A stretch of 64,000 nt of DNA. It comes from a virus. Shown here in pieces: positions 1 to 64,000 of the stretch. The stretch spans positions 30,784-94,783 of the IMG/VR virus record IMGVR_UViG_3300031787_009175. One strand, 5' to 3'. Every line of letters starts with the position of its first letter. Positions within the stretch are counted from its first letter, which is position 1. Position numbers and translations under genes: made by a program. Below the pieces are notes generated by a model, which was not told where the DNA came from, searched no databases, and saw nothing but the letters and a program-made list of their open reading frames with translations.

Positions 1-2743
1 TCGGTTCGAGTCCTCTTTTTTCCCAATACTTAACTTCGGGTTCAGAAATTGTCAAAACTTCCTCTAACGAATCTTGGTCTTCGGGTTCAAAAGGAATACC
101 ATTAACCAAATCACACTGCTCTTTTGTGAATAACCCACGATTTTCAGGGTCAGTAATCAAAAGACCTTCTCTAACTTCTTGTTTAAACACAACAAGTAAT
201 GGTTCGATTCGTTTGTTAAATACACTAATTGCTCTTGGGACATTATATTCTCCTTTTAAATCGGGGTTGTTTTCTAACTCCTGTTGGTCCAACATATAAC
301 AATTAAGTTTAACATATGAATCCAACACTTCCAATTGAGTTTTACTGTAACTCTCCATCAGATTATCCAAGTCCTCTTGTGTCCAACCCTTTTTTGGTTT
401 GTTTACCTTTTGAACATCTCCGTGAGAAGCCTTCACACCGTTGTTAACGTAATAGATAACATCACCAAGATTTACCTTGATTTTATTTTTGATTGCGAGT
501 TCCATATGTGCCATTCTTGACATAGCATTTCCCGCCTTTGTTTTTTCATTACATCTTTTTTCGTAGTCACTCAAAGATAGTTTTACCTTAGCCCTTTGAG
601 CGATTTTCATAAGTGGAATCTGTTGGTCAAATATCTGTTGTATGTATTCATAATACCACTCGACAAACTCTTGTCCTTTACCCTCCAATAACATTTTAAT
701 TCCCTTATCCAAAAAGTCCTCAATATATAGTGGAAGTTTCTTTGACTTAATGGTGTTTCCCGTAAGTTTGATTTTACCTTTATCGGTCATCAAGGCGTAG
801 TTTTTTCTTGCCAAATTAATACACGAAGGCCAAGTTCCGTCTGTATCTAACGCCATTTCACCTTTCATAAACATATCGTTAAATTCTGCAACATCGGCGT
901 CAGCACCTTTATATTCCTTACCTTTTTTAACTTTCCAATTGTTTCCTTTACCGATATAAATTCTATCGTCACACCCCTCAGGTTTTGAGAAGTTAACACC
1001 GTCCGTATCCATTACAAGTGGCATATAACCTCGTTTCATAAAAAACTTAATCATCATACGAAGATATTGTCTTCCTGTACAAGTGATTTGTTCACCCATA
1101 TACATATCTCCCCAATGAAACACCTGTGGCGCTGAAAGGGCACCGAACATCGAGTTGATAAAAATTTTAATCGGTAATTGTTTTCGGTCGTAAGATAATG
1201 ACTTTTTCTTATCAGTTTTTTCAAACTCCCCTGCCAAGTTCTTATACAAAATACGAGTATCTCTGAAATACTTTAACATCGCTTTCATTCCTTGTAATAC
1301 ATCACATTCAGGAAATACATCGTGAACAAGTTGTATTGATGGGTATAGTGATGAAAAGTCGAGTTTGAGAACATCTTTTGAATAACCAACTCTTAATAGT
1401 CGAGATAATCCACCAACGAAGTCCTGTTTTGATTGTTTTTCAGGAACCGCTAATTTGTATTTATAAGACCAAGCGAGCATCAACATCTTCCAAAGAGTTG
1501 CTGTCCCCATCGTTGATATCCTCTCGTATGTTGTTGGTACCATAGAAGCAAGTAAGAATGTTCCCTGATTGAACTCTTCGTCCACCAAAAGGGTTTCTTC
1601 CAAGTCGTCGTCAAGATATCTCTCAACAATTTCATCACCTTTTACTTTAATGTATGTACCAGGAAATCGGGTGTCCAAGTTTTCAAATGCGGGGTTATCG
1701 GCTCTTTTATATTTACCATTTTTAATGTTTAGCCAAAACTCTTCTTTTTTGGCATACATAGGACCAATCTTATCGTGGTCAATATATACTCGGTCCTCGG
1801 CTTCGGCATCGATATATTGAGTTATGTATTTAAGTCCTGCCGACTTGATGTTCGAGTTGATTGCTTGAGCCCTTCTTACGGAGTGTAATATATCAATAAT
1901 ATTATAACCCCACATTCCAATTTGGTTATACTTCTCAACTTCGTTTGCCAATTTTAGTAAGTTCTCTTTTTGGGAGATATTGTAATTGGGGTTTAGGGTT
2001 TTACAAGTTTTCTTTACATCGATGTTCAGTACTTTACATCTTTCAAATATCCAAAACCAGTCGAAGTTAAATGAGTTATATCCACCGATAATTGAAGGTT
2101 TTAGAGCGTCTATTAATTTGAAAAAGGTAATCAGACCTTCTCTTTCTTGCTCAGGAGTTGCACATTCGATTACTTGTTGGAATCCTTTATTTGTTTTGAT
2201 TCCAATCATAAAGATACGACCGTCTTTAGGTTCCAAAGAGGTCGTCTCCAAGTCGAATACAAACCTTGTGATATCGTTATATTCTTCAAACCCTTTGAAC
2301 AATCTTTTTTCTTTTGATATGAGAAATTGTTCTACTGGTGGTAAAATTAATATGAGGTCTTTTGTTTTTTCTCCCCAAGGGTCTAATCCACCATCTCTAA
2401 AAAAACTGATTAATGAGCGGTAACCCTTTAAGGATTTTACCATATATTTTAATCCTCGTTCTAACCTTTCATTACCTTTTGTTTCCAATTTTTCTATAAC
2501 GATGCCATATTTTGACATCGCTTCTTTTTGTAAGGCTTTTGAGGATTTGTAGAAGTTTTGGTCTTTTAGGTCACCAACCCATGCAAAAGGAGTAAAACTT
2601 TCTTTTTGAATTGTTTTACCTTTAATTGGGTCTTCTTTGATTTTGAATATTGAGTCAGATGCGTAGTCAAATTCTACTGCTACGATATATTGCTCGGGGT
2701 CATTTCCTTCTAAAAAGGATTTAATTTCTTCTTGTGATAACAT
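1..2743 (-). CDS. Family B DNA polymerase (gp43-like), 3' end outside the window
   Basis: Not in the ORF track because it is open at the edge. Manual translation from ATG at 2743 (MLSQEEIKSFLEG...) shows ExoI FDLETTSLE, ExoII GYNSFNFDW, motif A LDFSSLYPS, motif B KQLPIKIFINSMFG and motif C MDTDG. Confidence 0.95.
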   Translation of the reverse strand, partial: MLSQEEIKSFLEGNDPEQYIVAVEFDYASDSIFKIKEDPIKGKTIQKESFTPFAWVGDLKDQNFYKSSKALQKEAMSKYGIVIEKLETKGNERLERGLKYMVKSLKGYRSLISFFRDGGLDPWGEKTKDLILILPPVEQFLISKEKRLFKGFEEYNDITRFVFDLETTSLEPKDGRIFMIGIKTNKGFQQVIECATPEQEREGLITFFKLIDALKPSIIGGYNSFNFDWFWIFERCKVLNIDVKKTCKTLNPNYNISQKENLLKLANEVEKYNQIGMWGYNIIDILHSVRRAQAINSNIKSAGLKYITQYIDAEAEDRVYIDHDKIGPMYAKKEEFWLNIKNGKYKRADNPAFENLDTRFPGTYIKVKGDEIVERYLDDDLEETLLVDEEFNQGTFLLASMVPTTYERISTMGTATLWKMLMLAWSYKYKLAVPEKQSKQDFVGGLSRLLRVGYSKDVLKLDFSSLYPSIQLVHDVFPECDVLQGMKAMLKYFRDTRILYKNLAGEFEKTDKKKSLSYDRKQLPIKIFINSMFGALSAPQVFHWGDMYMGEQITCTGRQYLRMMIKFFMKRGYMPLVMDTDGVNFSKPEGCDDRIYIGKGNNWKVKKGKEYKGADADVAEFNDMFMKGEMALDTDGTWPSCINLARKNYALMTDKGKIKLTGNTIKSKKLPLYIEDFLDKGIKMLLEGKGQEFVEWYYEYIQQIFDQQIPLMKIAQRAKVKLSLSDYEKRCNEKTKAGNAMSRMAHMELAIKNKIKVNLGDVIYYVNNGVKASHGDVQKVNKPKKGWTQEDLDNLMESYSKTQLEVLDSYVKLNCYMLDQQELENNPDLKGEYNVPRAISVFNKRIEPLLVVFKQEVREGLLITDPENRGLFTKEQCDLVNGIPFEPEDQDSLEEVLTISEPEVKYWEKRGLEP

Positions 2744-2799
2744 ATTATAAAATTTGGTTCATTAGCTGCCGAACAGGTCGACATTCACCTTACAGTGTA

Positions 2800-2828
2800 A
2801 AAATAAACCAAATATTATCTTTTGTCAA
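2800..2828 (-). promoter_or_regulatory. sigma70-like promoter of the DNA polymerase gene
   Basis: TTGACA-N17-TATTTT on the minus strand, about 57 nt upstream of the ATG. Confidence 0.6.
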
Positions 2829-3893
2829 TTAGGTTAGCCTAATTCTTAAAATTCCGTTATCGTGATAAATTCCACCTATTGGGACACCATAGTTTCCAGC
2901 ATCAGTGTCACCCGAGAAATTCAAATAAACTACTTGCTCCATTTGTGTTGTAGCCGTGGTCCCACTTATTTGAACTACTTTCAACGCATCTGCTCTTGCA
3001 CTTGTTGAGGTCCCACATCCAATTATAAACAATGAAGTTGTGTCACCTGTTGTATTAAACTTACCTGAAACGTGTTGGTATGAACCATCTGCCACAGTTC
3101 CGTAACCCTCTGCATGTGAATATGTTGCGTTTGTTTTGGTATCCCTACCTTCTGCGTGGGAATAAGATGCGTTTGCCTGAGTTTGTCTACCCTCTGAGTG
3201 TGAAGCAAATCCACTTGCCACAGTAGAATATCCTTCTGCGTGTGAATAACCACCCTGAGATGATGTGTTGAAACCTTCAGCATGTGAGTAATCTCCACTA
3301 CGAGTTGTTAATCTATATACTGATGTTCCTGAATATCCCGGTTCAAAAGTTATTGTTGTATTAGTTCCATCGAATGTTGAGTTACCTGAAACAGTCAATC
3401 TCACAGTTGGCTGACTTATAACCGATACTGTCCAAGTGATAAAACCATCGATATATGTACTAGTGTAATCACCAGCAATTACCACCTGATTTGATGATGA
3501 TACCGAAGAATTGATTACGTCTGTAACTCCAACTGACCTTGTGTTCTGGCCTTCTGTGTGAGAATAGTCGGCAAATGCCAAAGTTCCACTTCCTTGAGCA
3601 TGTGAGTATTGTCCTTCTGTAATATTTTGATAACCTTGTGAAACAGAATTAGTTCCATTTGACTGTCCACTCAAACCTTGAATTATCTTATCTTGTATAG
3701 TAATTCCACTTGATGTATATCCTGAAATTTGATTTGTAAACACGGGAGCACCTACTGATAGTAGAGCTGGCGCCATTTCACCAATTGTTGATTGAACGGT
3801 TGTGTCGGCGGTAATGTTCACCATAGGTATTGCGTGACTTGAAATCGGGGAACTGTCCGATGGTAGGTCTGTTATTCTTATAATATCACTCAT
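2829..3893 (-). CDS. Tail fibre/adhesin-like protein with YadA-head-like SHAEG repeats
   Basis: Multiple 14-aa repeats (YSHAEGxxTxAxG); N-terminus RITDLP typical of fibre proteins. Confidence 0.7.
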   Translation of the reverse strand: MSDIIRITDLPSDSSPISSHAIPMVNITADTTVQSTIGEMAPALLSVGAPVFTNQISGYTSSGITIQDKIIQGLSGQSNGTNSVSQGYQNITEGQYSHAQGSGTLAFADYSHTEGQNTRSVGVTDVINSSVSSSNQVVIAGDYTSTYIDGFITWTVSVISQPTVRLTVSGNSTFDGTNTTITFEPGYSGTSVYRLTTRSGDYSHAEGFNTSSQGGYSHAEGYSTVASGFASHSEGRQTQANASYSHAEGRDTKTNATYSHAEGYGTVADGSYQHVSGKFNTTGDTTSLFIIGCGTSTSARADALKVVQISGTTATTQMEQVVYLNFSGDTDAGNYGVPIGGIYHDNGILRIRLT

Positions 3894-3897
3894 TTTA

Positions 3898-4422
3898 TTA
3901 TGTATTTAACGTTATTATATATTTTGTGGTTGCCGAAAATCCCTGATTAGTGACTAACTTCATTTCATTTTGAGTTGATAAAAACTTTGCCAATTTATCA
4001 GGTCTCACATTATCACCGCAACAAGAATAATCTATATTATAATTATCAACAAAATTACTTTCATCTAAACCAAAACTTTCAATTACATTGATGTATAATT
4101 TATCGGTAAGTGGTAAAAAAATCACACCATCTGAATTCTTAATCATAAATTCACCAATGTATCTTCCTTCTTTTTTTGTGTTTTGTTTTGTAAATTGGAA
4201 CTCTAAATAATATTGTGTCAGACCATTTTCATCTATCTCACTTGTTACTTGAGCGTCCTTAGTTGATATTCTTGGAATGGAAGTTTCGGCATCAATCATA
4301 GAAAAAAATATTGTAGAACCAGACAATTCTGAGTATTGTTTGTGAAAGTCACTCCTCCCATCTTTCATCACTTTGACTTTTAGTTTTGGTAGAGTTGAAT
4401 TTTTTTTAATGAACCATTCCAT
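3898..4422 (-). CDS. Putative virion/baseplate adaptor (BppU-N-like), paralog of the next gene
   Basis: MEWFIKKNSTLP...GRYIGEF...LPLTDKLYINV, resembling BppU N-terminal domains. Confidence 0.5.
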   Translation of the reverse strand: MEWFIKKNSTLPKLKVKVMKDGRSDFHKQYSELSGSTIFFSMIDAETSIPRISTKDAQVTSEIDENGLTQYYLEFQFTKQNTKKEGRYIGEFMIKNSDGVIFLPLTDKLYINVIESFGLDESNFVDNYNIDYSCCGDNVRPDKLAKFLSTQNEMKLVTNQGFSATTKYIITLNT

Positions 4423-4442
4423 AATAAATCTTATTTTTGTTT

Positions 4443-4817
4443 TTATGTTTCATCACTTGTATAGCTATCCAAAACATTAATAAATAACTTTTCTCTTATA
4501 GGTATAACCAAAGTACCATCTTCAGTTTTCAAAACGAACTCACCTTGGTATCTACCAACTCTATTTAAGTGTTTTTTTAAGAACTTAAAATAAATATAAT
4601 ACTCTATTTTCGCATTTGGTTCTTCGAAGGTTTTTTCTACAAAACCAGCCGGACTCATATAAATTTTATATGAACCTGTATCCACATCAATCATTGAAAA
4701 ATACAAAGAAGATGTTTCGATTAAGTTCGAAAATGAATCTAATCCACCCCTGCCGTCGTCAACAACCTGCATTTTTAACACAGGCAGAGTTGCATTTTTT
4801 CTTATGTTAAATTCCAT
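4443..4817 (-). CDS. Putative virion/baseplate adaptor (BppU-N-like)
   Basis: MEFNIRKNATLP...GRYQGEF...IPIREKLFINV; start moved to 4817 by alignment with the paralog and the position of the TATTTAT motif. Confidence 0.5.
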   Translation of the reverse strand: MEFNIRKNATLPVLKMQVVDDGRGGLDSFSNLIETSSLYFSMIDVDTGSYKIYMSPAGFVEKTFEEPNAKIEYYIYFKFLKKHLNRVGRYQGEFVLKTEDGTLVIPIREKLFINVLDSYTSDET

Positions 4818-4822
4818 ACATA

Positions 4823-4859
4823 ATAAATACAATCAACTATTGTAATTGGATATATTTAT
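4823..4859. promoter_or_regulatory. Divergent pair of putative late promoters (TATTTAT)
   Basis: ATAAATA at 4823-4829 (minus-sense TATTTAT) and TATTTAT at 4853-4859, each 5-8 nt before a start codon. Confidence 0.6.
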
Positions 4860-4867
4860 ATTAAGAA

Positions 4868-5494
4868 ATGAGAAAACTAATAAAACAAATCTTGGAGGAA
4901 TATTCGAACGAATTTTTTGAAATAAAACCATATTGTTCTTTGGATGATTTACTTTTGGAGGAAATAAGGGCTAATCAAAAAGAGATTAGTGAATTAGGGT
5001 ATATACCAACACCTATATCTGATGATGAAGAGAATATGATTAAATCATATTTATTCACTGTAAACCAAGGTCAAGGCCCTTCGGTACAAAATTTTAACCC
5101 GAATCAAAGTGGTATAATAGGTATATCTAAAAATAAAAAAGGGGTAGAGACTAAAGTACTATTCAAAATACGGTTAACAAGACATTGGTATTTCAGATTA
5201 CATAGAACAGAGGACCCAAAGTTCAAATCAAATCCTAGAGTTATAGACCCAAAACCATTCGAATGTATCGATGCCATAGATAGAAATGCTGACCGATTAG
5301 CTAGATTTGTGTTACAAAGAGACCCAAGCCCAAGAATTGTTTGGGAGGCAAATACTACAGGTATGTTGAGTTTTCTTATGGTTTTCGAACCAAAAAATGC
5401 CCAAGGAACAGAATATGACATAGTCCTAACAAATCAAATAAAAGGGGTCAGTTTTTTTGACCGAATATCACAAAACAAAATACCCCTCCGTTAG
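4868..5494 (+). CDS. Hypothetical protein with an N-terminal LIKQILEE leader (possible head-packaged protein)
   Basis: 208-aa ORF behind a TATTTAT motif; leader resembles those of 54730, 55101 and 29125. Confidence 0.6.
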   Translation: MRKLIKQILEEYSNEFFEIKPYCSLDDLLLEEIRANQKEISELGYIPTPISDDEENMIKSYLFTVNQGQGPSVQNFNPNQSGIIGISKNKKGVETKVLFKIRLTRHWYFRLHRTEDPKFKSNPRVIDPKPFECIDAIDRNADRLARFVLQRDPSPRIVWEANTTGMLSFLMVFEPKNAQGTEYDIVLTNQIKGVSFFDRISQNKIPLR

Positions 5495-5507
5495 ACGGTT
5501 AGGGGTA
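5471..5507 (-). terminator. Intrinsic terminator
   Basis: TACCCCT-aa-CCGT-cta-ACGG-AGGGGTA followed by TTTTGTTTTG on the minus strand. Confidence 0.75.
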
Positions 5508-5680
5508 GAATGTTTCATACGGATTCTCATCTTCGCCGTACCTTCGCCCGATAAGGTATATCCGGGAGACCTACTTAACCACCCCCTCATCGGGGTACCT
5601 CGTGCCCTTTCTTTCGGTTAAGGTTTTTCTTGTTCGCTATTTCAGAACAAGGCAAATGTCTTTGTCTATTATTAGAACAC
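5471..5680 (-). ncRNA. Putative ~200-nt structured non-coding RNA of unknown family
   Basis: GC-rich intergenic segment with at least five helices, bounded by a promoter at 5683-5713 and a terminator at 5471-5507; no credible ORF. Confidence 0.7.
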
Positions 5681-5682
5681 CA

Positions 5683-5713
5683 CAAAGATATAAATAGTTT
5701 TTGATTCTACAAA
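5683..5713 (-). promoter_or_regulatory. Bacteroidota-type housekeeping promoter with overlapping TATTTAT
   Basis: TTTG (5713-5710), N19, TATCTTTG (5690-5683) matches the -33/-7 TTTG/TAnnTTTG consensus. Confidence 0.75.
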
Positions 5714-5729
5714 CTTTCACAGAAAAAAA

Positions 5730-7430
5730 TTAACACTCTTTTCTTAAAGACGCCTCATAGTGTTCAAAACGATTGTGTTCCGTCGGTGTTAAAAGTAACA
5801 AAGCTGGTTTTATTTCGTTTTTTACTGTTTCTTGGAATATGAACGACATCAATGTTTGTTCATAAGGTGATGCAAACTTGGTGTTAATAAAACACTTTCT
5901 ATTTCCTTCTTTGGACATAATCTGTGGCCAATTACAATAAAACACTTCACCTGTCGTATATGGTAATCCTTCGAAAGATTTTATACTTTCGTATCTTGTC
6001 TTAGGAGAATTTGGGTCTAATCCTTGTTGTGGTAGCCTTGGATTGTTTGGCCATTGTAGTTCTCTAAAATGTTGTGGTACATTATACCAAGCCCACTGAG
6101 TTCCATTATCTCCGAAAAATTCAGAATAATTCATTTTGATAAAATCAAAATTTTCTTTTTTGATTAATCCGATTAACTTGTCGTATAAATTCGGAACATA
6201 TCTTGCAAAACCATTTCTGCAGTGACCGTATTTGTCTTCGCTGAAAAACATATCGTCTTCGAAAAAGAAATAATATTTGTGATTACTTCCTTCGAAATGT
6301 TCCGCAATCCACTGTCTTCCACCCGTTATTCCTATATTGTCCTTTTTAACATGTTGGAATCCATATGCTTGGCATAATGCCACATATTGTTCTGTTGTTG
6401 ATAAATCAGTTGAGTTATTTAATAAATACTTTTTTGGTTTATCGATAAAGTTTTTATCATAACTTAACATTGAATGTATAAGTGTTTTGAATTGGTTTGG
6501 TGAATTGAAACCGATGACATATAACGCGACCTCTTCGTCTGTAAACTTAATAGGTTCAGGTTGTAAGTTCAAAATATTTTCCAAAAATAAATTTGGGTCT
6601 GATTGTTTCATATATACGTCGTTTTTAACATCTTCGAAAAATTTACCTAATAGTCCGTTGGATTCTATAAAGAAGGTATCAATCAATTCAGGATTCAGAT
6701 AAGTCATAATAGTGAAAATAGACTCCTCTGTTCCCATATAACCATTATCTAAAGTATCTTTCATAAGATGATAATAAATGGAATTTAACTCTGCTATCGA
6801 ATCTTTTTTTCCTCCGAAAAAACCCGCTCTCGCAACTCTATCAACTCTATTTTTTGAGTATTCGTTCATAGCATTTATTTCAAAACCGTGAATTTCAGAA
6901 TTGGTTTCATAAGGAAAACAAATGAACATAAATTTATTTGTTAGTTTTTGAATTTTTTCCAAAATATTGTCGTGTGTAAAATAACCTGGATGAACCGTAT
7001 TTGATAAACCGGCATCAATCCAAAACATATATTCAGAATCAAACTTGTCCAAAATTTTTGCATCGTGTAATAAGAACATCTTGGACATAACAAGTGGATT
7101 GTACATCTCCAATTTTGCCTGTGTTGACTCAGATAACCAACCGATTTGGTTGTACCACTTTGGATTTGTTCTTATTTTTTGAATTTTATGATAAAAATCA
7201 TTATTGACGAACCAAGTTAAGTCTCTTGTGACAAATTGTGTGTTAGTATCGCTTCTTCTTTCGGATACAAATTTTTTCAATTCCTCATCGCCAAAAATTA
7301 TTAAGTTACAATCTATTTTTAATAAATCTTCTAATTTATTTAAATAGTGTTGGAAATTTCGTGACCATCCGTCTTGTAGTTGCTCACGACCTATTTCCCA
7401 TAAACCTGTTACTAATGTTGTTTTATTCAT
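5730..7430 (-). CDS. Two-domain glycosyltransferase (HtrL/YibB-like plus GT-A-like domain)
   Basis: TTLVTGLWEIGR, YNPLVMSKMFLL, FWIDAGL (HtrL-like); second domain with FFEDD. Confidence 0.7.
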   Translation of the reverse strand: MNKTTLVTGLWEIGREQLQDGWSRNFQHYLNKLEDLLKIDCNLIIFGDEELKKFVSERRSDTNTQFVTRDLTWFVNNDFYHKIQKIRTNPKWYNQIGWLSESTQAKLEMYNPLVMSKMFLLHDAKILDKFDSEYMFWIDAGLSNTVHPGYFTHDNILEKIQKLTNKFMFICFPYETNSEIHGFEINAMNEYSKNRVDRVARAGFFGGKKDSIAELNSIYYHLMKDTLDNGYMGTEESIFTIMTYLNPELIDTFFIESNGLLGKFFEDVKNDVYMKQSDPNLFLENILNLQPEPIKFTDEEVALYVIGFNSPNQFKTLIHSMLSYDKNFIDKPKKYLLNNSTDLSTTEQYVALCQAYGFQHVKKDNIGITGGRQWIAEHFEGSNHKYYFFFEDDMFFSEDKYGHCRNGFARYVPNLYDKLIGLIKKENFDFIKMNYSEFFGDNGTQWAWYNVPQHFRELQWPNNPRLPQQGLDPNSPKTRYESIKSFEGLPYTTGEVFYCNWPQIMSKEGNRKCFINTKFASPYEQTLMSFIFQETVKNEIKPALLLLTPTEHNRFEHYEASLRKEC

Positions 7431-7431
7431 A

Positions 7432-8112
7432 TTATTCTTTTATTTTGCAAACCCATCCAACGTTTATGAATTCATCAAACATATATTCAGAAAGATTATT
7501 TGTTTCTGAACATTCACTAATATCAGAATTTTGGATTTCCATCCAATTCCAAAATCTATTTTTCATTTTTTCTTCAAAAAAAATATTATTGGGAGCGTAA
7601 TCGTGAGCCATAATAACGTCCCCTTTCTTAAGCAATTTAGAAATTAATCTGAATTCATTTTTTTTACTCCCTCCATCACATAACACTAAAGTTACGCCTT
7701 CACCTTCTATAAAATCGGACAGTTCTTTTTCGCATGAGTTGTCTTTGAAAGATTGATAATCTTGCGAAAATAAATTTTTACCGACATATCTAATGTCTTC
7801 ATTTTTTAACCTGTCGATTACATAGTCCGGACTACTGACATCATAAGTTCTAATTTCCGTGATTGGGAGTGAATTAAAATTCATTAAGTCCTTAATTATT
7901 AATGTAAGCCCACCGTGAAAAGTTCCTATTTCTAACACTCTTTTGGGTTTTATTTCTTTAATTAATTTGTCAAATCTATAAAGAATGTTAGGATTTTGTT
8001 CAATAGCCAACCCTTTGTAACTAGCATGAGTTATTATTCCATTTCTGAAATTAGTATTAAAATAATCGTTTTCGAAACAATTATAACCTGAGCAGATAAA
8101 ATGTTCTTTCAT
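7432..8112 (-). CDS. Class I SAM-dependent methyltransferase (CmcI-like)
   Basis: VLEIGTFHGG motif I; CDGG and AHDY. Confidence 0.75.
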   Translation of the reverse strand: MKEHFICSGYNCFENDYFNTNFRNGIITHASYKGLAIEQNPNILYRFDKLIKEIKPKRVLEIGTFHGGLTLIIKDLMNFNSLPITEIRTYDVSSPDYVIDRLKNEDIRYVGKNLFSQDYQSFKDNSCEKELSDFIEGEGVTLVLCDGGSKKNEFRLISKLLKKGDVIMAHDYAPNNIFFEEKMKNRFWNWMEIQNSDISECSETNNLSEYMFDEFINVGWVCKIKE

Positions 8113-8128
8113 TGTTTATGTTTTTATG

Positions 8129-9085
8129 TTAGTATAATATATCTAAATTATTTAATAATGAAAATATTATTTTGTATTGGTTTTCAGGTAAACAATTTTC
8201 TACAAACCATTTCTTTGATTCCGAGATAATATTCTTACACTCTTGTGTATTATAAAAATCTATGAGTTCACAAACTTTACTGTTTATAATTTTTTCCAAA
8301 TTCTCACCGTTATTATAAATAATTTTATTTGTCAAATCATCATCCAAAAATTCTATATAATGAATGTTTTTTTCTAATCTATTATGGGTCAATGAATTTA
8401 GAGGTTGTCTTAAATTCAAAACCCCTAACCCAAATAATTCTAAATCCCTATAACAAATATTAGCGGCACCATTTAAACTTAAACCAAATTTGTAATTTGA
8501 TAATTCTTCATAGTATTGTTTTTTTTGTCTAAAATCCGAAGGGTTCGTTTTAGATTTTATATCAAAAAATTCATTTTTGGCCAAAAAATTCATAATATTC
8601 TGCCTTAACCCGTGATTTAATCCATTAAAATAAGATTTGGTCAATTTTCTCTCTTGAGGTTTTATATTTTGTATATATTCAACATCACTCCAATTTTCTA
8701 AATAATATACTGAAGGTTCTACTGAAATAATATCTTTGTATTTTTCTATAATACCTTGTGTTAAATTAGAAACACAAGACAACATCACGATGTTGAAATT
8801 ATTTTGTATTGAGTAATTTATTATTTCAGGGGCATAATCATACCAACTATGAACAAACATTTTTTCATTTGATGGGTTGTATATTACCAAATTAAACCAA
8901 TTGAAAATACTGGTGTAGTGATTGGATATCTCTTTACCGAATTTTGTTGCTAAATCCCTCAAAGAGATATACTCTAATTCGAATTCAGTATCGAACTCTA
9001 TTTTTTTATGAAAAAATTTATAGAACTCGCTTACATACCAATTATGGTATCCTTGCTCATAGGAAATTATAAGTTTTTTTTTCAT
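8129..9085 (-). CDS. Putative GT-B glycosyltransferase
   Basis: YYEELSNYKFGLSLNG...CYRDLE pattern resembling the C-terminal domain of GT-B/exostosin-like enzymes; operon context. Confidence 0.5.
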   Translation of the reverse strand: MKKKLIISYEQGYHNWYVSEFYKFFHKKIEFDTEFELEYISLRDLATKFGKEISNHYTSIFNWFNLVIYNPSNEKMFVHSWYDYAPEIINYSIQNNFNIVMLSCVSNLTQGIIEKYKDIISVEPSVYYLENWSDVEYIQNIKPQERKLTKSYFNGLNHGLRQNIMNFLAKNEFFDIKSKTNPSDFRQKKQYYEELSNYKFGLSLNGAANICYRDLELFGLGVLNLRQPLNSLTHNRLEKNIHYIEFLDDDLTNKIIYNNGENLEKIINSKVCELIDFYNTQECKNIISESKKWFVENCLPENQYKIIFSLLNNLDILY

Positions 9086-9942
9086 TTCTCTGTTGCATGT
9101 ATTATACCCCCTCTAGGACCTGTTTTATATCCATTAGGTGTGAACACTTTGGACCATATTGGATGGGAATATGATATATCAAAATCTTTGAATCCTGCCA
9201 AATAAGCGGAAACCCCAATCTCGAAACCCTCGGCCCAAGTCCCATATGTAAAATCTTTATTAACTAAATAATCGTGGAACCATTTCCAATTATCTACCAT
9301 TTTTTTTAGTTTACCATCTTTATTGATAAAGATAAGTAAATATTCAGAAGGTAAACCGGCGCCTGCCCAACCGTGATTCTCAAAATCCTTGATAGTTTTT
9401 TTATCAAAATCAATCATATCGTAGTTGTATAATTTGTGCCAAAAAACCGTACAATTCGCATAATCGTATTCCGACTGATTTATTTTTGAAAGACAGTTCG
9501 TGTTAAAAGTATTCAACAAGTTTCTAACTTTATAATCCGTTCTTGGTCCGAAAAAATCAAAACCATCTGATACCATTTTTTCATAGAAATTTTTAATTTC
9601 AGATTCATCCCACCAATCAAAGGAGTTGTCGCAATCTGTAAAGATAATCAAACTATTTTCTAGTTCTTTTACGTGGTCTAAGCAGAGATATCTCATATTA
9701 AAATTGAAATCATCCGCGCCTTTATTTGGACCAATTGGTAACCTTACTTTTAAATCATCACGATTCAATTCTTTTATTTTAATACGACTATTTTCACCGA
9801 ATTTATCTCTTATCAGTTGTGAACAATCTGTCGTGACATATATATCGATTTTTGAAAGAGATAACACATCCTCTATCATCCTCAATGTGTAATCCTTTGT
9901 ATAATTTTGACCTAAACTTAAGGTAGTTATTGCTATTTCCAT
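9082..9942 (-). CDS. Putative GT-A glycosyltransferase
   Basis: ITTLSLGQNY, YVTTD and IFTDCD (DxD motif). Confidence 0.55.
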   Translation of the reverse strand: MEIAITTLSLGQNYTKDYTLRMIEDVLSLSKIDIYVTTDCSQLIRDKFGENSRIKIKELNRDDLKVRLPIGPNKGADDFNFNMRYLCLDHVKELENSLIIFTDCDNSFDWWDESEIKNFYEKMVSDGFDFFGPRTDYKVRNLLNTFNTNCLSKINQSEYDYANCTVFWHKLYNYDMIDFDKKTIKDFENHGWAGAGLPSEYLLIFINKDGKLKKMVDNWKWFHDYLVNKDFTYGTWAEGFEIGVSAYLAGFKDFDISYSHPIWSKVFTPNGYKTGPRGGIIHATEK

Positions 9943-9948
9943 AATGTT

Positions 9949-10497
9949 TTATTTTGTTTTTTTGAAGGCACAATAATAGTAATAATGGGTCCCCATATCT
10001 ATCGGAATTTTTAGTTCTCTCCCATCTAAATTTATCAATTCTAACATAGGATAATATTCTTTCATAAGATTATCATCCAAATCAGGCTGTAAATGAATTT
10101 CATATTTGTTACCAAAAACTTCTCCCTGTGGTAAATAATACGGAACTACGACTAACAACTCCTTACATTTATCCTTTAACCTATTCAAAAGTAACACGGC
10201 ATCCTCTCTAGATAAATGTTCTAATATGTCACCCATAATGATAATATCGTAGTATTTGAATTCAAAATCCATAATATTTACGTTGTAAACATTATCATAC
10301 ATCGATTCTAATTCATATTCTTGAATATACGGTTTCCATATTTCTACAGCATCAAATTTTTGGAAATGGTTATTAAGTAATTTGAAGTAAAAACCATGTC
10401 CGCAACCAACATCTAATATTGATGAATCTTTATCAAAGTTTCTAGTTAAATATTCTTTTACGTCGGGTCCTAAATATCCCCAATTTCCTGGCATCAT
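9949..10497 (-). CDS. Class I SAM-dependent methyltransferase
   Basis: ILDVGCGHG; YDIIIMGDILEHL. Confidence 0.85.
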   Translation of the reverse strand: MMPGNWGYLGPDVKEYLTRNFDKDSSILDVGCGHGFYFKLLNNHFQKFDAVEIWKPYIQEYELESMYDNVYNVNIMDFEFKYYDIIIMGDILEHLSREDAVLLLNRLKDKCKELLVVVPYYLPQGEVFGNKYEIHLQPDLDDNLMKEYYPMLELINLDGRELKIPIDMGTHYYYYCAFKKTK

Positions 10498-10500
10498 TTT

Positions 10501-11373
10501 TTAAAAAAATTTACTAAGTTTATTAATTATTGGTTTTATGTTTTCAGATTCTAAAATTTCCTTTAATAAAAGTTTAGAATTTACTTCAGCATTCAAAAAT
10601 TTACCGTGTCTCACAATCTCAATATAATCAATTAATAAAAAATCTGAACCAATTTCTCTCTCGTCGGCATGGTAAGTTAGAGTAGGATAATGATAGCAAT
10701 AGTTTTTGAATCCAAAATCGAAAAAATTAATTTTTTTTTCGTAGAATGAGTAGTTATAAAACTCTTGTAACTTCCTTTTTTCTCCTTTAGTATTTTTAAT
10801 ATCAGTATTATCTAACTGATGTAGTGAAATCATAGGGTTCGAATTTAATAATTTAATCAGAGAATCTTTTTTCCAAATACATGGCTGAACTGAATACATA
10901 TGTCTAGCGGATTCATCGAATTCATAGAAACAATCCTTAGGGTAGTTGTATTTTTCATAATCTATTTCGGATTTCTTCCAATTACGTATAAACGCTTCCA
11001 AATGTTTTTGGGTGCTGAATGAAATAAAATCCGCTTTCAAATCCTCACAAATATTTACCAAGTTTTCGAACCTTTCTTTTTTAATTGGCGATTTGACCAA
11101 GTAATCATCGCATAACCAAAAAATATATTCTTCAGGTATTTCACTTAAACATTTAGTCATTGTTGGCCCAAAATGACTACCATCTATAGAAAACGGCGTT
11201 CCTGATTCTAAAAAAATGACATTTGGATTAACAATCTGATATGGTATCTTGTTTGACACAACATAGATTTTTTTACCTAAAAAAAAACAATTGTCAACAA
11301 CAAATTTTAATGTTAATTCTAGTAATTCAAAATAATTCTCATTAGTAAAAATAATAAAACAAATATCTCTCAT
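10501..11373 (-). CDS. Putative GT-A glycosyltransferase
   Basis: YIFWLCDDY; YSVQPCIWKK pattern; operon context. Confidence 0.5.
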   Translation of the reverse strand: MRDICFIIFTNENYFELLELTLKFVVDNCFFLGKKIYVVSNKIPYQIVNPNVIFLESGTPFSIDGSHFGPTMTKCLSEIPEEYIFWLCDDYLVKSPIKKERFENLVNICEDLKADFISFSTQKHLEAFIRNWKKSEIDYEKYNYPKDCFYEFDESARHMYSVQPCIWKKDSLIKLLNSNPMISLHQLDNTDIKNTKGEKRKLQEFYNYSFYEKKINFFDFGFKNYCYHYPTLTYHADEREIGSDFLLIDYIEIVRHGKFLNAEVNSKLLLKEILESENIKPIINKLSKFF

Positions 11374-11379
11374 AAAATC

Positions 11380-12747
11380 TCAATCCAAACTTAGAAAAGT
11401 GTTTAAATCCTCAGGAGTTCCTAATCCGAACATTTTATTAACATTGAATGTTTTAATTTTTTTTGAGTCTTCAATTGCTTGATTAAATACAGGACAGACA
11501 TAAAATTCATTATTTACTCTTATATTTTTTTCTATCATTTGTTCTGCATATTTAACATAATCTGAACCTTTTTTCCAAAAATAAATACCTACAGTAGCAA
11601 CATCTGATATCGGTTTTTTTTCCGCAACCTCAGTCACTAACCCAAATTCATTCAATTTAACAAATGACCATTTTGGGTGAGTCGATTTAAATGTAACTAT
11701 ACCCGCATCACACTCCGTTTCATTCATTTTATACATAAATTCATTGGAGTCCCACTCGATGAATTGGTCTGAATTAGCAATTATTAATGGATTATCGTTA
11801 TCAATGAACTTAGTAGCTAATAATGTAGTACACGCAGCACCTTCAGTTATTCCGTCAACCTCAACAATCTGACACGTTGGGGTTACTAAATTTAACAATG
11901 TATCTAAGTTATATTTTTCTCTGTGTCTTTTTTGAACGATAAAAATATAATTACCGTCAATATTTAAATTATCGACAACTAATTTAATCATTGGCTCACC
12001 ATTAACGTCAATCAATGGTTTTGGAAATGTATAACCCGCTCTCTCAAATCTACTTCCGGCTCCGGCCATAGGTATCAATATGTTTAATTTTTTATCTGAC
12101 CATTTTGGTGATTTAATAGTTTTTGAATTATTTAATTCATTTAACTTTTTTATGATTTTATCATAAGTTACATCATCAGCGTTTTTAACTCTTAAAACAT
12201 TTGAGTAACTTCTATTTGCGGCCAATAAACCGTAAGGTGAATCCTCAATAATTAATGTTTCTTCGGGTAAACATTCCATCATAGAAATCGCTTTCCAAAA
12301 AATTTCAGGATGAGGTTTACTGTTTTTAACATCTTCATTAGATAATACCAAATCAAAAAATTCAATAATTTCTAGTTTAGATAACACGGTTAATACAGTT
12401 TTTCTGACACTGTTACTGCAACAAACTATTTTATATTTTAATTTTGATAATTCAGATAAACAAAATATTAATTTTTGCGATTTTTCTAAATTAAGAATTT
12501 TTTTTAAAGTGTATTTTTGTTTTGTTTCCCAAACCACATTAAATGATGATGTAGGTAAACCTTTATTAGTGTGTAATAATTTTAATTTTTGATTTGTTTT
12601 TAAACCATCATATAAACTTAAATGTTCATTCCATTCAATTACATATTGTTCTCCAACATCTTTTAAAGCCTTATTTAAACTTTCATAGTGTATTTCTTTA
12701 GCATCTAATAAAACGCCGTCTAAATCAAAAATTATTGTTTTAATCAT
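11380..12747 (-). CDS. Fused HAD phosphatase / sugar nucleotidyltransferase
   Basis: FDLDGVL, KPHPE, IEDS (HAD) followed by IPMAGAGSRF...PKPLI, NSDQ, GLGTPEDL (NTP transferase). Confidence 0.85.
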   Translation of the reverse strand: MIKTIIFDLDGVLLDAKEIHYESLNKALKDVGEQYVIEWNEHLSLYDGLKTNQKLKLLHTNKGLPTSSFNVVWETKQKYTLKKILNLEKSQKLIFCLSELSKLKYKIVCCSNSVRKTVLTVLSKLEIIEFFDLVLSNEDVKNSKPHPEIFWKAISMMECLPEETLIIEDSPYGLLAANRSYSNVLRVKNADDVTYDKIIKKLNELNNSKTIKSPKWSDKKLNILIPMAGAGSRFERAGYTFPKPLIDVNGEPMIKLVVDNLNIDGNYIFIVQKRHREKYNLDTLLNLVTPTCQIVEVDGITEGAACTTLLATKFIDNDNPLIIANSDQFIEWDSNEFMYKMNETECDAGIVTFKSTHPKWSFVKLNEFGLVTEVAEKKPISDVATVGIYFWKKGSDYVKYAEQMIEKNIRVNNEFYVCPVFNQAIEDSKKIKTFNVNKMFGLGTPEDLNTFLSLD

Positions 12748-12748
12748 A

Positions 12749-13444
12749 TTACTTTTGTATATAAGCGGTAGGACATAAAAAATTTATAGATTTTAACTCT
12801 AAGTTTTTTTCTTGGATAAAACGGTCAACCCCTTTAGATTCACTCCACTTGTGGTAACCATATTCATCAAACACGATAATACCTCCCTTAGTCATATTGC
12901 CCCAAAAATTCGATAGTGTGTCATAAGTTGGTTTTTCTAAATCTAAATCCATATACAATAATGAAATTTTAAAACCAGGATTCTCATTTGAGAACATGTG
13001 AGTCGTAACAGATACGTCACCCTTAATTAAGTCAAATTCGTTAGGTAAAAAACCATCATTTAAAATCTTATTATATAAAATATCTCTATAATTTTCATCA
13101 TGATTAAAGTTTCGTTCTTTAAATAAACTATTCATATAAGTTTTATCTAAATCGTTTGTTAAGGTTGATACTAAACCATCATTATCAAAATAATCAAACC
13201 CAATTACTTTTTTATGAGTATTCGGATTAAAGACCCTCTTCAATTTTAAAAAAGAATATAAACCAGTACCTTTAAAAACACCACATTCAACTATATCTCC
13301 AGGAATATTTTTAACTTTATTATATATAAGTGTTCTTGCGATTAATTTATTAAAGATTTTAGTGTCCTCACTTAAAATAAAATTATTAAACGAATCGAAC
13401 AATTCTTGAGGTGTTTCAGTTAATTCTAAGTTTTTTATGTTCAT
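12749..13444 (-). CDS. TylF/MycF-like sugar O-methyltransferase
   Basis: PGDIVECGVFKG; LYMDLDL; GGIIVFDEY. Confidence 0.8.
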   Translation of the reverse strand: MNIKNLELTETPQELFDSFNNFILSEDTKIFNKLIARTLIYNKVKNIPGDIVECGVFKGTGLYSFLKLKRVFNPNTHKKVIGFDYFDNDGLVSTLTNDLDKTYMNSLFKERNFNHDENYRDILYNKILNDGFLPNEFDLIKGDVSVTTHMFSNENPGFKISLLYMDLDLEKPTYDTLSNFWGNMTKGGIIVFDEYGYHKWSESKGVDRFIQEKNLELKSINFLCPTAYIQK

Positions 13445-13887
13445 ATTTTTTTGTTATATTTTTCTATAACATCACTACATATACCAATACATAACGATGT
13501 ATTATCATCGTGCAATTCAGGTAAAACTGATATACTATTTTTAATGGGTTGTTTACCTGGATAAACCCATATGTGGTTATGCGATGTTAGTGTTATAGTA
13601 TCTGTTTCATGCCAAAAATAATTGAACTCATATTGATTTGTTTTAAAAAAAATTAATGAGTTAATATTCTTACAGTGAATCCATAATTTAGATTTTCTAT
13701 CTTCTAACCAATCAAGATTTATATCGTAAAGTGGTTTATCGTGTCCTAAAAATATATTGTCATTAACAACCCACACATCTATCTCAACATCATAACCGGA
13801 ATAGATTGCTTCATCTATGTATTCAGGATGGTTTTCTCTTAATTTATTTTCACCATTTATATTTCCTCTATGAGAAATCAATATCAT
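13441..13887 (-). CDS. Small GDPD/PLC-like phosphodiesterase
   Basis: ISHRGN, EN, VEIDV, LGHD, WIHCKN, GICSD. Confidence 0.7.
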   Translation of the reverse strand: MILISHRGNINGENKLRENHPEYIDEAIYSGYDVEIDVWVVNDNIFLGHDKPLYDINLDWLEDRKSKLWIHCKNINSLIFFKTNQYEFNYFWHETDTITLTSHNHIWVYPGKQPIKNSISVLPELHDDNTSLCIGICSDVIEKYNKKI

Positions 13888-15134
13888 AAATTCCCCGTTA
13901 TTCTTTCACACCATCCCTTAGATGTGGAATATGGCCATACAACCCAATACTTTGGTTTGTGAGATGTTTGGAATTCTCTCCAAACCTTACAATATCCATC
14001 AGGGTCATTTTTCATTCTGTTAATTTCATTTACATCAGCATCCTTTCTGAAAATTGTTTCGTCTTGTTCGTTGTGAAATGCAACTACCCAAAATTCATAA
14101 TCTTCTTCCGGAACTTGAGAATAACCAATATCAATACAATGTTTGAAAATTGATGCAAAACTATTTTTCCAATCCTCTTCGTTCTCAAAATTATATGTGT
14201 TTGGGGGATATGTTTTATCGATTGTTTCCTGTTGGATTGCCCTTCTTTCGAATAACAATCCTGAATATTTTTCATAATCCCTTAATGTTCTTTCAGTACC
14301 AAATCCATAAATTCCAAATTCATCGGGATTATAAGTTTCACCGTCCATAGAAAATAATTTTCTATTCTTAAGATGTGCTCTGTTGTTTTTTGAAACCCAA
14401 TCTCTATCATCGTCCCATTGTTTAGTTCTACCTTTTCTTGTATATTCGTGCCAAATTAATGCTTTATGTGGGTGAAACAAATCATATCCGTGTGTGTAAG
14501 CTCTTGCTGCGATTGAAATTTCTTCTCCGTGAAAATAGAATTCGGGGTCGTGTTGAACTTCTTTAGAAAATTCACCTAATGTGAAGCAGTAGTGTGCTGA
14601 GTAAAATCTCGCAGTAACAGGTTCCTTCAATTCCTGCCAATTTGGTATTGTTTCAGGTAAAAAGAAAACCGCCCCCTCAGGTATAAATCTATCGAACACC
14701 ATCCTCCAAGGTTCTTGAATTCTTTCTTGTGGGTCGTTATCAGGATTAAACGATGAAACATATCCCGTTAGAAGAGGTTTTTTATGACCTTTCTTTTGTA
14801 ATTGTTTAATCATTTTAATCATTTCATCATCCCAATTTGGTGCAAACCTCATATGTGAGTCAATTTGTAAGGTGTATTCTTCACCTTGATATAGTTGTTG
14901 AATTTGATTTCTTGCCCAACAAGCGCCATTTGACTCTAAATAAAAAATATCAAGTATTCTAAATCTTTTATCTTTTCTATATTCATCTAAAGTGTCAAAT
15001 TTATCATCAGGATGATATTGACGGGCAATTCCAAAAACTAAATTTTTTGGTTTTTTTGCATTTTCGATTGCTGATTTAATTGTTTTTTCTAATTCGGGGT
15101 CCCTATAAGACGCAATTTGAATAAAAATTTTCAT
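13884..15134 (-). CDS. GT60-like polypeptide N-acetylglucosaminyltransferase
   Basis: IFIQIASYRDPEL, GACWAR, LQIDSHMRF..WD, FHGEE, HEY: motifs of the Skp1/mucin-type alpha-GlcNAc transferase family. Confidence 0.8.
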   Translation of the reverse strand: MKIFIQIASYRDPELEKTIKSAIENAKKPKNLVFGIARQYHPDDKFDTLDEYRKDKRFRILDIFYLESNGACWARNQIQQLYQGEEYTLQIDSHMRFAPNWDDEMIKMIKQLQKKGHKKPLLTGYVSSFNPDNDPQERIQEPWRMVFDRFIPEGAVFFLPETIPNWQELKEPVTARFYSAHYCFTLGEFSKEVQHDPEFYFHGEEISIAARAYTHGYDLFHPHKALIWHEYTRKGRTKQWDDDRDWVSKNNRAHLKNRKLFSMDGETYNPDEFGIYGFGTERTLRDYEKYSGLLFERRAIQQETIDKTYPPNTYNFENEEDWKNSFASIFKHCIDIGYSQVPEEDYEFWVVAFHNEQDETIFRKDADVNEINRMKNDPDGYCKVWREFQTSHKPKYWVVWPYSTSKGWCERITGNL

Positions 15135-15206
15135 ATATTATTGTTCTATTTTGATATAAAAATAATACTTGAAAAAAACAAATAAATAGATTATTTAAGT
15201 GATTTA

Positions 15207-18200
15207 CTATGGTAATCCCCACGGAGCGCATTTAGGGTCGTGAGTTAAATCTGTAATTGTTGTGTATGTTGTACCAGGAGGACCTGGTATCATATCTCCT
15301 GATACAAGTGTGAATACGTAGTTACCGGATGAAAAAGTTATGTTGAACACTGCACCATTGACTGTTGCAACATAAAACTGAGGTAAAGTAATGCCTGGGA
15401 ATGGGAAAAACGGTCCTGACGCTCCATTAGATACAGGTAAGTTTAACTTTTGGGTTGTAGATTGTACCGAGTAAGTAAATGTGAATTGGTTGTAAATTAT
15501 ATCCACTAAATAAGTGTCAACGCCAACTTTGATTGGTAAAACAAAACTAGAAGGTTCTTCGTACAAATGTATAGAACCGTTCAATGTACCACCACTAGGT
15601 AAGTCAAATAGGAAAGTTTCTACAGGTGTTGAGGTTGCTATATTTACTCTATACATTTTCTGAACCCCTAAAACAGATTTTACATAATGTAGGATGTTGT
15701 TTGTACCAGGTTGGTTGTTTGCGATTTTTATTATATTACCACCAGTTACGTTTATAGTTCTATTATATATCGGATTGAAATTTGTGGCTGTAGTTGTAAA
15801 TTCATATATATTATTCATATCCGCAAAATACATTTTGTTGGTAGGACTATAAATGTTGGCAAAAGTGGTCAAAGAACCTGATGATAATTGAACCTCAATA
15901 TCTTCATACCAAATATTAGTTGCTAAAGAAGTGGGAGGTTGAGCGTATCTCGAAATGTTTGTCAGAGTTGTATATCCCAATGGTTCTCTTGTCATACTAT
16001 AGATATTACAACCCTGAATTCTTGTGATTGTATATGTATTAGAAAACCCTGATACTTGTTGACAAATAACTGAACTTCTATCACCCGCTGGAGGACAAGC
16101 ACCTTCTGAAAGTGGGTCACAACAAATTTTCACAACTCTGAAAAATAAGTTTGTGAATGAATTCGGAATTGGTCCATTGTTTACTGTTTGGGGAGATGTA
16201 CAAGAAAAATTAACACTTCCGATAAAACCTAACCAAGGACCATTCGGACTCACTGTAGAATATTGGACATTTACATCACAACAAGAATTACAATCAATTA
16301 AATCAAAAAACACACTATAAGTCCAACCACCATTTTGCTGGAATGAATAAGTTATATTAGTTATGTTCGGTCCGCAACAACAATCACTCGGTGTGTTAAT
16401 AAAAATACATTCATCACAATCACGACTAACTTTATATGATGCTGATAAAGATGTTGTTATGTCAGGAGAGTTACTACTTAATCCAAGCACCTGTAGACAC
16501 ATGTTATTTGGTGGTGCTAAGTAAATTTGGAACACTTGTGCGGTTATAAATTCATTATATTGTAAAGAAGTTAAACCGGTCAACCTTACATAATATGTCT
16601 GTGACGTACAACAACTTTCTGTTTCTAGAGTGACCTCAAAGTTCGTTTGAGTTGGAGTCGGTGTGACAGTAGGTGTTTTTGTAACTGTAGGTGTTTGAGT
16701 TGGTGTTTGAGTATTTGTAGGGCTCTGCGTTAAAGTCGGAGTTTGTGTCGGCGTTTGTGACTTTGTTGGGGTTGGTGTTTTTGTCGGTGTTTTAGTTTGT
16801 GTAACAGTAGGGGTTACTGTTTTTGTTGGGGTAGGTGTCGGAGTAGGTGTCGGAGTAGGTGTTGGTGTTGGGGTAGAACTAACAGGTGATAAGCAGTTCG
16901 CGCAATCAACATAAGGACCTCCGTTTACCGTTGCTGTAAATTGTGAATTAACGCAACCTGTGAGTGTATCGATAACGGTGAAACAATTTTCTTCGATTCT
17001 TTCTATCCCTATTATATTGTTTGCATTATATGTTACGTTATTAATTGTAATACTACTAAAATTACCACCAACTAAATATCTTCCACTTTGATTGTCTATT
17101 TTGATGATATCGTAAAACTCACTATTTGTACTACCTGTCATAGTTTGAAGAAGAGAACCATCTGAGTTAACATAGTACAATTTGCCAATATTCTTGTTAG
17201 TACCAACTAAAAATTTTCCATCACTCAAAAGAAGGATTTTCAAAAAAATTTGGGTCGAGGTAAATCCACTAGACCAAGATTGGGCGTTGAATGTATTGTC
17301 GATTGTCCCGCCAGAATCGAATCGTACGATATTTACAATATTTTGGGTATTTGCCGATGAAAATCCACCAACCACAACAATCTTACCGTCGTTTTGAATC
17401 ACTAAGTCTATTGCACCTCCTAAACCTCCAACGTTGTTTACAGTACCAGAGAATGTAGTGTCCAAAGTACCATCCGTATTTAACCTCATAATACCTTTAA
17501 GAGGGTTGGAATTATAACCAGTTATATTTCCACCGACAACAACTTTATCGTCAGATTGTAATTTGATTGTAAAAATATCTCTCATTTCAGCACCATTACC
17601 ATAATTGACAAAAGAGGTATCTATTTCCCCATTGGATTTCAACTTTATTAATCCTGGACTTGAAAATCCTGAATATGTGGTAAATGTACCTCCAACAAAA
17701 AATCTATCTTGTACTAATGTATCTAAAGTTAATACATAAACCTCTTGGTTAAATCCTGTACTTGAAGAGAATGTATTATCGTAAACCCCTGCATCGGTTG
17801 TTCTGACGATATAGTTAACGTTATTTACTCCATAACCTGTAAATCTACCACCCAAAATTATATTCCCTGTTGACTGTTCAATTGTATCGAAAACATAAGA
17901 ATTGGCACCACCCGCATCTGTATAATTTTGGAACTCATTAGAATCAAATAAAGAATCGAAAGTTCCAACACCATTTGTGGATGTGTACAAATAAGCGATA
18001 TTTCCGTTGTATGCTGAAAAAGAACCACCATAAATTATTGTATCGGCTTTCTGAGTGAGTTGTAATAAACTTGAAACCTGTGCATTCAGACCGCTAAAAC
18101 CTATCCCATATACAAATTCTTGGTCTTTGTAAAATACATCAGGGAATCCTGTAATGTTATATGTGTTATTTTCCAACAAAGTTGTGGTACTGTCGGCGGT

Positions 18201-21200
18201 AAAGGTCAACCCACTCACTGTACATGAACTCAAAACGTACGATTCTAAATTCACACTTGTACAACCATTACAATCACTATAACCTGTCCAAGCAATTGTT
18301 GCACCTGTTGTTTCAACACTACCCCCACCTCTACTATAACACAAATCATTATAAACAATCACAGGTTGGAAATATATAGAATATCCCGCATCATAAATAG
18401 GGATTATATCTCCACCATCACAACAATTTGTGTAATCCCTAACTCCAAACCCACACGGGTTACCTAGATTGTTTAACGCTACCGTACAATTGATATAGTC
18501 GTAATTTATAAAACAGTTAGTACCGAAGTTACCTGTTGAAGCACTTACCATAGAATATGGTAGACTGTCATCAGGATTAATAACAACATTACCCGCCACG
18601 AAGTTTTCAGGAACAATTCCAAATGTGACTAAAGTTGGAGTACCGTATGGGTCATCGCAACAAGATATAAAATCATAAGCGGTAAATCCACACTCACACT
18701 TGTTTTGTTGTTGACACTGAAGACATTCTCCAGTTTGGAAATCCGGAATTTCATAACTGAAAACACCTGATTGACTATTATCAAATGCAACCAATTTAAA
18801 ACATTTTGTGCCTGTTATGGTCGGGTCTTCATATTGTACAATATCACCAATATCCCAACCTGTATTATTTACATTGAAATAATATGTTAGTGTTTCGGTG
18901 CAACAATCTGTAAATCTTGCTCTTGTACAATATTGATTTAGATAATTAGACTCGCATGTTGAGCAATCACTTAAGAATGAACTAACAGGGAACGGTACTT
19001 GTGGGTTTACAGACCCAATGGTTGAACTTCCATTGAAATATAAACAAACTCCGACGGCCGTACCTCCACCTAATCCTCCCGTACCTTGAGTTGTTGTAGT
19101 ATTTCCTATTTGTAAATCATAAGAGAATTGAGTACCATATTGTGTTGTTTGTCCCGTCGGCACGACATTAACAACAAATTGTGTATCACCTGAACAACAA
19201 TCTAAAAATATCATAGGACAACCAACAGTTTGTACACATTCCCAACAAGTTGTATAAGCGGTAGTTGTATAGCTTTCACTATAAGTGCCCTCCTCAGGCA
19301 GATACTGATAAGCACTATAACATTGATTATTTGTTGTATCGGTGACTACATCTCCGACAGACCAAGAGTGTGTGAAAGTATCTAATAAATAATATTTTAC
19401 ATCGGTTTGAGTACAACAATCTCTGAATTCCCAAACTTGGAATTGAGGTGCGGGGGTTGGGGTCAAAGTCGGTGTCTGAGTAACCGTTACAGTTGGTGTT
19501 ACGGTTGGGGTTTGAGTATTTGTCGGTGTTTGAGTATTTGTAGGAGTTTGTGTGTTAGTAGGTGTGACGGTTGTGGTTGGCGTTTGTGTCTTGGTTGGTG
19601 TAGGAGTTGGAGCTGGTGTTTTAGTTGGAGTTTGGCTTACACAATTTATTGTACCATAAATGTCCAATTGGCATGCATCACAATCGTTATAGACTGATGA
19701 TAATGCAGGTGGATTAGTTAATGTGTAGATTGTAGTTGGATTGGATTCTATTATCGTTGCACAACCAACAAACAAATCCGAAACAATATATAACGTTTCT
19801 CCTATTTCATAGTTATATGGTATGGATGCAAATTCATCAGCAAAAATGAACTTTATTGAATTACAACAAGAGCTGAAACATCTAGTAACTTGGGCGGAAC
19901 ATAATTCACAATTATCAAATGTAGCACCTGTAATATAACTGCTTATGACAGATGGTGATGAATCAATAATATCTACCAAAGTCCAACAACCAGATAAATT
20001 AGACAATCCTACAACATCACCTAAGTTTATCGGAAGTGGTTCATCTACAAATACACAATTATCCGTAGGTTCGTTATATGAAATAATTCTATTGAATGAA
20101 TTTGTGATATTTGTTGTCGAGAACCCTGTTACAGTTGGGTCAATCTGCCAATTAAAGTTTTTCAATCCTACACCATCTTGTAATGATGGAGTCAGGTTTT
20201 GATAAACCGTACTAGCCGTAAACGCTGTAATAGGATTTATTGTTTCCAAAGTAACAAATGTCCAATTAGGTGACATAACAGGATTTATAAACGGCCATAC
20301 ACCACCATTGAAATTGTATTTGTTACCAAAATATGTCGATGTATTTGTCTCGCCTTCAATTATAGCCAAAGAAGTTAAAATGAATTGATATCCAATAGGT
20401 AGGTTATATGGTTGAGGTAATATTCCTGCAAAAGAAGGTTCAGGATATAAAAAGTTTTCTATTTCCCCTAAAGATACATATTTCAAATCATACCAAACAT
20501 TCAAATATGCCTCATAATCATCTAACACATTAGTTAAATTGAAATTAAAATTATCCGGTTGATTAGTTGTATTACCTGATGTATTATATCCACTAGTGTT
20601 GGTAGTATAAGCGTTTTGAGCCTCATTTATGATATTAATAGTGATATAGTTAGTATCTCTGAATGAATCTACGTTTCCACCATAGGTATATATCGGTGAT
20701 GAATTTACCGTGTCAGATGAGAAAGAATTTCTTATACCACTCGAATATTGGTTTTTTGTCCCATCGAAATTTAAACCTCTGTTGATATTATAGTTCACTG
20801 TACCAACACCCCCATCAACAACATAACAGTTCAAAGGATTACTTATAAATCCTGATGACAATGTTCCTCCCAATAAAGACCCCAAATACGGATAGCAAGA
20901 CCACCACATCCAATTCATACCGTATACCACCATTTCGTATAAATTTCCAGTGTAACCGCTATTGTTTACTAAATCCGAATACCAAGACCTAATATTTTGA
21001 GATGCCCCACTTAATGTTGACGGTGAGTACGAAGGACTTGCATCATAAAAAACATAAATGTTTTTTGTTAAATCGGTTGTCGCCGAACACTGACACATTT
21101 GATAAATTGGATTGAAAGAACATTCACCTTGTGAGTTTGTACAACCACTACAACTTGCAAATGTAGAACCTGTATTTGAATTTAGGTAATATAAATTTTC

Positions 21201-24200
21201 AGCCGGTTGATTTACAATTCTGAAACACCCTTGTAATCCATTTCCATCAAAATAATACGTAAGATTTTGGTCAAGACCATAAATTGTATTATATGTCATA
21301 CCAAAACCACTGAAATTGTATGTGGTACCTGATAGTAAATCACAACAAGCGCTGAATGATTTTTGATTCGATGTTGGTGTTACGGTAGGTGTTGGGGTTG
21401 ATGTTGGTGTTGCAGGTGGAGTTGGTGGAGGTGTTTCAGTTGGTGTCGGTGTTACGGTATTTGTCGGTGTTTGTGTGTTTGTTGGTGTCGGAGTAGGTGT
21501 AGGACAAACACCCCCTACGCAAGCACCAATTAATTCAGCAGTCCCAGAACCGAAACTAGTTATACTCCTTACACAAAAATTACCTGAAACTCCTGGTGCG
21601 ACCGATTGAGATACACCATTACAATCAACATATACTAATGCTGTCGAAGTCCTACCAATACTAACTGTTATAAAATAACAATCACAAACAGGGGTTGTTG
21701 GTGTCACAGTCGGAGTCACAGTACTCGTAGGTGTGGGTGTTGGTGTTGGGCATGGATTTGTTGATGTACAATCCTCACAAGAAGATTGTAACAAAATACT
21801 TTGATATTGAAAGTTTTCAGGTATGCCGATTTTATTCACACATCTAACGCATCCACTGAATCCTATCGTTTCTACGTAATAATAGTTACCAACTAATGGG
21901 GCAAATGCAAAAGGTATATCAAAAATTCTTATTTGTCTGTTATCACAACAACCAGTAAATAATCCAACTACGGGTGGAAATTGTGTAATAGTCGGAGTTG
22001 GCGTCAATGTTGGTGTTTGCGTGACAGTATTTGTTGGTGTGGTAGTATTGGTAGGTGTAACAGTATTGGTAGGTGTAACAGTATTAGTTGGAGTTACAGT
22101 ATTGGTCGGCGTTTGAGTTGGTGTTTGTGTTGATGTGGGACTTGGACTTTGACCAGGTGTAGGGGTAGGTGTTGGGGTCGTAGTTGAAGTAGGTGTTGTT
22201 GTAGGTGTTATAGTTGGAGTCGATGTTGGACTCGGACTAATGTCAACACAAGGAGCTAGTATTCCTGAATTATTAGACTGGCAAGTAAAACAGTCGTCCT
22301 CTAAAATGTAACCCACAATTGAGTAATTCAGATTAGGGGAAACGTTGGACGTGATTGTCACACAAGCATAGTAAGGATTGCCACCCACGGTAAACTCCAT
22401 CAAGTAAAAATCTCCAACATCACCAGCAGTAAACAAAGCTCCTGTTTGATAAATTTTACCATTTCCACAACAATCAACAGCCGCAATTTGTAGAGGAGTT
22501 GTTGGTGTAGGAGTTATAGTTGGAGTTTGTGTTTTAGTAGGTGTTACAGTTTGAGTTTGAGTATTCGTTGGTGTATTAGTTGGTGTTTGGGTTGTAGTAT
22601 TTGTAGGTGTTTGTGTGTTGGTTGGTGTATTTGTAGGCGTCTGCGTTGAAGTATTTGTAGGAGTGTTTGTTGGTGTTTGTGTCGAAGTGTTTGTAGGGGT
22701 AGTAGTAGGGGTATTAGTAGGCGTTTGCGTGTTTGTAGGTGTTTGAGTTGTTGTGTTCGTAGGAGTATTTGTAGGAGTATTTGTAGGGGTATTAGTAGGT
22801 GTTTGAGTATTTGTTGGTGTATTTGTTGATGTTTGGGTTTGAGTGTTAGTTGGTGTATTAGTTGGTGTTTGTGTATTGGTTGGCGTGACAGTGTTAGTCG
22901 GAGTTTGTGTGTTAGTCGGAGTTTGTGTGTTAGTCGGAGTTTGTGTTGTCGTAGAAGTTGGAGTGTTAGTTGGAGTTTGAGTAGATGTTGGCGACGGGGT
23001 TGCACCTGGTGTTGGTGTGTTAGTGGGAGTTTGAGTATTAGTTGGAGTTTGTGTGTTAGTCGGAGTAATAGTATTTGTGGGTGTAACAGTATTAGTTGGC
23101 GTTTGTGTGTTAGTCGGAGTAACAGTATTCGTAGGTGTTTGAGTATTCGTAGGTGTTTGAGTATTGGTAGGCGTTTGAGTATTCGTAGGAGTCAGCGTAT
23201 TCGTTGGCGTTTTAGTATTGGTAGGTGTTTGGGTATTAGTTGGTGTAACCGTATTTGTTGGCGTTTGAGTATTTGTAGGTGTTTGAGTATTCGTAGATGT
23301 TACAGTATTAGTTGGGGTATTAGTAGGTGTTTGAGTTGTGGTATTAGTTGGGGTATTAGTAGGTGTTTGAGTTGTGGTATTAGTAGGGGTGTTAGTTGGG
23401 GAAGGGGAAACTGCTGGGGTAGGAGTTTGTGTATTAGTAGGGGTTATTGTCGGAGTATTGGTTGGGGTGACAGTGGATGTATTTGTCGGTGTCTGTGTAT
23501 TTGTCGGGGTGATTGTATTAGTTGGCGTTTGTGTATTTGTCGGGGTGATTGTATTAGTTGGGGTTTGTGTATTGGTTGGTGTTGTAGTGGGAGTTTGTGT
23601 CTTAGTGCTAGTAGGTGTAACAGTATTAGTCGGGGTATTAGTTGGTGTTGTTGTGTTCGTTGGTGTGTTAGTCGGTGTCTCAGTATTCGTTGGTGTGTTA
23701 GTCGGTGTCTCAGTATTAGTTGGTGTGTTGGTTGTTGTCTGAGTTGGTGTAGGTGTTGGAGTTTCACCTGGTGTTGGAGTTACAGTAGGTGTAACTGTTG
23801 GAGTCACGGTTGATGTTGGTGTTTTTGACGGGAATGGTGTTTTTGTTGGAGTTCTAGTTGGGGTACTTGTTGTGGTTTCAGTTGGAGTATTTGTTGGAGT
23901 GAGAGTTATGGTCGAAGTATTAGTTGATGTTATTGTATTGGTAGGTGTTATAGTGTTAGTTGGTGTCGATGTATTAGTTGGTGTATTAGTTGGTGTTTCT
24001 GTATTTGTAGAAGTATTTGTCGGAGTGTTAGTTGGTGTCTCTGTATTTGTCGGGGTATTAGTCGGCGTATTGGTTGGTGTGACAGTATTTGTCGGTGTTG
24101 GAGAAGGGGTTGGACAAGTAGCACTACCTGTCGTTGCACTTAAACATTCTGTACATCCTGTATATATAACTACTTTCTGTAAGTTGTAATAGAAATTTGT

Positions 24201-25076
24201 AAACTCCCTTGCAACCACAGAACATCCACTAAATGCGTCAGTTTCGAAATAATAAACTTTTGTGGGGTCCACCTTATCTATATAACCAACATTATCTATC
24301 AGGTTGAATATATATCCCCCACAACAAGAGCTAAATGTTAGAGGTAATAAAGTTGAGGTTGGAGTTACCGTTGGTGTTGGTGTTGTAGTAGGTGTAGGAC
24401 ATACACTAGAACCTGTCTCGGCCGACAAACATAAATCACAAGTATTATATTCAGTTAGAGCGGTGTAAGTATATGTTGCACTCGGTCTACCAAACCCAAC
24501 TGTTGCACAAGTACTAAAACCTGAGTCAGTTTCAACATAGTATGTTTTAGTTTGGTCTAACACATCCTCTATTTTACCGTTAGATACAGCAAAAACAAAA
24601 TTACCACAACAAGATATAAAAGATAATGTTAAATTTGTTGGTGTTATTGTAGGAGTTGGTGTTTGGGTTGGTGTTGTTGTTGGCGCTGGCGTTCTTGTCA
24701 GTGTTGGTGTTGCAGTAATTGAAGGTGTAACTGTTGGAGTAACTGTATTTGTGGGGGTTACTGTTGGAGTATTGGATGTTGGTGTAACTGTAGGGGTTAC
24801 AGATGGAGTTACGGTTGGTGTTGGTGTAAATGTGGGGGTTGGTGTTTGTGATATTGTACAATCTATCACTTGGAATGTTTCGCAACCAACCCCATCGACA
24901 ATTTTCAAAATCAAAGGATTCAACCCCTCGAACTCTGCCGGTATAGGGTCTTCTATTGTCGGTGGAATTGTTGTTAGAATTTCAGACAATAGGTAACAGG
25001 TTGTGAGAGTTAAATCACAAATACTTATACTATATGGTGGGGTTCCCGTTACATTATTAACCTGAATTATATTCAT
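15207..25076 (-). CDS. Giant 3289-aa mucin-like protein: Thr/Pro repeats, Cys-rich modules, vWA-like and delta-60 beta-propeller domains (probable virion fibre)
   Basis: Uninterrupted ORF; TPTNTQ/TPT blocks; repeated FxxCC...C...CxxC modules; DASPS MIDAS-like motif; [23 protein letters not shown] repeats; TATTTAT upstream. Confidence 0.85.
22495..24110 (-). repeat. Coding tandem repeats ([10 protein letters not shown]) forming the main mucin-like block
   Basis: Degenerate 12- and 18-bp units such as GTATTAGTTGGTGTTTGA; about 540 aa made almost entirely of T/P/N/Q. Confidence 0.9.
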
Positions 25077-25080
25077 ACCG

Positions 25081-25087
25081 ATAAATA
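25081..25087 (-). promoter_or_regulatory. Putative late promoter TATTTAT
   Basis: 4 nt upstream of the ATG of the giant gene. Confidence 0.55.
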
Positions 25088-25148
25088 CACCTTTTACTGA
25101 ATTTAATAATAACCAAACATATTATGAATTAAATATTTACTTTGTCAT

Positions 25149-25559
25149 TTAACACGTTGGTGTTGATGAAGGTGTTCTTGTTACTGAAGGAGTCATTGTT
25201 GGGGTTTTAGTTTGTGTAGGCGTTTGTGTAGGCGTTTTAGTTGGGCAAGGATTTATTGTTGGTGTAACGGTCACAGTCGGTGTTGGGGTCGGAGTTTGGG
25301 TTCTTGTAACCGATGGGGTAGGTGTTGGTGTTGGAGTTGGCATCGGCACCGAAATTGTATAAGAACAATCCTTGTTAACTATATAAATCGAATAGTCACC
25401 ATAAATATATTGAGGTGGTGATAAAGTATTGGAACTAAAAACGTAAGGTAAAACTTGTTCACCAAGATAAAATGAAATTGTTTTTCCATACGGAGTGAAC
25501 ATAATCTGAGCAGTTTCCCCTGAAAAATTTACACTTTCAATCGTTATAACTTGTTGCAT
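25149..25559 (-). CDS. Small protein with a C-terminal Pro/Thr mucin-like tail
   Basis: About 70-aa globular N-terminus followed by PTPTPT... repeats ending in Cys. Confidence 0.75.
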
Positions 25560-25561
25560 TA

Positions 25562-27484
25562 TTATGGTAGATTATAGGTTATATCGTTTGTATCACAAAC
25601 AGGGTAACACTTTGGACAATCAGGATTAAACATATCAAACTTATCTTTTAACAAAAGGAAATTATGTTTGACCTCTGGTGCGGTTAATGGACTAACATAC
25701 ATTCTGAATTGACTTATACCACCCTCGAATGTTCCTGCAAAATTTTGTTCAATCAGTATGTTAGTTGTTAATGACGATAAAGATGTTGCACTCAAAACGT
25801 TATTAGGAAATAACTCAGGGTCCTGTATATAAGAATTTGTCAATCCTGTTGGACATGCTGAAAAAACTAAATTCTCTCTTAGTCCTTGCGTCCCACCTCC
25901 CCAAGATATATTAAAAGGAACTCCAATTTGTTTTTCTTTGTCAGCATTTAGAGCTCTTGGTATTATCTCTTCTACATCTTCAATGGTGTAAAATATTCTT
26001 CCATTTACGTAGATTTTCAATCTACCGTTTCTGTAGTGTTTGTCTATCAACCATTTTTCATTTAACTGAACTATTTCAATTTGCTCAGGTGTTAGATTTT
26101 GATGTGTCACAGGTGGACTTATCAAATAAACTGAATTGTTTGCCAACGAATCCAAGTAAACCAATTTTGTGATATCACCTAATCCTCCTCTAAAATATAA
26201 ATCACAAGTATCAAGCCATGTGTAACGTTCCCAAACCACATCAACCAAAAACCAATGTTCAGAGGTTGTATAAGCAGAATTTACACCCAAACAATAATCA
26301 TATATTCCATTTGGAGAACAGTAATTATCTATTGTATATCCCGTCGAATAAGTAATACCACTTGTTTCACAAGAACCCGTTGTTTCACAGTCGCCAGTAA
26401 ATCTCAAAATTCTCACACCAATTTTAGGATTCCCATCTTCACCACACAATCTCAGAGAAATTGCGTTTGACATCGAATCATAGATTGGGTCTTTATCAGG
26501 AATATTTGATATCGTTCCTGAATTACATCCGCACCCACAACCTACTGCGTGAGAAACCGTAATTCCTGTTGGTTCATATACGTCAACACATCTTGAATTT
26601 GTGACACCAGTATTTGAACAAGCACAAGTTTTTAAACAATCTGCTAATGATTCCGTAACTCTTGTATATCCTGTGTCAGATGATGGAACACCGTTTGCGT
26701 GATGACCGTACTTGTTTTCGGCTCTTGTTCCCATATAAAAGAACATATTTCTATTATCAGGATAAATTTCATTTAATGTTGTTTGGCCTGTCGTTGCACT
26801 AAATTCGTTTGTCAAACGAGGTTTAATAATCATTTCCACGGACCATCCTTTATTCATTCTTGATGGAAATAGGTCATAATCATAACCAAATAACTTGTAA
26901 AACCCTTGGTAAAATCCACCATATAACTCTTGGTAATAACCAATGTAGGGGTCTATCTTTGATACTATTTCATATATTGTTTGGGCCGATATTCCTGAAA
27001 ACCTAACATTTGGAGATGATGTATATCCTGTGACTTGAGTTAGTTTTAATCTTCTATCGAAATTATATCTACCAAACTTATCTGAATCCGAAAATAATCC
27101 TTGAGTTATTGTGATGGTTTGTCCGGTCATTCCCGTTACCAAACCATTATCAATACCTGTTAAACCTATGTCACACAAAGTTTCCGAACTAAAACAAGTT
27201 AAATCCAATCCATTAGGATTATAATAATTTTCAGAAATCAGAACATTGTTGAAATTATATTCACCATAAGATAAACTCAACCTTTGATTTGACGACAAAC
27301 TATTCAAATCAAAATAAAATGGCAGTCGATTACCGTATGTTTGGGCAATCAAATAAGGTGAAAAAACTACTTCTTGATTGAAATCCAACTCGTCGGAAGC
27401 TAATGATATATCATTCAAATCGTAGAAATGACTATCTAAATAAAACTTCTTGAAAACATACTGATTAATGTTTTGTTGTGCCAT
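25562..27484 (-). CDS. Putative virion protein with LamG/ConA-like elements
   Basis: [40 protein letters not shown]; start moved to MAQQ at 27484, downstream of the TATTTAT motif. Confidence 0.6.
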
Positions 27485-27498
27485 TTTATTTTTTATAG

Positions 27499-27525
27499 AT
27501 AAATACACAACATCAGAGTATTTAT
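27499..27525. promoter_or_regulatory. Divergent pair of putative late promoters (TATTTAT)
   Basis: ATAAATA at 27499-27505 and TATTTAT at 27519-27525 between divergent genes. Confidence 0.6.
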
Positions 27526-27536
27526 TGTAAAAAACT

Positions 27537-28373
27537 ATGATAAATTACAATCAAGAATATTATAGTTCGCCTTATTATTTCTTTTTGAGAGATATGGGGG
27601 ATAAAGTTTCTTTGTATTATTCAGTGGGGGAAACCTTGAATGAATCAAGACGAAGCGATAGGAAGAGAGATTTTGATAAAAAAGATTCACCAAAAATAAA
27701 ATCTTTGATTTCTAAAATTCTTTCTAAGAAAAAGAAACCACAATCAACTGATGAAGTTGAAAAGGAACTCGATGAATTAATTGAACCTGATGGGTCTTTT
27801 GCAACTTCTTCTACTCCAATATTAGACTTATCTTTTCATCCTCGTAGAACGATGGACCAAACTGTTATTACAACAAGACAAACCAACAATCCTGTTACAA
27901 GAGGTTATAGTCGTATCTATTATGGCGAATCAAAAGAAGAAGAACCTGTTGTCAATGAGGTAGATTATTCTGAAGCGTTTGGTTATGAAGAAACAAAAAA
28001 TTTGGATGGTAAAAAAACCTACAAAACTTTAGTTAAAAAAATGGGTATGGAACCCGAGGAGGCGAAAGCTAGAACAAAACAATTTGGTAAAGACCCAACA
28101 GGTAAACGAGACAAAAAATCTAAATACAGAAATAAAAAAGGATTCATCGCCAAACTCACTCTATCTGAAATGGAGAAACTTGAGATGAAAAAAATGATTG
28201 AAAATCTTTTATCTAAAAAAAATTCTGATGATGCTGATGTTATAAGAAAAGATATGGCCGAGGATACTCCCGTGTCTAGAATGGTAAAGAAAAACTTAGA
28301 TTCAATAAAAAAAATGGCAGAAAAAGGGGGTATCTCGATTAACCAACTAATCAAAATGTTGAGAAGTGAATAA
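27537..28373 (+). CDS. Hypothetical protein (late, possibly head-associated)
   Basis: 278-aa charged ORF with several L/V-x-E sites. Confidence 0.7.
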   Translation: MINYNQEYYSSPYYFFLRDMGDKVSLYYSVGETLNESRRSDRKRDFDKKDSPKIKSLISKILSKKKKPQSTDEVEKELDELIEPDGSFATSSTPILDLSFHPRRTMDQTVITTRQTNNPVTRGYSRIYYGESKEEEPVVNEVDYSEAFGYEETKNLDGKKTYKTLVKKMGMEPEEAKARTKQFGKDPTGKRDKKSKYRNKKGFIAKLTLSEMEKLEMKKMIENLLSKKNSDDADVIRKDMAEDTPVSRMVKKNLDSIKKMAEKGGISINQLIKMLRSE

Positions 28374-28830
28374 GGATTTGTATAATAAAAAAGTCAAAGT
28401 TCCTGATGAAATACGTGAACATATGCGTAATTCATTCAACTCAGTAAGTTCCGAGTCAACTGATGAAGGTCACAAACGAAATACTGAACTTCAGAATGCA
28501 AACGAAATCACATACCAACAACTAAAAAGAATCAAAAATTACTTCGATAACTTCAAAGGAGATGTCCAAGAAAAATCTTATGTATTGAATGGTGGTGATT
28601 ATATGAAAAAATGGGTAGATGAAACCTTAAGATATTTGAGAGATGATAATTATAATTCAAAAAAAATTGCATCGGATACTGGAATGCCAAACGAATTCAA
28701 TCAAGAAAAACAACAAGATGATATTTCATCTATGAATAGACCAAGTAAATCACACAGAAAAAATAACGATGACGTAAAAATCACCGAAGCCCTGAAAAGG
28801 ATAAACGAATTGATGAAAAAAATTATTTAA
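28366..28830 (+). CDS. Hypothetical protein
   Basis: 154-aa ORF overlapping the upstream stop; ITYQQLKRIKNYFD...GG...W resembles a small domain seen in phage head-associated proteins. Confidence 0.65.
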   Translation: MNKDLYNKKVKVPDEIREHMRNSFNSVSSESTDEGHKRNTELQNANEITYQQLKRIKNYFDNFKGDVQEKSYVLNGGDYMKKWVDETLRYLRDDNYNSKKIASDTGMPNEFNQEKQQDDISSMNRPSKSHRKNNDDVKITEALKRINELMKKII

Positions 28831-28831
28831 T

Positions 28832-29125
28832 ATGTCAGTCAGAATTCCAATCGATACTGCACAACCAGCAAATAAAATGACTGCGGTTGCAGACGAACAA
28901 AGAAGAAAAATTAAGGCAATCAATGATTATTTGGACCAAAATCAATACACGAGCACAAATCCTGATGCTTTGGCTGATGGTGATAATATGGGTCGTGGAA
29001 CTGGTCAATTTTTGGATACAAATAATTATAACGCAGGAACATCAGATGATATTCTTAAAAGAAAAGAAGCGTTTGCCGGCGCGAAATACAAACCTCAAAG
29101 TCCATATACAACACCAAGCGCTTAA
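28832..29125 (+). CDS. Hypothetical protein
   Basis: 97-aa ORF, translationally coupled (TAATG) to the WYL gene. Confidence 0.65.
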   Translation: MSVRIPIDTAQPANKMTAVADEQRRKIKAINDYLDQNQYTSTNPDALADGDNMGRGTGQFLDTNNYNAGTSDDILKRKEAFAGAKYKPQSPYTTPSA

Positions 29126-29514
29126 TGAAACTTTACAACTCCCTCAAAACTCTTATTTTAGAAGTGGCGTCTTTAGGTGCTGTCAGGGATGCTATTTCCA
29201 AAAAAAATAAATGTGTAATTTACTATATCGGAGATGAACCAGGAGGAAAAGGATTAAGAGAAATTGAACCTGTTTGTTTAGGATATAGTAAAGCCGGTAA
29301 CTTGGTTTTAAGAGCTTGGGATTATGAAGGAGCGTCACATACGGCATATAAAGGAAAACAACCTTTACCTGGTTGGAGGCTTTTCAGATTAGATAAAATT
29401 ACTATGTTTAGACCTTTGGATATTAAGTTTTTTGACCCTAGACCTAATTATAATAAAAATGGAGATAGGAGTATGACAAGAGTTTTAATAAATGCACAAT
29501 TTGACCAAGAATAA
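29125..29514 (+). CDS. Stand-alone WYL-domain protein
   Basis: REIEPVCLG...GNLVLRAW...WRLFRLDKI WYL signature; no HTH. Confidence 0.8.
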   Translation: MKLYNSLKTLILEVASLGAVRDAISKKNKCVIYYIGDEPGGKGLREIEPVCLGYSKAGNLVLRAWDYEGASHTAYKGKQPLPGWRLFRLDKITMFRPLDIKFFDPRPNYNKNGDRSMTRVLINAQFDQE

Positions 29515-29516
29515 TT

Positions 29517-30119
29517 ATGAGAACAGAAAATGATTTGATACAAAAATTGATGATATCAAAAAAAATAATGGATAAACATAAAGAAATGCCAAGAGGTAGT
29601 GTCAGCGAAAGTGATGTTATGATGATGTCAAATCCTGATGTAGAAACTTTTACACCAGTACCAGCAAAATATAATATCCCATCAGAGTTCATGCAAGAAC
29701 AAGAAATCAGTAGACCCGTTAATACAAATCCTGGCCCTATCACGGAAGATAAAATCAGAAATTCAAAATTACCTGATGAAATTAAAAGGTTAATGATGGA
29801 ACACCCAATTAATCAACCTCAACAAACTGGCCCAACTTTATCAGATGATTTAGTGGCTAAAGCATCACGACTGATGGGAACTAATAAACAAAATGTGGTC
29901 GAATCTAAAAAAACAACAGGACCACTTCCTAAGCATATTGAATCTCCATCAATTGACAAAAATGAAATTGCTGCAATTGTAAGAGAAACAGTAGAGGAAG
30001 TCCTAAGAGAGAACGGATTATTAATAGAATCAACTCAACGAACCAAAGATAACTTTACTTTCAAAGTAGGTAATCATATTTTTGAAGGGAAGTTAACTAA
30101 GATAAAAAAGGTTAGTTAA
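29517..30119 (+). CDS. Hypothetical protein
   Basis: 200-aa ORF ending the operon before a terminator. Confidence 0.7.
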   Translation: MRTENDLIQKLMISKKIMDKHKEMPRGSVSESDVMMMSNPDVETFTPVPAKYNIPSEFMQEQEISRPVNTNPGPITEDKIRNSKLPDEIKRLMMEHPINQPQQTGPTLSDDLVAKASRLMGTNKQNVVESKKTTGPLPKHIESPSIDKNEIAAIVRETVEEVLRENGLLIESTQRTKDNFTFKVGNHIFEGKLTKIKKVS

Positions 30120-30142
30120 GTTTTAGTATTATTTTTAGGAAG

Positions 30143-30176
30143 AAACCCCGACACATTAGTTGGGGTTTTTTGTTTT
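30143..30176 (+). terminator. Intrinsic terminator
   Basis: AAACCCCGAC-acatta-GTTGGGGTTT followed by a T-rich tract. Confidence 0.85.
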
Positions 30177-30183
30177 AGGTGTG

Positions 30184-30212
30184 TTGATATTCTGATAGAT
30201 AATCTTTATATT
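30184..30212 (+). promoter_or_regulatory. sigma70-like promoter of the second glycan/replication operon
   Basis: TTGATA-N17-TATATT, 20 nt before the ATG at 30233. Confidence 0.5.
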
Positions 30213-30232
30213 TTTCACAAATCAATTCATAT

Positions 30233-31495
30233 ATGAGCGAAAAAATCAAAGTGTTAGTGCTCCCATCAGACAAAACTGGCGTGGGCAAATTTAGGTCTGT
30301 TGACCCCCACGTTATGTTACAAAATATGTATCCTAACGATTTTCACGTAGACATTGACTACGAACCACGTATCAATGACATCAACTATTGGAGACAATAC
30401 CAAATTGTTCATATTCACAGAAATATCGGCAATATGTATGAACATACTCCGAATATCATTAGGATGTTAAAATCATTAAATATTGTAACAATAATTGACA
30501 TCGATGACTATTGGATGCCAGGCAAAGAACATCCAATTCACGATATTATACGTCAAAACAAAATCAATGAAAAGATTGTCGAAAACCTGAAACATCCTGA
30601 TTATGTAACAACAACGACATCTATCTTCGCAAAAGAGTTAAAGAAGATTAATAAAAATGTTGAGATTTTCCCAAATGCGATTGACCCATCTGAACCACAA
30701 TTTAACGAACCAACAGAAAAGTCTGATAAGATAAGAATTGGTTGGTTAGGAGGCTCTTCACACTTGCATGACCTTCAATTGTTAGAAGGTATGGTTTCTA
30801 AATTATCACCTATTCAAGATAAAATCCAATATGTAGTGTGCGGATTTGACACAAGGGGAACTATCACTGAAATTAACAAACAAACAGGTGAACAAAAACA
30901 AAGACCAATTCAACCTCACGAAACGGTTTGGGCAAAATACGAAGAGATATTCACAAACAGATATCAAATTATCACACCTGAATATAAACTTTTCTTAGAT
31001 AAATTTATTGAGCAACCTTTCGAGAATGAAAAAAATGAAAATTACAGAAGAGTTTGGACAAAAGATATTACACAATATGCTAGAAATTACTCTAAATTTG
31101 ATATCTCAATTGCACCAATCAAAAGTCATATGTTCAATATCGTCAAATCTCAATTAAAAGTTATTGAAGCAGGTTTTTATAAAAAGGCACTTATCGCATC
31201 AGAAGTTGGTCCATACACGATTGATTTGAAACATGCTATTAAGAACGGACAATTTACAGATGGGAACGCACTATTGGTTCCTGAATCAAGAAATCATAGT
31301 GATTGGGCTAAAAACATCAAAAAGTTGGTAGATAATCCAAATATGATTGTAGATTTGGGTGAACGTCTTTATGAAACCGTAAAAGACACTTATGATTTAA
31401 GAAATGTAACGAAGGCTAGAGCCGAATGGTATAAATTAATAGTTGATAAAAAAAACAATGTTGAACATACCCTTAACCAAAATTTTGTTTCTTGA
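30233..31495 (+). CDS. GT-B (GT4-like) glycosyltransferase
   Basis: DIDDYW, FPNAID, RIGWLGGSSH, FDISIAP...KSQLKVIEAG, ASEVGPY. Confidence 0.8.
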   Translation: MSEKIKVLVLPSDKTGVGKFRSVDPHVMLQNMYPNDFHVDIDYEPRINDINYWRQYQIVHIHRNIGNMYEHTPNIIRMLKSLNIVTIIDIDDYWMPGKEHPIHDIIRQNKINEKIVENLKHPDYVTTTTSIFAKELKKINKNVEIFPNAIDPSEPQFNEPTEKSDKIRIGWLGGSSHLHDLQLLEGMVSKLSPIQDKIQYVVCGFDTRGTITEINKQTGEQKQRPIQPHETVWAKYEEIFTNRYQIITPEYKLFLDKFIEQPFENEKNENYRRVWTKDITQYARNYSKFDISIAPIKSHMFNIVKSQLKVIEAGFYKKALIASEVGPYTIDLKHAIKNGQFTDGNALLVPESRNHSDWAKNIKKLVDNPNMIVDLGERLYETVKDTYDLRNVTKARAEWYKLIVDKKNNVEHTLNQNFVS

Positions 31496-32159
31496 TATTG
31501 AAACCGTAGGTATTACCTATGATTACAATCAATGTAAGGAAAAATATCCGAGACTTGCGGAACAGTTTTCAAACTACTTCGATTGGTTTCAGAAACGTTT
31601 TCCTGAGGATGACGGAAAATCTTTTGACTACGTTTTCAGTTTAAGGTCCTCTCTTGTTCCCGAATTCGCAAAAGTTGTTTGTGTAAGTGCATCATTTGTT
31701 ACTGATAAAGGTGAAATAAAAACTCAAACATTTTCATCCGATGATGAATCAGAAGTTTTGAGAGATACACAAAAACTATTGGACAGATGTGGAAAACTTG
31801 GATTTTATCTTTGTGGTCATAACTTAAAAAACTTTGATATTCCGATGTTATCAAAACGCATGGTTATCAATGGAATTTTACCTCCACAAATATTACCAAG
31901 TTATGATACCAAACCTTGGGAAATAAAGGCGATTGACACAAAAGAACTTTGGCAGTTTGGGGCTTATTCATCCATTGGTTCACTTGATTTAATGTGTGCA
32001 AGTATGAATGTTGAGTCATCAAAAGATGGCGAAATAACAGGTAAGGATGTTCACGAAGCTTATTGGAAAAAATCAAAATTGAAACAAATTGCTGAATACT
32101 GCGAAAAAGATGTTAAGGTATTAATAGACGTAATAAAAAAATTTAAAGAATTAAAATAA
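31458..32159 (+). CDS. Stand-alone DnaQ/PolB-type 3'-5' exonuclease
   Basis: FLDIET, GHNLKNFDIP, YCEKDV (DEDDy). Confidence 0.85.
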   Translation: MLNIPLTKILFLDIETVGITYDYNQCKEKYPRLAEQFSNYFDWFQKRFPEDDGKSFDYVFSLRSSLVPEFAKVVCVSASFVTDKGEIKTQTFSSDDESEVLRDTQKLLDRCGKLGFYLCGHNLKNFDIPMLSKRMVINGILPPQILPSYDTKPWEIKAIDTKELWQFGAYSSIGSLDLMCASMNVESSKDGEITGKDVHEAYWKKSKLKQIAEYCEKDVKVLIDVIKKFKELK

Positions 32160-32776
32160 TGGATATTTCACAACAACTTAAAGATTTAGAAAAATCTCTC
32201 AAAAGTTTACAAGAAGATTTGGGAGTATCGGACGATGAATCATTGAATATGACGGATGTCGAGTATGATTTCATAAAAAGTAATTATGGGATTGACATCA
32301 AACAACTTGATGAAGAACTAATGAATCCGAAAACATTGATGGATTTAAAATATCAAACAATAAGTAAAGATGCTACTATACCGAAGTATAACTATGGCTC
32401 CGATTCAGGATTTGACTTACATTCAACCGAAGAAATAACAATAGATGGATTTGGCAGAGCTCTTATTCCAACAGGATTGAGATTTGATATTAAAGATGGT
32501 TATGAAATCCAAGTAAGAACCAAAAGTGGTTTAGCTATCAATCAAGGTTTAATGGTTTTGAATTCACCCGGTACTGTAGATAGTGGATATAACGGAGAAG
32601 TTAAGGTTATAATTTTTAATACAAATAAAGAACCTTTTACAATCACAAAAGGAATGAAAGTAGCACAAGCAGTTTTATGTCCCGTTGTTAATGGAAATTG
32701 GGTTGATTTAATTAAAGTTGAAGAAATAAAAGAAAAAGATAGAAATGCAAACGGTTTTGGTTCAACTGGACTCTAA
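32159..32776 (+). CDS. dut: Trimeric dUTPase with N-terminal extension
   Basis: SGFDL, RTKSGLA, GTVDSGYNGE, AQAV, RNANGFGSTG. Confidence 0.95.
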   Translation: MDISQQLKDLEKSLKSLQEDLGVSDDESLNMTDVEYDFIKSNYGIDIKQLDEELMNPKTLMDLKYQTISKDATIPKYNYGSDSGFDLHSTEEITIDGFGRALIPTGLRFDIKDGYEIQVRTKSGLAINQGLMVLNSPGTVDSGYNGEVKVIIFNTNKEPFTITKGMKVAQAVLCPVVNGNWVDLIKVEEIKEKDRNANGFGSTGL

Positions 32777-32777
32777 T

Positions 32778-33152
32778 GTGAGTCCCGAATTAGCTTTCGG
32801 ATTAAAAAATTATTTAATTGACATTGATGGGACAATAACAGAAGATGTTCCAAATGAACAACCTGAACGTATGTCAATTGTTGAACCATTTGAGGGTTCA
32901 GTAGAAACAATAAATGAATGGTATAATGAAGGTCACGTAATAACATTTTTTACATCAAGAACTGATGAACACGAATTGGTAACAAAACAGTGGTTAGATA
33001 AGTGGAATTTTAAATACCATAATATTATATTTAACAAACCAAGAGGAGGAAACTACCATTGGATTGATAACCATATTGTAAGGGCAACTCGTTATAACGG
33101 CAGGTGGTCCAAATTGGTAAACAAAACCCATAATATTGAAGTATTCGAATAA
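32778..33152 (+). CDS. Small HAD-family phosphatase (Bacteroidota-type)
   Basis: IDIDGT, FFTSR, KPRGG, WIDN; probable GTG start at 32778. Confidence 0.75.
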   Translation: MSPELAFGLKNYLIDIDGTITEDVPNEQPERMSIVEPFEGSVETINEWYNEGHVITFFTSRTDEHELVTKQWLDKWNFKYHNIIFNKPRGGNYHWIDNHIVRATRYNGRWSKLVNKTHNIEVFE

Positions 33153-34651
33153 TGATAACAATTGGATATAGCACAAGAACCTCAAATCCAACTCTACGAG
33201 AATACTTTAAAAAAACTTGTGGAATAAAAGATGTTGAGGTTATTGAAGTAATTAATAACGGTGAAAAATCTTTGGCTCAAGCCTACAATCAAATTATTGA
33301 TAGTTCATCAAATAATATTTTGGTTTTATGTCACGATGATATAAAATTAGAAACAGGTTGGGGGAAAAAACTATTAAAGGATTTCGAAGAAAATCCTGAC
33401 TACTCTATAATAGGAAAAGCGGGTTCATGTTATTTTCCTGAGTCTGGTGTTTATTGGGAAAAGATGAATCAAACTATGGTAGGTCAGGTTTATCACCACC
33501 CTGATGGACAAAAAAAATGGTTAAGTAAGTATTCGCCAAAATTACCATTTTTGATTCCTGTTGTCACAATTGATGGATTATTTATTAGTTTCGATAAAAC
33601 CAAAATAAAACATAAATTCGATGAAACAATTGGAAAGTTTCACTTTTACGACCACGGATTTTGTATTCCTAATTATTTAGATGGCGTTAAAATTGGGGTA
33701 ACATCATCATTTGAAATTACGCACCAATCTGTTGGTCAACCAAATGAAGAATTTTGGATTAGTAAAAATCAGTTTTTACAAAAGTGGGGTAGTAAGTTAC
33801 CATTGGACTTAAAACCTGAAAAAGTTTTTATCCCTGAAATCAAAGAAAAATTATCTAATAAGTTTGGTAAAGTTGCGGTCATTATACCCAATAAGAGTAA
33901 TAATGAGTTACTGCTAGATTGTATTAATTCGTTTTATACAAATTGCAACCCTGAATTATTTAAAATATTCATTGCAGATACTGGCTCAACGGATGAAGAA
34001 AAAGAATGGATAAAAAAAAACATTCTAACTCTTGGTAACATAGAATTTATTGAATATGACTATTATAATTTCGCCAAAATAAATAACGATGTTGTAAAAA
34101 ATTATGTAACTAAAGAATACGAATATATTTTGTTTTGTAATAATGACATAAAATTGTTGAACAACGTATTATTTGAAATGATTAAAACGTTCAAGACTTA
34201 TCCTAATTGTGGTACGGTAGGTGCCAGATTAATGTATCCTGATAATACAGTACAACACGATGGATTATTTCTTTATCTAAAAAAGGACAACAAACAAATT
34301 GTATCGACACATAAAAATCAATTTAATTACTACAACTATTCTTCGGGTTTGAATAGTGTAATTGGGAACACGGCGGCTTTAATGATGGTAACAAAAAACG
34401 CTTTCATCAAAGCCGGCATGTTCAATGAAAAATACAGACATTGTTTTGAAGATGTGGAATTAAATATCAAATTGAAGTCCATAGGTTTGAAAAACTTTAC
34501 CAACTCAAACTGTGTTGCTTACCATATAGAGTCGAAAACAAGGGACGTAAAATTAAATAACTATGAAATGATTGAGGATTACAATAATATTTTTGTTCCT
34601 ACATTTAAATCAATATTTGAAAAAATTAAAAACGAAGTATTCGTATTATGA
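33152..34651 (+). CDS. Two-domain GT2-like glycosyltransferase
   Basis: LCHDD/TIDG/FHFYD domain plus VIIP...NFAKINN...NNDI...FEDVEL domain. Confidence 0.85.
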   Translation: MITIGYSTRTSNPTLREYFKKTCGIKDVEVIEVINNGEKSLAQAYNQIIDSSSNNILVLCHDDIKLETGWGKKLLKDFEENPDYSIIGKAGSCYFPESGVYWEKMNQTMVGQVYHHPDGQKKWLSKYSPKLPFLIPVVTIDGLFISFDKTKIKHKFDETIGKFHFYDHGFCIPNYLDGVKIGVTSSFEITHQSVGQPNEEFWISKNQFLQKWGSKLPLDLKPEKVFIPEIKEKLSNKFGKVAVIIPNKSNNELLLDCINSFYTNCNPELFKIFIADTGSTDEEKEWIKKNILTLGNIEFIEYDYYNFAKINNDVVKNYVTKEYEYILFCNNDIKLLNNVLFEMIKTFKTYPNCGTVGARLMYPDNTVQHDGLFLYLKKDNKQIVSTHKNQFNYYNYSSGLNSVIGNTAALMMVTKNAFIKAGMFNEKYRHCFEDVELNIKLKSIGLKNFTNSNCVAYHIESKTRDVKLNNYEMIEDYNNIFVPTFKSIFEKIKNEVFVL

Positions 34652-35397
34652 CAACTGAGACATTCATTTTTGTACACGACCAAGATATAATAATAAATTA
34701 TATCAACGCCAAGAAATATTCCAATTTAGAAAATGTAAAATTCGTTTTCTTAGGTAAAAATCCTATCGATAAAATAAAAAATATAGATAATGTTATTATT
34801 TGCAGAAATTTACCAATAAACATAGAACGATATCCTAAGTTTACATCATTAACAGGATGGTATGCTTTGTGGAAAAACAACCTGATATCTTCAGACTATA
34901 TAAATTTATTCGAGTACGATACAATTATATCTAAAGAATTTACAGAAAAACAAAGTGAAATCTTAAAAGATAAACCTGATTTTGTTGGGTATATACCAAA
35001 ACCTATCACAATGCCAGATTACGTGTCAAATTTTATGTGGGTTCAAGATATTATGCCATCAATTAAAAAACATTATAATGTTAACATTTTTGATTTGATT
35101 GATAATATAAAGGTTCAGAATCCTCAAGAAGTTTGGAGTTGTACTAGTAACTCAACTTTTTCTAAAAAAACTTTTGAGGAGTATATGACGTGGTTCGAAA
35201 AATTAATTGAAGATTTGAAAGGAAGTACAACCTGCGGTCATGCTCATGAAAGGTCAATAAGTTTCTTTTACTTTATACATAAAAAAATTGTGAGGATGTT
35301 GCCAGGTCTGATAACTCATTTTCAGTTAGACTCACACAAAACACAAGGACATCCTGTAGACTTTAGTAAGTCTATGGAAATATTAATTCAAAATTAA
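34648..35397 (+). CDS. Putative glycosyltransferase (distantly DUF4422-like)
   Basis: WYALWKN, YINLFEYD, HAHER; operon context. Confidence 0.45.
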   Translation: MTTETFIFVHDQDIIINYINAKKYSNLENVKFVFLGKNPIDKIKNIDNVIICRNLPINIERYPKFTSLTGWYALWKNNLISSDYINLFEYDTIISKEFTEKQSEILKDKPDFVGYIPKPITMPDYVSNFMWVQDIMPSIKKHYNVNIFDLIDNIKVQNPQEVWSCTSNSTFSKKTFEEYMTWFEKLIEDLKGSTTCGHAHERSISFFYFIHKKIVRMLPGLITHFQLDSHKTQGHPVDFSKSMEILIQN

Positions 35398-35403
35398 AAA
35401 ATT

Positions 35404-36069
35404 ATGAAATACTTAAGTTTTAGCCTTTGGGGTGACAAACCTATATATAACGTTGGGGCAATAAGAAATGCCGAGTTATGGAAGGTAATATATTACGATT
35501 GGCAGATGGTAGTTTATTATGACGAAACAACACCAGTGGACACAATAAATAAACTGAATGATTTGGGTGTTATGACAATAGATGTTACTGAAAAGAATCT
35601 CTATGGTATGTTTTGGAGATTTTTTGCGGTCGGTTTACCAAACTCAGAATATTGTGTATTCAGAGACACCGATTCAAGAATCACAATGAGGGAAAAATTG
35701 GCAGTTGATGAGTGGATTAATAGTAAAAAAACACTTCATGTAATGAGAGACCATCCGGCTCACTACATACCATATGGTAATGACAGATTAGGAATCTTAG
35801 GTGGAATGTGGGGAATAAAGTCAGATAAAGTTCATTTAACGGATATGATTGAGGAATTTAGAAAAGACAAAGATTTAACCTACGGCTCCGACCAAACTTT
35901 TTTGAGAGATATATATTCAATGTTCGAAAATGACAGGAAAACGCATGATGATTTTTTCGAAAAAAAACCCTTTCCTATCGCAAGAGAATATGGTAGATTT
36001 GTTGGGGATAGGATTGATGAAAACGATAAACCAGTCGGTGAAGATTATAAATACGTTTTAAATAAATAA
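35404..36069 (+). CDS. Putative GT-A-like glycosyltransferase
   Basis: SFSLWG, GMFWRF, RDTDSR (DxD), MRDHP, GGMWG, DQTFL. Confidence 0.55.
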   Translation: MKYLSFSLWGDKPIYNVGAIRNAELWKVIYYDWQMVVYYDETTPVDTINKLNDLGVMTIDVTEKNLYGMFWRFFAVGLPNSEYCVFRDTDSRITMREKLAVDEWINSKKTLHVMRDHPAHYIPYGNDRLGILGGMWGIKSDKVHLTDMIEEFRKDKDLTYGSDQTFLRDIYSMFENDRKTHDDFFEKKPFPIAREYGRFVGDRIDENDKPVGEDYKYVLNK

Positions 36070-36084
36070 AAATTTAAGATTAAG

Positions 36085-36744
36085 GTGAAATATATATACC
36101 ATCATTTAGGTCTTGGTGACCACATCATTTGTAATGGTCTTGTAAGATATTACAGGAAAATACATCAAGATGTTTCGGTTTTTTGTAAACCACACAATTT
36201 CAATAACGTTGAGTATATGTTCAGGGATGATTCGAATATTAATGTTTTATCTATTGGTGAGGATTACGATGTTCATCAATATATTATAAAAAATAAAATA
36301 CAAAATGACGTTATAACAGTTGGGTTTGAGAAATTAAATATTACACAAACAAACACTTTTGACGAGTCGTTCTATGTTGCAAATAGAATTCCATTTGAAG
36401 TAAGATTTGATTATTTTCATGTTGATAGAGATATGGAAATTGAATTAAAAATAATTCAGAAACTTAATCCAAGTAATGAAAAATACATTTTTACCCATAA
36501 TGTTAATCTTGAGAAGATTAATACCAATTATAAAATTATAGAAAATCCTACCGAATATAATTTATTTAATTTAATTTCTTTAATAGAGAATGCTGAAGAG
36601 GTCCATCTTATGGAATCTAGTTTAAAATGTCTTATTAATAGTTATAAATTTAAAAAACCTATATTTTATTATCATGAATATGTTAGAAATTACACACCGT
36701 ATTATAATACATTAGGACTTAATAAATTCCAAATTATAAAATAA
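36085..36744 (+). CDS. Putative GT-B (GT9-like) glycosyltransferase
   Basis: HLGLGDHII; IENAEEVHLMESS. Confidence 0.5.
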   Translation: MKYIYHHLGLGDHIICNGLVRYYRKIHQDVSVFCKPHNFNNVEYMFRDDSNINVLSIGEDYDVHQYIIKNKIQNDVITVGFEKLNITQTNTFDESFYVANRIPFEVRFDYFHVDRDMEIELKIIQKLNPSNEKYIFTHNVNLEKINTNYKIIENPTEYNLFNLISLIENAEEVHLMESSLKCLINSYKFKKPIFYYHEYVRNYTPYYNTLGLNKFQIIK

Positions 36745-36745
36745 A

Positions 36746-37105
36746 ATGATTAAAATTAGTGTTGATGAAGCGTACGCTTTCGATTATTACACAATTCTAT
36801 GTTTGAAGAAAAAAAACGGTTTAGACGTAGATATAATAATAAAAATTATAGAAGAAGATTTAATAAACCAAATAGGTGTGGATAAATTTAATTTAATAGT
36901 TAACTCTGAAGAATACTCTAACTTGTATAACGCAAACGAAAAAACCTTTTTGGCGGTAGATAAGGCAAAGACTGATGACGTATCAGCAAGTTATGTGGAT
37001 AAATGTAACTACGAAAGAATGACGCACAAACAATTTTTACAAAGTAAATTTTTTTTCAAAAAAATAACAGAAGTTAAATTAGGTTACGAAAAACTTAAAA
37101 AATGA
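36746..37105 (+). CDS. Hypothetical protein found in glycan gene clusters
   Basis: ISVDEAYAFDYYTIL; tightly coupled in the operon. Confidence 0.6.
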   Translation: MIKISVDEAYAFDYYTILCLKKKNGLDVDIIIKIIEEDLINQIGVDKFNLIVNSEEYSNLYNANEKTFLAVDKAKTDDVSASYVDKCNYERMTHKQFLQSKFFFKKITEVKLGYEKLKK

Positions 37106-37896
37106 GAAATAATTTAGTCATAGGAGACACATCACAAATTTCTTATTATTTTCCAGAAAATTTTGTCAAAATCTCTTCAAGAAATATAGATTATAATAAC
37201 TTAACGAAATTTGAGTGGGACAGAATTTTTGTTTGTGTTGGTGAATCAAGAAAATTTATACAAAATATTGAAATTTATAATCAAGTCAACTATGAATTGG
37301 TTTTGAGTATAATAAAGAGGTTTAAGGGGTGTTCTAATAAAATTATAATTTATTCGACTTGTGAGTTATGGAATAAATGTGATGGACCAATATCCATAGA
37401 TATGGATTTTGATTTTTACGAAACACCCTATCTTTTATCAAAATATAAGATAACCAAAAAAATTATAGAAAACCCATCAGAGTTTAGTAATGTTATTTTA
37501 ATATACCCATTTAACTTTAATTCACCATATAGAACAAATGAATTTCTTTTCGGAAAAATCTTTTCATCATTAATAGAGAGAAAAACAATTGAGATTGGTG
37601 ATACATATTTTTACAGAGACTTGATACACCCAAAATTTTTAGTGAATGAATCAATAAATTCTCAAAACCATAAAATAGTTGGTTCTGGCAGAATGGTGTA
37701 CATAAATGATTTCATAAGAGATTTATATTCCAACTTCGACATTAATTATGACGAATACGTTGTAGAAAATAGACAAACATTTATAGAGTATGAAAAAAGA
37801 AAGGAGTTCTATTTAAAGAGTGATAAAGAAGTTTATAATTATAACGAACTTTTGACGGACACACTAAATGATATAAAAAAATATAAAAGAATATGA
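37102..37896 (+). CDS. Divergent NAD-dependent epimerase/dehydratase (extended SDR)
   Basis: YST, YLLSK (YxxxK), FNFNSP, YRDLIH; degenerate Gly-rich motif GDTSQI. Confidence 0.6.
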   Translation: MRNNLVIGDTSQISYYFPENFVKISSRNIDYNNLTKFEWDRIFVCVGESRKFIQNIEIYNQVNYELVLSIIKRFKGCSNKIIIYSTCELWNKCDGPISIDMDFDFYETPYLLSKYKITKKIIENPSEFSNVILIYPFNFNSPYRTNEFLFGKIFSSLIERKTIEIGDTYFYRDLIHPKFLVNESINSQNHKIVGSGRMVYINDFIRDLYSNFDINYDEYVVENRQTFIEYEKRKEFYLKSDKEVYNYNELLTDTLNDIKKYKRI

Positions 37897-38483
37897 ACAC
37901 ACAAGGACAGATAGTTCTTTCATCTGAAAGATGTTCTTTAATTGAAAGAACTATACGAAAATATGACTGCAAAAAAATTGTCGAGATAGGTACATGGAAA
38001 GGAATGGGGTCAACGATTTGCATTTTGAATTCTAAATCAGAAGACTCACAATTCATTACTATAGAAAGTAATAAATCATTTTATGACACCGCTATCGATA
38101 ATTTAAAAAAATACCAAGACAGGTACCAACCCATTTACGGTAGTATAGTTTCGGTTGACGAAATAGAATCCTTCGTATCAAACATAAGTTTAGAACCTCA
38201 CAAACAAGAGTGGTTAAAAGAGGACCTGAATAATACTATGAGTTGTCCAGATGTTTTACAACACATTTTTAACGAAATCGACTTCTTACTCTTAGATGGG
38301 GGAGAGTTTTCAACATATAAAGAATGGTTGAAGTTAAAGGATAGAACAAATATAGTTGCCTTAGATGATATCGTAGAAATTAAAACTAGTAAAATTTATG
38401 GCGAACTTATTGTTGATACCGAATATGAATTAATAGAAAAAACTGATGAGGGTAATGGATTCTGTATATTTAAGAAAAAATAA
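37893..38483 (+). CDS. Class I SAM-dependent methyltransferase
   Basis: IVEIGTWKGMGS; LLLDGG; ALDD. Confidence 0.75.
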   Translation: MNTQGQIVLSSERCSLIERTIRKYDCKKIVEIGTWKGMGSTICILNSKSEDSQFITIESNKSFYDTAIDNLKKYQDRYQPIYGSIVSVDEIESFVSNISLEPHKQEWLKEDLNNTMSCPDVLQHIFNEIDFLLLDGGEFSTYKEWLKLKDRTNIVALDDIVEIKTSKIYGELIVDTEYELIEKTDEGNGFCIFKKK

Positions 38484-38484
38484 C

Positions 38485-39264
38485 ATGGATTTTTTAGAAT
38501 TAAATAAATTTTCTGAATTACACAATGGTAGAGATATTTTCTTTTGTAAAACAGATTTCTTACTAAGTGATTTAAAAGACATAGGTGGTTTAAATAATGA
38601 TGTAATATTAATAAGTGGTAATTCTGACTACCCAATAACTGATGAATATTTAAAAATTTTACCAAATAATGTTATTAGATGGTTTGGTCAGAATATATTA
38701 AGTAATCATGAAATTTTTGAACCAATACCTTTAGGCATAGAAAACAAAATAGATTCTTTTAGACCTGGTCATGGTATTTCTTACTACGAAAGGGTAAATG
38801 AAAAAGAAAATCTTTTGGGGAGAAATTCAAATTTAATTCCGACAAAAAAAATATATGCAAATTTTAAAGTTGACACTAATTACAATCATAGGATTGTTGT
38901 GAGAGATATTTGCAAAAAATCTAACCATATTGATTGGGAGGAACCCAATCTCACCTTAAATGAATTTTTTGACAAAATATTAGACTATGAAATGGTAGTT
39001 TGTCCAATCGGTAATGGTTTAGACACACATAGATTATGGGAAGTTCTATATTCTAACAGAATCCCAATTACGGTAAAAGTCGGTAACTTTAAAATTTATG
39101 AAATGTATGAAAAATTCCCTATAATCTTATTGGACAATATTAACGAATTAGGTGATGAGAATATTTTATCAGTAAAGTATCAAAAAATTAAAGAAAAAAA
39201 ATTTGATAGAACACTTCTTGATTTTGATTTTTGGAAAAATAAAATACTTAATATCGATAAATGA
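38485..39264 (+). CDS. Exostosin (GT47)-like glycosyltransferase
   Basis: CPIGNGLDTHRLWEVLY..RIP. Confidence 0.65.
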   Translation: MDFLELNKFSELHNGRDIFFCKTDFLLSDLKDIGGLNNDVILISGNSDYPITDEYLKILPNNVIRWFGQNILSNHEIFEPIPLGIENKIDSFRPGHGISYYERVNEKENLLGRNSNLIPTKKIYANFKVDTNYNHRIVVRDICKKSNHIDWEEPNLTLNEFFDKILDYEMVVCPIGNGLDTHRLWEVLYSNRIPITVKVGNFKIYEMYEKFPIILLDNINELGDENILSVKYQKIKEKKFDRTLLDFDFWKNKILNIDK

Positions 39265-40013
39265 ATTTAATTTACTACACAATAGGTAACAATATTAACT
39301 ATATTAATATTCTCAATCTTAATATACTAACATTAGAGAAATATTACAATTATAATTTTGAATTATTATTCATTATTGATGAGAGAATTGCAAATGAATT
39401 TGAAACTAACTTAATTACTAAGTTACCATATAAAGTTTTAATATCGACAACAAATTCGATGCGAGACTCTTCTTTAAACAAATTGAAAATATTTAAGTTT
39501 GATGAAATTAAAAATTATAACAAAATAATATATTGCGACTGTGACATATTGTGGTGTGGTGACCCTAACAATATTTTTTCTTTAGTTAACTCTAATAAAA
39601 TTTTGGTCTCAAACGAAAATCACCATGATTTAATTATGACTCATGAATATTGGAGCGGTAATCTATTACATGAAAGTGAGATTTTAGAAATTAAAAAAAT
39701 GGGGCTCAAAGGGTTCAATGGAGGATTTTTCGCTTTTTCATTTGAGTTAATCTCAGTTATTAAAAATATTTTTGAGTTCTGTGTTGAGAATATTGATAGT
39801 ATGAATGAGTGTTTAGAACAACCTTTTATAAACGTATATTTGTTTAGAAATAATTTATTTGATTTAAGTTTAAATAAATTGATTACCCATAATGGTTATA
39901 ATATTGATAAAATAAATGAAGAAACAATTGTCCATTTTGCAGGAGGACCTGGAAATTATTCGTATAAAATGAATAAGATGGTTGATTTCTATGAAAAAAA
40001 TATAAAAAAATGA
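39261..40013 (+). CDS. GT8-like GT-A glycosyltransferase
   Basis: IIYCDCDI, FNGGFF, EQPFIN, VHFAG. Confidence 0.7.
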   Translation: MNLIYYTIGNNINYINILNLNILTLEKYYNYNFELLFIIDERIANEFETNLITKLPYKVLISTTNSMRDSSLNKLKIFKFDEIKNYNKIIYCDCDILWCGDPNNIFSLVNSNKILVSNENHHDLIMTHEYWSGNLLHESEILEIKKMGLKGFNGGFFAFSFELISVIKNIFEFCVENIDSMNECLEQPFINVYLFRNNLFDLSLNKLITHNGYNIDKINEETIVHFAGGPGNYSYKMNKMVDFYEKNIKK

Positions 40014-40552
40014 TTAGGTTTGAAACAAGAGACGATTTAATAGGGACCCTACCAAAAGGGATGATAGTATCTGAAATAGGCGTCTTCAAAGGAGAATTCT
40101 CAGAAAAATTGCTAACAAAGATTAACCCTAAAGAACTACATTTGATTGATATATTTGAGGGTATGGTTCCATCAGGAGATAAAGATGGTAATAATATGGT
40201 TTACGCTGATTTAGGAAATGAGTTTAAATTATTATCTGAAAAATACGATAAAAACCCTATAGTTAAGTTACATAAAGGATTTAGTTACAATGTTCTGATA
40301 AATTTTGAAGACGATTATTTTGATATGATTTACATAGATGGTGACCATTCTTATGAAGGTGTTGCCAAAGATTTGGAATTATCTCGAAATAAAATTAAGA
40401 ATGTCGGATATATTTGCGGGCACGATTACACCATAGATAAATTTCCAGGAGTTGTTAGAGCGGTAAATGAATTTGTGGATAAATACGGGTTAGAAATTCA
40501 ATCAATAACTGAAGATGGATGCCCGTCATTTTGTATACAAAATAAAAAATAA
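40010..40552 (+). CDS. Class I SAM-dependent methyltransferase (Methyltransf_24-like)
   Basis: EIGVFKG, YIDGDHSY, GHDY, GVVRAV. Confidence 0.85.
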   Translation: MIRFETRDDLIGTLPKGMIVSEIGVFKGEFSEKLLTKINPKELHLIDIFEGMVPSGDKDGNNMVYADLGNEFKLLSEKYDKNPIVKLHKGFSYNVLINFEDDYFDMIYIDGDHSYEGVAKDLELSRNKIKNVGYICGHDYTIDKFPGVVRAVNEFVDKYGLEIQSITEDGCPSFCIQNKK

Positions 40553-40569
40553 TCATTAATTTAAAACAA

Positions 40570-41208
40570 ATGACTTTAGGTATCGCAATACCAACCTATG
40601 ATGGACATATGTATAATTTGGAGAATTTACTTTATCAAATATCTAACTCAACGGTAATACCACAACAAGTAAGTGTTAGTATCTCATCTTTAGATTATGA
40701 ATTCGAACCAAAAAAATACCCTTTCGAACTTATTTGTTCAACAACATCCGAGTTCAAAAATGTATCTCAGAACTGTAATATATCGGCTTCAAAATTGTCC
40801 ACTGATATAATATCTTTTTTCGGTGGTGACGATGTTCCACACATTAAAAGAAATGAATATTTAGTTCAATCTTTTGAAAGTGGGTGTGATGCGGTTGTTC
40901 ATAATTACATAATAAATCCTAACAAAAAATTGACGGAATTTAATAGTGATATTGAGCAATTAGATTTTTATCTAGACTATGTCGATACTTCACATAACGA
41001 AAATTATCACCCACACAGTAGTAAAGAAATTAATATTTGTTACGCCGGCGGACCTATATCTGTGAAAAATGAAATTTATCAGAAATATAAATACAATGAA
41101 GATAACTCAATATTCAAAAGAGAAGATGCGTTTTATAATAGTAATTTAATTAAAAATGGTATAAAAATATCTTATATACGAAATCCTCTAATGATTTATA
41201 TACATTAA
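40570..41208 (+). CDS. GT2-like glycosyltransferase
   Basis: IAIPTY, SFFGGDD, RED. Confidence 0.6.
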   Translation: MTLGIAIPTYDGHMYNLENLLYQISNSTVIPQQVSVSISSLDYEFEPKKYPFELICSTTSEFKNVSQNCNISASKLSTDIISFFGGDDVPHIKRNEYLVQSFESGCDAVVHNYIINPNKKLTEFNSDIEQLDFYLDYVDTSHNENYHPHSSKEINICYAGGPISVKNEIYQKYKYNEDNSIFKREDAFYNSNLIKNGIKISYIRNPLMIYIH

Positions 41209-41223
41209 AAAATAAATTAAAAA

Positions 41224-42162
41224 TTGAATAGAATATTAATAACTGGTGGTGCCGGCTTTATAGGGCGCAAATTCGTTGATTACATTTTAAAAACAACGAA
41301 GGCGTATATTATAATTGTTGACAATCTTTATAATAGCACAATTGATAGAATACCTAATAATGAAAGAGTAAATTTCATAAATTGCTCCGTATTAGATGTT
41401 GATAAATATTCTAAATACCTGCAAGAATGTGATTACATATTTCATATGGCTTGCGTTCAAATTTCTAAGTCAAGTTTTGTCCCTCAAATTGATTTGGACA
41501 CTAACGCCACATCAACTCTGAAAATTTTGGAGTATCTTAAAGACAACAAAACAAATTTGAAAAGATTCGTGTACACCTCATCGTGTTCCATATATGGACA
41601 ATCAAAAGAATCACCAATAACTGAAAATACTCCACCTAATATTTCAAGTATATATGCTGCAACAAAGTATCTAGGTGAAAACTATACAAATTTATATCAC
41701 AAACTTTTCGGTATTCCCGTATCAATAATAAGGTATTCAAATGTATACGGCACTGGGCAAATACCTGATGGTAAAATTTGTGGTGTAATAGGTAAATTTA
41801 TATATGAATCAATAAATAAAGAACCTATTACTATTTTTGGAGATGGAGAACACAAAAGAGATTATTCATTCATTGATGATGTATTACTGGCGACATATTT
41901 GGTATCTAAGTCCGAAAATACTTTAGGAGAAACTTATAACGTATCTACCAATACCAATCATTCTGTCAATGATATAGTGAGTATAATTGAATCTAATATT
42001 GGTGAGGTAAAAAAAAGTTATAGAGAACCTAGAATCATAGATAACATCGTTAGTAGATTAATTTCTTATGACAAATTGAAAAGAGACACTGGTTGGACAC
42101 CAAACCACTCAATCCACTCCGGAATAGAAAAAACAATTAACAATTTAAAGTTACAAAAGTGA
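41224..42162 (+). CDS. NDP-sugar epimerase/dehydratase (extended SDR)
   Basis: ITGGAGFIG, YAATK, RYSNVYG, RDYSFIDD. Confidence 0.9.
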   Translation: MNRILITGGAGFIGRKFVDYILKTTKAYIIIVDNLYNSTIDRIPNNERVNFINCSVLDVDKYSKYLQECDYIFHMACVQISKSSFVPQIDLDTNATSTLKILEYLKDNKTNLKRFVYTSSCSIYGQSKESPITENTPPNISSIYAATKYLGENYTNLYHKLFGIPVSIIRYSNVYGTGQIPDGKICGVIGKFIYESINKEPITIFGDGEHKRDYSFIDDVLLATYLVSKSENTLGETYNVSTNTNHSVNDIVSIIESNIGEVKKSYREPRIIDNIVSRLISYDKLKRDTGWTPNHSIHSGIEKTINNLKLQK

Positions 42163-42797
42163 ATCAAAAAATTTTTATAGATATAGTGAAACCTTTTACA
42201 ATGACCTCAATAGAAAGAATTGTTGAGTTATTCAATTCTTTAGAGTATATTAGATTAAATAAAATAGACGGTGATTTTGTTGAATGTGGTGTTTGGAGAG
42301 GAGGTAACATTTTAGGAATCATGGAGTATTTACATTTTTATAATATGACAGATAGACACGTTTGGATTTACGACACATTCCAAGGAATGACACAACCCGA
42401 AGAAATTGATGTGGATTTAAACGATAATAAGGCGTCGACAATACTACAAGAAGTGATTTGTTATTCATCAATTGACGAGGTCAAGAAAAATTTGTCAATT
42501 TCTAGTTTTCCTAATGAGAAAATAAAATATGTGGTTGGAGACGTGTGTGAAACATTGGATGTTAATACAAATATACCAAATAAGATTAGTCTCCTTAGAT
42601 TAGACACTGATTGGTATAAATCAACAAAAAAAGAATTAACCGTTCTGTATCCTAAATTGATTACTCATGGTATTTTAATTGTAGACGACTATGGTCATTG
42701 GAGGGGTTCAAAAACTGCAGTTGATGAATTTTTTTTGAATCAAAATATAAATATTACAGAAATTGATTACACGGGTATTAAAATTGTAAAACCATAA
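42159..42797 (+). CDS. TylF/MycF/NovP-family sugar O-methyltransferase
   Basis: TMTSIER, GDFVECGVWRGG, DTFQGM, LRLDTDWY, DDYGHW. Confidence 0.9.
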   Translation: MNQKIFIDIVKPFTMTSIERIVELFNSLEYIRLNKIDGDFVECGVWRGGNILGIMEYLHFYNMTDRHVWIYDTFQGMTQPEEIDVDLNDNKASTILQEVICYSSIDEVKKNLSISSFPNEKIKYVVGDVCETLDVNTNIPNKISLLRLDTDWYKSTKKELTVLYPKLITHGILIVDDYGHWRGSKTAVDEFFLNQNINITEIDYTGIKIVKP

Positions 42798-42815
42798 ATA
42801 AAATATAATCTCATA

Positions 42816-43787
42816 ATGAAAAAAACTCTAATTACCGGCATCAACGGCCAAGACGGTTCATATTTGGCCGAATTTTTACTATCCAAAAATTACGAAGTTC
42901 ACGGAACACTAAAAAGGAATTCAGTCTCCGAAAATCAAACATCAAGATTAGAAGGTATATACGATAAAATCACTTTACATTATGCGGACCTATCAGACCT
43001 ATCTTCTTTAGTATCTGTAATACAAAAAGTGATGCCTAACGAAATATATAATTTAGCCGCACAATCTCACGTTAGAATTTCATTTGACCAACCAATATAC
43101 ACCGCAAATGTTACCGGAATAGGAACATTAAATTTATTAGAGGCGGTTAAATTAATTAAACCCGACACTAAAGTCTACCAAGCATCTTCATCAGAAATGT
43201 TTGGTAATTCAATAGATAGGGATGGATTACAAAGAGAAACAACCCAAATGAATCCAGTATCACCATACGGATGTGCTAAAGTTTTTTCATACCACATATG
43301 TAGAAACTACAGAAATTCATATGGTATGAAGATTTGGAACGGGATATTATTTAATCACGAATCCCCAAGAAGAGGAACCAATTTTGTAACTAATAAAGTT
43401 GTAAAAGAAGCGGTAAAAATTAAATTTGGTCTATCTAATGAATTAAAATTAGGAAATTTAGACGCAACTAGAGACTGGGGTCATGCAAAAGATTATGTCG
43501 AAGCAATGTGGTTAATGTTACAAGATGACACCCCTGATGATTATGTATGTGCGACAGGAATTTCTCACTCTGTAAGAGAATTATGTGACTATACTTTTTC
43601 TAAATTAGGGTTAGATTATAAGAAATATGTTAAACAAGACCAAAAACATTTCAGACCTGAAGAATTGAGTGATTTAAAAGGTGATTCATCGAAATTGAGA
43701 AATAAATTGGGGTGGAGCCCAAAATATACTTTTGAAGTAATGATTGATGAAATGATAGAATATTGGTTAAATTACTATGGGAAATAA
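42816..43787 (+). CDS. gmd: GDP-mannose 4,6-dehydratase
   Basis: ITGINGQDGSYLAE, NLAAQSHV, QASSSE, SPYGCAK, LFNHESPRRG, RDWGHA. Confidence 0.97.
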   Translation: MKKTLITGINGQDGSYLAEFLLSKNYEVHGTLKRNSVSENQTSRLEGIYDKITLHYADLSDLSSLVSVIQKVMPNEIYNLAAQSHVRISFDQPIYTANVTGIGTLNLLEAVKLIKPDTKVYQASSSEMFGNSIDRDGLQRETTQMNPVSPYGCAKVFSYHICRNYRNSYGMKIWNGILFNHESPRRGTNFVTNKVVKEAVKIKFGLSNELKLGNLDATRDWGHAKDYVEAMWLMLQDDTPDDYVCATGISHSVRELCDYTFSKLGLDYKKYVKQDQKHFRPEELSDLKGDSSKLRNKLGWSPKYTFEVMIDEMIEYWLNYYGK

Positions 43788-44691
43788 AACATTAGTAACA
43801 GGTGGGTACGGTTTAGTCGGTTCCGAATTTAATAGTTTAAATTATATACCACTATCGTCAAGTGAGGCAGACCTACGAGTTAGGTCTGAAGTCGATAATG
43901 TTTTAGAAAAAATTAATTTTGATAGTATTATACATTGTGCGGGAAAAGTAGGTGGAGTAGGTGGTAACATGTCATATAAAGGTGATTTTTTCTATGATAA
44001 TATAATGATTAATACAAATGTTATAGAGTCGGCAAGGACTCATGACATTAAAAATTTAGTGGCCTTTTTATCAACTTGCATTTTTCCTGACAAAGTGGAG
44101 TATCCCCTAACAGAAAAAAAAATTCATTTAGGACCCCCACATTTTTCTAACGATGCGTACGCATATGCAAAAAGAATGGCTGACATCCAAATAAGAGCGT
44201 ATAGAGAACAATACGGACTAAATTACAAATCAGTAATACCGACAAACATTTACGGACCTAACGATAATTATAATATCGAAAATGGTCATGTCATACCATC
44301 ATTAATCCATAAGTGTTACTTAGCCAGAGAAAATAAAACACCATTTACTATATGGGGAACAGGAAAACCCTTAAGAGAATTTATTTTCAGTAAAGATGTT
44401 GCAAAATTAACGGAATGGGTTTTGGAAAATTATGACGAACCAGAACCAATTATATTATCAACTTCAGAAGAAATCTCAATTAAAAATGTTGTTGATATAA
44501 TTGTTGAGTTAATGAACTTTAAAGGAAATATTATTTGGGATGAGTCAAAACCTGATGGTCAATTCAGAAAACCGAGTGATAACAGTAAAATAAAAAGTTA
44601 TCTACCTGACTTTGAATTCACCAATTTATATGATGGGTTAAAACAAACAATTGAATATTTTGAAAAAAATTATAGTATTATAAGAAAATGA
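43777..44691 (+). CDS. fcl: GDP-L-fucose synthase
   Basis: GGYGLVGS, AGKVGG, STCIFP, YAYAKR, PTNIYGP, HVIPSLI, WGTGKPLREF, KPDG. Confidence 0.95.
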   Translation: MGNKTLVTGGYGLVGSEFNSLNYIPLSSSEADLRVRSEVDNVLEKINFDSIIHCAGKVGGVGGNMSYKGDFFYDNIMINTNVIESARTHDIKNLVAFLSTCIFPDKVEYPLTEKKIHLGPPHFSNDAYAYAKRMADIQIRAYREQYGLNYKSVIPTNIYGPNDNYNIENGHVIPSLIHKCYLARENKTPFTIWGTGKPLREFIFSKDVAKLTEWVLENYDEPEPIILSTSEEISIKNVVDIIVELMNFKGNIIWDESKPDGQFRKPSDNSKIKSYLPDFEFTNLYDGLKQTIEYFEKNYSIIRK

Positions 44692-44692
44692 A

Positions 44693-45421
44693 ATGACACA
44701 AAGAAAAAAACAAAATACTCCGAAACCTGAACCTGTTGAAAGGAAAATGTCAAAAAAGGATTATATTAATTCTTTGGTGACAAAGAAAATCAGAAATAAA
44801 TTTCTTACCGAAAGTCAAAAAACTTATTATGACTTATTAACAAATAATCAAATAGTTTTATGTTCAGGTCCCGCAGGTGTCGGTAAAAGTTACATCTCCA
44901 TGAAAGCGGCGGTTGATTTACTTTTGGACCCTACCAATTCATATGAAAAATTAGTTATTGTTAGGCCAGCGGTTGAGGCGGAAGAAAAGTTGGGTTCATT
45001 ACCAGGAAACGTAGAAGAGAAATTGGACCCCTACATTTTCCCTTCTTATTATCTACTAAATAAAATTGTTGGTAAAGAGGCAAGAGAAAAACTTAAAGAG
45101 GCGGAAATCATCGAAGTATTTGCTTTGGCATATATGAGAGGTATGAATATCGATAACACAATTTTGATTTTTGAGGAAGCGCAAAACGCAACTCCAAATC
45201 AAATGAAATTATTATTGACAAGGATTGGTTATAACTCTAAATTTTTCATATCAGGGGATTTAGAGCAAACAGACAGATACAAAGATAAACGTCAATCAGG
45301 ATTGTGGGATGCGCTTCAACGATTCAAAAGTATTGACGATGTTGGAGTGTTTGAATTTTCAGATAAAGATGTTGTTAGAAATCCATTAATTAGTAAATTA
45401 CTAAAAAGATACGAAGAATGA
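44693..45421 (+). CDS. phoH: PhoH-family ATPase
   Basis: GPAGVGKS, RPAVE, LGSLPG, YMRG, EAQN, GDLEQ, VRNP. Confidence 0.95.
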   Translation: MTQRKKQNTPKPEPVERKMSKKDYINSLVTKKIRNKFLTESQKTYYDLLTNNQIVLCSGPAGVGKSYISMKAAVDLLLDPTNSYEKLVIVRPAVEAEEKLGSLPGNVEEKLDPYIFPSYYLLNKIVGKEAREKLKEAEIIEVFALAYMRGMNIDNTILIFEEAQNATPNQMKLLLTRIGYNSKFFISGDLEQTDRYKDKRQSGLWDALQRFKSIDDVGVFEFSDKDVVRNPLISKLLKRYEE

Positions 45422-46083
45422 GAATTGGTATTGAATTAAATGGTGTATTAAGAGACACTGTAGAAAAGTTTAAGCAAACATACGAAAGGTATTTGATTGA
45501 CGAGGAATTTGATGAGAAATTGAAGACGTATGAAGCTTTAGATGATAAAGAAGAATATAAAGAAATTTTATCTAAACACGAATTACCTTTCAAATATGAA
45601 ATTTTATCTGAGGTTGATTCAATGGATTTATCAAAACATTTTGCCTTCAAAGATAATGATGAGTTATACAATTTTATGTATCACGAATTTCCAATGCAGA
45701 TTTTTGGTCACGCACCATCAACTGAGATGACATCATTTAACGATTTAAATGATTTATACATCAAACTCCGAGACGAACACGATTTGTTGATTGTTTCAGA
45801 TGAAATTGGTAAATCTAAACCAGCATCACTATTTTTCATTTCAAAATTCGGTTGTTTATTAGAAAAAGTAAAATTTTATTCTAATCAAACAATAAAATCG
45901 ATGTGGGATGAAGTAGACATTTTACTTACGGCAAATCCTGACTTATTATTGAATCACCCACAAAATAAACTTGTGGTTAAATACGAAACAAACTACAATA
46001 AACAAATCCCTTCACCATACGTTATTTCTTCATTAAAAGACTTTGACAATGTGTTGGAAAATATCTTAAAGGAGGTTGCCTAA
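45418..46083 (+). CDS. 5'(3')-deoxyribonucleotidase-like HAD-fold protein with degenerate catalytic motif
   Basis: MRIGIELNGVLRD in place of the usual IGIDxDGVL. Confidence 0.55.
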   Translation: MRIGIELNGVLRDTVEKFKQTYERYLIDEEFDEKLKTYEALDDKEEYKEILSKHELPFKYEILSEVDSMDLSKHFAFKDNDELYNFMYHEFPMQIFGHAPSTEMTSFNDLNDLYIKLRDEHDLLIVSDEIGKSKPASLFFISKFGCLLEKVKFYSNQTIKSMWDEVDILLTANPDLLLNHPQNKLVVKYETNYNKQIPSPYVISSLKDFDNVLENILKEVA

Positions 46084-46346
46084 TGTTTAAAATTTTTAAT
46101 GACAATTATTACATCGATGTTGATGAAATCGAAAAATACATTAACATTCCATCAATATCAGGAGGAAGTGAAGTTCACATAAATGTTGTGAAGTATGAGG
46201 TCGTAAAAATGATGATGGAGGTTTTAATGACCGAGGATGAGGAAATGGACGAATCTCTCGGACTGAAAGGTGGAAACGGCACCACAATACCATTCAAACT
46301 AGCATTTAATTCCTTATTGAATAAAAAACTAATAAACAAATACTAA
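46083..46346 (+). CDS. Hypothetical protein
   Basis: 87-aa ORF, coupled to both neighbours. Confidence 0.7.
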   Translation: MFKIFNDNYYIDVDEIEKYINIPSISGGSEVHINVVKYEVVKMMMEVLMTEDEEMDESLGLKGGNGTTIPFKLAFNSLLNKKLINKY

Positions 46347-46347
46347 T

Positions 46348-47424
46348 ATGAATCCTGAATTAATTCAAAAATTAGAAAAATCTATCTCAAACTTAAAAGA
46401 TAAAAGTTCGAGAATTTATTTTATGGTTCAAGATACAAAAGGTAACGCTAAAGGTTCCGTATCTTACATCTACAAAATGGCCCTTACATTAAAAAGGGCG
46501 GGTTATAACTCCATTATCCTTCACGAAAAACCTGACTATATGGGAGTAACTTCTTGGTTAGGTGAAGAATATATGACTGAATTACCTCATAAATCAATCG
46601 AAGGACAGAACTTAGATGTTGCTCCTGATGATTTCATAATTGTTCCAGAGTTATATGGTTTTGTTATGCCACAACTCAATAATCTACCTTGTTCAAAGAT
46701 AGTATTATGTCAATCGTATGACTATATGTTTGAAACATTACAACCTGGTCAAACTTGGGCTCAGTTTGGATTTAACAAATGTATAACAACTTCTGAGTTA
46801 CAAAAAGAATACATATCAAATGTTATGAAAAATGTTACTTTTGATATTGTAGAACCATTGATTTCAGAGGTATTCAAAAAACAAATTTTACCACCAAAAC
46901 CAATTATTGCGGTTCACACAAGAGACCAAAGAGAAACTTTAAACTTAATCAAAACCTTTTACATTAAATTCCCTCAGTATCGTTGGGTAACTTTCAGAGA
47001 TATGAGAGGATTATCTGAAAGTGAATTTGCCAAAGGTTTTAATGACGTGTTTTTGTCAGTTTGGATTGACGATATTAGTGGCTTCGGGACCTTCCCAATA
47101 GAATCTATGAAATCAGGTGTTCCTGTAATAGGTAAAATTCCAAATTTATTTCCGCAGTGGATGAATGAAGATAACGGAATTTGGATTCAGAATCAGAACC
47201 AAATTGTAGATTTTGTTGCTGATTTCATTCAAAATTGGTTGGAGGATAATATCAATACTACAATTTATGAAGGAATTGAGAAAACCGCTAACGAATACTC
47301 ATCCAAAGAAAAATATGAAAATAAAGTTGTAAGATTATTTGATTCTTATTTTTCTACTAGAATGATATCATTTATGGAACAATTAAATAAACTTGAAACA
47401 CCAGTAACAGAAGATGGAAAATAA
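46348..47424 (+). CDS. GT-B (GT4-like) glycosyltransferase
   Basis: DFIIVPE; SGFGTFPIESMKSGVPVIG. Confidence 0.7.
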   Translation: MNPELIQKLEKSISNLKDKSSRIYFMVQDTKGNAKGSVSYIYKMALTLKRAGYNSIILHEKPDYMGVTSWLGEEYMTELPHKSIEGQNLDVAPDDFIIVPELYGFVMPQLNNLPCSKIVLCQSYDYMFETLQPGQTWAQFGFNKCITTSELQKEYISNVMKNVTFDIVEPLISEVFKKQILPPKPIIAVHTRDQRETLNLIKTFYIKFPQYRWVTFRDMRGLSESEFAKGFNDVFLSVWIDDISGFGTFPIESMKSGVPVIGKIPNLFPQWMNEDNGIWIQNQNQIVDFVADFIQNWLEDNINTTIYEGIEKTANEYSSKEKYENKVVRLFDSYFSTRMISFMEQLNKLETPVTEDGK

Positions 47425-48220
47425 ATTAGATATTTCAGTAATTTTACCTATCAAAAGTGCAACCGCACGAGATTTTGATGATTTTTTCGATAAAGCAATC
47501 AATTCTATTAAAACACAAAAAGTTGCAATAAATGAATTGGTTATTGTCCATACCGATGAAGAAAAACTAATTGATATATTAAACTCCTACGATTTCGGTG
47601 ATATTAATGTGGTTAAATTAAAGTGGTTGAAAGAACCAAATTATTCGAAACAATTGAATTACGGTGTGGAAAACGCTAATTCAACTTGGGTTTCATTTTT
47701 CGAATTCGATGACGAATACTCATCAATTTGGTTCAAAAATGTTGAGAACTATATCACACATTATAATGATGTCGACGCTTTTTTACCAATTGTAATTGAT
47801 ATCGATAATAAAGGGGTTTTTGCAGGATTTACAAATGAAGCCACTTTTGCTGCTAACTTTACCCCTGAAATTGGTATACTAACGAACGAAACTTTGCAAA
47901 ACTACCAAAATTTTCAAACCTCTGGTATGGTTATCAAAAAAAGTGTTTTTGAGAAATATGGGAAAATGAAATCCACTTTGAAATTAACATTTGTTTATGA
48001 ATTCTTGTTGAGAATGACTTATAATTCAGTAAGAATAATGACAATCCCTAAAATTGGATACAAACATATCAACTTAAGGGAAGGTTCAATTTTTTGGAAT
48101 TATAAAAATGGTCAGGAACCATTGACACAAGAAGAAGTAAAATTTTGGATTGACACTGCGAAAAAAGAGTATTTCTTTTTCGATGATAGAACAATAAAAT
48201 ACGAACCCCAAATGGTTTAA
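47414..48220 (+). CDS. GT2 glycosyltransferase
   Basis: ISVILP, LNYG, FFEFDDEY, FLLR. Confidence 0.8.
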   Translation: MENKLDISVILPIKSATARDFDDFFDKAINSIKTQKVAINELVIVHTDEEKLIDILNSYDFGDINVVKLKWLKEPNYSKQLNYGVENANSTWVSFFEFDDEYSSIWFKNVENYITHYNDVDAFLPIVIDIDNKGVFAGFTNEATFAANFTPEIGILTNETLQNYQNFQTSGMVIKKSVFEKYGKMKSTLKLTFVYEFLLRMTYNSVRIMTIPKIGYKHINLREGSIFWNYKNGQEPLTQEEVKFWIDTAKKEYFFFDDRTIKYEPQMV

Positions 48221-48963
48221 TGAGTTTAACAGGTTTTACGGAAAACGATTTAAAAAAGAAGGGACGTAAACCGAAAAGTGATAATTATTTTGACCAAGAA
48301 GAAGAACTGGCTGTGAGATTATATCTCTCAGCCACGACTTTTGAAGAAAAAAACAAAATATATAACAAAGCTCTTCGTAAACCCTTAGATAAAATGATAT
48401 CGTCTATCATTAGACGATATAAATTATATCGTAAAGATATGGATTTTGTTGAAATTCATGCTGATACACATTCTTTTTTGATGACTAAGTTGGATAAGTT
48501 CAAACCATCAAAAGAGAAAAAAGCATATTCCTATTTCGGTACGATTTGCAAGAATTATTTGATGGGTCAAATAATCAAGGACCAAAAAGAAACGAATAGG
48601 AAGATATCATATGAGGATATTTCTTCTGACTTGGAAAATGAACATAGAGCCGATTTGATATATTATATTGATGAAGATGTTATTGACACTGACAATTTGA
48701 TAGAAAGTTATATTTTCGAATTAGAAAAGATAGTTGACGAGCCAAGTTTATCGGAAAATGAACGGAGATTGGGCCTATCTCTTATAGAGATATTTGCAAA
48801 CTATAATGACATATTTCAATCAACAGATAACAACAAATTTAATAAAAATGTGATTTTACTATCATTGAGAGAGATGACAAATTTATCAACAAAAGAAATA
48901 CGGGTCTCAATGAAAAAGTTCAAAAGGTTATACGTAACAATGTTACAGGGTATTATAAAATAA
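48220..48963 (+). CDS. Putative phage sigma factor (gp55-like late sigma)
   Basis: NYF at the N-terminus and KFKP...AYSYFGTICKNYL resemble sigma region 2 of T4-like late sigma factors. Confidence 0.55.
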   Translation: MSLTGFTENDLKKKGRKPKSDNYFDQEEELAVRLYLSATTFEEKNKIYNKALRKPLDKMISSIIRRYKLYRKDMDFVEIHADTHSFLMTKLDKFKPSKEKKAYSYFGTICKNYLMGQIIKDQKETNRKISYEDISSDLENEHRADLIYYIDEDVIDTDNLIESYIFELEKIVDEPSLSENERRLGLSLIEIFANYNDIFQSTDNNKFNKNVILLSLREMTNLSTKEIRVSMKKFKRLYVTMLQGIIK

Positions 48964-48979
48964 ATTTTGTAATAAAAGA

Positions 48980-48986
48980 TATTTAT
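48980..48986 (+). promoter_or_regulatory. Putative late promoter TATTTAT
   Basis: 4 nt before the ATG at 48991. Confidence 0.55.
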
Positions 48987-48990
48987 AGTT

Positions 48991-49353
48991 ATGTCTAGAC
49001 CACAAAAAAAGAAAATCGAACTAAGCAAAGAATCGTTGTTGTCTTTAATGCAAGAGATATATAACGAATTGGTAGAACAAAGAAGCACTGCTTTAAGGAT
49101 ACAAAATAAAATGCTTTCTATGATGAAAGACCCTGAAGACATGACTTTGATTGGACCTGTGATAGAAAAACAACAAAAAATAATAAATGATTGTGTTGAG
49201 AAAAAATTGCAATTGTCCAAATTACAATCTTCAATGTGGGAAAAAACTCAAAACAATCAGGAAAGTTTTTCTATATCTGATATGGATGATGATTTGATTG
49301 AAGATTTAATCAAAAAGGATGTGGATAATAATAAAACTTTCAAACTTAAGTAA
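48991..49353 (+). CDS. Hypothetical coiled-coil protein
   Basis: 120-aa helical ORF. Confidence 0.7.
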   Translation: MSRPQKKKIELSKESLLSLMQEIYNELVEQRSTALRIQNKMLSMMKDPEDMTLIGPVIEKQQKIINDCVEKKLQLSKLQSSMWEKTQNNQESFSISDMDDDLIEDLIKKDVDNNKTFKLK

Positions 49354-51251
49354 TGCCTGAAAGTGGTTATGGTGATGTTACCAAAAGGGTTCAAGCCTTA
49401 CAAACCGCATCAAAATCTATTGCGGATGGAAAAAACCTTGAAAAAAAGGTAGGTGAGACCTTTGAAGGTGCTGCCAGTAGTGCTCAACAATCATTAAATA
49501 ACGTCGCAAGTCAGGGAATAAAATCCTTAACCGGTTCGAAATCTCAAATGGAAAATCTCTTGGACCTTTCACAGGTTACAAGTAGTTATTCAAGTGCAAG
49601 ATACCTTAAAAAAAAGTTTGTAAAAGCTTTACTAACCTCAAGACCTAGGATTGAACAAATATTTCTTAATGAGGCATTAAATGCCATAGGCTGTTCACAA
49701 GAACAGGAATACGATGATACATCTACTCTATATATCAAAGTAAGAAGTGTTGACTTATTTGGTATGTTAAAAAAGGACCCTGCTTCAAAAGTGGGTCAAA
49801 TACTCTATGAAATCAAAGATGTTTCATATGGTAATATTCCCTTCTCAATGAATAGAGAATTACATAATAGAATCATCAACGAAAATGTATTCTATAGTAG
49901 TGTTGCCAACTCAAAATATAAGGGATTTTCAGGTCAAGACTTATTCGATATACGATATGTTGAAGTCAATCCAATTACTGGTGATGATTCTGGGTGGTTC
50001 GAAATATCTCTGTCAAGTAGAATAAATAATAGTAAAAAAATAATCACATTCCTAAGAGATTACTTCAAGAGTATAAGTCTTCTTGAGATTAAATCTATTT
50101 TTGGACAACTTATGGAGGTAATTGCTGGTATTTTGTCTATGGGTGAATCAGTGGGTCTCAAACAGGTTGAGGATGCATCTAGATTCCAACTTTTACTTGC
50201 GAGAATTTTGGGAGTGTGTTTCGATTCGAGAAAGGAAATAGATGTTCAAGGGACCTCAAAAATTGGTGAAATCGATTTATTGGATGAATCATTTTTCGAA
50301 TTGACGGAATTCGATTTGAGAAATATTAATAATAGAGTTAATAATATATTTTCAAGAGTGTTAGAATTCGAGGATTGTGGTAATGTTCAAATACCTGTAA
50401 ATTTCGAATCTACTTTATCAGCTTTGCAAAATCTCACATTTGTTGAGGGTGAAGAACAGGTTAACAATATTATAAATTTGACAGGTGAAATATTGGTGAA
50501 TGATAATACAGTAAGAGGGTTGGGTATTAATTTTGATTTTATCAAAAGTTTAGATTTGAAATTTCTATTGAGATTACCTCTAGCCACTTTTTACGTTTTG
50601 TTAAGTCCAAAAACATTATTACCAATAATGATTATGATAAAACAACTTGGTAAAATAGAAGTTGATGTAATAGATTCACTACAAAATTTTTTCAAACAAT
50701 TCAAAAAGTTCATAATTGAAACCGTATCACAAATCTCGGCAATCTTCATAGAAGAGTTATTCAAAATAATTAAAAGAGATGTTGTCAACCTTATTCAGAG
50801 TGTTGTCAATGATTTGGAAAAAGAAAAAGCCGACAAAAGAATTATTATGGTTCTCAAATTGATTCAGGTTATAATTGTATTGGCCAAACTCATAAGTGAT
50901 TTTAGAAGGTGTAAAAGTATTATTGACGAGTTATTACAATTATTACAAATTGCATTACCATCGAACACAAATTTATCACCAAGTTTAGTTTTCGGGTCTC
51001 AGTTTTTACCCGGCACATCCCCAACAAGAGCATTTGTGAATACAATACAAGAAATGCAGAAAAAAGGTTTACCGACAGGTTCACTACCAAGCGGTGCTCC
51101 TAACCTATTTGTTCAAAGCTTATTTTCTCAAATTAAAGGAAGTATGACAGAACAATTTGAAAATGGTAAAACTCAGATAAGTATACCCCCATTAGCAATA
51201 ACTCCAGCCGGCGTAACAACACCATCAAGTGCGTTCGGCAAATCTTTTTAA
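49353..51251 (+). CDS. Hypothetical, probably virion/baseplate-associated protein
   Basis: 632-aa ORF in a late operon upstream of the spike-like gene. Confidence 0.65.
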   Translation: MPESGYGDVTKRVQALQTASKSIADGKNLEKKVGETFEGAASSAQQSLNNVASQGIKSLTGSKSQMENLLDLSQVTSSYSSARYLKKKFVKALLTSRPRIEQIFLNEALNAIGCSQEQEYDDTSTLYIKVRSVDLFGMLKKDPASKVGQILYEIKDVSYGNIPFSMNRELHNRIINENVFYSSVANSKYKGFSGQDLFDIRYVEVNPITGDDSGWFEISLSSRINNSKKIITFLRDYFKSISLLEIKSIFGQLMEVIAGILSMGESVGLKQVEDASRFQLLLARILGVCFDSRKEIDVQGTSKIGEIDLLDESFFELTEFDLRNINNRVNNIFSRVLEFEDCGNVQIPVNFESTLSALQNLTFVEGEEQVNNIINLTGEILVNDNTVRGLGINFDFIKSLDLKFLLRLPLATFYVLLSPKTLLPIMIMIKQLGKIEVDVIDSLQNFFKQFKKFIIETVSQISAIFIEELFKIIKRDVVNLIQSVVNDLEKEKADKRIIMVLKLIQVIIVLAKLISDFRRCKSIIDELLQLLQIALPSNTNLSPSLVFGSQFLPGTSPTRAFVNTIQEMQKKGLPTGSLPSGAPNLFVQSLFSQIKGSMTEQFENGKTQISIPPLAITPAGVTTPSSAFGKSF

Positions 51252-51252
51252 T

Positions 51253-51474
51253 ATGAATGAACAAGATTTCACAAAAGCAAAAGATATAATAGCAAATTAT
51301 AAAAACAAATCAAACAACGATTTGACATTTGCTATGGACATTATCCAAAAAGATTTCGATTTTACAAAGGAAACTTTGATAAAAATGTCGGAACATTTGG
51401 ATAAATTAGAAAAGTCATATGAAGTTTTATTAACAGAATATCAGTCAAGAAAAAATGGCATCAAAAATAGATAG
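51253..51474 (+). CDS. Hypothetical protein
   Basis: 73-aa ORF from the ATG at 51253. Confidence 0.6.
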   Translation: MNEQDFTKAKDIIANYKNKSNNDLTFAMDIIQKDFDFTKETLIKMSEHLDKLEKSYEVLLTEYQSRKNGIKNR

Positions 51475-53062
51475 GATATTATTCACAGCCGTCGTTATAG
51501 ACAATAAGGACCCATATATGTTGGGAAGAGTTAGAGCAATACCTGAACAAGAATTTTATTTAGACATCTTAAAAAGTATAAATGGAGATTGTGCAATTTT
51601 TGATAACCAAAAGAATATAATAGGTATCAAAAAGGAGTGTCAGTGGGAAATGTTAGACCCATTTGTTTATTTACCTCTATTACCATTTCATATCAACGTT
51701 GTTCCAATGGAGAGTGAAATTATCAATATTATAACCCCTGTGGTTCAAAATGCGTCAAATCCGTATAGAACACAGGCAGCCAATAATCAATATTATTTAC
51801 AAGGGTCTTATTCATCCCCTATGGCTTCCCCAAAAGAAACATATCCAAATGCTAAAGCATTTACATCTCAAGGAGATTTAGTGAAAAAACATTATAGGTT
51901 GAGAAATAAAGATAAGTTAGGGACCTATACAGATGTTCGCTCCAAAGGTATATTTCCTGAACCAGGAGACAATTACATATTGGGTAGAGGAAACTCTGAT
52001 ATTATCGTAAAGGCAAATGAGGTTTTGTTAAGGTCAGGAAAAACAAGATTATTAAACCCTAAACAACCACCTTTACCAAATGACAATAGAGGATTTTTAC
52101 AACTTTCAACTTTTGAACAAACAAGGTCAGGTCTGATAAAAAATACAGAAGAGGTGTTGATTAAATTCATACGTAAAACAAAAAATGTATTGAAGTTGGT
52201 TGAATGGCATATAGAAAATTTGGAGAATACTCAAGATTTGTTTTCTGGTTATGTATATCTATATAATGTCAAACCTGATGGAAATAAAACAAACACCAAC
52301 AATTTTAGTTTAAGTACGGAAGTTACACCTAGCACACAATTACCTGGTAGTGTTAGGTTTAGTAATCTGTCTTTCGGTGAAGCGGTTAATGTTATAAACT
52401 CATTCATCAGGGGACTTAATGACGGATATATACCATTTTTTCCAAAACACGGTAACGTAGGAACCGCAGTCCCTAACGCATTTCCTTTTTATTTCAGACC
52501 ATCATCAAGAACATACGGTAAAATTCAAAACTACGCATCAAATACAAGTCCTGATAAAAACACAGAATTTAGTAATGCAACAAGATTTATGAATGCTGTG
52601 AAACTTAAAGATACTGACAAACAATCAGGAAATGGTTTAGTTTCGTCAAGAGGTTATTTAGGTCCATTTGTCGTTCCAAAAATCGAAGAGTTATTTGATT
52701 CAACAGTGGATAATCAATCTATAAGTTATGGTATTTTAGGTAGTGAAAAGCTCTTCTTATTATCACAGGATTCTAATAATCCAAGAAGAGGAAAAATAGA
52801 TTTTTCAAATACCATATATGGATTCAATGATAATGATATTGTTGACAAAGACCTACTTAATAAAACATCTTCATCAGTTAGGGGTGAAGAATTATTAGAA
52901 CTTTTGAATCAGATAGTGATATTTTTGTTGGGTCATGTTCACCCCCACGATGGACTACCCCCTGATTCAGTATCTCAAGATGGTTTAGGGTCCCAATCTA
53001 TTATTGAGAAAATGAACAAGGCGTATACCGAAGTTTTGAATAACAATATTAGAATTAACTAA
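51455..53062 (+). CDS. Baseplate hub/central spike protein (gp5/VgrG-like OB fold)
   Basis: N-terminal VIDNKDPYMLGRVRA; C-terminal VRGEEL...HVHP (HxH spike tip). Confidence 0.65.
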   Translation: MASKIDRILFTAVVIDNKDPYMLGRVRAIPEQEFYLDILKSINGDCAIFDNQKNIIGIKKECQWEMLDPFVYLPLLPFHINVVPMESEIINIITPVVQNASNPYRTQAANNQYYLQGSYSSPMASPKETYPNAKAFTSQGDLVKKHYRLRNKDKLGTYTDVRSKGIFPEPGDNYILGRGNSDIIVKANEVLLRSGKTRLLNPKQPPLPNDNRGFLQLSTFEQTRSGLIKNTEEVLIKFIRKTKNVLKLVEWHIENLENTQDLFSGYVYLYNVKPDGNKTNTNNFSLSTEVTPSTQLPGSVRFSNLSFGEAVNVINSFIRGLNDGYIPFFPKHGNVGTAVPNAFPFYFRPSSRTYGKIQNYASNTSPDKNTEFSNATRFMNAVKLKDTDKQSGNGLVSSRGYLGPFVVPKIEELFDSTVDNQSISYGILGSEKLFLLSQDSNNPRRGKIDFSNTIYGFNDNDIVDKDLLNKTSSSVRGEELLELLNQIVIFLLGHVHPHDGLPPDSVSQDGLGSQSIIEKMNKAYTEVLNNNIRIN

Positions 53063-53080
53063 CAATATTGATTTTTGAAA

Positions 53081-53087
53081 TATTTAT
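53081..53087 (+). promoter_or_regulatory. Putative late promoter TATTTAT
   Basis: 13 nt before the ATG at 53101. Confidence 0.55.
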
Positions 53088-53100
53088 TGAATAAATTACT

Positions 53101-54573
53101 ATGTCGATAAATAATTCGTATTTTAGCAGGAATAACACAATACTTTCTAACGTATACACTAATACAGGTAGAAGCCCTATTACTCAACTTTATTTTGGCT
53201 CAACAACATCACAAAATCCTACGGTTGCGTATTCGAGATTCATATTCGATTTGGATTTGACCTTATTACAACAAAAATATTCCAATGGGACAATTACCTC
53301 AGGTTGTAATTCGACCGCAACTCACACATTGATGATGAGAAATACAGGTTCATTTGATATTGGATTACTTAACACATTAATACCATCTGAAAATAGACAA
53401 AGGGCAACATCATTTGATTTAGTTCTTTTTAGAATTCCTAAAACAACAACTGAAAACGGAATTCCCCAACTTTGGGATGAAGGAGTGGGATATGATTATA
53501 CAGATTTAATGTCTAACGTAGGAGATAAAAATTTCTCTCAAAGACCATCTAATTGGTATCAAACAACAACTTTATCTGGTTGGTCAACTAATGGAATTTA
53601 TGATAATACTAATTCGCAGTCAGGAAACGTTATACATTATTCAGCACTAACAATAATAGATGAACAGCATTTTGAGTTCGGAAATGAAGACATATCATTT
53701 GATATGACAAATGAGATAAATTCAATTTTGAATGGAAGTTTAACAGGTGTCACAGGTTGGGGTATCGCATACAAACCACAATTAGAATTAATAACAGGAT
53801 TAACTCAAGCATACACCGTTGGGTTTTTCACAAGGCACACCCAAACTTTTTACGAACCATATCTACTAACTGATTATAATGACTTGATAAGTGATGACAG
53901 AGATTTATTTGCTCTCAATAAAGTAAATAAATTATATCTTTACGTATATGATGATGGAAATCCAATAAATTTGGATTCTAATCCAACCGTGGCTATAACA
54001 AATAATAATGGTGATGTGATTCCATCATTATCAGCATTGACTACTTGTAGAAGAACCAAAGGTGTTTATGAGGTGACCGTACCGGCACTGTTAGGATATA
54101 AAACCCCTTGCACTTTTACTGATACTTGGAAGGGATTATATTTAAATGGGGTTCAAATACCAAATATAGAAAATGAATTTGTTATAAGACCCTTATCATC
54201 TTCTATTTCTATTGGAACATCAACTAATGAACCATCAGTATATGGATTCGATTATTATGGTATAAAACAAGATGAAAAGATATTAAATACAGATATTCGT
54301 AAAGTTGGTGTGATAATCAAAAAAGAATATACATCAAATCAACCTTTAAATAAAATAAAGGCTTATTATAGAGTTTATGTTAGGGAAGGTCAGACCGAAG
54401 TTCAAGTCCAAGATTGGACACAAGTTAATAAAACACCAAATGAATATTATTTTATATTTGACACAAGGGATAAAATTCCAAATGAATATTATATAGATTT
54501 GAAATTAGATATTAATGGTGAAGTCACCACTTACAAAAGACAAATCAAGTTTCAAATCGTTAATAAAAAATAA
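53101..54573 (+). CDS. Putative virion structural protein
   Basis: 490 aa, beta-rich; SRFIFDL, WDEGVG, FFTRHT..YEPYL. Confidence 0.6.
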   Translation: MSINNSYFSRNNTILSNVYTNTGRSPITQLYFGSTTSQNPTVAYSRFIFDLDLTLLQQKYSNGTITSGCNSTATHTLMMRNTGSFDIGLLNTLIPSENRQRATSFDLVLFRIPKTTTENGIPQLWDEGVGYDYTDLMSNVGDKNFSQRPSNWYQTTTLSGWSTNGIYDNTNSQSGNVIHYSALTIIDEQHFEFGNEDISFDMTNEINSILNGSLTGVTGWGIAYKPQLELITGLTQAYTVGFFTRHTQTFYEPYLLTDYNDLISDDRDLFALNKVNKLYLYVYDDGNPINLDSNPTVAITNNNGDVIPSLSALTTCRRTKGVYEVTVPALLGYKTPCTFTDTWKGLYLNGVQIPNIENEFVIRPLSSSISIGTSTNEPSVYGFDYYGIKQDEKILNTDIRKVGVIIKKEYTSNQPLNKIKAYYRVYVREGQTEVQVQDWTQVNKTPNEYYFIFDTRDKIPNEYYIDLKLDINGEVTTYKRQIKFQIVNKK

Positions 54574-54669
54574 TATCATATCTTACATTTGATATTTAGG
54601 AGTTGTTTTTCTAATACTTATAAGTAAAACAACGCACAAGTTATTTAAAAACTAAAAAAACTTAAAAAG

Positions 54670-54700
54670 AACCCCTCCAAAAGAGGGGTTTTTTATTTTT
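54670..54700 (+). terminator. Intrinsic terminator
   Basis: AACCCCTC-caaaa-GAGGGGTT plus TTTTATTTTT. Confidence 0.85.
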
Positions 54701-54705
54701 GTAAG

Positions 54706-54712
54706 TATTTAT
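54706..54712 (+). promoter_or_regulatory. Putative late promoter TATTTAT
   Basis: Immediately after the terminator, 17 nt before the ATG at 54730. Confidence 0.55.
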
Positions 54713-54729
54713 TGTAAAATTATTTTTTT

Positions 54730-55098
54730 ATGAAAAAAGTTATCAGATTAACCGAATCGGATTTGGTTAGAATTGTTAAAAAAGTAATAGAAGAATCCAC
54801 CAGTTCTTATAATAATTTATTAGGTAGGAACTTCAAAATTAATACTGACGGTACGATATCAATTGCGAACAATAATAACCAATTACAAAAAATTAGATTA
54901 TTCACTAAATTGGGTGATATGAATATCAAAAAAATTACACCTAACAGTAATGGTTACACAATCACAGGTGGTAAAATGTCTAAAGATGTTGGTTACGATA
55001 TAATTAAAAAAGTCCTAAAGTTTGTTGACACAGGCTCACCAAATGTGATTGAAAGTGGTAGTATTGTTGAGCCTGATTTAAGATTAAAAAAAGTATAA
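54730..55098 (+). CDS. Hypothetical protein with MKKVIRLTESDL leader
   Basis: 22-aa leader shared with the next gene; unrelated body. Confidence 0.75.
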   Translation: MKKVIRLTESDLVRIVKKVIEESTSSYNNLLGRNFKINTDGTISIANNNNQLQKIRLFTKLGDMNIKKITPNSNGYTITGGKMSKDVGYDIIKKVLKFVDTGSPNVIESGSIVEPDLRLKKV

Positions 55099-55100
55099 AT

Positions 55101-55589
55101 ATGAAAAAAGTTATTAGATTATCAGAAGCTGATATCACTAAATTAGTGAAAAGAGTTTTAGAAGAATCACACGAAAATTATTCAGATAGATATATGTTCT
55201 TTTCTAATTTAGAACAAATGAGAAGACAGTGTGATATGTTATTAGAGTTAGACCAAGATATGGTAACTCAAATATTGGACGATGGTCACGATTGGGCGCA
55301 GGACCATATCGCAGAAGCCAAAAACAATATGGACCAAGTATTTGATTTTATGATGAATCATATAAAAGGCGATGGTCAACAGGATATCGAAGACGCATCT
55401 TTTACAGGTATGATGGAAGAGGGTAGAAAAAAAACAGGTACTAAACTATGTGCAAGGGGTAAGGCAGCGGCTAAGGCAAAATTTAAGGTCTACCCCTCCG
55501 CATATTCGAACGGCTACGGAGTACAAGTTTGTAAAGGACGAATGCCAGGTTTAGACGGAAAGAAAAAATGTTCTCCGCCGTACTGTTAA
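55101..55589 (+). CDS. Hypothetical protein with MKKVIRLSE leader and C-terminal basic YPSAY domain
   Basis: CARGKAAAKAKFKVYPSAYSNGY. Confidence 0.75.
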   Translation: MKKVIRLSEADITKLVKRVLEESHENYSDRYMFFSNLEQMRRQCDMLLELDQDMVTQILDDGHDWAQDHIAEAKNNMDQVFDFMMNHIKGDGQQDIEDASFTGMMEEGRKKTGTKLCARGKAAAKAKFKVYPSAYSNGYGVQVCKGRMPGLDGKKKCSPPYC

Positions 55590-55605
55590 TGTCAGAAAAC
55601 TTTTA

Positions 55606-55613
55606 TATCTTTG
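55606..55613 (+). promoter_or_regulatory. Bacteroidota-type -7 element
   Basis: TATCTTTG 18 nt before the ATG at 55632; -33 element not clear. Confidence 0.45.
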
Positions 55614-55631
55614 TAACCACAAAACTTCAGT

Positions 55632-56051
55632 ATGACACTCTATCAATTAGTAAAAAGAAAAATTAAAAGAGTATTTCTTAAATATTACCTTTGGATACAC
55701 AGGAGACCCCTTGACGAGAAAATTGACGCAGCAATGAGTAGGTATCAACAAACTTGTTTTCATATTGCAAGAAAACTTCTCAAACAAAACGACACTGAGT
55801 TGATATTTGCGCCAGTATCGGAAAAGAAAATCATAATCAATGATAGGTTAGGAATTGTTGTGACTTTACAACATCAACAAGCCTTTGTGACAAACCACGT
55901 ATATCATTATTCTATATTAATGGAACCAAGAACTTGGGAAAGAGTTAATTATCTATTCGGTAACGAGATTGAGAAGCGCAGGAAATCTTACGAAACCGTG
56001 ATTCATTCTCAAATTAATTGTTCTTTAACTGACATTCTTAAGAAGATATAA
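55632..56051 (+). CDS. Hypothetical protein
   Basis: 139-aa ORF. Confidence 0.65.
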   Translation: MTLYQLVKRKIKRVFLKYYLWIHRRPLDEKIDAAMSRYQQTCFHIARKLLKQNDTELIFAPVSEKKIIINDRLGIVVTLQHQQAFVTNHVYHYSILMEPRTWERVNYLFGNEIEKRRKSYETVIHSQINCSLTDILKKI

Positions 56052-56982
56052 TTAGAACAATAACTAAAAACTCAATATTTCCATTTTCAAGTTTCTTAAC
56101 ATACTCAAATTTTCTTAACGGATTTTTTGCTTTTTGTATCGACATACTTTGAGCGGCGGATTGTGTGTTACCAACTGAACTGAAAACTTGATAATTACCA
56201 TCTTTACCCATTTTCAAATTCATACCACCTGGCACTGTAGAATATCCATTTTTGTCCAATAATGAAATAAGTTCTTTTTTTGAATATGTTTGCCCGTCTA
56301 CTTGCTCCACAAGTATTTTTTTGAACAGATTAATTAATTTATTTTCATTTGTTTTCTTTTTTGGTTTGTAGGATACCATTGTAGGTTTGTTACCAGTACC
56401 GATTTTTGGGTCTGATTTTTCAGCCTTTCTTTTTTGCTGACAAGCAGACTTTTTTTGAGCATCAGTCATTTTAGATGCAACACCTGCGGCACGACATTTA
56501 GGGTATCCTTTGGATGATGCCTCAGGTCTACCACAAGGAGGGTGACCGCCACCCTCTTTTTTACGACATATATTAACCCAAGGACCTTTAGGTTGTTTAG
56601 ACCCTTTTGGTTTTTTCTTGGTACCGAACCAAACGGCTAAGTCTTCCTTAATAGTTCTTATTATTTTATCAGTCATCTCTTTGATTGGTCCGTTATTTAA
56701 TACATCACCATCAGAATCACTTAGACTTGGATGTTTTTTATTATAATTGGATACTTTTCTCGCTAATGCTTCTTTTTTCTTAATTTCTCTTTTTGGTGTG
56801 CTCATTTTACCATCATAACTATCATATGATAGTTCTGCACTATCGTATTTGGAGTCAGATTTTATAAAGGGTTGTAAGTCTTGTTTTTTGAATTGTCTTA
56901 AACCAGGGCTTAATGGGACTTGATATTTTCCACCAACAATTGAGTCTGAAGTTGCCTCATTTATTTCATTCTTATTTGTCAT
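56038..56982 (-). CDS. Basic hypothetical protein with WF...WV...CGR...YPKC domain
   Basis: EDLAVWF, GPWVNIC, PPCGR, YPKCR; TATTTAT at 57006-57012 upstream. Confidence 0.7.
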   Translation of the reverse strand: MTNKNEINEATSDSIVGGKYQVPLSPGLRQFKKQDLQPFIKSDSKYDSAELSYDSYDGKMSTPKREIKKKEALARKVSNYNKKHPSLSDSDGDVLNNGPIKEMTDKIIRTIKEDLAVWFGTKKKPKGSKQPKGPWVNICRKKEGGGHPPCGRPEASSKGYPKCRAAGVASKMTDAQKKSACQQKRKAEKSDPKIGTGNKPTMVSYKPKKKTNENKLINLFKKILVEQVDGQTYSKKELISLLDKNGYSTVPGGMNLKMGKDGNYQVFSSVGNTQSAAQSMSIQKAKNPLRKFEYVKKLENGNIEFLVIVLIISS

Positions 56983-57031
56983 AAAAAAATATTTTTCGTA
57001 TTATTATAAATATCATCAAACATATAAAACA

Positions 57032-57223
57032 ATGAAAAATGAAAATTTAGATTGGACCACCGAAATCAGAAATGAGTTTTACAAAAATATTTTAGATAAT
57101 TATAATTTATTTGAAAGTATCGAGGACGGATATAATTGTTTCATACAAAATAAAACAAAAAATGATGGAAGAAAAAAATATACAGATTTTGACAAATCTT
57201 TTTGGGAAGTTAGAAATAACTGA
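57032..57223 (+). CDS. Hypothetical protein
   Basis: 63-aa ORF with A-rich leader; overlaps the next ORF. Confidence 0.4.
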   Translation: MKNENLDWTTEIRNEFYKNILDNYNLFESIEDGYNCFIQNKTKNDGRKKYTDFDKSFWEVRNN

Positions 57224-57389
57224 TAACACTCAGTTAGATACACTTTTGTGTTCTATGGATAATAATTTAGCAACAGTATTTTTAATACAGGCGGTTGAAT
57301 TTGCATATGAAAGAGGAGCATTCAATTTAGTTGAATCAGAGGTGGTATCTAAAAGTATTAGAATTTTAAATTCTAACCCCAATAAATAA
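57162..57389 (+). CDS. Hypothetical protein
   Basis: Probable ATG at 57162; ends just before a terminator. Confidence 0.6.
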   Translation: MMEEKNIQILTNLFGKLEITDNTQLDTLLCSMDNNLATVFLIQAVEFAYERGAFNLVESEVVSKSIRILNSNPNK

Positions 57390-57417
57390 AAAAAGGGACG
57401 ATTTCTCGTCCCTTTTC
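57388..57417. terminator. Bidirectional intrinsic terminator downstream of the capsid gene
   Basis: AAAAGGGACGA-tttc-TCGTCCCTTTT. Confidence 0.85.
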
Positions 57418-57437
57418 ATTATAACATTTCAAATTGA

Positions 57438-59249
57438 TTATCTCAATTCTCTCAAGTCGAATGTACGTACACCATCCACTGTGATACGTCCGTAGAAACG
57501 GTTGTTAACCATTTTCTTAGCGTAACGTGTCATAATACCTTTGATAGGTGTAAAGTTAAATGGATTGTACATTGTTGGAGTTAATTGTAGAGGTACATAC
57601 GGTGCGTAAATGTAACCTGTGTCAAGTAACGAAGTACCTTTGTGACCAATCAACACTGTGTTTGGTGGGAAGTAAGGGTCACGGTATACTTGATAACGAC
57701 CAGCTAATGTACCTACTCTTTCGATACCCATGTTGTATTGGTCTTGCTCAGGTGAAGCATTTGATACGTGGAAGTATTCCAAGTCATCAAAAATCGCAGA
57801 AACCTCAGAAGATACAACAATCCAGTTAGCACCACCACGAAGAGTTGACTTGTGAATTTGTGCAGAAATTTGGTTGATTGCGGTAATCAATGTTTGGTTC
57901 CAGTCTTTTTGAGTGTATGGAGTAGTTCCTGTTGAAGACAGACGTTTCCAACCATTGTAATCCCAACGTAAGTTCCAAGCCGCTCCTTTACGTAAGTCAC
58001 GTAGAATTTCACGGTCAATTTCTGCTGCAACTTGTTCTGACAACAACGCTGTCAATTCAGCCTCAGCATCGATATTGTGGAATGCTGCAACGTCTTGTGC
58101 GAGTTCAGGTGACCATTGTGCTCTTAGTTTTCTTTCAGAAACTGATACAGTAACTGATTCAAGGTCAAACGAAACTTCACCAATTTTATCTTCAAATTCA
58201 AGCTCTTCGTAACGTCTCCAAGCAGCAATGAATGCGGTATTCGCGGTGGTTGATGACGAGAATGTTGAGCCAGTGTATCCATCCAAAGATTCAGAACCAC
58301 AGTTAATACAAGATGGTACTTGTAAATCCACTTCCAAGTAAATAACACCATTTGCTGTGCAAATATCATCATAAGACCCTCCATTTCCTGTACTAGGCCA
58401 TTGTGTAGATGAGCTTCCACCATATTGTACTATACCTTTACCGTATTTTTGAGTTACAACTCTGAACAAATAAGGATTCAATACATTAGCAGATGTCGTT
58501 GTGTTTGTACTTACACCAAGAATTTTGAGGTCTGACAAGAATGTTTCTGAGTCAATTTCTTGACCATCAGGACCTATCAATTTACCAGCTCCTGAGTTAG
58601 AGAAACCTGACATTGCAACTAATACTTTTCTATAGTTAGCACTTGTATAAGCACTTACAACTAATTCTCCTGTTGTTGCACTCCAAGCAACTGTAGTAAC
58701 TGAACCTGTGATTGCAGACCAACGACCTTTTGAGTAGTCGAAAAGTCCTGGAGGGTCAAGACCCGCTTCAGCACCTTCATAAAATAAATCGTAAAGATTT
58801 TTAGCGTAGGCACCAGCTCCAGTGTATCCTGTGTTAGGGTCCCCTGGATAGTTACCTGGTGAACCAACAGGGGCATAATGTTCTCCTGATGATGAGGCGG
58901 AACCTCCATTATACCCTTGGATTTTAGGAACGAAATAGAATAATTTACCGATTGGTAAGTTCATAGCCTGAACCGATACGATTTCGTTAGCCAATAATTT
59001 AGAGAAAACACGTCTTACGATTGGAAATACAACCGTTTCGAATGCTCCGTTTGAAGATTCTGATGAAGCTTCGTTAATCAAATGTGACGCTTGGTTTTCA
59101 TACAACTGCGCAACATTTTCTTTTAGGTGACCACGTAGGCCTTCAAGGAACCCTAATCTGTCCCATTTGTTGATAGTATCTTCTTTGATAACTTTAAGGT
59201 GCTTAAGACCAATGTTACCAACAAGACCTGATTCTAATAATGCTCCCAT
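57438..59249 (-). CDS. Major capsid protein (T4 gp23-like)
   Basis: VSVQAMNLPIGKLFY, RKLRAQWSPELAQD, AEIDREI, GYIYAPYVPL, GIMTRYA. Confidence 0.95.
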   Translation of the reverse strand: MGALLESGLVGNIGLKHLKVIKEDTINKWDRLGFLEGLRGHLKENVAQLYENQASHLINEASSESSNGAFETVVFPIVRRVFSKLLANEIVSVQAMNLPIGKLFYFVPKIQGYNGGSASSSGEHYAPVGSPGNYPGDPNTGYTGAGAYAKNLYDLFYEGAEAGLDPPGLFDYSKGRWSAITGSVTTVAWSATTGELVVSAYTSANYRKVLVAMSGFSNSGAGKLIGPDGQEIDSETFLSDLKILGVSTNTTTSANVLNPYLFRVVTQKYGKGIVQYGGSSSTQWPSTGNGGSYDDICTANGVIYLEVDLQVPSCINCGSESLDGYTGSTFSSSTTANTAFIAAWRRYEELEFEDKIGEVSFDLESVTVSVSERKLRAQWSPELAQDVAAFHNIDAEAELTALLSEQVAAEIDREILRDLRKGAAWNLRWDYNGWKRLSSTGTTPYTQKDWNQTLITAINQISAQIHKSTLRGGANWIVVSSEVSAIFDDLEYFHVSNASPEQDQYNMGIERVGTLAGRYQVYRDPYFPPNTVLIGHKGTSLLDTGYIYAPYVPLQLTPTMYNPFNFTPIKGIMTRYAKKMVNNRFYGRITVDGVRTFDLRELR

Positions 59250-59275
59250 TTTTGGAATAATTTTTAAGTTTATGT

Positions 59276-60925
59276 TTATTTTATAATCTTACTCATGATA
59301 TCTTTCATTCTTAAGAATTGAGGATTCTCATAAGTTTTAGATTCGATTAATGTCGATGCTGAACCAGATGAAGGAGATTTTTCAATCTTTCTTTCAATAG
59401 ATTCAGTTATCGACGATTTGTTTGTATTTGTTAATTCACTTTTGATTGTACGATAAAGATTTTTCGATTCTTTAAGGGATTCTACACCATCAAATCTTCT
59501 CAAGATGTTAATTTTTTCTTGTTTAGATGTTGAGTGTTCAGTAAACAATCTTGTTGCGTAAGCTAAATTCGAATTGAATACAGCAACTTCATTAAGTTTG
59601 TCTCTGAAAACATTTAGTGCTTTACGATACTCTTCGTTTTTCTCACGAAGGACTTGAATTTGTTGAATATCTCTATTGTAACTTTCCTTTCTTAGGTGAG
59701 TAGGAGCCGCTTTAGGTTTATTCAAACTATTTCTACCCCATCTCTTACCATTTCCTAGTGTACGTGCAGCCTCTTTGGTTTCTTCTTTCGACATTCCAGA
59801 ATGGAACGTAGCTAACGGTTTTCCTCCTTTACTTATAGTTTTTGGATTTTCCATCTTTTCTTGTTTCATACCTTCTTTGAATTCGAATTTTGGTCCTTTA
59901 CCAATACCTACACCTCTTGTTCCTTGTTTTTTGTCTTCTTTGAACCCTCCTGATGTTTTCTTGTATGAAAATTTTGGTTTACCAATTTTTGCTCCTTTAC
60001 CTATTTTAGGTTTCATAGCTTCATTTTGTAAATACTCAGAATCCATTTCGTATAAATCGCTTTCATCAGAATCCATTTCGTATAAATCGCTTTCATCAGA
60101 ATCCATTTCGTATAAATCTGAATCCTCAATTTCATCCAAATCGACTTCATAAATTGTTTCATCTGAAGTATCGTCGAATAATTCTGTATCTGAATCATCA
60201 ACTTCGAGTTCATATACGACTTCTTCATCGGATTTATCGTTGAATTCATTTGAATCATTCTTTGAAAATATATCATCAATGATTGATTTTAATTCTTCGT
60301 CATCCGAAGAATCTGATTCTCCTATTGAATATTCATCGTCTACGTCGAATGATTCACCAAACTCATCATACTCATTGTATTCATCATACATTTCGTATGT
60401 TTCCATATATTTGTCATCTTCTGACTCCATTCTAATCATATATTCTTGGTCTGCTTCCTCGTCGGAAAGGTTTATGATGTTGTCATCCTTTTTTACAATG
60501 ATTCCGTCTTCTGGTCCTAATGCTTTGAAAACTGTTAATAAATCTTCATCACTGATATCATCATTTCCTGAAAAGTCGATTACATCTTCTTCATCATCAG
60601 GCATGTCCATCATTTCAAAATCTTCATCGTCATCTTCATCATCAGGCATGTCCATCATTTCAGAGTCCTCATCGTCCTCATCATCAGGCATGTCCATCAT
60701 TTCAGAATCATCATCTCCCTCGTCATCAGGAATATCTGATAATTCAGGGTCATCTTCAATCTCCTCGTCATCAGGTTGTTCAGATACGATAGATTCTTTT
60801 ACCAATTCTTTGATTTCTTGTTTCATAGTAGAAGCAAGTATTCCTTTTGCATTTTCGGCTACGGCCTCTTCCAAATTTCTCATTTGGATAAGAGCGTCTT
60901 CAACCAAGTTTTTTTCTTTTGACAT
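59276..60925 (-). CDS. Prohead core/scaffolding protein (gp22-like position)
   Basis: Very acidic, repeat-rich, C-terminal coiled coil; lies between protease and capsid genes; TATTTAT at 60948-60954. Confidence 0.75.
   Translation of the reverse strand: MSKEKNLVEDALIQMRNLEEAVAENAKGILASTMKQEIKELVKESIVSEQPDDEEIEDDPELSDIPDDEGDDDSEMMDMPDDEDDEDSEMMDMPDDEDDDEDFEMMDMPDDEEDVIDFSGNDDISDEDLLTVFKALGPEDGIIVKKDDNIINLSDEEADQEYMIRMESEDDKYMETYEMYDEYNEYDEFGESFDVDDEYSIGESDSSDDEELKSIIDDIFSKNDSNEFNDKSDEEVVYELEVDDSDTELFDDTSDETIYEVDLDEIEDSDLYEMDSDESDLYEMDSDESDLYEMDSEYLQNEAMKPKIGKGAKIGKPKFSYKKTSGGFKEDKKQGTRGVGIGKGPKFEFKEGMKQEKMENPKTISKGGKPLATFHSGMSKEETKEAARTLGNGKRWGRNSLNKPKAAPTHLRKESYNRDIQQIQVLREKNEEYRKALNVFRDKLNEVAVFNSNLAYATRLFTEHSTSKQEKINILRRFDGVESLKESKNLYRTIKSELTNTNKSSITESIERKIEKSPSSGSASTLIESKTYENPQFLRMKDIMSKIIK
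60036..60118 (-). repeat. 30-bp coding tandem repeat (SDLYEMDSDE, about 3 copies)
   Basis: TCAGAATCCATTTCGTATAAATC at 60036, 60066 and 60096. Confidence 0.9.
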
Positions 60926-61012
60926 ATTTTTATGTATATTTTTTCATATAAATATATACACATTTGAAAAAAATTCAGTTTTTGGTATTTTGTGACATTT
61001 ATTTTATAAAAT

Positions 61013-61043
61013 AAAAAAAGGGAAACCTTTTGAGTTTCCCTTC
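61013..61043 (-). terminator. Intrinsic terminator
   Basis: AAGGGAAAC-tcaaaag-GTTTCCCTT plus T tract on the minus strand. Confidence 0.8.
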
Positions 61044-61070
61044 ACAATACAAAATTTTCAGTAACTGATA

Positions 61071-61286
61071 TTACAAAACTTCGATTACTTCGTCAATTTT
61101 ACTTTCTGCAATTGATGTGATTCGCCAATCCCAAGTTAGGTCACTATACCTTTTTGTAATCTTAGCTTCAACATCTGTTGGATTGTAAGCCTTAACAAGT
61201 TTTTCCTCTTTAACTTTTTTTACTTTACCAGTTTCTTCATCAGGGAATTCGTAGTAGAGTTTTGCAATGAAATATTTTTCGTCCAT
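61071..61286 (-). CDS. Small protein, DUF4494-like
   Basis: TGKVKKVKEEKLVKA...VEAKI...ITSIAESKIDEV. Confidence 0.6.
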   Translation of the reverse strand: MDEKYFIAKLYYEFPDEETGKVKKVKEEKLVKAYNPTDVEAKITKRYSDLTWDWRITSIAESKIDEVIEVL

Positions 61287-61335
61287 AATTTTATTTTTTA
61301 TAAAATATCATCATAATATTTTATAAAATCAAGGA

Positions 61336-62064
61336 TTACTTATTTAGGTATGTATTTAATCGATTCATCAAATCTAAAGATTTGTTTGCTTCAGGTCCTA
61401 CGTGACGTTCCCTTTGAGTTTGTTTTTCTTCTTCTAAATTTTCTTCGAATTTATTCCTGTCTTCAGGATTAGAAAAAAGATAAGCACCAGGGGTTGATGG
61501 AGATGACACTAAGTCAAAACAAATTAATTCAAAATCATCTTGAACCTCGTTTTGTTCACCAACTTTTTTTAGTGAACCTACACCTCTTGATGATATACCT
61601 AATGTCACACCCTGTCTTAAGTAGTTTGCCGCTAAATCTCCTTTAGTTGAACAGATACCTCTTTCATGGAATCCTGGTGACGTTAACAATCTTAACTTAC
61701 CCATTAATATTATTCCATCCCACCAAATATCTGTTATAATGTGAGCAACTCTATCTAAGTCGATAAGGGATGATTCAGGGTGATTAAGTTCTGAAAGTGA
61801 AACACCCTTATTAATCATTTTTTTATAATTTTCCGCTTCTCTTTTTAATATTTTCTCAGGGTAAATCCTACCATTACGATTTGGTGTGTTATATTTTTGT
61901 AAAACCGCATAAAACTCAAAAGGTTTACTGTGGTCCATAAAACTTTTGGATTCCATCAAAATATTTTGATTTCCGAATTCCTTTGGTGATACATATCCTG
62001 CGTCATACTCAATAAGAATTCCTTTCCCTGATTCATAGGGTTTCAATATTTTAAGTTCGTTCAT
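61336..62064 (-). CDS. Prohead protease (T4 gp21-like)
   Basis: NRNGRIYP, ELNHP, LGISSRGVGS, FDLVSSPSTPGA; start moved to 62064, downstream of TATTTAT at 62079-62085. Confidence 0.93.
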   Translation of the reverse strand: MNELKILKPYESGKGILIEYDAGYVSPKEFGNQNILMESKSFMDHSKPFEFYAVLQKYNTPNRNGRIYPEKILKREAENYKKMINKGVSLSELNHPESSLIDLDRVAHIITDIWWDGIILMGKLRLLTSPGFHERGICSTKGDLAANYLRQGVTLGISSRGVGSLKKVGEQNEVQDDFELICFDLVSSPSTPGAYLFSNPEDRNKFEENLEEEKQTQRERHVGPEANKSLDLMNRLNTYLNK

Positions 62065-62100
62065 ATCGATATTTTTATATAAATACCTCAAACTTTATAT

Positions 62101-62553
62101 TTATACCTCAACAAGTTCAGTTTTGTCTTTTTTACTTAAATGAAAATCGAAATATTCGTTTCCTCTGAATATATCCGAGTGAATACAACTTACAATAGAT
62201 TTTATTGATTTTTTTAATTTTGTAGATTTGAAATCCATCTCTTCTAAAAGATATAGATTGATTTCTAAATTTGTGAAAGACCTTTTTTTGTATTGAATTC
62301 CGCTTGTTCGTAAATCTAAATCAACTATGAATTTTTCATCGAACATAGTTTTGTCAAGACAATTGAATACGACGTGTTTGATTGCTCTTGACATATTGAG
62401 GACAATTCTTGTCCAATTTTCAAAATCGTCTTTTGGTTCTACCCAAGTTTGAATGTTAATGTAAATTGATTTTAAGTTTTTTGAATCTACCGTACCATAG
62501 GTAATTTTTGACGATTTGAACCCGCTTAGTTTAGCGGTTTTCCCTTTCTTCAT
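62101..62553 (-). CDS. Hypothetical protein
   Basis: 150-aa ORF with TTGACA-N17-TACCTT upstream (62618-62590). Confidence 0.7.
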   Translation of the reverse strand: MKKGKTAKLSGFKSSKITYGTVDSKNLKSIYINIQTWVEPKDDFENWTRIVLNMSRAIKHVVFNCLDKTMFDEKFIVDLDLRTSGIQYKKRSFTNLEINLYLLEEMDFKSTKLKKSIKSIVSCIHSDIFRGNEYFDFHLSKKDKTELVEV

Positions 62554-62622
62554 TCTCTCATTTTTTTCGGAGTTTATTTATCTGAAAAAAAGGTAGATAA
62601 AGTTTGTCAAAATGTCAAAAAA

Positions 62623-63348
62623 TTAAATATTATCAACCAAATTCTTTAACTTGAAGTATTCTAATCTATCAAATTTTTTAGATTTGATGTTATCTATTGT
62701 TTCATTAATTGTCTTTTTGACAGATTCGTCGGTTTCACCCTCTAAAACAACAACTAATTTAACTACTGCTTCATCTTTTAGGTTTTGGAATTTCCCAACT
62801 AAAACCGATTCATCTTCTTTTAATAATGTATTGAGTTCTTTTCTTTCAGATTCGTTTAAGTTAGATATAAATTCTTCAATAGTTTTATTTGCAACTTTTA
62901 CCATAGAACTTAAAGGTAATAGAATCGTTTCTTTACTTTCATTGATTGGTGTTTTTTTCAATCCCTCAACAATTACTTTTTTACTTCTTACTTTATTTTC
63001 CAAATGTAAAACATCACTTGAGTTGTAAAATAAATTATCTATATCAGTATATTGATTATGACAATTTACACCAACTGTCCATCTTCTCAAAGATTCTAAA
63101 TCTTTTTTATTAGTTTTGTTCAAGATGTTTTCAAACATTGTGATTGATTCAAAAACAAAATCTTCTGCCAATTTCTGGTCATAACCTTTGTTTGTTGATA
63201 ACTCATCATAAAGAAAAAATAATTTAGATATGTTTTTATTTGATAAAACATTTCTATTGAAATTTTTTATTTCTTCTTTGAAGGTTCCTTTACCGTATGA
63301 TTCGGAAAGAAGCTTTTCAACTTTTGATTTTAATACACCTATTTTCAT
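62623..63348 (-). CDS. Hypothetical head-module protein
   Basis: Helical ORF between portal and protease; TATTTAT at 63365-63371. Confidence 0.7.
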   Translation of the reverse strand: MKIGVLKSKVEKLLSESYGKGTFKEEIKNFNRNVLSNKNISKLFFLYDELSTNKGYDQKLAEDFVFESITMFENILNKTNKKDLESLRRWTVGVNCHNQYTDIDNLFYNSSDVLHLENKVRSKKVIVEGLKKTPINESKETILLPLSSMVKVANKTIEEFISNLNESERKELNTLLKEDESVLVGKFQNLKDEAVVKLVVVLEGETDESVKKTINETIDNIKSKKFDRLEYFKLKNLVDNI

Positions 63349-63371
63349 TTGCAAATATTTTATAATAAATA

Positions 63372-64000
63372 TTAGTCATTTAGTATTCTATCAAGTTCGT
63401 TTCCAATATCACCCAAAGAATTTCTTGCTCTTGATAAATCTATAAAGTCATCTTCATTTATCAAATCGTTACTTTCCAATAATATATTCATATTATCTCT
63501 TCTTTTGGATTCTGGTGTTACTCCTGCACCTCCACCTGGTTCAGGACCCGGCGGTGGTGGCGGTGGTGCTCCTCCCATATCTCCTCCACCTGGAGGTGGA
63601 GGTGGTGTGGCCCCAACTGATTCTGTGGCACCTGTTTGTTTGCTATATAGTTTGTCAACATTATCAAATATACCTGTATGAACAATAATAGTTGCGGTAT
63701 TCGTGAGTTCAGCTGCCACCGCCTTTTCAATTCTTTGTTGTTGTAAATCAAGTTGTATTTCTTGGTCTGAGAATCCTAATATATGTTTTTTAGCCCAAGA
63801 AACTGAAACAGGTGCAATACCCTCAACCGCAGTTACGGCATCTTTATATAATAACATTTTTTCTTTCCAAACATCAACCGCCAATAAGTCAGCTTGTTTA
63901 GATGAATTATTCAAACCTAATGTAAAATTACTTAATTCATCTTCGAAACCTAATAAGAACAAATGTATGATGGCAATTTTATTCATTTCTGCCAACATAC
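63372..64000 (-). CDS. Portal protein (gp20-like), C-terminal part
   Basis: EMNKIAIIHL, WAKKHILGFSD; position upstream of protease, scaffold and capsid genes; 5' part outside the window. Confidence 0.75.
   Translation of the reverse strand, partial: MLAEMNKIAIIHLFLLGFEDELSNFTLGLNNSSKQADLLAVDVWKEKMLLYKDAVTAVEGIAPVSVSWAKKHILGFSDQEIQLDLQQQRIEKAVAAELTNTATIIVHTGIFDNVDKLYSKQTGATESVGATPPPPPGGGDMGGAPPPPPPGPEPGGGAGVTPESKRRDNMNILLESNDLINEDDFIDLSRARNSLGDIGNELDRILND

Follow-up and report, generated by a model that had tools for sequence, protein, structure and literature searches.

The window, the whole stretch of 64,000 nucleotides of viral DNA analysed here, carries genes for large virion proteins together with genes for glycosyltransferases (GTs) and for sugar-nucleotide enzymes, and in several of the former a short pattern recurs, [ST]-[GA]-x-[ST], that is Ser or Thr, Gly or Ala, any residue, and Ser or Thr. 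The features at issue, the last of them outside the window, are:

2829..3893, minus strand: fibre-like protein of 354 aa with YSHAEG repeats, matching phrog_25468 (10 motif sites)
13884..15134, minus strand: homologue of GT60 polypeptide alpha-GlcNAc-transferases (PF11397), adjoining the giant Thr-Pro protein
15207..25076, minus strand: giant protein of 3289 aa with Thr-Pro linkers, Cys-rich modules and a DUF5122 propeller by Pfam (34 motif sites)
25562..27484, minus strand: LamG/concanavalin-like protein of 640 aa (15 motif sites, 9 of them TGxT)
30233..31495, plus strand: core GT of GT-B type (GT1/GT4-like), 420 aa, with a weak Pfam Glyco_trans_1_4 match
33152..34651, plus strand: core GT of double GT-A type (GT2), 499 aa (Pfam Glyco_tranf_2_5 and Glycos_transf_2)
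41224..44691, plus strand: sugar-nucleotide genes by Pfam, for an epimerase/dehydratase, a TylF-type O-methyltransferase, Gmd and a GDP-fucose-synthase-like reductase
46348..48220, plus strand: two core GT genes, for a 358-aa GT-like protein and a 268-aa GT2 (47414; Pfam GT2)
53101..54573, plus strand: 490-aa protein of the structural block, family unassigned (6 motif sites)
57438..59249, minus strand: gp23-type major capsid protein (Pfam Gp23, E 1.9e-73; 9 motif sites)
upstream of the window: contractile tail sheath (phrog_23, E 2e-53, and Pfam sheath domains)

A preliminary description of this DNA had counted the motif by hand and proposed that unrelated surface proteins have converged on it as an acceptor for a phage-encoded GT. 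The manual site counts were reproduced exactly and the enrichment holds under shuffling: the enriched protein set has 77 sites where 24.4 are expected, a z of 10.6 that also places [ST][GA]x[ST] first among 3000 reduced-alphabet patterns in an unbiased scan, and the remaining proteins, with 28 sites against 30.6 expected (Gmd having one), show no excess. The register is specific, since after [ST][GA] the probability of Ser or Thr in the enriched proteins is 0.46 at +3, whereas +2 and +4 give 0.22-0.23 and the background is 0.18; at +3 in all other proteins it is 0.14. Besides global shuffles, the controls comprised block shuffles that keep composition within each block of 20-40 aa, under which the excess persists, and six permuted arrangements of the residue classes, which are flat, and between them these rule out global or local composition as the cause. 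Codons at the sites are varied, differing from site to site, so that the signal lies at the level of protein and a DNA-level cause is ruled out. Common domain ancestry is likewise ruled out, the enriched proteins giving no blastp match to one another at E<=0.7. The motif excess is limited to a discrete group of large proteins, most of which belong to the virion. Within the sites Ser is favoured at position 1 and Thr at position 4; positions 0 and 3 show an excess of hydrophobic residues, x being often aromatic or aliphatic and the preceding residue usually hydrophobic. The motif had been said to differ from the Bacteroidota sequon, and D[ST][ALVIMT] indeed exceeds its shuffle expectation in none of the five proteins (2 vs 2.1, 0 vs 2.0, 1 vs 1.7).

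The excess is strongest in the LamG-like protein, where about 15 copies against about two expected had been estimated and the shuffle mean is 1.8 (p<0.001); permuted arrangements of the same residue classes yield 0-4, and TGxT by itself is expected 0.3 times. This protein has more than 2100 homologue clusters in public metagenomes, with no homologue in a cultured-phage collection and no Pfam or PHROG match. Its AF2 model (pLDDT 85.7) is a jelly-roll beta-sandwich resembling lectin-like domains, with matches to toxin HCN domains, CBM40 and a cyanopodophage tailspike (VIA-align Z 13-15), the alignments covering 195-240 residues at an rmsd of 2.9-3.7 A for most top matches, though 11.3 A for the top-ranked tailspike. 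The tail sheath has 22 sites against 7.7 expected. In the capsid protein (2.7 expected by shuffle, p<0.001; 3.1 by block shuffle, p 0.001) eight of the nine sites fall, as had been described, in the central insertion, here residues 117-335, which separates the two Pfam Gp23 stretches; its orthologues are more modest, with 4-7 sites against 2.6-5, and are a weak point. For the 490-aa protein 1.5-2.1 sites are expected (p 0.004 for 1.5), its orthologues having 5-8 and permuted controls about 2.5. All 34 sites of the giant protein, of which about 30 had been reported in its non-repeat parts, lie outside the Thr-Pro linkers; 25.8 are expected by global shuffle and 16 by shuffling within 20-40-aa blocks (p<0.001). 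The count of ten in the fibre stands, and its enrichment is only marginal (4.8 expected, p about 0.02; permuted controls 4-7).

Where in the folded proteins do the sites lie? They cluster in the insertion domains of capsid and sheath and in loops of confidently predicted AF2 models, within well-folded segments of high pLDDT and not in disordered mucin-like tracts. For the sheath, whose core was modelled at pLDDT below 50, the insertion domain alone was used, and of the sites there 10 were assigned to coil, 5 to strand and 4 to helix. A single structural context is absent from the two AF2 models, coil, strand and helix being occupied alike, and this mixture argues for a signal at the level of sequence rather than of one structure.

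For comparison four near-complete related genomes, G001-G004, were taken together with a more distant clade. Each of the four has the motif excess in 7-15 large proteins with the rest of its proteome at expectation, and the excess recurs in the distant clade at about 35% identity, LamG-like members at 30-45% identity still being motif-rich; replication extends to independent genomes and to over 200 homologues. Among ten motif-rich G004 proteins, PHROG annotation could name just two, one head-decoration-like and one minor-tail-like. Relatives also carry long (G-S/T-S)n arrays, readable as tandem copies of the motif. T4, the Flavobacterium phage immuto and the huge uncultured phages LR756508 and LR756511, of similar Ser/Thr/Gly content, have no motif excess, which rules out a generic trait of Ser/Thr-rich phage structural proteins; the excess is lineage-specific. 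Around the GT1 homologue of megaphage LR756501 there are no Ser/Thr-rich proteins, and for P0211, a low-motif family member, no locus was found among viral contigs.

Within the lineage the motif is kept both by substitutions that preserve it and by turnover of sites. Among 119 LamG-like homologues three sites are kept in at least 90%, six in 50-90% and twelve in 10-50%; 41 positions are used in this family and 84 in the sheath family, at motif densities 2-10 times those of permuted controls. Three site columns of the capsid are conserved in four or five of five orthologues with substitutions of S/T, of G/A and of x, and the 490-aa protein has two columns in 5/5 and one in 4/5. Conserved columns vary only inside the motif classes (SALT/SGLT/SAIT; TGST/SGLT/TGTT/SGAT), and elsewhere in the orthologues many singleton sites represent sporadic gains at new positions. 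Several sites of the LamG-like family are invariant and have a conserved aromatic x; in the 648-aa ORF two such sites, both TG[YF]T, begin at residues 160 and 389.

The phage is well provided with glycan genes. The four core GT genes are common to all five genomes, that of the window and G001-G004. The GT-B enzyme at 30233, 2.7 kb from the LamG-like gene, is 61-82% identical in the four relatives and 49-54% in the distant clade, is absent from immuto and was found in 73 of 80 flanking loci; the GT1-like enzyme has more than 7900 clusters in public metagenomes. It sits among nucleotide-metabolism genes, and could instead act on DNA or lipid. The enzyme at 33152 was found in 63 of the 80 loci and in all four relatives; PDB sequence searches gave no match for either of these two. 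The 358-aa protein at 46348 matches PDB 8xsg, a glucoside-glucosyltransferase (E 3e-6), and the pair to which it belongs lies about 1.1 kb upstream of the structural block, with small conserved genes at 48220-48963 and 48991-49353 in between and a gene order kept in G001-G004. The candidates named in the preliminary description (30233, 46348 and 47414) are, together with 33152, core to all four relatives; for an initiating role they are putative. Gmd and the reductase turned up in two of the relatives, G001 and G002, and not in G003 or G004, so that the motif is independent of both.

It had been suggested that the motif might co-vary with the GT repertoire. The core GTs are present in all the motif-rich relatives examined, and immuto, an outgroup lacking the GT1-like gene, has no excess; since no relative has the motif without GTs or the reverse, there being no informative exception among those examined, their co-occurrence may be mere shared ancestry. 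Covariation with GT2 presence is uninformative: immuto has GT2 genes without a motif excess, so that GT presence alone predicts nothing.

What, then, is [ST]-[GA]-x-[ST]? It appears to be a linear motif under selection in outward-facing virion proteins, for which a site of O-glycosylation is, tentatively, the likeliest role. The motif would be the acceptor determinant, or sequon, on fresh particle proteins in the host cytoplasm, an initiating enzyme would be one of the phage's own GTs, and its other GTs and methyltransferases would then extend the glycan; the attachment of glycan, which hydroxyl accepts it and which GT initiates are all inferred. In favour are the register-specific enrichment in five proteins without detectable mutual sequence similarity and the phage's four core GTs, GT60 homologue, sugar-nucleotide enzymes and O-methyltransferases. 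Against it are the several invariant sites with an aromatic x, as for structural residues, the placement of sites in folded high-pLDDT segments, and the fact that the motif is not depleted in non-virion proteins. Of the convergence that had been proposed, the unrelatedness by blastp, the discreteness of the set and its lineage specificity stand, and the acceptor role is plausible only.

It is also possible, if somewhat doubtful, that the motif involves no modification and is a structural or surface grammar peculiar to the lineage, with hydrophobic-S/T-Gly-hydrophobic-S/T capping strands or building loops in Thr/Gly-rich decoration domains, and its hydroxyls serving solubility or contacting water or polysaccharide. 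The family-wide invariance of some LamG-like sites with Tyr or Phe at x, the hydrophobic residues at positions 0 and 3, the confident folding around the sites and the motif-richness of distant members all fit. However, such a grammar would have to be reconciled with sites that share no secondary structure, with proteins that share no detectable sequence similarity, with the flat structural regions of T4, immuto and the two huge phages, and with the many sporadic gains at new positions.

The statistics would fit any trans-acting reader of a linear motif, and the asymmetry of Ser at position 1 and Thr at position 4 suggests directional recognition, so a reader other than a GT may be envisaged, whether another modification enzyme, an assembly chaperone or a virion-bound host surface component. 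This is unlikely: glycan genes abound, but Pfam searches covering most contig proteins found neither a kinase nor any other enzyme that modifies Ser/Thr.

A further reading makes the motif a second acceptor class, beside the Thr-Pro linkers, of the GT60 homologue at 13884-15134, an enzyme absent from the earlier candidate list. The PF11397 match is strong (233 bits against a cut-off of 21, E 7.7e-69, over profile positions 95-350 and a further stretch at the N-terminus). The acceptors known for GT60 enzymes are disordered tracts rich in Thr and Pro, not S/T-G-x-S/T in folded domains. The homologue, which adjoins a Thr-Pro-repeat protein, is the only gene here in a family of polypeptide-initiating O-GTs, GT60 being responsible for mucin-type O-GlcNAc initiation in Dictyostelium and Trypanosoma cruzi (PMC3769586), and in G004 an (SGTSGSS)n protein is encoded two genes downstream of it. 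Such a second specificity is nonetheless quite improbable, as LamG-like orthologues with and without GT60 within 10 kb have 12.7 and 13.0 sites, essentially the same, and the gene was found in G002 and G004 and in neither G001 nor G003, though contigs ending beside Ser/Thr-rich genes leave its absence there uncertain. Motif density being independent of GT60 proximity, an initiator would more likely be one of the four core GTs than GT60. That the whole enrichment is a compositional or post hoc artefact is very improbable, for while the motif was defined post hoc and the fibre and capsid enrichments are modest, its first rank in the unbiased scan, the flat controls and the replication among relatives contradict this.

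To our knowledge virion glycosylation has been shown experimentally for few phages and a sequon is known for none, and a literature search for O-glycosylation motifs of TGXT/SGXT type found no published sequon of such form. Other systems offer partial parallels to the proposed acceptor site. Chlorovirus PBCV-1 has virus-encoded capsid glycosylation, with its own cytoplasmic glycan machinery, GDP-sugar synthesis, methylated sugars and a non-canonical short capsid sequon, but the virus is eukaryotic and the linkage is to Asn in (A/G)-N-T-x-T-type contexts. Proteoglycan xylosylation at Ser-Gly-x-Gly, by a eukaryotic Golgi enzyme favouring acidic flanks, likewise has a hydroxyl residue then Gly as its acceptor core, and its tandem Ser-Gly arrays, which serve as poly-acceptors, parallel the (G-S/T-S)n arrays of the relatives; at +3, however, it has Gly rather than Ser or Thr, and no homologous enzyme was detected here. 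The cytoplasmic TibC/AAH autotransporter heptosyltransferases modify many Ser/Thr residues of a folded beta-rich adhesin by recognising a short structural motif, but on beta-helix repeats, and no homologue was identified in the contig. The general O-glycosylation sequon of Bacteroidota, the phylum predicted to host these phages, D-(S/T)-(A/I/L/V/M/T), is similarly short, degenerate and on Ser/Thr (PMC12619734). That system is periplasmic and acts on exported proteins, whereas the motif here lacks Asp, position +1 having to be small and position +3 to carry a hydroxyl. Mycobacteriophages use GTs of their own to glycosylate capsid and tail proteins cytoplasmically, the glycans being on the C-terminal tails of capsid and tail-tube subunits, according to Freeman et al. 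2023 as relayed in PMC12619734. Against those tails, the candidate sites here are a discrete tetrapeptide scattered through folded insertion domains.

An undescribed sequon, read by a cytoplasmic phage GT and decorating folded capsid, sheath and lectin-like proteins, may thus, with due reserve, be in use across an abundant clade of aquatic jumbo phages. The clade, predicted to infect Flavobacteriia, is a large uncultured group that public metagenomes contain in great abundance. Should the motif prove to be an acceptor site, the glycan shields of uncultured phages would become mappable and the virion glycoproteome predictable from sequence, biochemistry would be offered a small defined set of substrate and enzymes, and site-directed glycoengineering in bacteria might gain a new tool. 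Otherwise, a strongly selected four-residue signature of presumably exposed phage proteins would still call for explanation.

The recurrence of the tetrapeptide pattern [ST]-[GA]-x-[ST] in virion proteins, put forward in the preliminary description as a candidate new O-glycosylation sequon, is confirmed and extended: all the site counts reported there were reproduced, and the enrichment over composition-preserving shuffles persists in 20- or 40-residue block shuffles. The enriched carriers, with sites found against sites expected, are:

25562-27484 (-), LamG-like protein, 640 aa: 15 against 1.8 (1000 shuffles)
G000:C1:17948-21508 (-) on the source contig (L085:2948-6508), upstream of the window, contractile tail sheath, 1186 aa: 22 against 7.7, ranking second in enrichment on the contig, 19 of the 22 inside an insertion at residues 105-550
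53101-54573 (+), 490-aa protein: 6 against 1.5 (shuffles)
57438-59249 (-), gp23-type major capsid protein (Pfam Gp23, E 1.9e-73): 9 against 2.7 (shuffles), all but one of them within residues 117-335
2829-3893 (-), fibre, 354 aa: 10 against 4.8 (shuffles), the weakest of the enriched cases
15207-25076 (-), giant protein, 3289 aa: 34 against 25.8 in a global shuffle, or against 16 with Thr-Pro linker composition held local

Six permuted patterns, with the same residue classes in other orders, occur 0-4 times each in the LamG-like protein against 15 for the real arrangement, and 6-12 times in the sheath against 22. After an [ST][GA] dipeptide in the enriched proteins the probability of Ser or Thr is 0.46 at +3 and 0.22-0.23 at +2 and +4; in all other proteins it is 0.14 at +3. 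An unbiased scan of 3000 reduced-alphabet three-position patterns ranks the motif first in the enriched set (77 against 24.4, z 10.6; the runner-up has z 4.5), with no excess in the rest of the proteome (21 kaa, z -0.5). Codons at the sites are freely variable. A hydrophobic residue precedes the motif, Ser is favoured at position 1 and Thr at position 4, and x is aromatic or aliphatic in 45% of sites against a background of 31%. A 247-aa non-structural protein at 48220-48963 (+), possibly the one earlier called 'sigma-like', carries the motif twice where 0.2 is expected (p 0.014) and matched no Pfam family.

How widely is the motif spread? The source is a viral contig of 94.8 kb (the window being bases 30784-94783), and also encoded in the window are a prohead protease, the C-terminal part of a portal protein and a family-B DNA polymerase. 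By capsid its nearest cultured relatives, at ~40% identity, are Flavobacterium phage immuto and Microcystis phage Mel-JY01. Four IMG/VR relatives (G001-G004) of 256-272 kb, estimated to be 85-91% complete, have gene order in common with it, so that the contig represents about one third of a jumbo-phage genome. By description its features resemble those of the 'moraphages' (PMC12619734), with Flavobacteriia hosts, T4-like core genes and four core glycosyltransferase (GT) orthogroups. Elsewhere on the contig, at G000:C1:26556-28094 (+), a 512-aa phage protein joins an Fe/Mn superoxide dismutase domain to a C-terminal half of ~280 aa of unassigned family.

Each of the four relatives has 7-15 large proteins in significant motif excess, the remaining proteome fitting local-shuffle expectation (100 against 115, 149 against 125, 160 against 164 and 103 against 102). 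LamG-like orthologues have 16-18 sites where stand-alone (G003, G004; permuted controls 2.6-3) and 27-29 in the longer fused ORFs of G001 and G002; sheath (11-14 against 5-7) and 490-aa protein (5-8 against about 2.5) orthologues are always enriched, and those of the capsid weakly so. In the LamG-like family, motif density is if anything higher in members at 30-45% identity (1.94 per 100 aa against 0.28-0.77), and the neighbours of such members in a distant clade are motif-rich too. No excess was found in T4 structural and fibre genes (69, controls 43-89), in the 41-kb structural region of immuto (88 against 56-104) or in the 40-kb capsid regions of two huge uncultured phages (16 against 26-44 and 17 against 11-22). 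The excess is thus clade-wide and not generic.

The motif is found at 41 different core positions across 119 LamG-like homologues, where permuted patterns reach 18-24; 3 of its positions are conserved in 90% or more of the sequences, 6 in 50-90% and 12 in 10-50%; 120 sheath homologues average 17.9 motifs per protein against 6.3-9.3. In five orthologues each of the capsid and 490-aa proteins, conserved columns vary solely within the motif classes (SALT/SGLT/SAIT; TGVT/TGTT; SGFS/TGFT; TGST/SGLT/TGTT/SGAT), and most sites in other columns are singletons. Change within classes at conserved columns together with turnover elsewhere points to selection on pattern and density, and not just on particular residues.

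Could the motif be an unmodified structural or surface grammar? This is possible, and only slightly less likely than a glycosylation sequon. The model of the LamG-like protein (pLDDT 85.7) is a concanavalin-type jelly roll with large insertions, similar (Z 13-15) to lectin-like domains, receptor-binding domains and a cyanopodophage tailspike, and 13 of its 15 sites fall in non-regular, well-ordered segments, little different from all its Ser and Thr (75% coil). The sheath model is confident in the insertion (residues 105-550) only, whose 19 sites are divided among coil (10), strand (5) and helix (4), a spread that argues against any single structural element behind the motif. The sites are thus predicted to lie outside disordered mucin-like tracts, and such folded context, like the invariant TG[YF]T sites and the hydrophobic flanks, would suit a grammar of this kind; against it stand the want of a common structural context, the lineage specificity of the excess, the unrelatedness of the carriers and the turnover of sites, which together fit a trans-acting reader. 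The LamG-like protein is itself widespread, at 50-80% identity across more than 2100 clusters, with frequent C-terminal fusion to papain-like peptidase C1, VWA, Fib_succ_major or DUF1566 domains, and has Cys-dense inserts (CGCGC) unusual for a cytoplasm-assembled protein.

Candidate readers and other glycosylation-related genes in the window are:

30233-31495 (+), GT-B enzyme, core GT
33152, double GT2, core GT
46348, GT-like protein related to a glucoside-glucosyltransferase, core GT
47414, GT2, core GT
39261, GT8
13884-15134 (-), GT60 (PF11397, E 7.7e-69)
5730, HtrL-like protein
in the window, a HAD-nucleotidyltransferase fusion
in the window, Gmd and two epimerase/reductases
in the window, at least five O-methyltransferase-like genes

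The four core GTs are common to all four relatives in conserved order. Those at 46348 and 47414 precede the structural block by ~1.1 kb, with two small conserved genes between; in 63-73 of 80 loci those at 30233 and 33152 are found within 3-8 kb of the LamG-like gene, and they recur in the distant clade at 43-54% identity. Database matches to the GT-B protein exceed 7900 and are mostly 73-98% identical; weaker homologues (25-28%) in phi92/phAPEC8-type coliphages are annotated 'disaccharide synthase'. Since its gene adjoins those for a 3'-5' exonuclease and a dUTPase, the GT-B protein may act on DNA or lipid.

GT60 enzymes include protist polypeptide alpha-GlcNAc-transferases that initiate mucin-type chains (PMC3769586), and with such a homologue present it is generally plausible that this phage glycosylates proteins. 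Its immediate neighbour is the giant protein, which combines Thr-Pro linkers with Cys-rich modules and a DUF5122 propeller; as a putative mucin-type pair these two are a matter apart from the tetrapeptide motif. Searches of G001 and G003 gave no GT60, but in both contigs the S/T-rich genes are at the edge. Fibre-like proteins of the relatives (G003:C1:755-9516 (-), G004:C1:104663-105931 (+)) carry ~100-300 Gly-Ser/Thr-Ser triplets (SGTSGSSGSS...), that of G004 two genes downstream of GT60; the triplets can be taken for tandem copies of the motif, and may form poly-acceptor arrays or be no more than collagen-like stalks.

Every motif-rich genome examined also carries the core GTs, and immuto, a single outgroup, has neither the GT-B gene nor the motif excess, GT2 genes being present there too. 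In 15 of 78 loci a GT60 gene occurs no more than 10 kb from the LamG-like gene, site counts being 12.7 with it and 13.0 without, and neither Gmd nor the fucose-synthase-like gene was found in G003 or G004, both still motif-rich. On these grounds the reader, if an enzyme, is more likely to be one of the four core GTs. A literature search for a published sequon of this form (TGXT/SGXT-type) found none. A putative glycosylation sequon is, tentatively, the best single explanation of the motif: a trans-acting factor, for which a phage glycosyltransferase is the candidate, would read this linear motif on the virion proteins.

What the first reader, a model, noticed from the sequence alone, without database searches (positions are those of the whole stretch)
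5471..5713. Unassigned ~200-nt structured ncRNA with its own promoter and terminator
Seen: a GC-rich island in an AT-rich genome. On the minus strand a consensus Bacteroidota promoter (overlapped by TATTTAT) is followed by helices CUUGUUC/GAACAAG, CUUAACC/GGUUAAG enclosing ACCCC/GGGGU, UACCUU/AAGGUA and UACGG/CCGUA. A possible long-range pairing CCCGAU/AUCGGG is present, and the unit ends in a strong terminator. It has no ORF of note and I do not recognise it as tRNA, tmRNA, RNase P or a hammerhead. Inference: an independent phage RNA, possibly expressed both early and late (ribozyme, decoy or regulatory RNA).
Basis: partly seen in the sequence, partly recalled or inferred. Interest (0 to 1): 0.7.

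Follow-up and report, generated by a model that had tools for sequence, protein, structure and literature searches.

The report
Phage pseudoknot RNA paired with RNase-like gene
The GC-rich island is a real, independently transcribed, roughly 200-nt pseudoknotted RNA of a family absent from Rfam; in lake-water jumbo-phage contigs it always sits tail-to-tail with a gene for a RegB/RelE-like putative ribonuclease, so the two look like one RNA-protein cassette of untested function.

Summary
The region has a GC island, a Bacteroidota-type promoter (TTTG-N19-TATCTTTG), several hairpins and an intrinsic terminator on the minus strand. There is no Rfam, tRNA or tmRNA match.

Homologues turned up in about 13 phage lineages and twice in one Bacteroidia MAG. 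Across 22 distinct sequences, 94% of proposed pairs form (75% in shuffles), and 16 of 21 pairs show compensatory changes.

UACCUU/AAGGUA and the long-range CCCGAU/AUCGGG are replaced by P3 (CCCGG/UCGGG) and an H-type pseudoknot (AGGU x ACCU in the P3 loop).

The RNA is always convergent with a conserved ~190-210-aa gene (window 4868-5494). Its stop codon lies in the RNA's terminator. Its predicted fold most resembles T4 RegB and RelE/ParE toxins, but weakly (Z 4.5-4.6).

The pair is present or absent as a unit among related phages. A blind test on newly fetched protein homologues found the RNA in every untruncated locus.

Best reading (about 0.4): the RNA is the cognate partner of this putative endoribonuclease, most likely an inhibitor. 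Binding, expression and activity are untested.

The same stretch was noted once before in this scan, in an overlapping window of this genome, not on other DNA.

The parts
5683..5713 (-). Bacteroidota-type promoter: -33 TTTG (5713-5710), 19-nt spacer, -7 box TATCTTTG (5690-5683)
   Evidence: A TAnnTTTG box sits at the same place in 12 of 13 homologues. By eye, TTTG-N19 is present in 10 of 13 lineages.
5471..5682 (-). The RNA gene. The transcript start is inferred to lie a few nt after the -7 box. The 3' end is at the U-tract.
   Evidence: Full-length covariance-model matches to homologues. The ends are not mapped experimentally.
5629..5651 (-). P1 hairpin CUUGUUC/GAACAAG. It is variable in sequence, and short or absent in distant lineages.
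   Evidence: It is replaced by CACAUC/GAUGUG, AUUUCC/GGAUUU and UUGUCC/GGGGCA in close relatives.
5574..5622 (-). P2 (CUUAACCG 5622-5615 / UGGUUAAG 5581-5574). It encloses the conserved GAAA(A) junction, the conserved UA, P2a (CCCC 5595-5592 / GGGG 5586-5583, loop GAUGA) and the invariant GUG.
   Evidence: One search lists the helices per sequence. In one search, P2 is 96% paired with 5 of 8 pairs compensatory, and 3 of 4 P2a pairs are compensatory.
5547..5572 (-). H-type pseudoknot: PKa AGGU (5572-5569), P3 CCCGG (5566-5562) / UCGGG (5551-5547), PKb ACCU in the P3 loop (5557-5554). The invariant CG follows at 5546-5545.
   Evidence: In one search, P3 is 98% paired with 5 of 5 pairs compensatory. 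The PK helix is 94% paired with 3 of 4 pairs compensatory. PK variants are AGGU/ACCU, GGGU/ACCC, GGAU/AUCC, GGCU/AGCC, GCCU/AGGC, AGUU/AACU and AGCU/AGCU.
5517..5541 (-). P4 hairpin GUACGG/CCGUAU with a 13-nt loop that carries the conserved YGAGA-like motif (GAUGAGAAU)
   Evidence: The stem covaries (GUAUCAA/UUGAUAC, GGUACAA/UUGUAUC, AGUACA/UGUACU, GUGACA/UGUCAC). The loop motif is kept in most lineages.
5471..5506 (-). Intrinsic terminator (ACCCCU 5506-5501 / AGGGGU 5487-5482, inner CCG/CGG, U-tract 5480-5471). Its loop holds the stop codon of the convergent gene.
   Evidence: It is sequence-invariant in the window's clade. In distant lineages other G+C hairpins with U-tracts take its place.
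4868..5494 (+). Convergent 208-aa gene. It belongs to a family of ~190-210-aa phage proteins with invariant E42, H106, R113, Q190 and G193. The predicted fold is RegB/RelE-like.
   Evidence: family; model, pLDDT 86; fold matches; always next to the RNA.

Best explanation
This is a stand-alone gene for a roughly 190-210-nt structured RNA. Host-type RNA polymerase transcribes it from a Bacteroidota sigma-A-type promoter, and an intrinsic terminator ends it.

The RNA folds into P1, a P2/P2a stack with an A-rich junction, an H-type pseudoknot (P3 plus J2/3 pairing with the P3 loop) and P4 with a conserved purine-rich loop.

The RNA and the convergent gene form one accessory cassette. The gene encodes a RegB/RelE-like putative endoribonuclease.

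Inferred mechanism: the folded RNA binds this protein and holds it in check or tunes it. It would act like the RNA antidote of a type III toxin-antitoxin pair, but with a different nuclease fold, a single long RNA unit and tail-to-tail gene order. RNA-only copies in a probable host genome would then act as captured antidotes.

Shown: the RNA family, its structure, the promoter and terminator, and the gene linkage. Inferred: expression, RNase activity, binding and the direction of the effect.
For: RNA family and fold:
- Homologues exist in 3 metagenome loci, about 10 further phage lineages and 2 bacterial sites.
- In 22 distinct sequences, 94.2% of cells pair against 75.3% in shuffles. 16 of 21 pairs change on both sides, 0 of 500 shuffles reach the observed values, and slid controls give 26-50%.
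- Within the window's clade the core is almost invariant, while the neighbouring protein is only 58-63% identical in most clade members.

Linkage to the protein gene:
- A core covariance model run over 90 loci (682 kb) hit only loci that also carry the protein homologue, plus the two bacterial copies.
- In a blind test, loci newly fetched by protein alone (L126-128, L132-134) all carried the RNA convergent right after the gene. One truncated locus could not be judged.
- The pair sits in different neighbourhoods. It is absent from most related phages, where the flanking genes abut.

Protein:
- The model has pLDDT 86.
- The best solved-structure matches are T. thermophilus RelE (Z 4.6, 75 residues) and T4 RegB (Z 4.5, 117 of 153 residues), followed by dozens of RelE/ParE/YoeB/HigB chains.
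- BFVD lists a T4-like 'site-specific RNA endonuclease' at probability 0.97.
- The invariant residues are H, R, E, Q and K.

Tandem copies: L126-128 carry two tandem RNA units that differ by compensatory changes.
Against: - There is no expression data, no binding data and no nuclease assay.
- The fold matches are weak (Z under 5, Foldseek E of 0.009 or higher). No sequence profile (Pfam, PHROGs, PADLOC, PDB) recognises the protein.
- Convergent genes that share a bidirectional terminator can travel together without interacting.
- Known type III antitoxin RNAs are short tandem repeats placed upstream of the toxin on the same strand. Neither holds in the window.
- The bacterial MAG holds the RNA with no detectable protein homologue. 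So the RNA may have a role that does not need the protein.
Confidence: 0.4

Rival explanations
1. The RNA is an independent trans-acting RNA, for example a sponge or mimic for a host RNA-binding protein or a base-pairing sRNA. It shares only a bidirectional terminator and a mobile neighbourhood with the RNase-like gene.
For: One Bacteroidia MAG carries two copies between housekeeping genes, with no homologue of the protein. The host-type promoter would work in uninfected cells. The near-invariant core fits binding to a conserved host factor.
Against: The RNA co-occurs with the protein in every phage lineage examined, across protein divergence down to about 25% identity and in different neighbourhoods. 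A blind test agreed. The RNA was not found in 174 other Bacteroidia genomes searched.
Confidence: 0.22
2. The RNA is a substrate or specificity cofactor of the nuclease. Either the protein processes the RNA into an active fragment, or the RNA directs or activates the protein, much as S1 and RNA context do for T4 RegB.
For: The same linkage evidence applies. The conserved single-stranded purine-rich P4 loop could be a recognition or cleavage site. T4 RegB is known to need extra RNA and protein context (PMC1702504, abstract, listed).
Against: No conserved RegB-type GGAG site occurs in the unpaired conserved parts. RNA-only host copies make little sense for an activator.
Confidence: 0.15
3. A riboswitch-like sensor. 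The pseudoknotted domain binds a small molecule and sets how much transcription reads through the terminator as antisense RNA into the RNase-like gene.
For: It has an aptamer-like, highly conserved pseudoknot core followed directly by a terminator, and it lies antisense to the 3' end of a gene.
Against: No conserved anti-terminator alternative exists. The P2a/terminator strand similarity is limited to the window's clade. No co-oriented downstream gene is present. Tandem units each carry their own terminator. The bacterial copies face unrelated genes.
Confidence: 0.08
4. A self-cleaving or otherwise catalytic RNA.
For: It has a compact pseudoknotted fold with many invariant unpaired nucleotides.
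Against: No match to any ribozyme family in Rfam, even at E<=10. It does not sit in a repeat, retroelement or operon context typical of self-cleaving ribozymes. The strict protein linkage points elsewhere.
Confidence: 0.05
5. Not an RNA at all: a DNA site (att, origin or packaging site) or a short protein-coding gene.
For: It is a GC island between convergent genes, and a 40-aa ATG frame exists at 5468-5590.
Against: The variation is compensatory in strand-specific helices, including G-U pairs that would be A-C on the other strand. Promoter and terminator are conserved in position on one strand. The ATG is lost in L084. No direct or tandem repeats are present.
Confidence: 0.02

Closest known systems
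Type III toxin-antitoxin systems (ToxIN, CptIN, TenpIN): endoribonuclease toxin plus pseudoknotted RNA antitoxin
   Same: A two-part cassette of a putative endoribonuclease and a pseudoknot-forming, non-coding RNA with its own terminator. The cassette is patchily present or absent among related genomes. Some members have tandem RNA units (L126-128). RNA-only copies occur elsewhere, as with phage pseudo-ToxI (PMC3475682, abstract, listed).
   Different: The RNA is one ~190-nt multi-helix unit, not 34-40-nt tandem repeats. The genes are convergent, not RNA-upstream on the same strand. The protein shows a RelE/RegB-like fold, not ToxN/Kid-like, and matches no PADLOC or Pfam model. The carrier is a lytic-looking jumbo phage rather than a plasmid or chromosome.
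Phage T4 RegB endoribonuclease (RelE/YoeB-like fold)
   Same: A phage-encoded small protein of similar size class. RegB is among the best structural matches (Z 4.5, 117 of 153 residues aligned; BFVD probability 0.97). The conserved residues are of the His/Arg/Glu type.
   Different: No detectable sequence similarity. There is an extra N-terminal region of about 40-90 residues. To my knowledge T4 regB has no dedicated neighbouring structured RNA. Activity and target are unknown here.
Type I toxin-antitoxin pairs with 3'-overlapping convergent antisense RNA (e.g. B. subtilis txpA/RatA, bsrG/SR4; from general knowledge)
   Same: Convergent transcription, with overlap confined to the 3' ends and the terminator.
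   Different: Type I toxins are small hydrophobic peptides. Their antitoxin acts by extended base pairing. Here the overlap is only the terminator hairpin, and the RNA has a conserved tertiary-looking core.
Catalogues of candidate structured RNAs from IMG/VR (Fremin et al. 2023, PMC10690425)
   Same: The same data source (IMG/VR intergenic regions). That catalogue lists thousands of unnamed motifs and may contain part of this RNA.
   Different: I could not check the catalogue's sequences. Its motifs average 67 nt. The main text does not mention a RelE/RegB-linked motif.

Membership tests
Any Rfam 15 family (riboswitches, ribozymes, RNase P, 6S, SRP, tmRNA, known phage and Bacteroidota motifs) | Covariance-model score at or above the family's gathering threshold | tested here: not met
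   There are 0 matches at gathering score in the window and in 7 divergent homologue loci. Only chance-level hits (E>=0.7, far below gathering score) appear at 5300-5900.
tRNA / tmRNA | Cloverleaf or tRNA-like domain recognised by ARAGORN | tested here: not met
   ARAGORN finds none in the window.
Type III TA antitoxin RNA | Array of short (about 34-40 nt) tandem direct repeats | tested here: not met
   No tandem repeat at 5400-5760. There is a single ~190-nt unit here, and two ~198-nt units in L126-128.
Type III TA antitoxin RNA | RNA gene upstream of the toxin gene on the same strand, separated by a terminator | tested here: not met
   The RNA is on the opposite strand, convergent with the protein gene, in all lineages.
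Type III TA antitoxin RNA | RNA forms a pseudoknot | tested here: met
   The pseudoknot helix is 94% paired with 3 of 4 pairs compensatory.
Type III TA antitoxin RNA | RNA binds and inhibits its cognate endoribonuclease, which also processes it | not testable with these tools
   The complex predictor offered takes no RNA chains, so a biochemical test is needed.
RelE/ParE superfamily including T4 RegB (for the neighbouring protein) | Structural similarity to the RelE/RegB alpha-beta fold over the whole domain | tested here: inconclusive
   The top VIA matches are RelE 2khe (Z 4.6, rmsd 3.0, 75 aligned) and RegB 2hx6 (Z 4.5, rmsd 5.0, 117 aligned), followed by about 30 RelE/ParE/YoeB/HigB chains. 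Foldseek gives PDB E 0.07 and BFVD RegB-like probability 0.97 at E 0.024. All are below the Z 8 level that the tool calls reliable.
RelE/ParE superfamily including T4 RegB (for the neighbouring protein) | Sequence-profile match (Pfam, PDB) | tested here: not met
   No Pfam family for the protein, and only scattered weak single-member hits (best E 0.0013) for its 42-member family. The PDB profile search gives no relevant hit. The ESM Atlas gives only a weak lead to DUF4258 (score 0.77).
Riboswitch | Lies in the 5' leader of a co-oriented gene whose expression it controls | tested here: not met
   The terminator is followed by the 3' end of a convergent gene. The co-oriented 105-aa frame at 5104-5421 lies inside the conserved 208-aa gene on the other strand.
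Riboswitch | Specific ligand binding | not testable with these tools
   Needs in-line probing or ITC.
Bacteroidota sigma-A-type promoter | -33 TTTG and -7 TAnnTTTG about 19 nt apart | tested here: met
   Present at 5713-5683. The -7 box is conserved in 12 of 13 homologues. A single occurrence is not above chance (4 found against 4.8 expected in the window).
Intrinsic terminator | G+C hairpin followed by a U-tract | tested here: met
   Read directly (5506-5471). The simple scanner missed it because of its bulged stem and long loop. Every homologue ends in a G+C hairpin plus U-tract.

The most novel reading that the evidence does not exclude
A new kind of RNA-protein toxin-antidote-like module in jumbo phages. 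A RegB/RelE-fold endoribonuclease, for example a host or early-mRNA shut-off nuclease, is kept in check by a dedicated ~190-nt pseudoknotted RNA encoded tail-to-tail with it. A host bacterium has captured the RNA alone as a decoy that disarms the phage nuclease. That would be an RNA-based anti-phage immunity acquired from the phage itself.
Probability: 0.15. Interest if true: 0.9.

Novelty: new variant of a known kind. Interest (0 to 1): 0.72.

Why it matters
This adds a well-supported, pseudoknotted RNA class that is absent from Rfam. It comes from an under-studied group: freshwater jumbo phages of Bacteroidota.

It also ties that RNA to an uncharacterised protein family that looks like the RegB/RelE ribonucleases. 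If the RNA controls the nuclease, RNA antidotes would extend beyond the three known type III families to a different nuclease fold and gene layout.

That result would also give a handle on how these phages manage RNA decay during infection. The RNA-only copies in a probable host offer both a host-prediction marker and a testable case of RNA capture between phage and host.

Tried and rejected
- **Phage GenBank records.** blastn of the region and tblastn of the protein against 50,697 records found no match.
- **Downstream of the HtrL-like gene.** blastn and nhmmer of the RNA against 80 related loci found nothing. The RNA is not tied to that gene.
- **Exact-word scans of IMG/VR.** Two core words gave 0 hits. 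The window's own record is left out of these scans.
I used the search for related loci instead.
- **Model R1** (near-identical seeds) aligned distant homologues as insertions. I replaced it with the core model R2.
- **Weak R1 hits in G018, G033 and G117** (E about 0.002-0.007). The G018 hit is just a terminator. The G033 and G117 hits were not inspected, and neither recurred when R2 was run on the same class group.
- **Tenacibaculum phage PTm1.** This was a lead from a BFVD fold hit. The only R2 hit (E 0.09) lies inside an annotated CDS, and there is no protein homologue. Rejected.
- **RNA-seq evidence.** No RNA holder was listed for the stretch.
- **Remnant of the protein gene next to the bacterial copies.** None was found beyond the shared terminator letters.
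- **Conserved anti-terminator.** The P2a/terminator strand similarity exists only in the window's clade.
- **P4 loop as mimic of the protein's start region** (AUGAGAA). It is not conserved across lineages.
- **Third conserved gene in the cassette.** None was found.
- **Complex prediction** was not used, because it takes no RNA chains.
Full report
**1. What is at the site**

On the minus strand of 5471-5713 the sequence reads as follows:
- a -33 TTTG (5713-5710), a 19-nt spacer and a -7 box TATCTTTG (5690-5683);
- about 210 nt that are far richer in G+C (0.44-0.52) than the flanks (0.25-0.35);
- a bulged G+C hairpin with a U-tract (5506-5471).

ARAGORN finds no tRNA or tmRNA. Rfam 15 gives nothing at gathering score for the whole window. 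A permissive scan of 5300-5900 gives only chance-level rows (E>=0.7).

Taken alone the locus is weak evidence. The MFE z-score is only -2.5. The full promoter pattern is no more frequent in the window than in shuffles (4 against 4.8).

The window belongs to a 94.8-kb IMG/VR virus record, with CheckV completeness of 32%. A complete relative is 322 kb. The sample is lake water.

**2. Context**

The RNA lies between two convergent genes.

Upstream on the same strand is a 566-aa HtrL_YibB-like gene (5730-7430). It has 240 relatives in IMG/VR. The RNA is not found after that gene in the 80 best relatives by blastn or nhmmer, and what follows the gene varies.

On the plus strand, the 208-aa ORF at 4868-5494 ends with its TAG inside the loop of the RNA's terminator. 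It is a real gene. Seven homologues, all exactly 208 aa and 58-100% identical (one is the window's own sequence), exist in the protein collection. Their C-terminus ...NKIPLR is invariant and is encoded by the terminator stem.

**3. Homologues of the RNA**

- Three metagenome loci that encode the 208-aa protein (L083, L084, L085; 60-63% protein identity) all carry the RNA convergent to it. L084 has a different upstream neighbour.
- In these copies the core is almost letter-perfect, while P1 is rewritten compensatorily: CUUGUUC/GAACAAG, CACAUC/GAUGUG, AUUUCC/GGAUUU.
- A 19-nt core word found two more copies in one Bacteroidia MAG. They lie between housekeeping genes: EutBC then RNA then a convergent inositol monophosphatase-family gene; and RNA then a convergent DUF2452 gene and Tex.
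- The two bacterial copies share a 252-nt unit at 83% identity. The second has a broken P3 and a broken terminator. The MAG has no detectable homologue of the protein.
- Neither model found the RNA in 24 other genomes of the MAG's family or order, or in 150 sampled genomes of its class. 'Not found in those searched' is all that can be said.

**4. The family is wider and tied to a protein family**

- A profile search of 1.84 billion representatives found 44 clusters of ~190-210-aa relatives of the protein. An alignment of 42 (A5) has invariant E42, H106, R113, Q190 and G193.
- Searching the fetched phage loci with this profile found distant homologues (about 25-30% identity) in L064/65/67, L005/6/9 and L033/36/37.
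- Each of these has, convergent and immediately downstream, a promoter-RNA-terminator unit that is a divergent homologue of the window's RNA.
- Further loci fetched by protein (L097-L107) or by an RNA pattern (L110-L114) showed the same pairing.
- A core covariance model (R2) was run over 90 loci (682 kb). It hit every locus that holds the protein homologue, plus the bacterial copies, and nothing else at E<0.01.
- As a prediction test, I fetched loci with a different sub-alignment of the protein family. All new untruncated loci (L126, L127, L128, L132, L133, L134) had an R2 match on the opposite strand right after the gene.
- The cassette sits in different places relative to the flanking genes. 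It is absent from most related phages, where those genes abut. No third gene is conserved with it.

**5. Structure**

Per-sequence helix extraction and pair counting on model-aligned sequences give this architecture:
- **5' part:** a variable region and P1.
- **P2:** 8 bp ending in a G-U pair, followed by a conserved GAAA(A).
- **Insertion hairpin:** optional, present in some lineages.
- **P2a:** a conserved UA, then P2a (C-NNN/NNN-G), one bulged G, and the invariant UG that re-enters P2.
- **Pseudoknot:** J2/3 carries four nucleotides that pair with four nucleotides in the loop of P3.
- **After P3:** an invariant CG.
- **P4:** a hairpin whose loop keeps a YGAGA-like motif.
- **3' end:** the terminator.

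On 22 distinct sequences:
- 94.2% of cells pair, against 75.3% in shuffles (0 of 500 shuffles reach this).
- 16 of 21 pairs change on both sides.
- Sliding the partners by 1-3 columns drops pairing to 26-50%.
- P3 is 98% paired with 5 of 5 pairs compensatory.
- The pseudoknot helix is 94% paired with 3 of 4 pairs compensatory. Its variants are AGGU/ACCU, GGGU/ACCC, GGAU/AUCC, GGCU/AGCC, GCCU/AGGC, AGUU/AACU and AGCU/AGCU.

Two caveats apply. The alignment was fitted to the nested helices, though not to the pseudoknot. The window-type rows are misaligned by two columns in P2a, which lowers that helix's count; the true pairing there is CCCC/GGGG.

Homologues do not keep them.

The variation is not that of a coding region, and the only ATG frame loses its start in L084. 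L126-128 carry two tandem units about 198 nt apart, each with its own terminator. The units differ from one another by compensatory changes in P3 and the pseudoknot.

**6. Promoter and terminator**

A TAnnTTTG box lies directly upstream in 12 of 13 homologues. By eye, TTTG-N19 precedes it in 10 of 13 lineages.

Distant lineages end in unrelated G+C hairpins with A-runs before and U-runs after. These are ordinary bidirectional terminators, and they also hold the stop codon of the convergent gene.

The promoter type implies transcription by the host polymerase. That fits early expression and also activity of the bacterial copies. This is inference, since no RNA run holds the sequence.

**7. The protein**

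With the 42-sequence alignment, AlphaFold2 gives mean pLDDT 86 and pTM 0.80.

- **Foldseek against the PDB:** no match at E<=0.001. The first row is RelE2 (E 0.07), and several ParE/YoeB chains are among the rows that follow.
- **VIA-align against 48,161 representatives:** T. thermophilus RelE ranks first (Z 4.6, rmsd 3.0, 75 aligned, residues 97-198). T4 RegB ranks second (Z 4.5, rmsd 5.0, 117 of 153 aligned, residues 42-198). About 20 RelE/ParE/HigB/YoeB/YafQ chains follow (same picture).
- **BFVD:** a T4-like 'site-specific RNA endonuclease' at probability 0.97, E 0.024.
- **ESM Atlas:** the nearest named cluster is DUF4258, at a weak 0.77.
- **Sequence profiles:** Pfam, PHROGs, PADLOC and the PDB find nothing.

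The scores are below what the tools call reliable. I therefore treat 'RegB/RelE-like endoribonuclease' as likely (about 0.6), not shown.

**8. Mechanism**

Shown:
- a conserved, pseudoknotted, non-coding RNA gene;
- its strict genomic coupling with one protein family;
- the mobility of the pair as a unit.

Inferred: the RNA is the protein's cognate partner.

I favour an inhibitor or antidote role, for three reasons:
- Pseudoknotted RNAs that neutralise endoribonucleases are established in type III toxin-antitoxin systems.
- The cassette is patchy, like such modules.
- Some members have tandem RNA units, and a probable host holds RNA-only copies. This recalls phage pseudo-ToxI mimicry in reverse (PMC3475682).

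It is not a member of the known type III families. There are no short repeats, the gene order is opposite, and the nuclease is different.

The rivals are an unrelated trans-acting RNA, a substrate or cofactor, a riboswitch-driven antisense RNA, and a ribozyme. They are listed with odds. None is excluded except the DNA-site and coding readings.

**9. Novelty**

The family is not in Rfam 15. I found no paper that describes it. It may be among the thousands of unnamed IMG/VR motifs of PMC10690425, which I could not check.

The same stretch was noted once before in this scan, in an overlapping window of the same genome (e1-6028259). It was not noted on other DNA.

Noticed in passing
L126:2203-2484, L127:2203-2484, L128:1972-2253 (minus strand): These loci hold two tandem copies of the RNA unit about 198 nt apart, each with its own terminator. 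Only the upstream unit has a clear TAnnTTTG box. The two units differ by compensatory changes in P3 and the pseudoknot, and the upstream unit has a diverged P4 loop.
   Followed up: partly
L086:151-399 and L090:6842-7091 (one Bacteroidia MAG, handle G001): The two bacterial copies share about 90 nt of extra sequence beyond the RNA's terminator. Nothing in the phages corresponds to it. The second copy looks degenerate, with a broken P3 and terminator. The near-identity of copy 1 to the phage RNA could serve as a host-prediction marker.
   Followed up: partly
window 5482-5494 and alignment A1: The last residues of the 208-aa protein (KIPLR, then stop) are encoded by the 3' half and loop of the RNA's terminator. 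They are invariant in all seven 208-aa homologues. The hairpin's non-coding 5' half is also identical in the five DNA copies of the window's clade that were read, so the RNA, not the protein, seems to set the constraint.
   Followed up: partly
window 5730-7430 and loci L002-L081: The region downstream of the HtrL_YibB-like gene is a variable spot in this phage group. Relatives carry a 125-aa gene, other convergent ORFs, or the RNA-protein cassette there.
   Followed up: partly
window 5446-5462 (minus strand): A second terminator-like hairpin (GGTCA...TGACC plus a T-run) lies just after the RNA's terminator, inside the 3' coding part of the 208-aa gene. It is not kept in L083.
   Followed up: no
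window 3898-4422 and 4443-4832 (minus strand): Two adjacent paralogous small genes (174 and 129 aa, no Pfam match) share a domain with the 125-aa gene of relatives and with the ends of much longer proteins in L083 and L085.
   Followed up: no
alignment A5 (protein family): One member of the 42-protein family gives a weak Pfam hit to crAss001_48 (E 0.0019). No other member does.
   Followed up: no

Follow-up and report, generated by a model that had tools for sequence, protein, structure and literature searches.

Gene organisation of the locus

The DNA analysed here (the window, 64,000 nucleotides) is part of a 94.8-kb contig, a 95-kb fragment (about 32% complete) of the genome of a T4-like jumbo phage. 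Judged by its markers, namely a gp23-type major head protein (phrog_138, E 7e-66), a tail sheath (phrog_23, E 2e-53) and a family-B DNA polymerase (PolB), the source is a contractile-tailed T4-like jumbo phage with a gp23-type capsid and a large genome. Its host is probably a freshwater member of the Bacteroidota. A block of co-oriented genes on the minus strand encodes a 648-aa LamG-like protein (P0273), a 136-aa protein with a Thr-Pro (PT) tail (P0003), a 3289-aa modular giant (P0001) and a 416-aa glycosyltransferase of family GT60 (P0002) (Table 1). This block is located between the DNA polymerase and the glycan genes, and the giant is found among replication and glycan genes, outside any recognised structural module. 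None of the four proteins, all of which were checked, has a signal-peptide-like N-terminus.

PT tracts are present in just two ORFs of the whole contig, those of the giant and P0003. Both are immediately upstream of the GT60 gene and in the same orientation. The junctions measure 72 bp and 4 bp, and no terminator is predicted between these genes. The initial annotation had described this arrangement with exact coordinates and sizes. Since the whole contig has only these two PT-tract ORFs, their occurrence here is not a matter of chance.

Table 1. Features of the GT60 locus and the two glycan islands (positions in the window)
Feature	Position	Strand	Basis or remark
Glycan island 1, eight ORFs	5730..13444	-	family searches
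HtrL/YibB-like, 566 aa (island 1)	5730-7430	-	
CmcI-like methyltransferase (MT) (island 1)	7432-8112	-	
286-aa then 318-aa ORF (island 1)		-	between SAM-MT and CmcI-like MT; no family match
SAM-MT (island 1)	9949-10497	-	
290-aa ORF (island 1)		-	next after 11380-12747 ORF; no family match
bPGM (beta-phosphoglucomutase)-like HAD fused to sugar-1-P nucleotidylyltransferase (island 1)	11380-12747	-	
TylF-like MT (island 1)	12749-13444	-	
148-aa ORF	13441..13887	-	start overlaps GT60 stop; phrog_34507, E 3.5e-31
GT60-family glycosyltransferase P0002, 416 aa	13884..15134	-	PF11397, E 7.7e-69
Modular giant P0001, 3289 aa	15207..25076	-	ORF; domain searches
DUF5122 beta-propeller of P0001, about residues 2400-2728	16893..17879	-	PF17164, E 8.1e-29, 3 stretches
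Mucin-like core of P0001, residues 314-866	22479..24137	-	degenerate TPTNT(Q/P) hexapeptide repeats; longest nearly continuous PT stretch
N-terminal 'type A' domain of P0001, about 75 aa, conserved	24852..25076	-	PT directly after; starts 15 distinct PT proteins in related loci
PT-tailed protein P0003, 136 aa	25149..25559	-	about 70-aa 'type B' N-domain, 65-residue PT tail, final Cys
'Type F' protein P0273, 648 aa	25562..27508	-	heads the co-oriented block; LamG/ConA-like C-terminal part
Glycan island 2	30233..48220	+	family searches

Nine further glycan-modifying genes had been proposed to follow the GT60 gene. Nine co-oriented ORFs do follow, down to position 5730, and five of them have family support. 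The claim is weaker for the remaining four: the ORFs of 290, 286 and 318 aa match nothing in family searches, and the link of the 148-aa ORF with sugar clusters is through its cyanophage neighbours only. Its 17 Synechococcus phage matches adjoin genes for a HAD hydrolase, G1P thymidylyltransferase or phosphoheptose isomerase, marking it as a companion of sugar-nucleotide genes that is conserved among T4-like cyanophages. Glycan island 2 encodes glycosyltransferases (a GT1-like enzyme, a double GT2 of 499 aa, a GT8 and a GT2), three methyltransferases, a GDP-mannose 4,6-dehydratase and two NAD-dependent epimerase/reductases, with non-glycan genes (3'-5' exonuclease, dUTPase, a small HAD-family phosphatase and PhoH) scattered through it.

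The GT60 enzyme and the Thr-Pro proteins

P0002 scores 233.3 bits against PF11397 (GlcNAc), for which the curated cut-off is 21; a six-frame search of the genome agrees, and the protein also matches phrog_24687 (E 5.9e-171). By the PF11397 match P0002 is a genuine GT60 member, in agreement with the initial annotation, whose motifs IASYRD, QIDSHMRF and GEE are present at residues 7-12, 90-97 and 203-205. The protein is soluble, without signal peptide or transmembrane segment, and consists of a GT-A catalytic domain (approximately residues 1-327) and a C-terminal alpha/beta domain of about 90 aa. In a structural search (VIA) with its AF2 model (pLDDT 96.8), the top 29 matches are all GT27 polypeptide GalNAc-transferases (Z 19.2-22.7 over about 270 residues), whereas other GT-A enzymes reach Z 17.8 at most. 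Among 52 diverse homologues, D92, S93 and H94 are conserved in at least 90% and H229 and E205 are invariant. The model is that of a GT27-related GT-A fold, in which the DxH motif and a distal His are predicted to serve the metal. Absence of a C-terminal ricin-type lectin domain is the feature that separates GT60 from GT27; P0002 has no ricin-B match in Pfam, and its structural alignments with GalNAc-transferases stop at about residues 327-332. The 95-kb fragment yielded no 2OG-oxygenase and no prolyl hydroxylase, which makes a hydroxyproline acceptor of the Skp1 type less likely.

The giant is built from the type A domain, PT linkers, six-Cys modules, a 553-residue mucin-like tract, orphan globular regions and the beta-propeller. 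Its PT tracts comprise 1030 residues, about one third of the protein; 468 of these are Thr (45%), 218 Pro (21%) and 44 Ser, and charged residues are nearly absent. The Thr/Pro repeats recognised earlier are real, and larger than the roughly 900 residues estimated then. At the DNA level the PT region consists of degenerate 18-bp repeats, of which the stretch 22789-23372 contains 33, and a GC-skew spike of 0.64 at 22-24 kb is due to the PT-repeat codons. With this long Pro/Thr/Ser-rich tandem repeat, P0001 can be classed by composition as mucin-like. The six-Cys module, a phage-restricted domain of about 75 aa, is present in at least 11 copies, and the six invariant cysteines of each module suggest disulfides, which would fit poorly with folding in the cytoplasm. 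The type A domain is a candidate anchor of the giant, whose N-terminus is not hydrophobic. Type B domains likewise precede PT tracts in 10 relatives.

Searches of Pfam and PHROG gave no structural-family match for the giant, P0003 or P0273. For the giant, PHROG returned nothing and Pfam returned DUF5122 alone; for P0273, neither returned any match. The likely start of P0273 is the Met at residue 9, and relatives of its N-terminal type contain Laminin_G_3 (E 1.6e-18) as well as PT tracts. LamG-like jellyroll clusters are an Atlas lead for this protein.

Association of GT60 with Thr-Pro tracts in other phages

The association that the initial annotation had proposed to test is found at three levels: in the contig, in its clade, and in divergent lineages together with cultured phages. 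In close relatives (GT 77-90% identical), 64 of 73 loci carry co-oriented PT proteins within 10 kb upstream of GT60. The globular parts of these proteins have been replaced, and one locus alone (L006) retains the modules of the giant. The expected linkage fails for most loci of a subclade with GT 57-70% identical, a PT or S/T-rich ORF being absent from the surrounding 10 kb. PT tracts occur anywhere in just 2-4 of its 16 records, which are fragments 7-74% complete.

Among 27 viral records picked solely for a (PT)5 tract, eight contain GT60, compared to none of 24 controls picked by their MCP, although these counts are not phylogenetically independent because all controls come from one clade and relatedness is frequent among the positives. 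The controls are also devoid of PT tracts. The GT60s of the PT-picked records are 29-72% identical to P0002, and in most of these records the PT tracts cluster beside GT60; the other 19 PT-bearing records have no GT60, and PT linkers therefore also occur where it is absent. In the divergent lineages among these records, with GT60 only 40-72% identical, the clustering is within a few kb: 31 of 33 PT matches lie within 3.5 kb of GT60 in 229 kb (G014), all 27 within 2.3 kb in another record (G027), and every match within 7 kb in two more (G024 and G009). The GT60 neighbour in G027 has a six-Cys-like module plus PT, a build as in the giant. On the other side, one 181-kb GT60-bearing fragment has no PT tracts, and in G001 they are 80-170 kb away. 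Taken across these genomes, the linkage appears to be real but not universal.

Cultured phages with GT60 are also rich in PT-pattern matches (110 in XacN1 and 63 in RAS14, versus 0-1 in five large T4-like phages that lack GT60). In XacN1 the tracts belong to large proteins whose genes neighbour those for baseplate, tail sheath and head completion, and ORF334 is a GT60 with 47% identity to P0002. Virions of XacN1 hold at least two Schiff-positive glycoproteins, which its authors attribute to the phage glycosyltransferases ORF328/ORF334 (PMC5852040), and glycosylation of mycobacteriophage capsid and tail tube has been published (Freeman 2023, cited in PMC12619734). The earlier statement that no phage example is described was therefore too strong. 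No mention of GT60 or of PT/mucin-like acceptors is made in PMC5852040, in PMC12619734 or in Freeman 2023 as cited there. The locus may thus be regarded as a variant of virus-encoded protein glycosylation, with a GT60 and PT-acceptor pairing absent from these phage papers. As GT60 and PT genes are together in many other phages, such phages probably sugar-coat their own fibres.

A putative mucin-type glycosylation system and its known counterparts

It seems plausible, with a probability of about 0.55, that this jumbo phage encodes its own cytoplasmic system for mucin-type protein O-glycosylation, comprising GT60 initiation on PT tracts, chain extension and virion fibres. The enzyme family and fold, the acceptor architecture and the genomic linkage form its direct basis, while we infer the acceptor, the sugar, the chain extension and the virion location; the initial interpretation is in this sense partly supported. 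The soluble GT60 would take a host UDP-HexNAc, most likely UDP-GlcNAc, and transfer the sugar to Thr in uncharged Thr-Pro tracts of proteins from the same gene block, mainly the giant (about 510 Ser/Thr sites) and P0003. Extending and capping the chains could then fall to the neighbouring glycosyltransferases, the GDP-6-deoxyhexose enzymes and six methyltransferases. The acceptors would be modular, like beads on a string, each with a small conserved domain at the N-terminus, then stiff PT spacers that bear the glycans, and lastly fast-changing distal domains (six-Cys modules, beta-propeller, lectin-like domains). Such PT proteins are most likely virion-anchored fibres or adhesins governing contact with the host or other surfaces. 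That their glycans shield the virion, resist proteases or act as glycan bait is speculation.

A different, rather unlikely reading is that the PT tracts are unglycosylated flexible linkers of a fast-evolving adhesin or fibre cassette, adjacent to GT60 by sharing a variable accessory region, and that GT60 and the islands modify other phage proteins (capsid, sheath, globular domains). The 19 PT-bearing records without GT60 and the subclade without PT ORFs nearby agree with it, as does the phage virion glycosylation published so far, which is on capsid and tail-tube C-termini and not on mucin-like tracts. However, PT clustering at GT60 recurs at 40% GT identity despite changed gene order, relatives without GT60 (the 24 controls and the five large T4-like phages) have no or next to no PT tracts, and the nearest solved structures to P0002 are enzymes acting on mucin tandem repeats. 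Somewhat less likely still, GT60 might glycosylate the PT proteins as non-virion products, i.e. free adhesins, decoys or matrix proteins released at lysis or acting in the infected cell. This would suit the missing structural-family matches and the position of the block outside the structural module, but a small conserved N-domain followed by variable distal regions, as here, is the usual plan of anchored fibres, a secretion signal is absent, and in XacN1, whose virions are Schiff-positive, the PT proteins flank structural genes.

Envelope remodelling has been proposed as the role of sugar-gene clusters in T4-like cyanophages. It is improbable that both islands and GT60 here serve to alter the envelope glycans (LPS, capsule) of the infected host. 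Counterparts of the 148-aa, HAD and nucleotidyltransferase genes do occur in those clusters, and O-antigen pathways typically include GDP-mannose dehydratase, epimerases and O-methyltransferases, but the scanned ORFs gave no match to flippase, polymerase or polyprenyl-phosphate transferase families and none looked membrane-bound, GT60 members characterised to date act on polypeptides, and the PT linkage is left unexplained. Glycosylation of hypermodified phage DNA, as by T4 glucosyltransferases, is very improbable in spite of the T4-like background, the documented virus glycosyltransferases for DNA hypermodification (Pyle 2024, as cited in PMC12619734) and a weak match of the HtrL/YibB-like ORF to a beta-glucosyl-HMC alpha-glucosyltransferase PHROG (E 5e-4), as GT60 is nearest to polypeptide transferases, no hydroxymethylase is seen in the window and the linkage with PT proteins is unaccounted for.

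Returning to mucin-type O-glycosylation, a broader proposal is offered tentatively, at somewhat less than even odds: jumbo phages of several lineages may possess an autonomous cytoplasmic system in which a GT60 initiator, related to the eukaryotic pp-alphaGlcNAcT/ppGalNAcT enzymes, attaches glycans by the hundred to hypervariable virion fibres with PT spacers, the chains being lengthened by methylated 6-deoxyhexoses. If true, bacteriophages would have a true glycocalyx, and the family whose enzymes start mucin glycosylation in eukaryotes would have a large reservoir in these prokaryotic viruses.

The closest known counterparts are the protist GT60 polypeptide alpha-GlcNAc-transferases (CAZy), namely Dictyostelium pp-alphaGlcNAcT2/GntB and Gnt1, Trypanosoma cruzi pp-alphaGlcNAcT and Toxoplasma Gnt1 (PMC8724618, PMC6939170). 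All characterised GT60 enzymes glycosylate polypeptides, either Thr/Ser-rich mucin-like domains or, in the case of a soluble cytosolic enzyme, the hydroxyproline of Skp1, and Gnt1 is soluble and cytosolic as P0002 is (PMC8724618, PMC6939170). They share with P0002 the PF11397 domain, the DxH motif and the lack of a ricin-type lectin domain; P0002 differs in being phage-encoded, in its location in a bacterial cytoplasm instead of the Golgi, and in its extra C-terminal domain. [quoted passage not shown]

Among phages, the Xanthomonas jumbo phage XacN1, Xoo-sp13 and the Stenotrophomonas phages CM1 and RAS14 encode GT60 homologues with 44-47% identity to P0002 along the full length, and like the present phage have many PT tracts in large proteins, in their case near structural genes. 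Their PT stretches are, however, short linkers compared to the 550-residue mucin-like array here, and the nearest PT giant is about 9 kb from GT60; the XacN1 paper (PMC5852040) gives no identity for the glycoproteins, GT family or PT acceptors. The structural proteins of mycobacteriophages and of giant viruses (as in the chlorovirus capsid) are also decorated by glycosyltransferases and sugar-nucleotide enzymes of the same virus, with no need of the host secretory pathway, but other GT families are used, and the sugars are placed at capsid and tail-tube C-termini or at N-linked sites and not on mucin-like PT tracts. The fibrils of mimivirus are likewise glycosylated by virus-encoded enzymes. 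In bacterial and fungal cellulases, O-glycosylated Pro/Thr linkers join small binding modules, and the glycans are thought to stiffen them and to protect them from proteases; unlike the PT tracts here, they are short, and the transferases that modify them in the course of secretion are unrelated. The giant has neither the secretory signal of gel-forming animal mucins nor, in Pfam, their VWD/C8/CTCK cysteine domains, its six-Cys module being a separate domain. It may therefore work like a mucin while standing outside the gel-forming mucins.

GT60 enzyme and its gene block

The initial annotation had described a glycosyltransferase with IASYRD, QIDSHMRF and GEE motifs, preceded by a giant protein and a 136-aa protein that both carry Thr-Pro-rich (PT) tracts, and had placed the enzyme in family GT60. 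Positions, sizes and motifs of the three genes proved exact, and the family assignment was borne out by a match to PF11397 at 233 bits (cut-off 21); the PHROG match is full-length and annotated just as 'glycosyltransferase'. [quoted passage not shown] The close-homologue search gave relatives at least 80% identical, and more than 7000 near-identical GT60 proteins are present in public data; a representative search, used for diversity, gave a family size of 4626 clusters at 50% identity. Across 52 aligned diverse homologues, conservation is at least 90% at D92-S93-H94, which form the DxH of QIDSHMRF, and H229 and E205 do not vary. The family also has some very long members (P0124-P0136 and others), the longest of 2461 aa, in which two to four GT60-like stretches lie apart from one another.

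PDB searches with the single sequence and with the 52-member profile returned no significant match. In a structure search with the AlphaFold model of the enzyme (pLDDT 96.8), the top 29 entries were all GT27 polypeptide GalNAc-transferases (Z 19.2-22.7, ~270 residues, rmsd ~3.5 Å), as compared to Z of at most 17.8 for generic GT-A enzymes. On the predicted model, resemblance to solved structures is detectable by fold only, and the GT27-like fold fits the kinship of GT60 to GT27 in the literature. An extra C-terminal domain of ~90 aa lies outside the structural alignments. No signal or membrane segment was found in the enzyme. A search of the contig, which is about one-third of the genome, found no prolyl hydroxylase or 2OG-oxygenase, and Thr is therefore a likelier acceptor than hydroxyproline; since some two-thirds of the genome lie outside the contig, a prolyl hydroxylase may be encoded elsewhere in this phage.

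The block runs from the 648-aa protein to the 136-aa protein (4-bp overlap), the giant (72 bp), GT60 (72 bp) and the 148-aa ORF (4-bp overlap). No terminator-like sites were seen between its genes, and promoter and terminator consensus scans performed no better than on shuffled sequence. The contig contains only two PT-tract ORFs and both are directly upstream of the glycosyltransferase.

Nine further glycan-modifying genes had been proposed to follow GT60. Of the nine ORFs, five gained family support, namely three methyltransferases, an HtrL/YibB-like protein and a fusion of a bPGM-like HAD with a nucleotidylyltransferase. The 148-aa ORF is supported by its neighbours in cyanophages, and three ORFs are orphans. 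Homologues of the 148-aa ORF, 38-53% identical, occur in 17 Synechococcus T4-like phage records and adjoin genes for HAD hydrolase, glucose-1-P thymidylyltransferase or phosphoheptose isomerase. Judged from these neighbourhoods, it is a putative conserved, uncharacterised component of phage sugar-nucleotide clusters. It was rejected as a partner of GT60, being unrelated to the small ORF beside the GT60 gene of the Xanthomonas jumbo phage XacN1 and going with sugar-nucleotide genes.

The second glycan island is larger. Neither island gave a match to a flippase, polymerase or lipid-carrier transferase family, and the second has no export or lipid-carrier genes, which favours soluble, protein-directed synthesis over an envelope polysaccharide. 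The gene content of the second island points to methylated 6-deoxyhexoses, predicted to be made in the cytoplasm.

Features of the GT60 block, the second glycan island and related loci (window coordinates unless a record or locus is named)
Feature	Position	Strand	Description
148-aa ORF	13441-13887	-	phrog_34507; translationally coupled to GT60
GT60 enzyme (P0002)	13884-15134	-	416 aa
Giant (P0001)	15207-25076	-	3289 aa; N-domain type A
Six-Cys modules of the giant	16359-24629, e.g. 24096-24344	-	~75 aa, CC...C...CxxC...C; at least 11 copies
136-aa protein (P0003)	25149-25559	-	N-domain type B
648-aa protein (P0273)	25562-27508	-	N-domain type F
Second glycan island	30233-48220	+	GT1-like, GT2 (two ORFs, one double-domain), GT8; three O-methyltransferases, GDP-mannose 4,6-dehydratase, two epimerase/reductases
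Large ORF near tail sheath	G000:C1:1796-8233	-	2145 aa
Large ORF near tail sheath	G000:C1:8552-13342	-	1596 aa
Large ORF near tail sheath	G000:C1:13382-15295	-	637 aa
N-domain type examples in related loci	L027:2885-3100; L045:8512-8739; L010:9939-11717
PT regions of XacN1	AP018399.1: 124-135, 203-213, 235-237, 250-259, 272-281 kb

Architecture of the candidate acceptor proteins

Of the 3289 residues of the giant, 1030 fall within Thr-Pro tracts, which are 45% Thr and 21% Pro and contain 512 Ser/Thr and just 30 charged residues. Residues 314-866 form a nearly unbroken run of TPTNT(Q/P) units, encoded by a degenerate 18-bp array. The window shows a GC skew of +0.64 and a GC content of 0.42 (background ~0.31) at 22001-24000; the ACN/CCN codon bias of the minus-strand PT array explains this jump in full and rules out a replication or island signal as its source. 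The 136-aa protein consists of a ~70-aa domain followed by a 65-residue PT tail.

The sole known domain of the giant is a DUF5122 propeller, a fragment of which was all that matched among cultured phages. Its globular parts found no PHROG match and nothing above 0.75 in the Atlas, and by these searches its central and C-terminal domains remain orphans. The 648-aa protein had no match among cultured phages.

Each six-Cys module of the giant is capped by a PT tract. The module recurs in many PT proteins of relatives (loci L006, L011, L012, L053, L069, L071, L153 and L366), and across 42 copies, taken from this phage and its relatives, the invariant cysteines are the sole common feature. Its confident AF2 model (pLDDT 87) shows a small domain that is rich in beta structure and has a helix at its C-terminus. 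Foldseek found no solved analogue for it (E >1), and a wide structure search gave a weak OB-like similarity at Z of at most 3.8, too low to interpret. Look-alikes were found in uncultured Caudovirales proteins only, and the module seems to represent a new domain family restricted to phages.

PT proteins at the related loci L010-L085 and L362-L367 begin with one of about six N-domains (types A-F), continue into PT and end in unrelated distal parts. The N-terminal types are ~60-140 aa each with PT immediately after, and relatives of type F contain Laminin_G_3 domains. No similarity could be detected between the N-domain of the giant and that of the 136-aa protein. Types A-F look like a common stock of anchor domains used by interchangeable fibres, and the combination of a conserved N-domain, a spacer and rapidly replaced distal modules would suit an anchored-fibre build.

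Source phage and linkage of GT60 to PT tracts

The source is an IMG/VR viral record of 94,783 bp, of which the window covers bases 30784-94783; its CheckV completeness of 32% puts the full genome at ~300 kb. Its major head protein is of gp23 type (phrog_138, E 7e-66), with Flavobacterium phage immuto and a 484-kb uncultured phage as best relatives, both at ~41-44% identity. Together with the family-B DNA polymerase, PhoH and dUTPase encoded in the window and the tail sheath gene just upstream of it, this identifies the contig as part of the genome of a T4-like jumbo phage. The GC content is ~31%. A host in Bacteroidota is plausible from the head-protein relatives, the DUF5122 propeller and the SprB-like repeats in relatives. 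Three large ORFs near the tail sheath gene, also upstream of the window, have neither PHROG matches nor PT tracts and are candidate structural proteins.

None of the linkage counts is phylogenetically independent. Among close-clade loci (GT 77-90% identical, upstream sequence present), 64 of 73 have co-oriented PT ORFs within 10 kb upstream, one to five per locus and 100 to more than 3300 aa in length, and several of the others have a PT ORF downstream of GT60. Globular segments of the giant are recognisable in only one of these loci, L006. Across the close clade, PT character and position are kept while protein content turns over.

For a sampling independent of the glycosyltransferase, IMG/VR was scanned for a (PT)5-coding pattern and the records of at least 40 kb were searched for PF11397, which was present in 8 of 27; these GT60 enzymes are 29-72% identical to ours. 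GT60 is absent from all 24 control records chosen by an immuto-like head protein, a set that includes two complete genomes, and essentially no PT tract occurs in them. The (PT)3 hits cluster around GT60 in viral records G014 (31 of 33 within 3.5 kb, in 229 kb), G027 (27 of 27 within 2.3 kb), G024 and G009 (all within 7 kb), and are mixed in G017. The protein encoded beside GT60 in G027 is built in a similar way, as Cys module plus PT. Gene order varies by lineage: the PT ORF precedes GT60 in some and follows it in others.

Among cultured phages, GT60 is carried only by XacN1, Xoo-sp13 and the Stenotrophomonas phages CM1 and RAS14. PT-pattern hits number 110 in XacN1 and 63 in RAS14 (OP752703.1), with 3 and 5 for the reversed-pattern controls, and five other large T4-like phages devoid of GT60 have 0-1. 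Tracts of XacN1 are present in large proteins beside baseplate-wedge, tail-sheath and head-completion genes. Its PT-bearing ORFs include ORF325, 350, 369-372 and 384. In XacN1 and RAS14 alike, most PT linkers belong to large hypothetical proteins encoded close to structural genes.

The co-occurrence anticipated across phages is thus seen in the close clade, the (PT)5-selected records and the cultured phages, but not throughout. In a sister subclade with GT60 57-70% identical (L087-L143), a PT or S/T-rich ORF is missing within 10 kb at most loci, and PT tracts occur in only 2-4 of 16 records, which are fragments, mostly 10-40% complete. One 181-kb GT60-bearing fragment has no PT tracts, and in record G001 they lie 80-170 kb away from GT60. 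GT60 in this subclade either has its acceptors encoded far off, as G001 does, or works on a different substrate. The main rival reading takes the PT tracts as bare linkers and has GT60 modify other proteins of the phage; set against the clustering of PT tracts around GT60 in the other lineages, we regard it as unlikely.

Proposed glycosylation and its precedents

We propose, with a probability of about 0.55, that the GT60 enzyme attaches O-glycans to the PT tracts of the modular proteins encoded next to it, and that these proteins are probably virion fibres. The initial reading of a mucin-type system is partly supported, by the GT60 family, the GT27-like fold and the PT linkage, and weakened in that not all lineages are linked. 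As far as genome comparison goes, the GT60-PT rule appears to hold in abundant environmental jumbo phages and in cultured Xanthomonas and Stenotrophomonas phages, with subclade exceptions.

If true, this would provide a soluble enzyme for mucin-type glycosylation in bacterial cytoplasm, of use in glyco-engineering, and would shed light on the evolutionary origin of GT60/GT27 initiators. Phage fibres could then be bottle-brush glycoproteins, with a bearing on adsorption, resistance to proteases and grazing, and immune recognition of therapeutic phages.

The initial annotation knew of no described phage example. That overstates the case: purified XacN1 virions give at least two Schiff-stained glycoprotein bands, the proteins not being named (PMC5852040, Suppl. 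Fig. S4), and capsid and tail-tube glycosylation has been published for mycobacteriophages, as far as can be taken from their citation in PMC12619734. Glycosylation of phage virions therefore has precedent. Two glycosyltransferases were reported for XacN1 (PMC5852040), one of which, ORF334, is a GT60 homologue. The proposed reading, if true, would account for the unidentified glycoproteins of XacN1, and this cultured phage is an immediate test system. Our literature search found nothing relevant on GT60 in phages or mucin-like phage proteins, and the GT60 assignment and PT acceptor logic appear so far undescribed.

To our knowledge, phage self-glycosylation is still regarded as rare, and we know of no acceptor logic for it. 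Viruses that glycosylate their own proteins with enzymes they encode include chloroviruses, mimiviruses and a few mycobacteriophages. The phage GT60/PT pairing is a variation on this known virus-encoded protein glycosylation, and it offers a specific, testable rule in which a GT60 enzyme is paired with Thr-Pro tracts.
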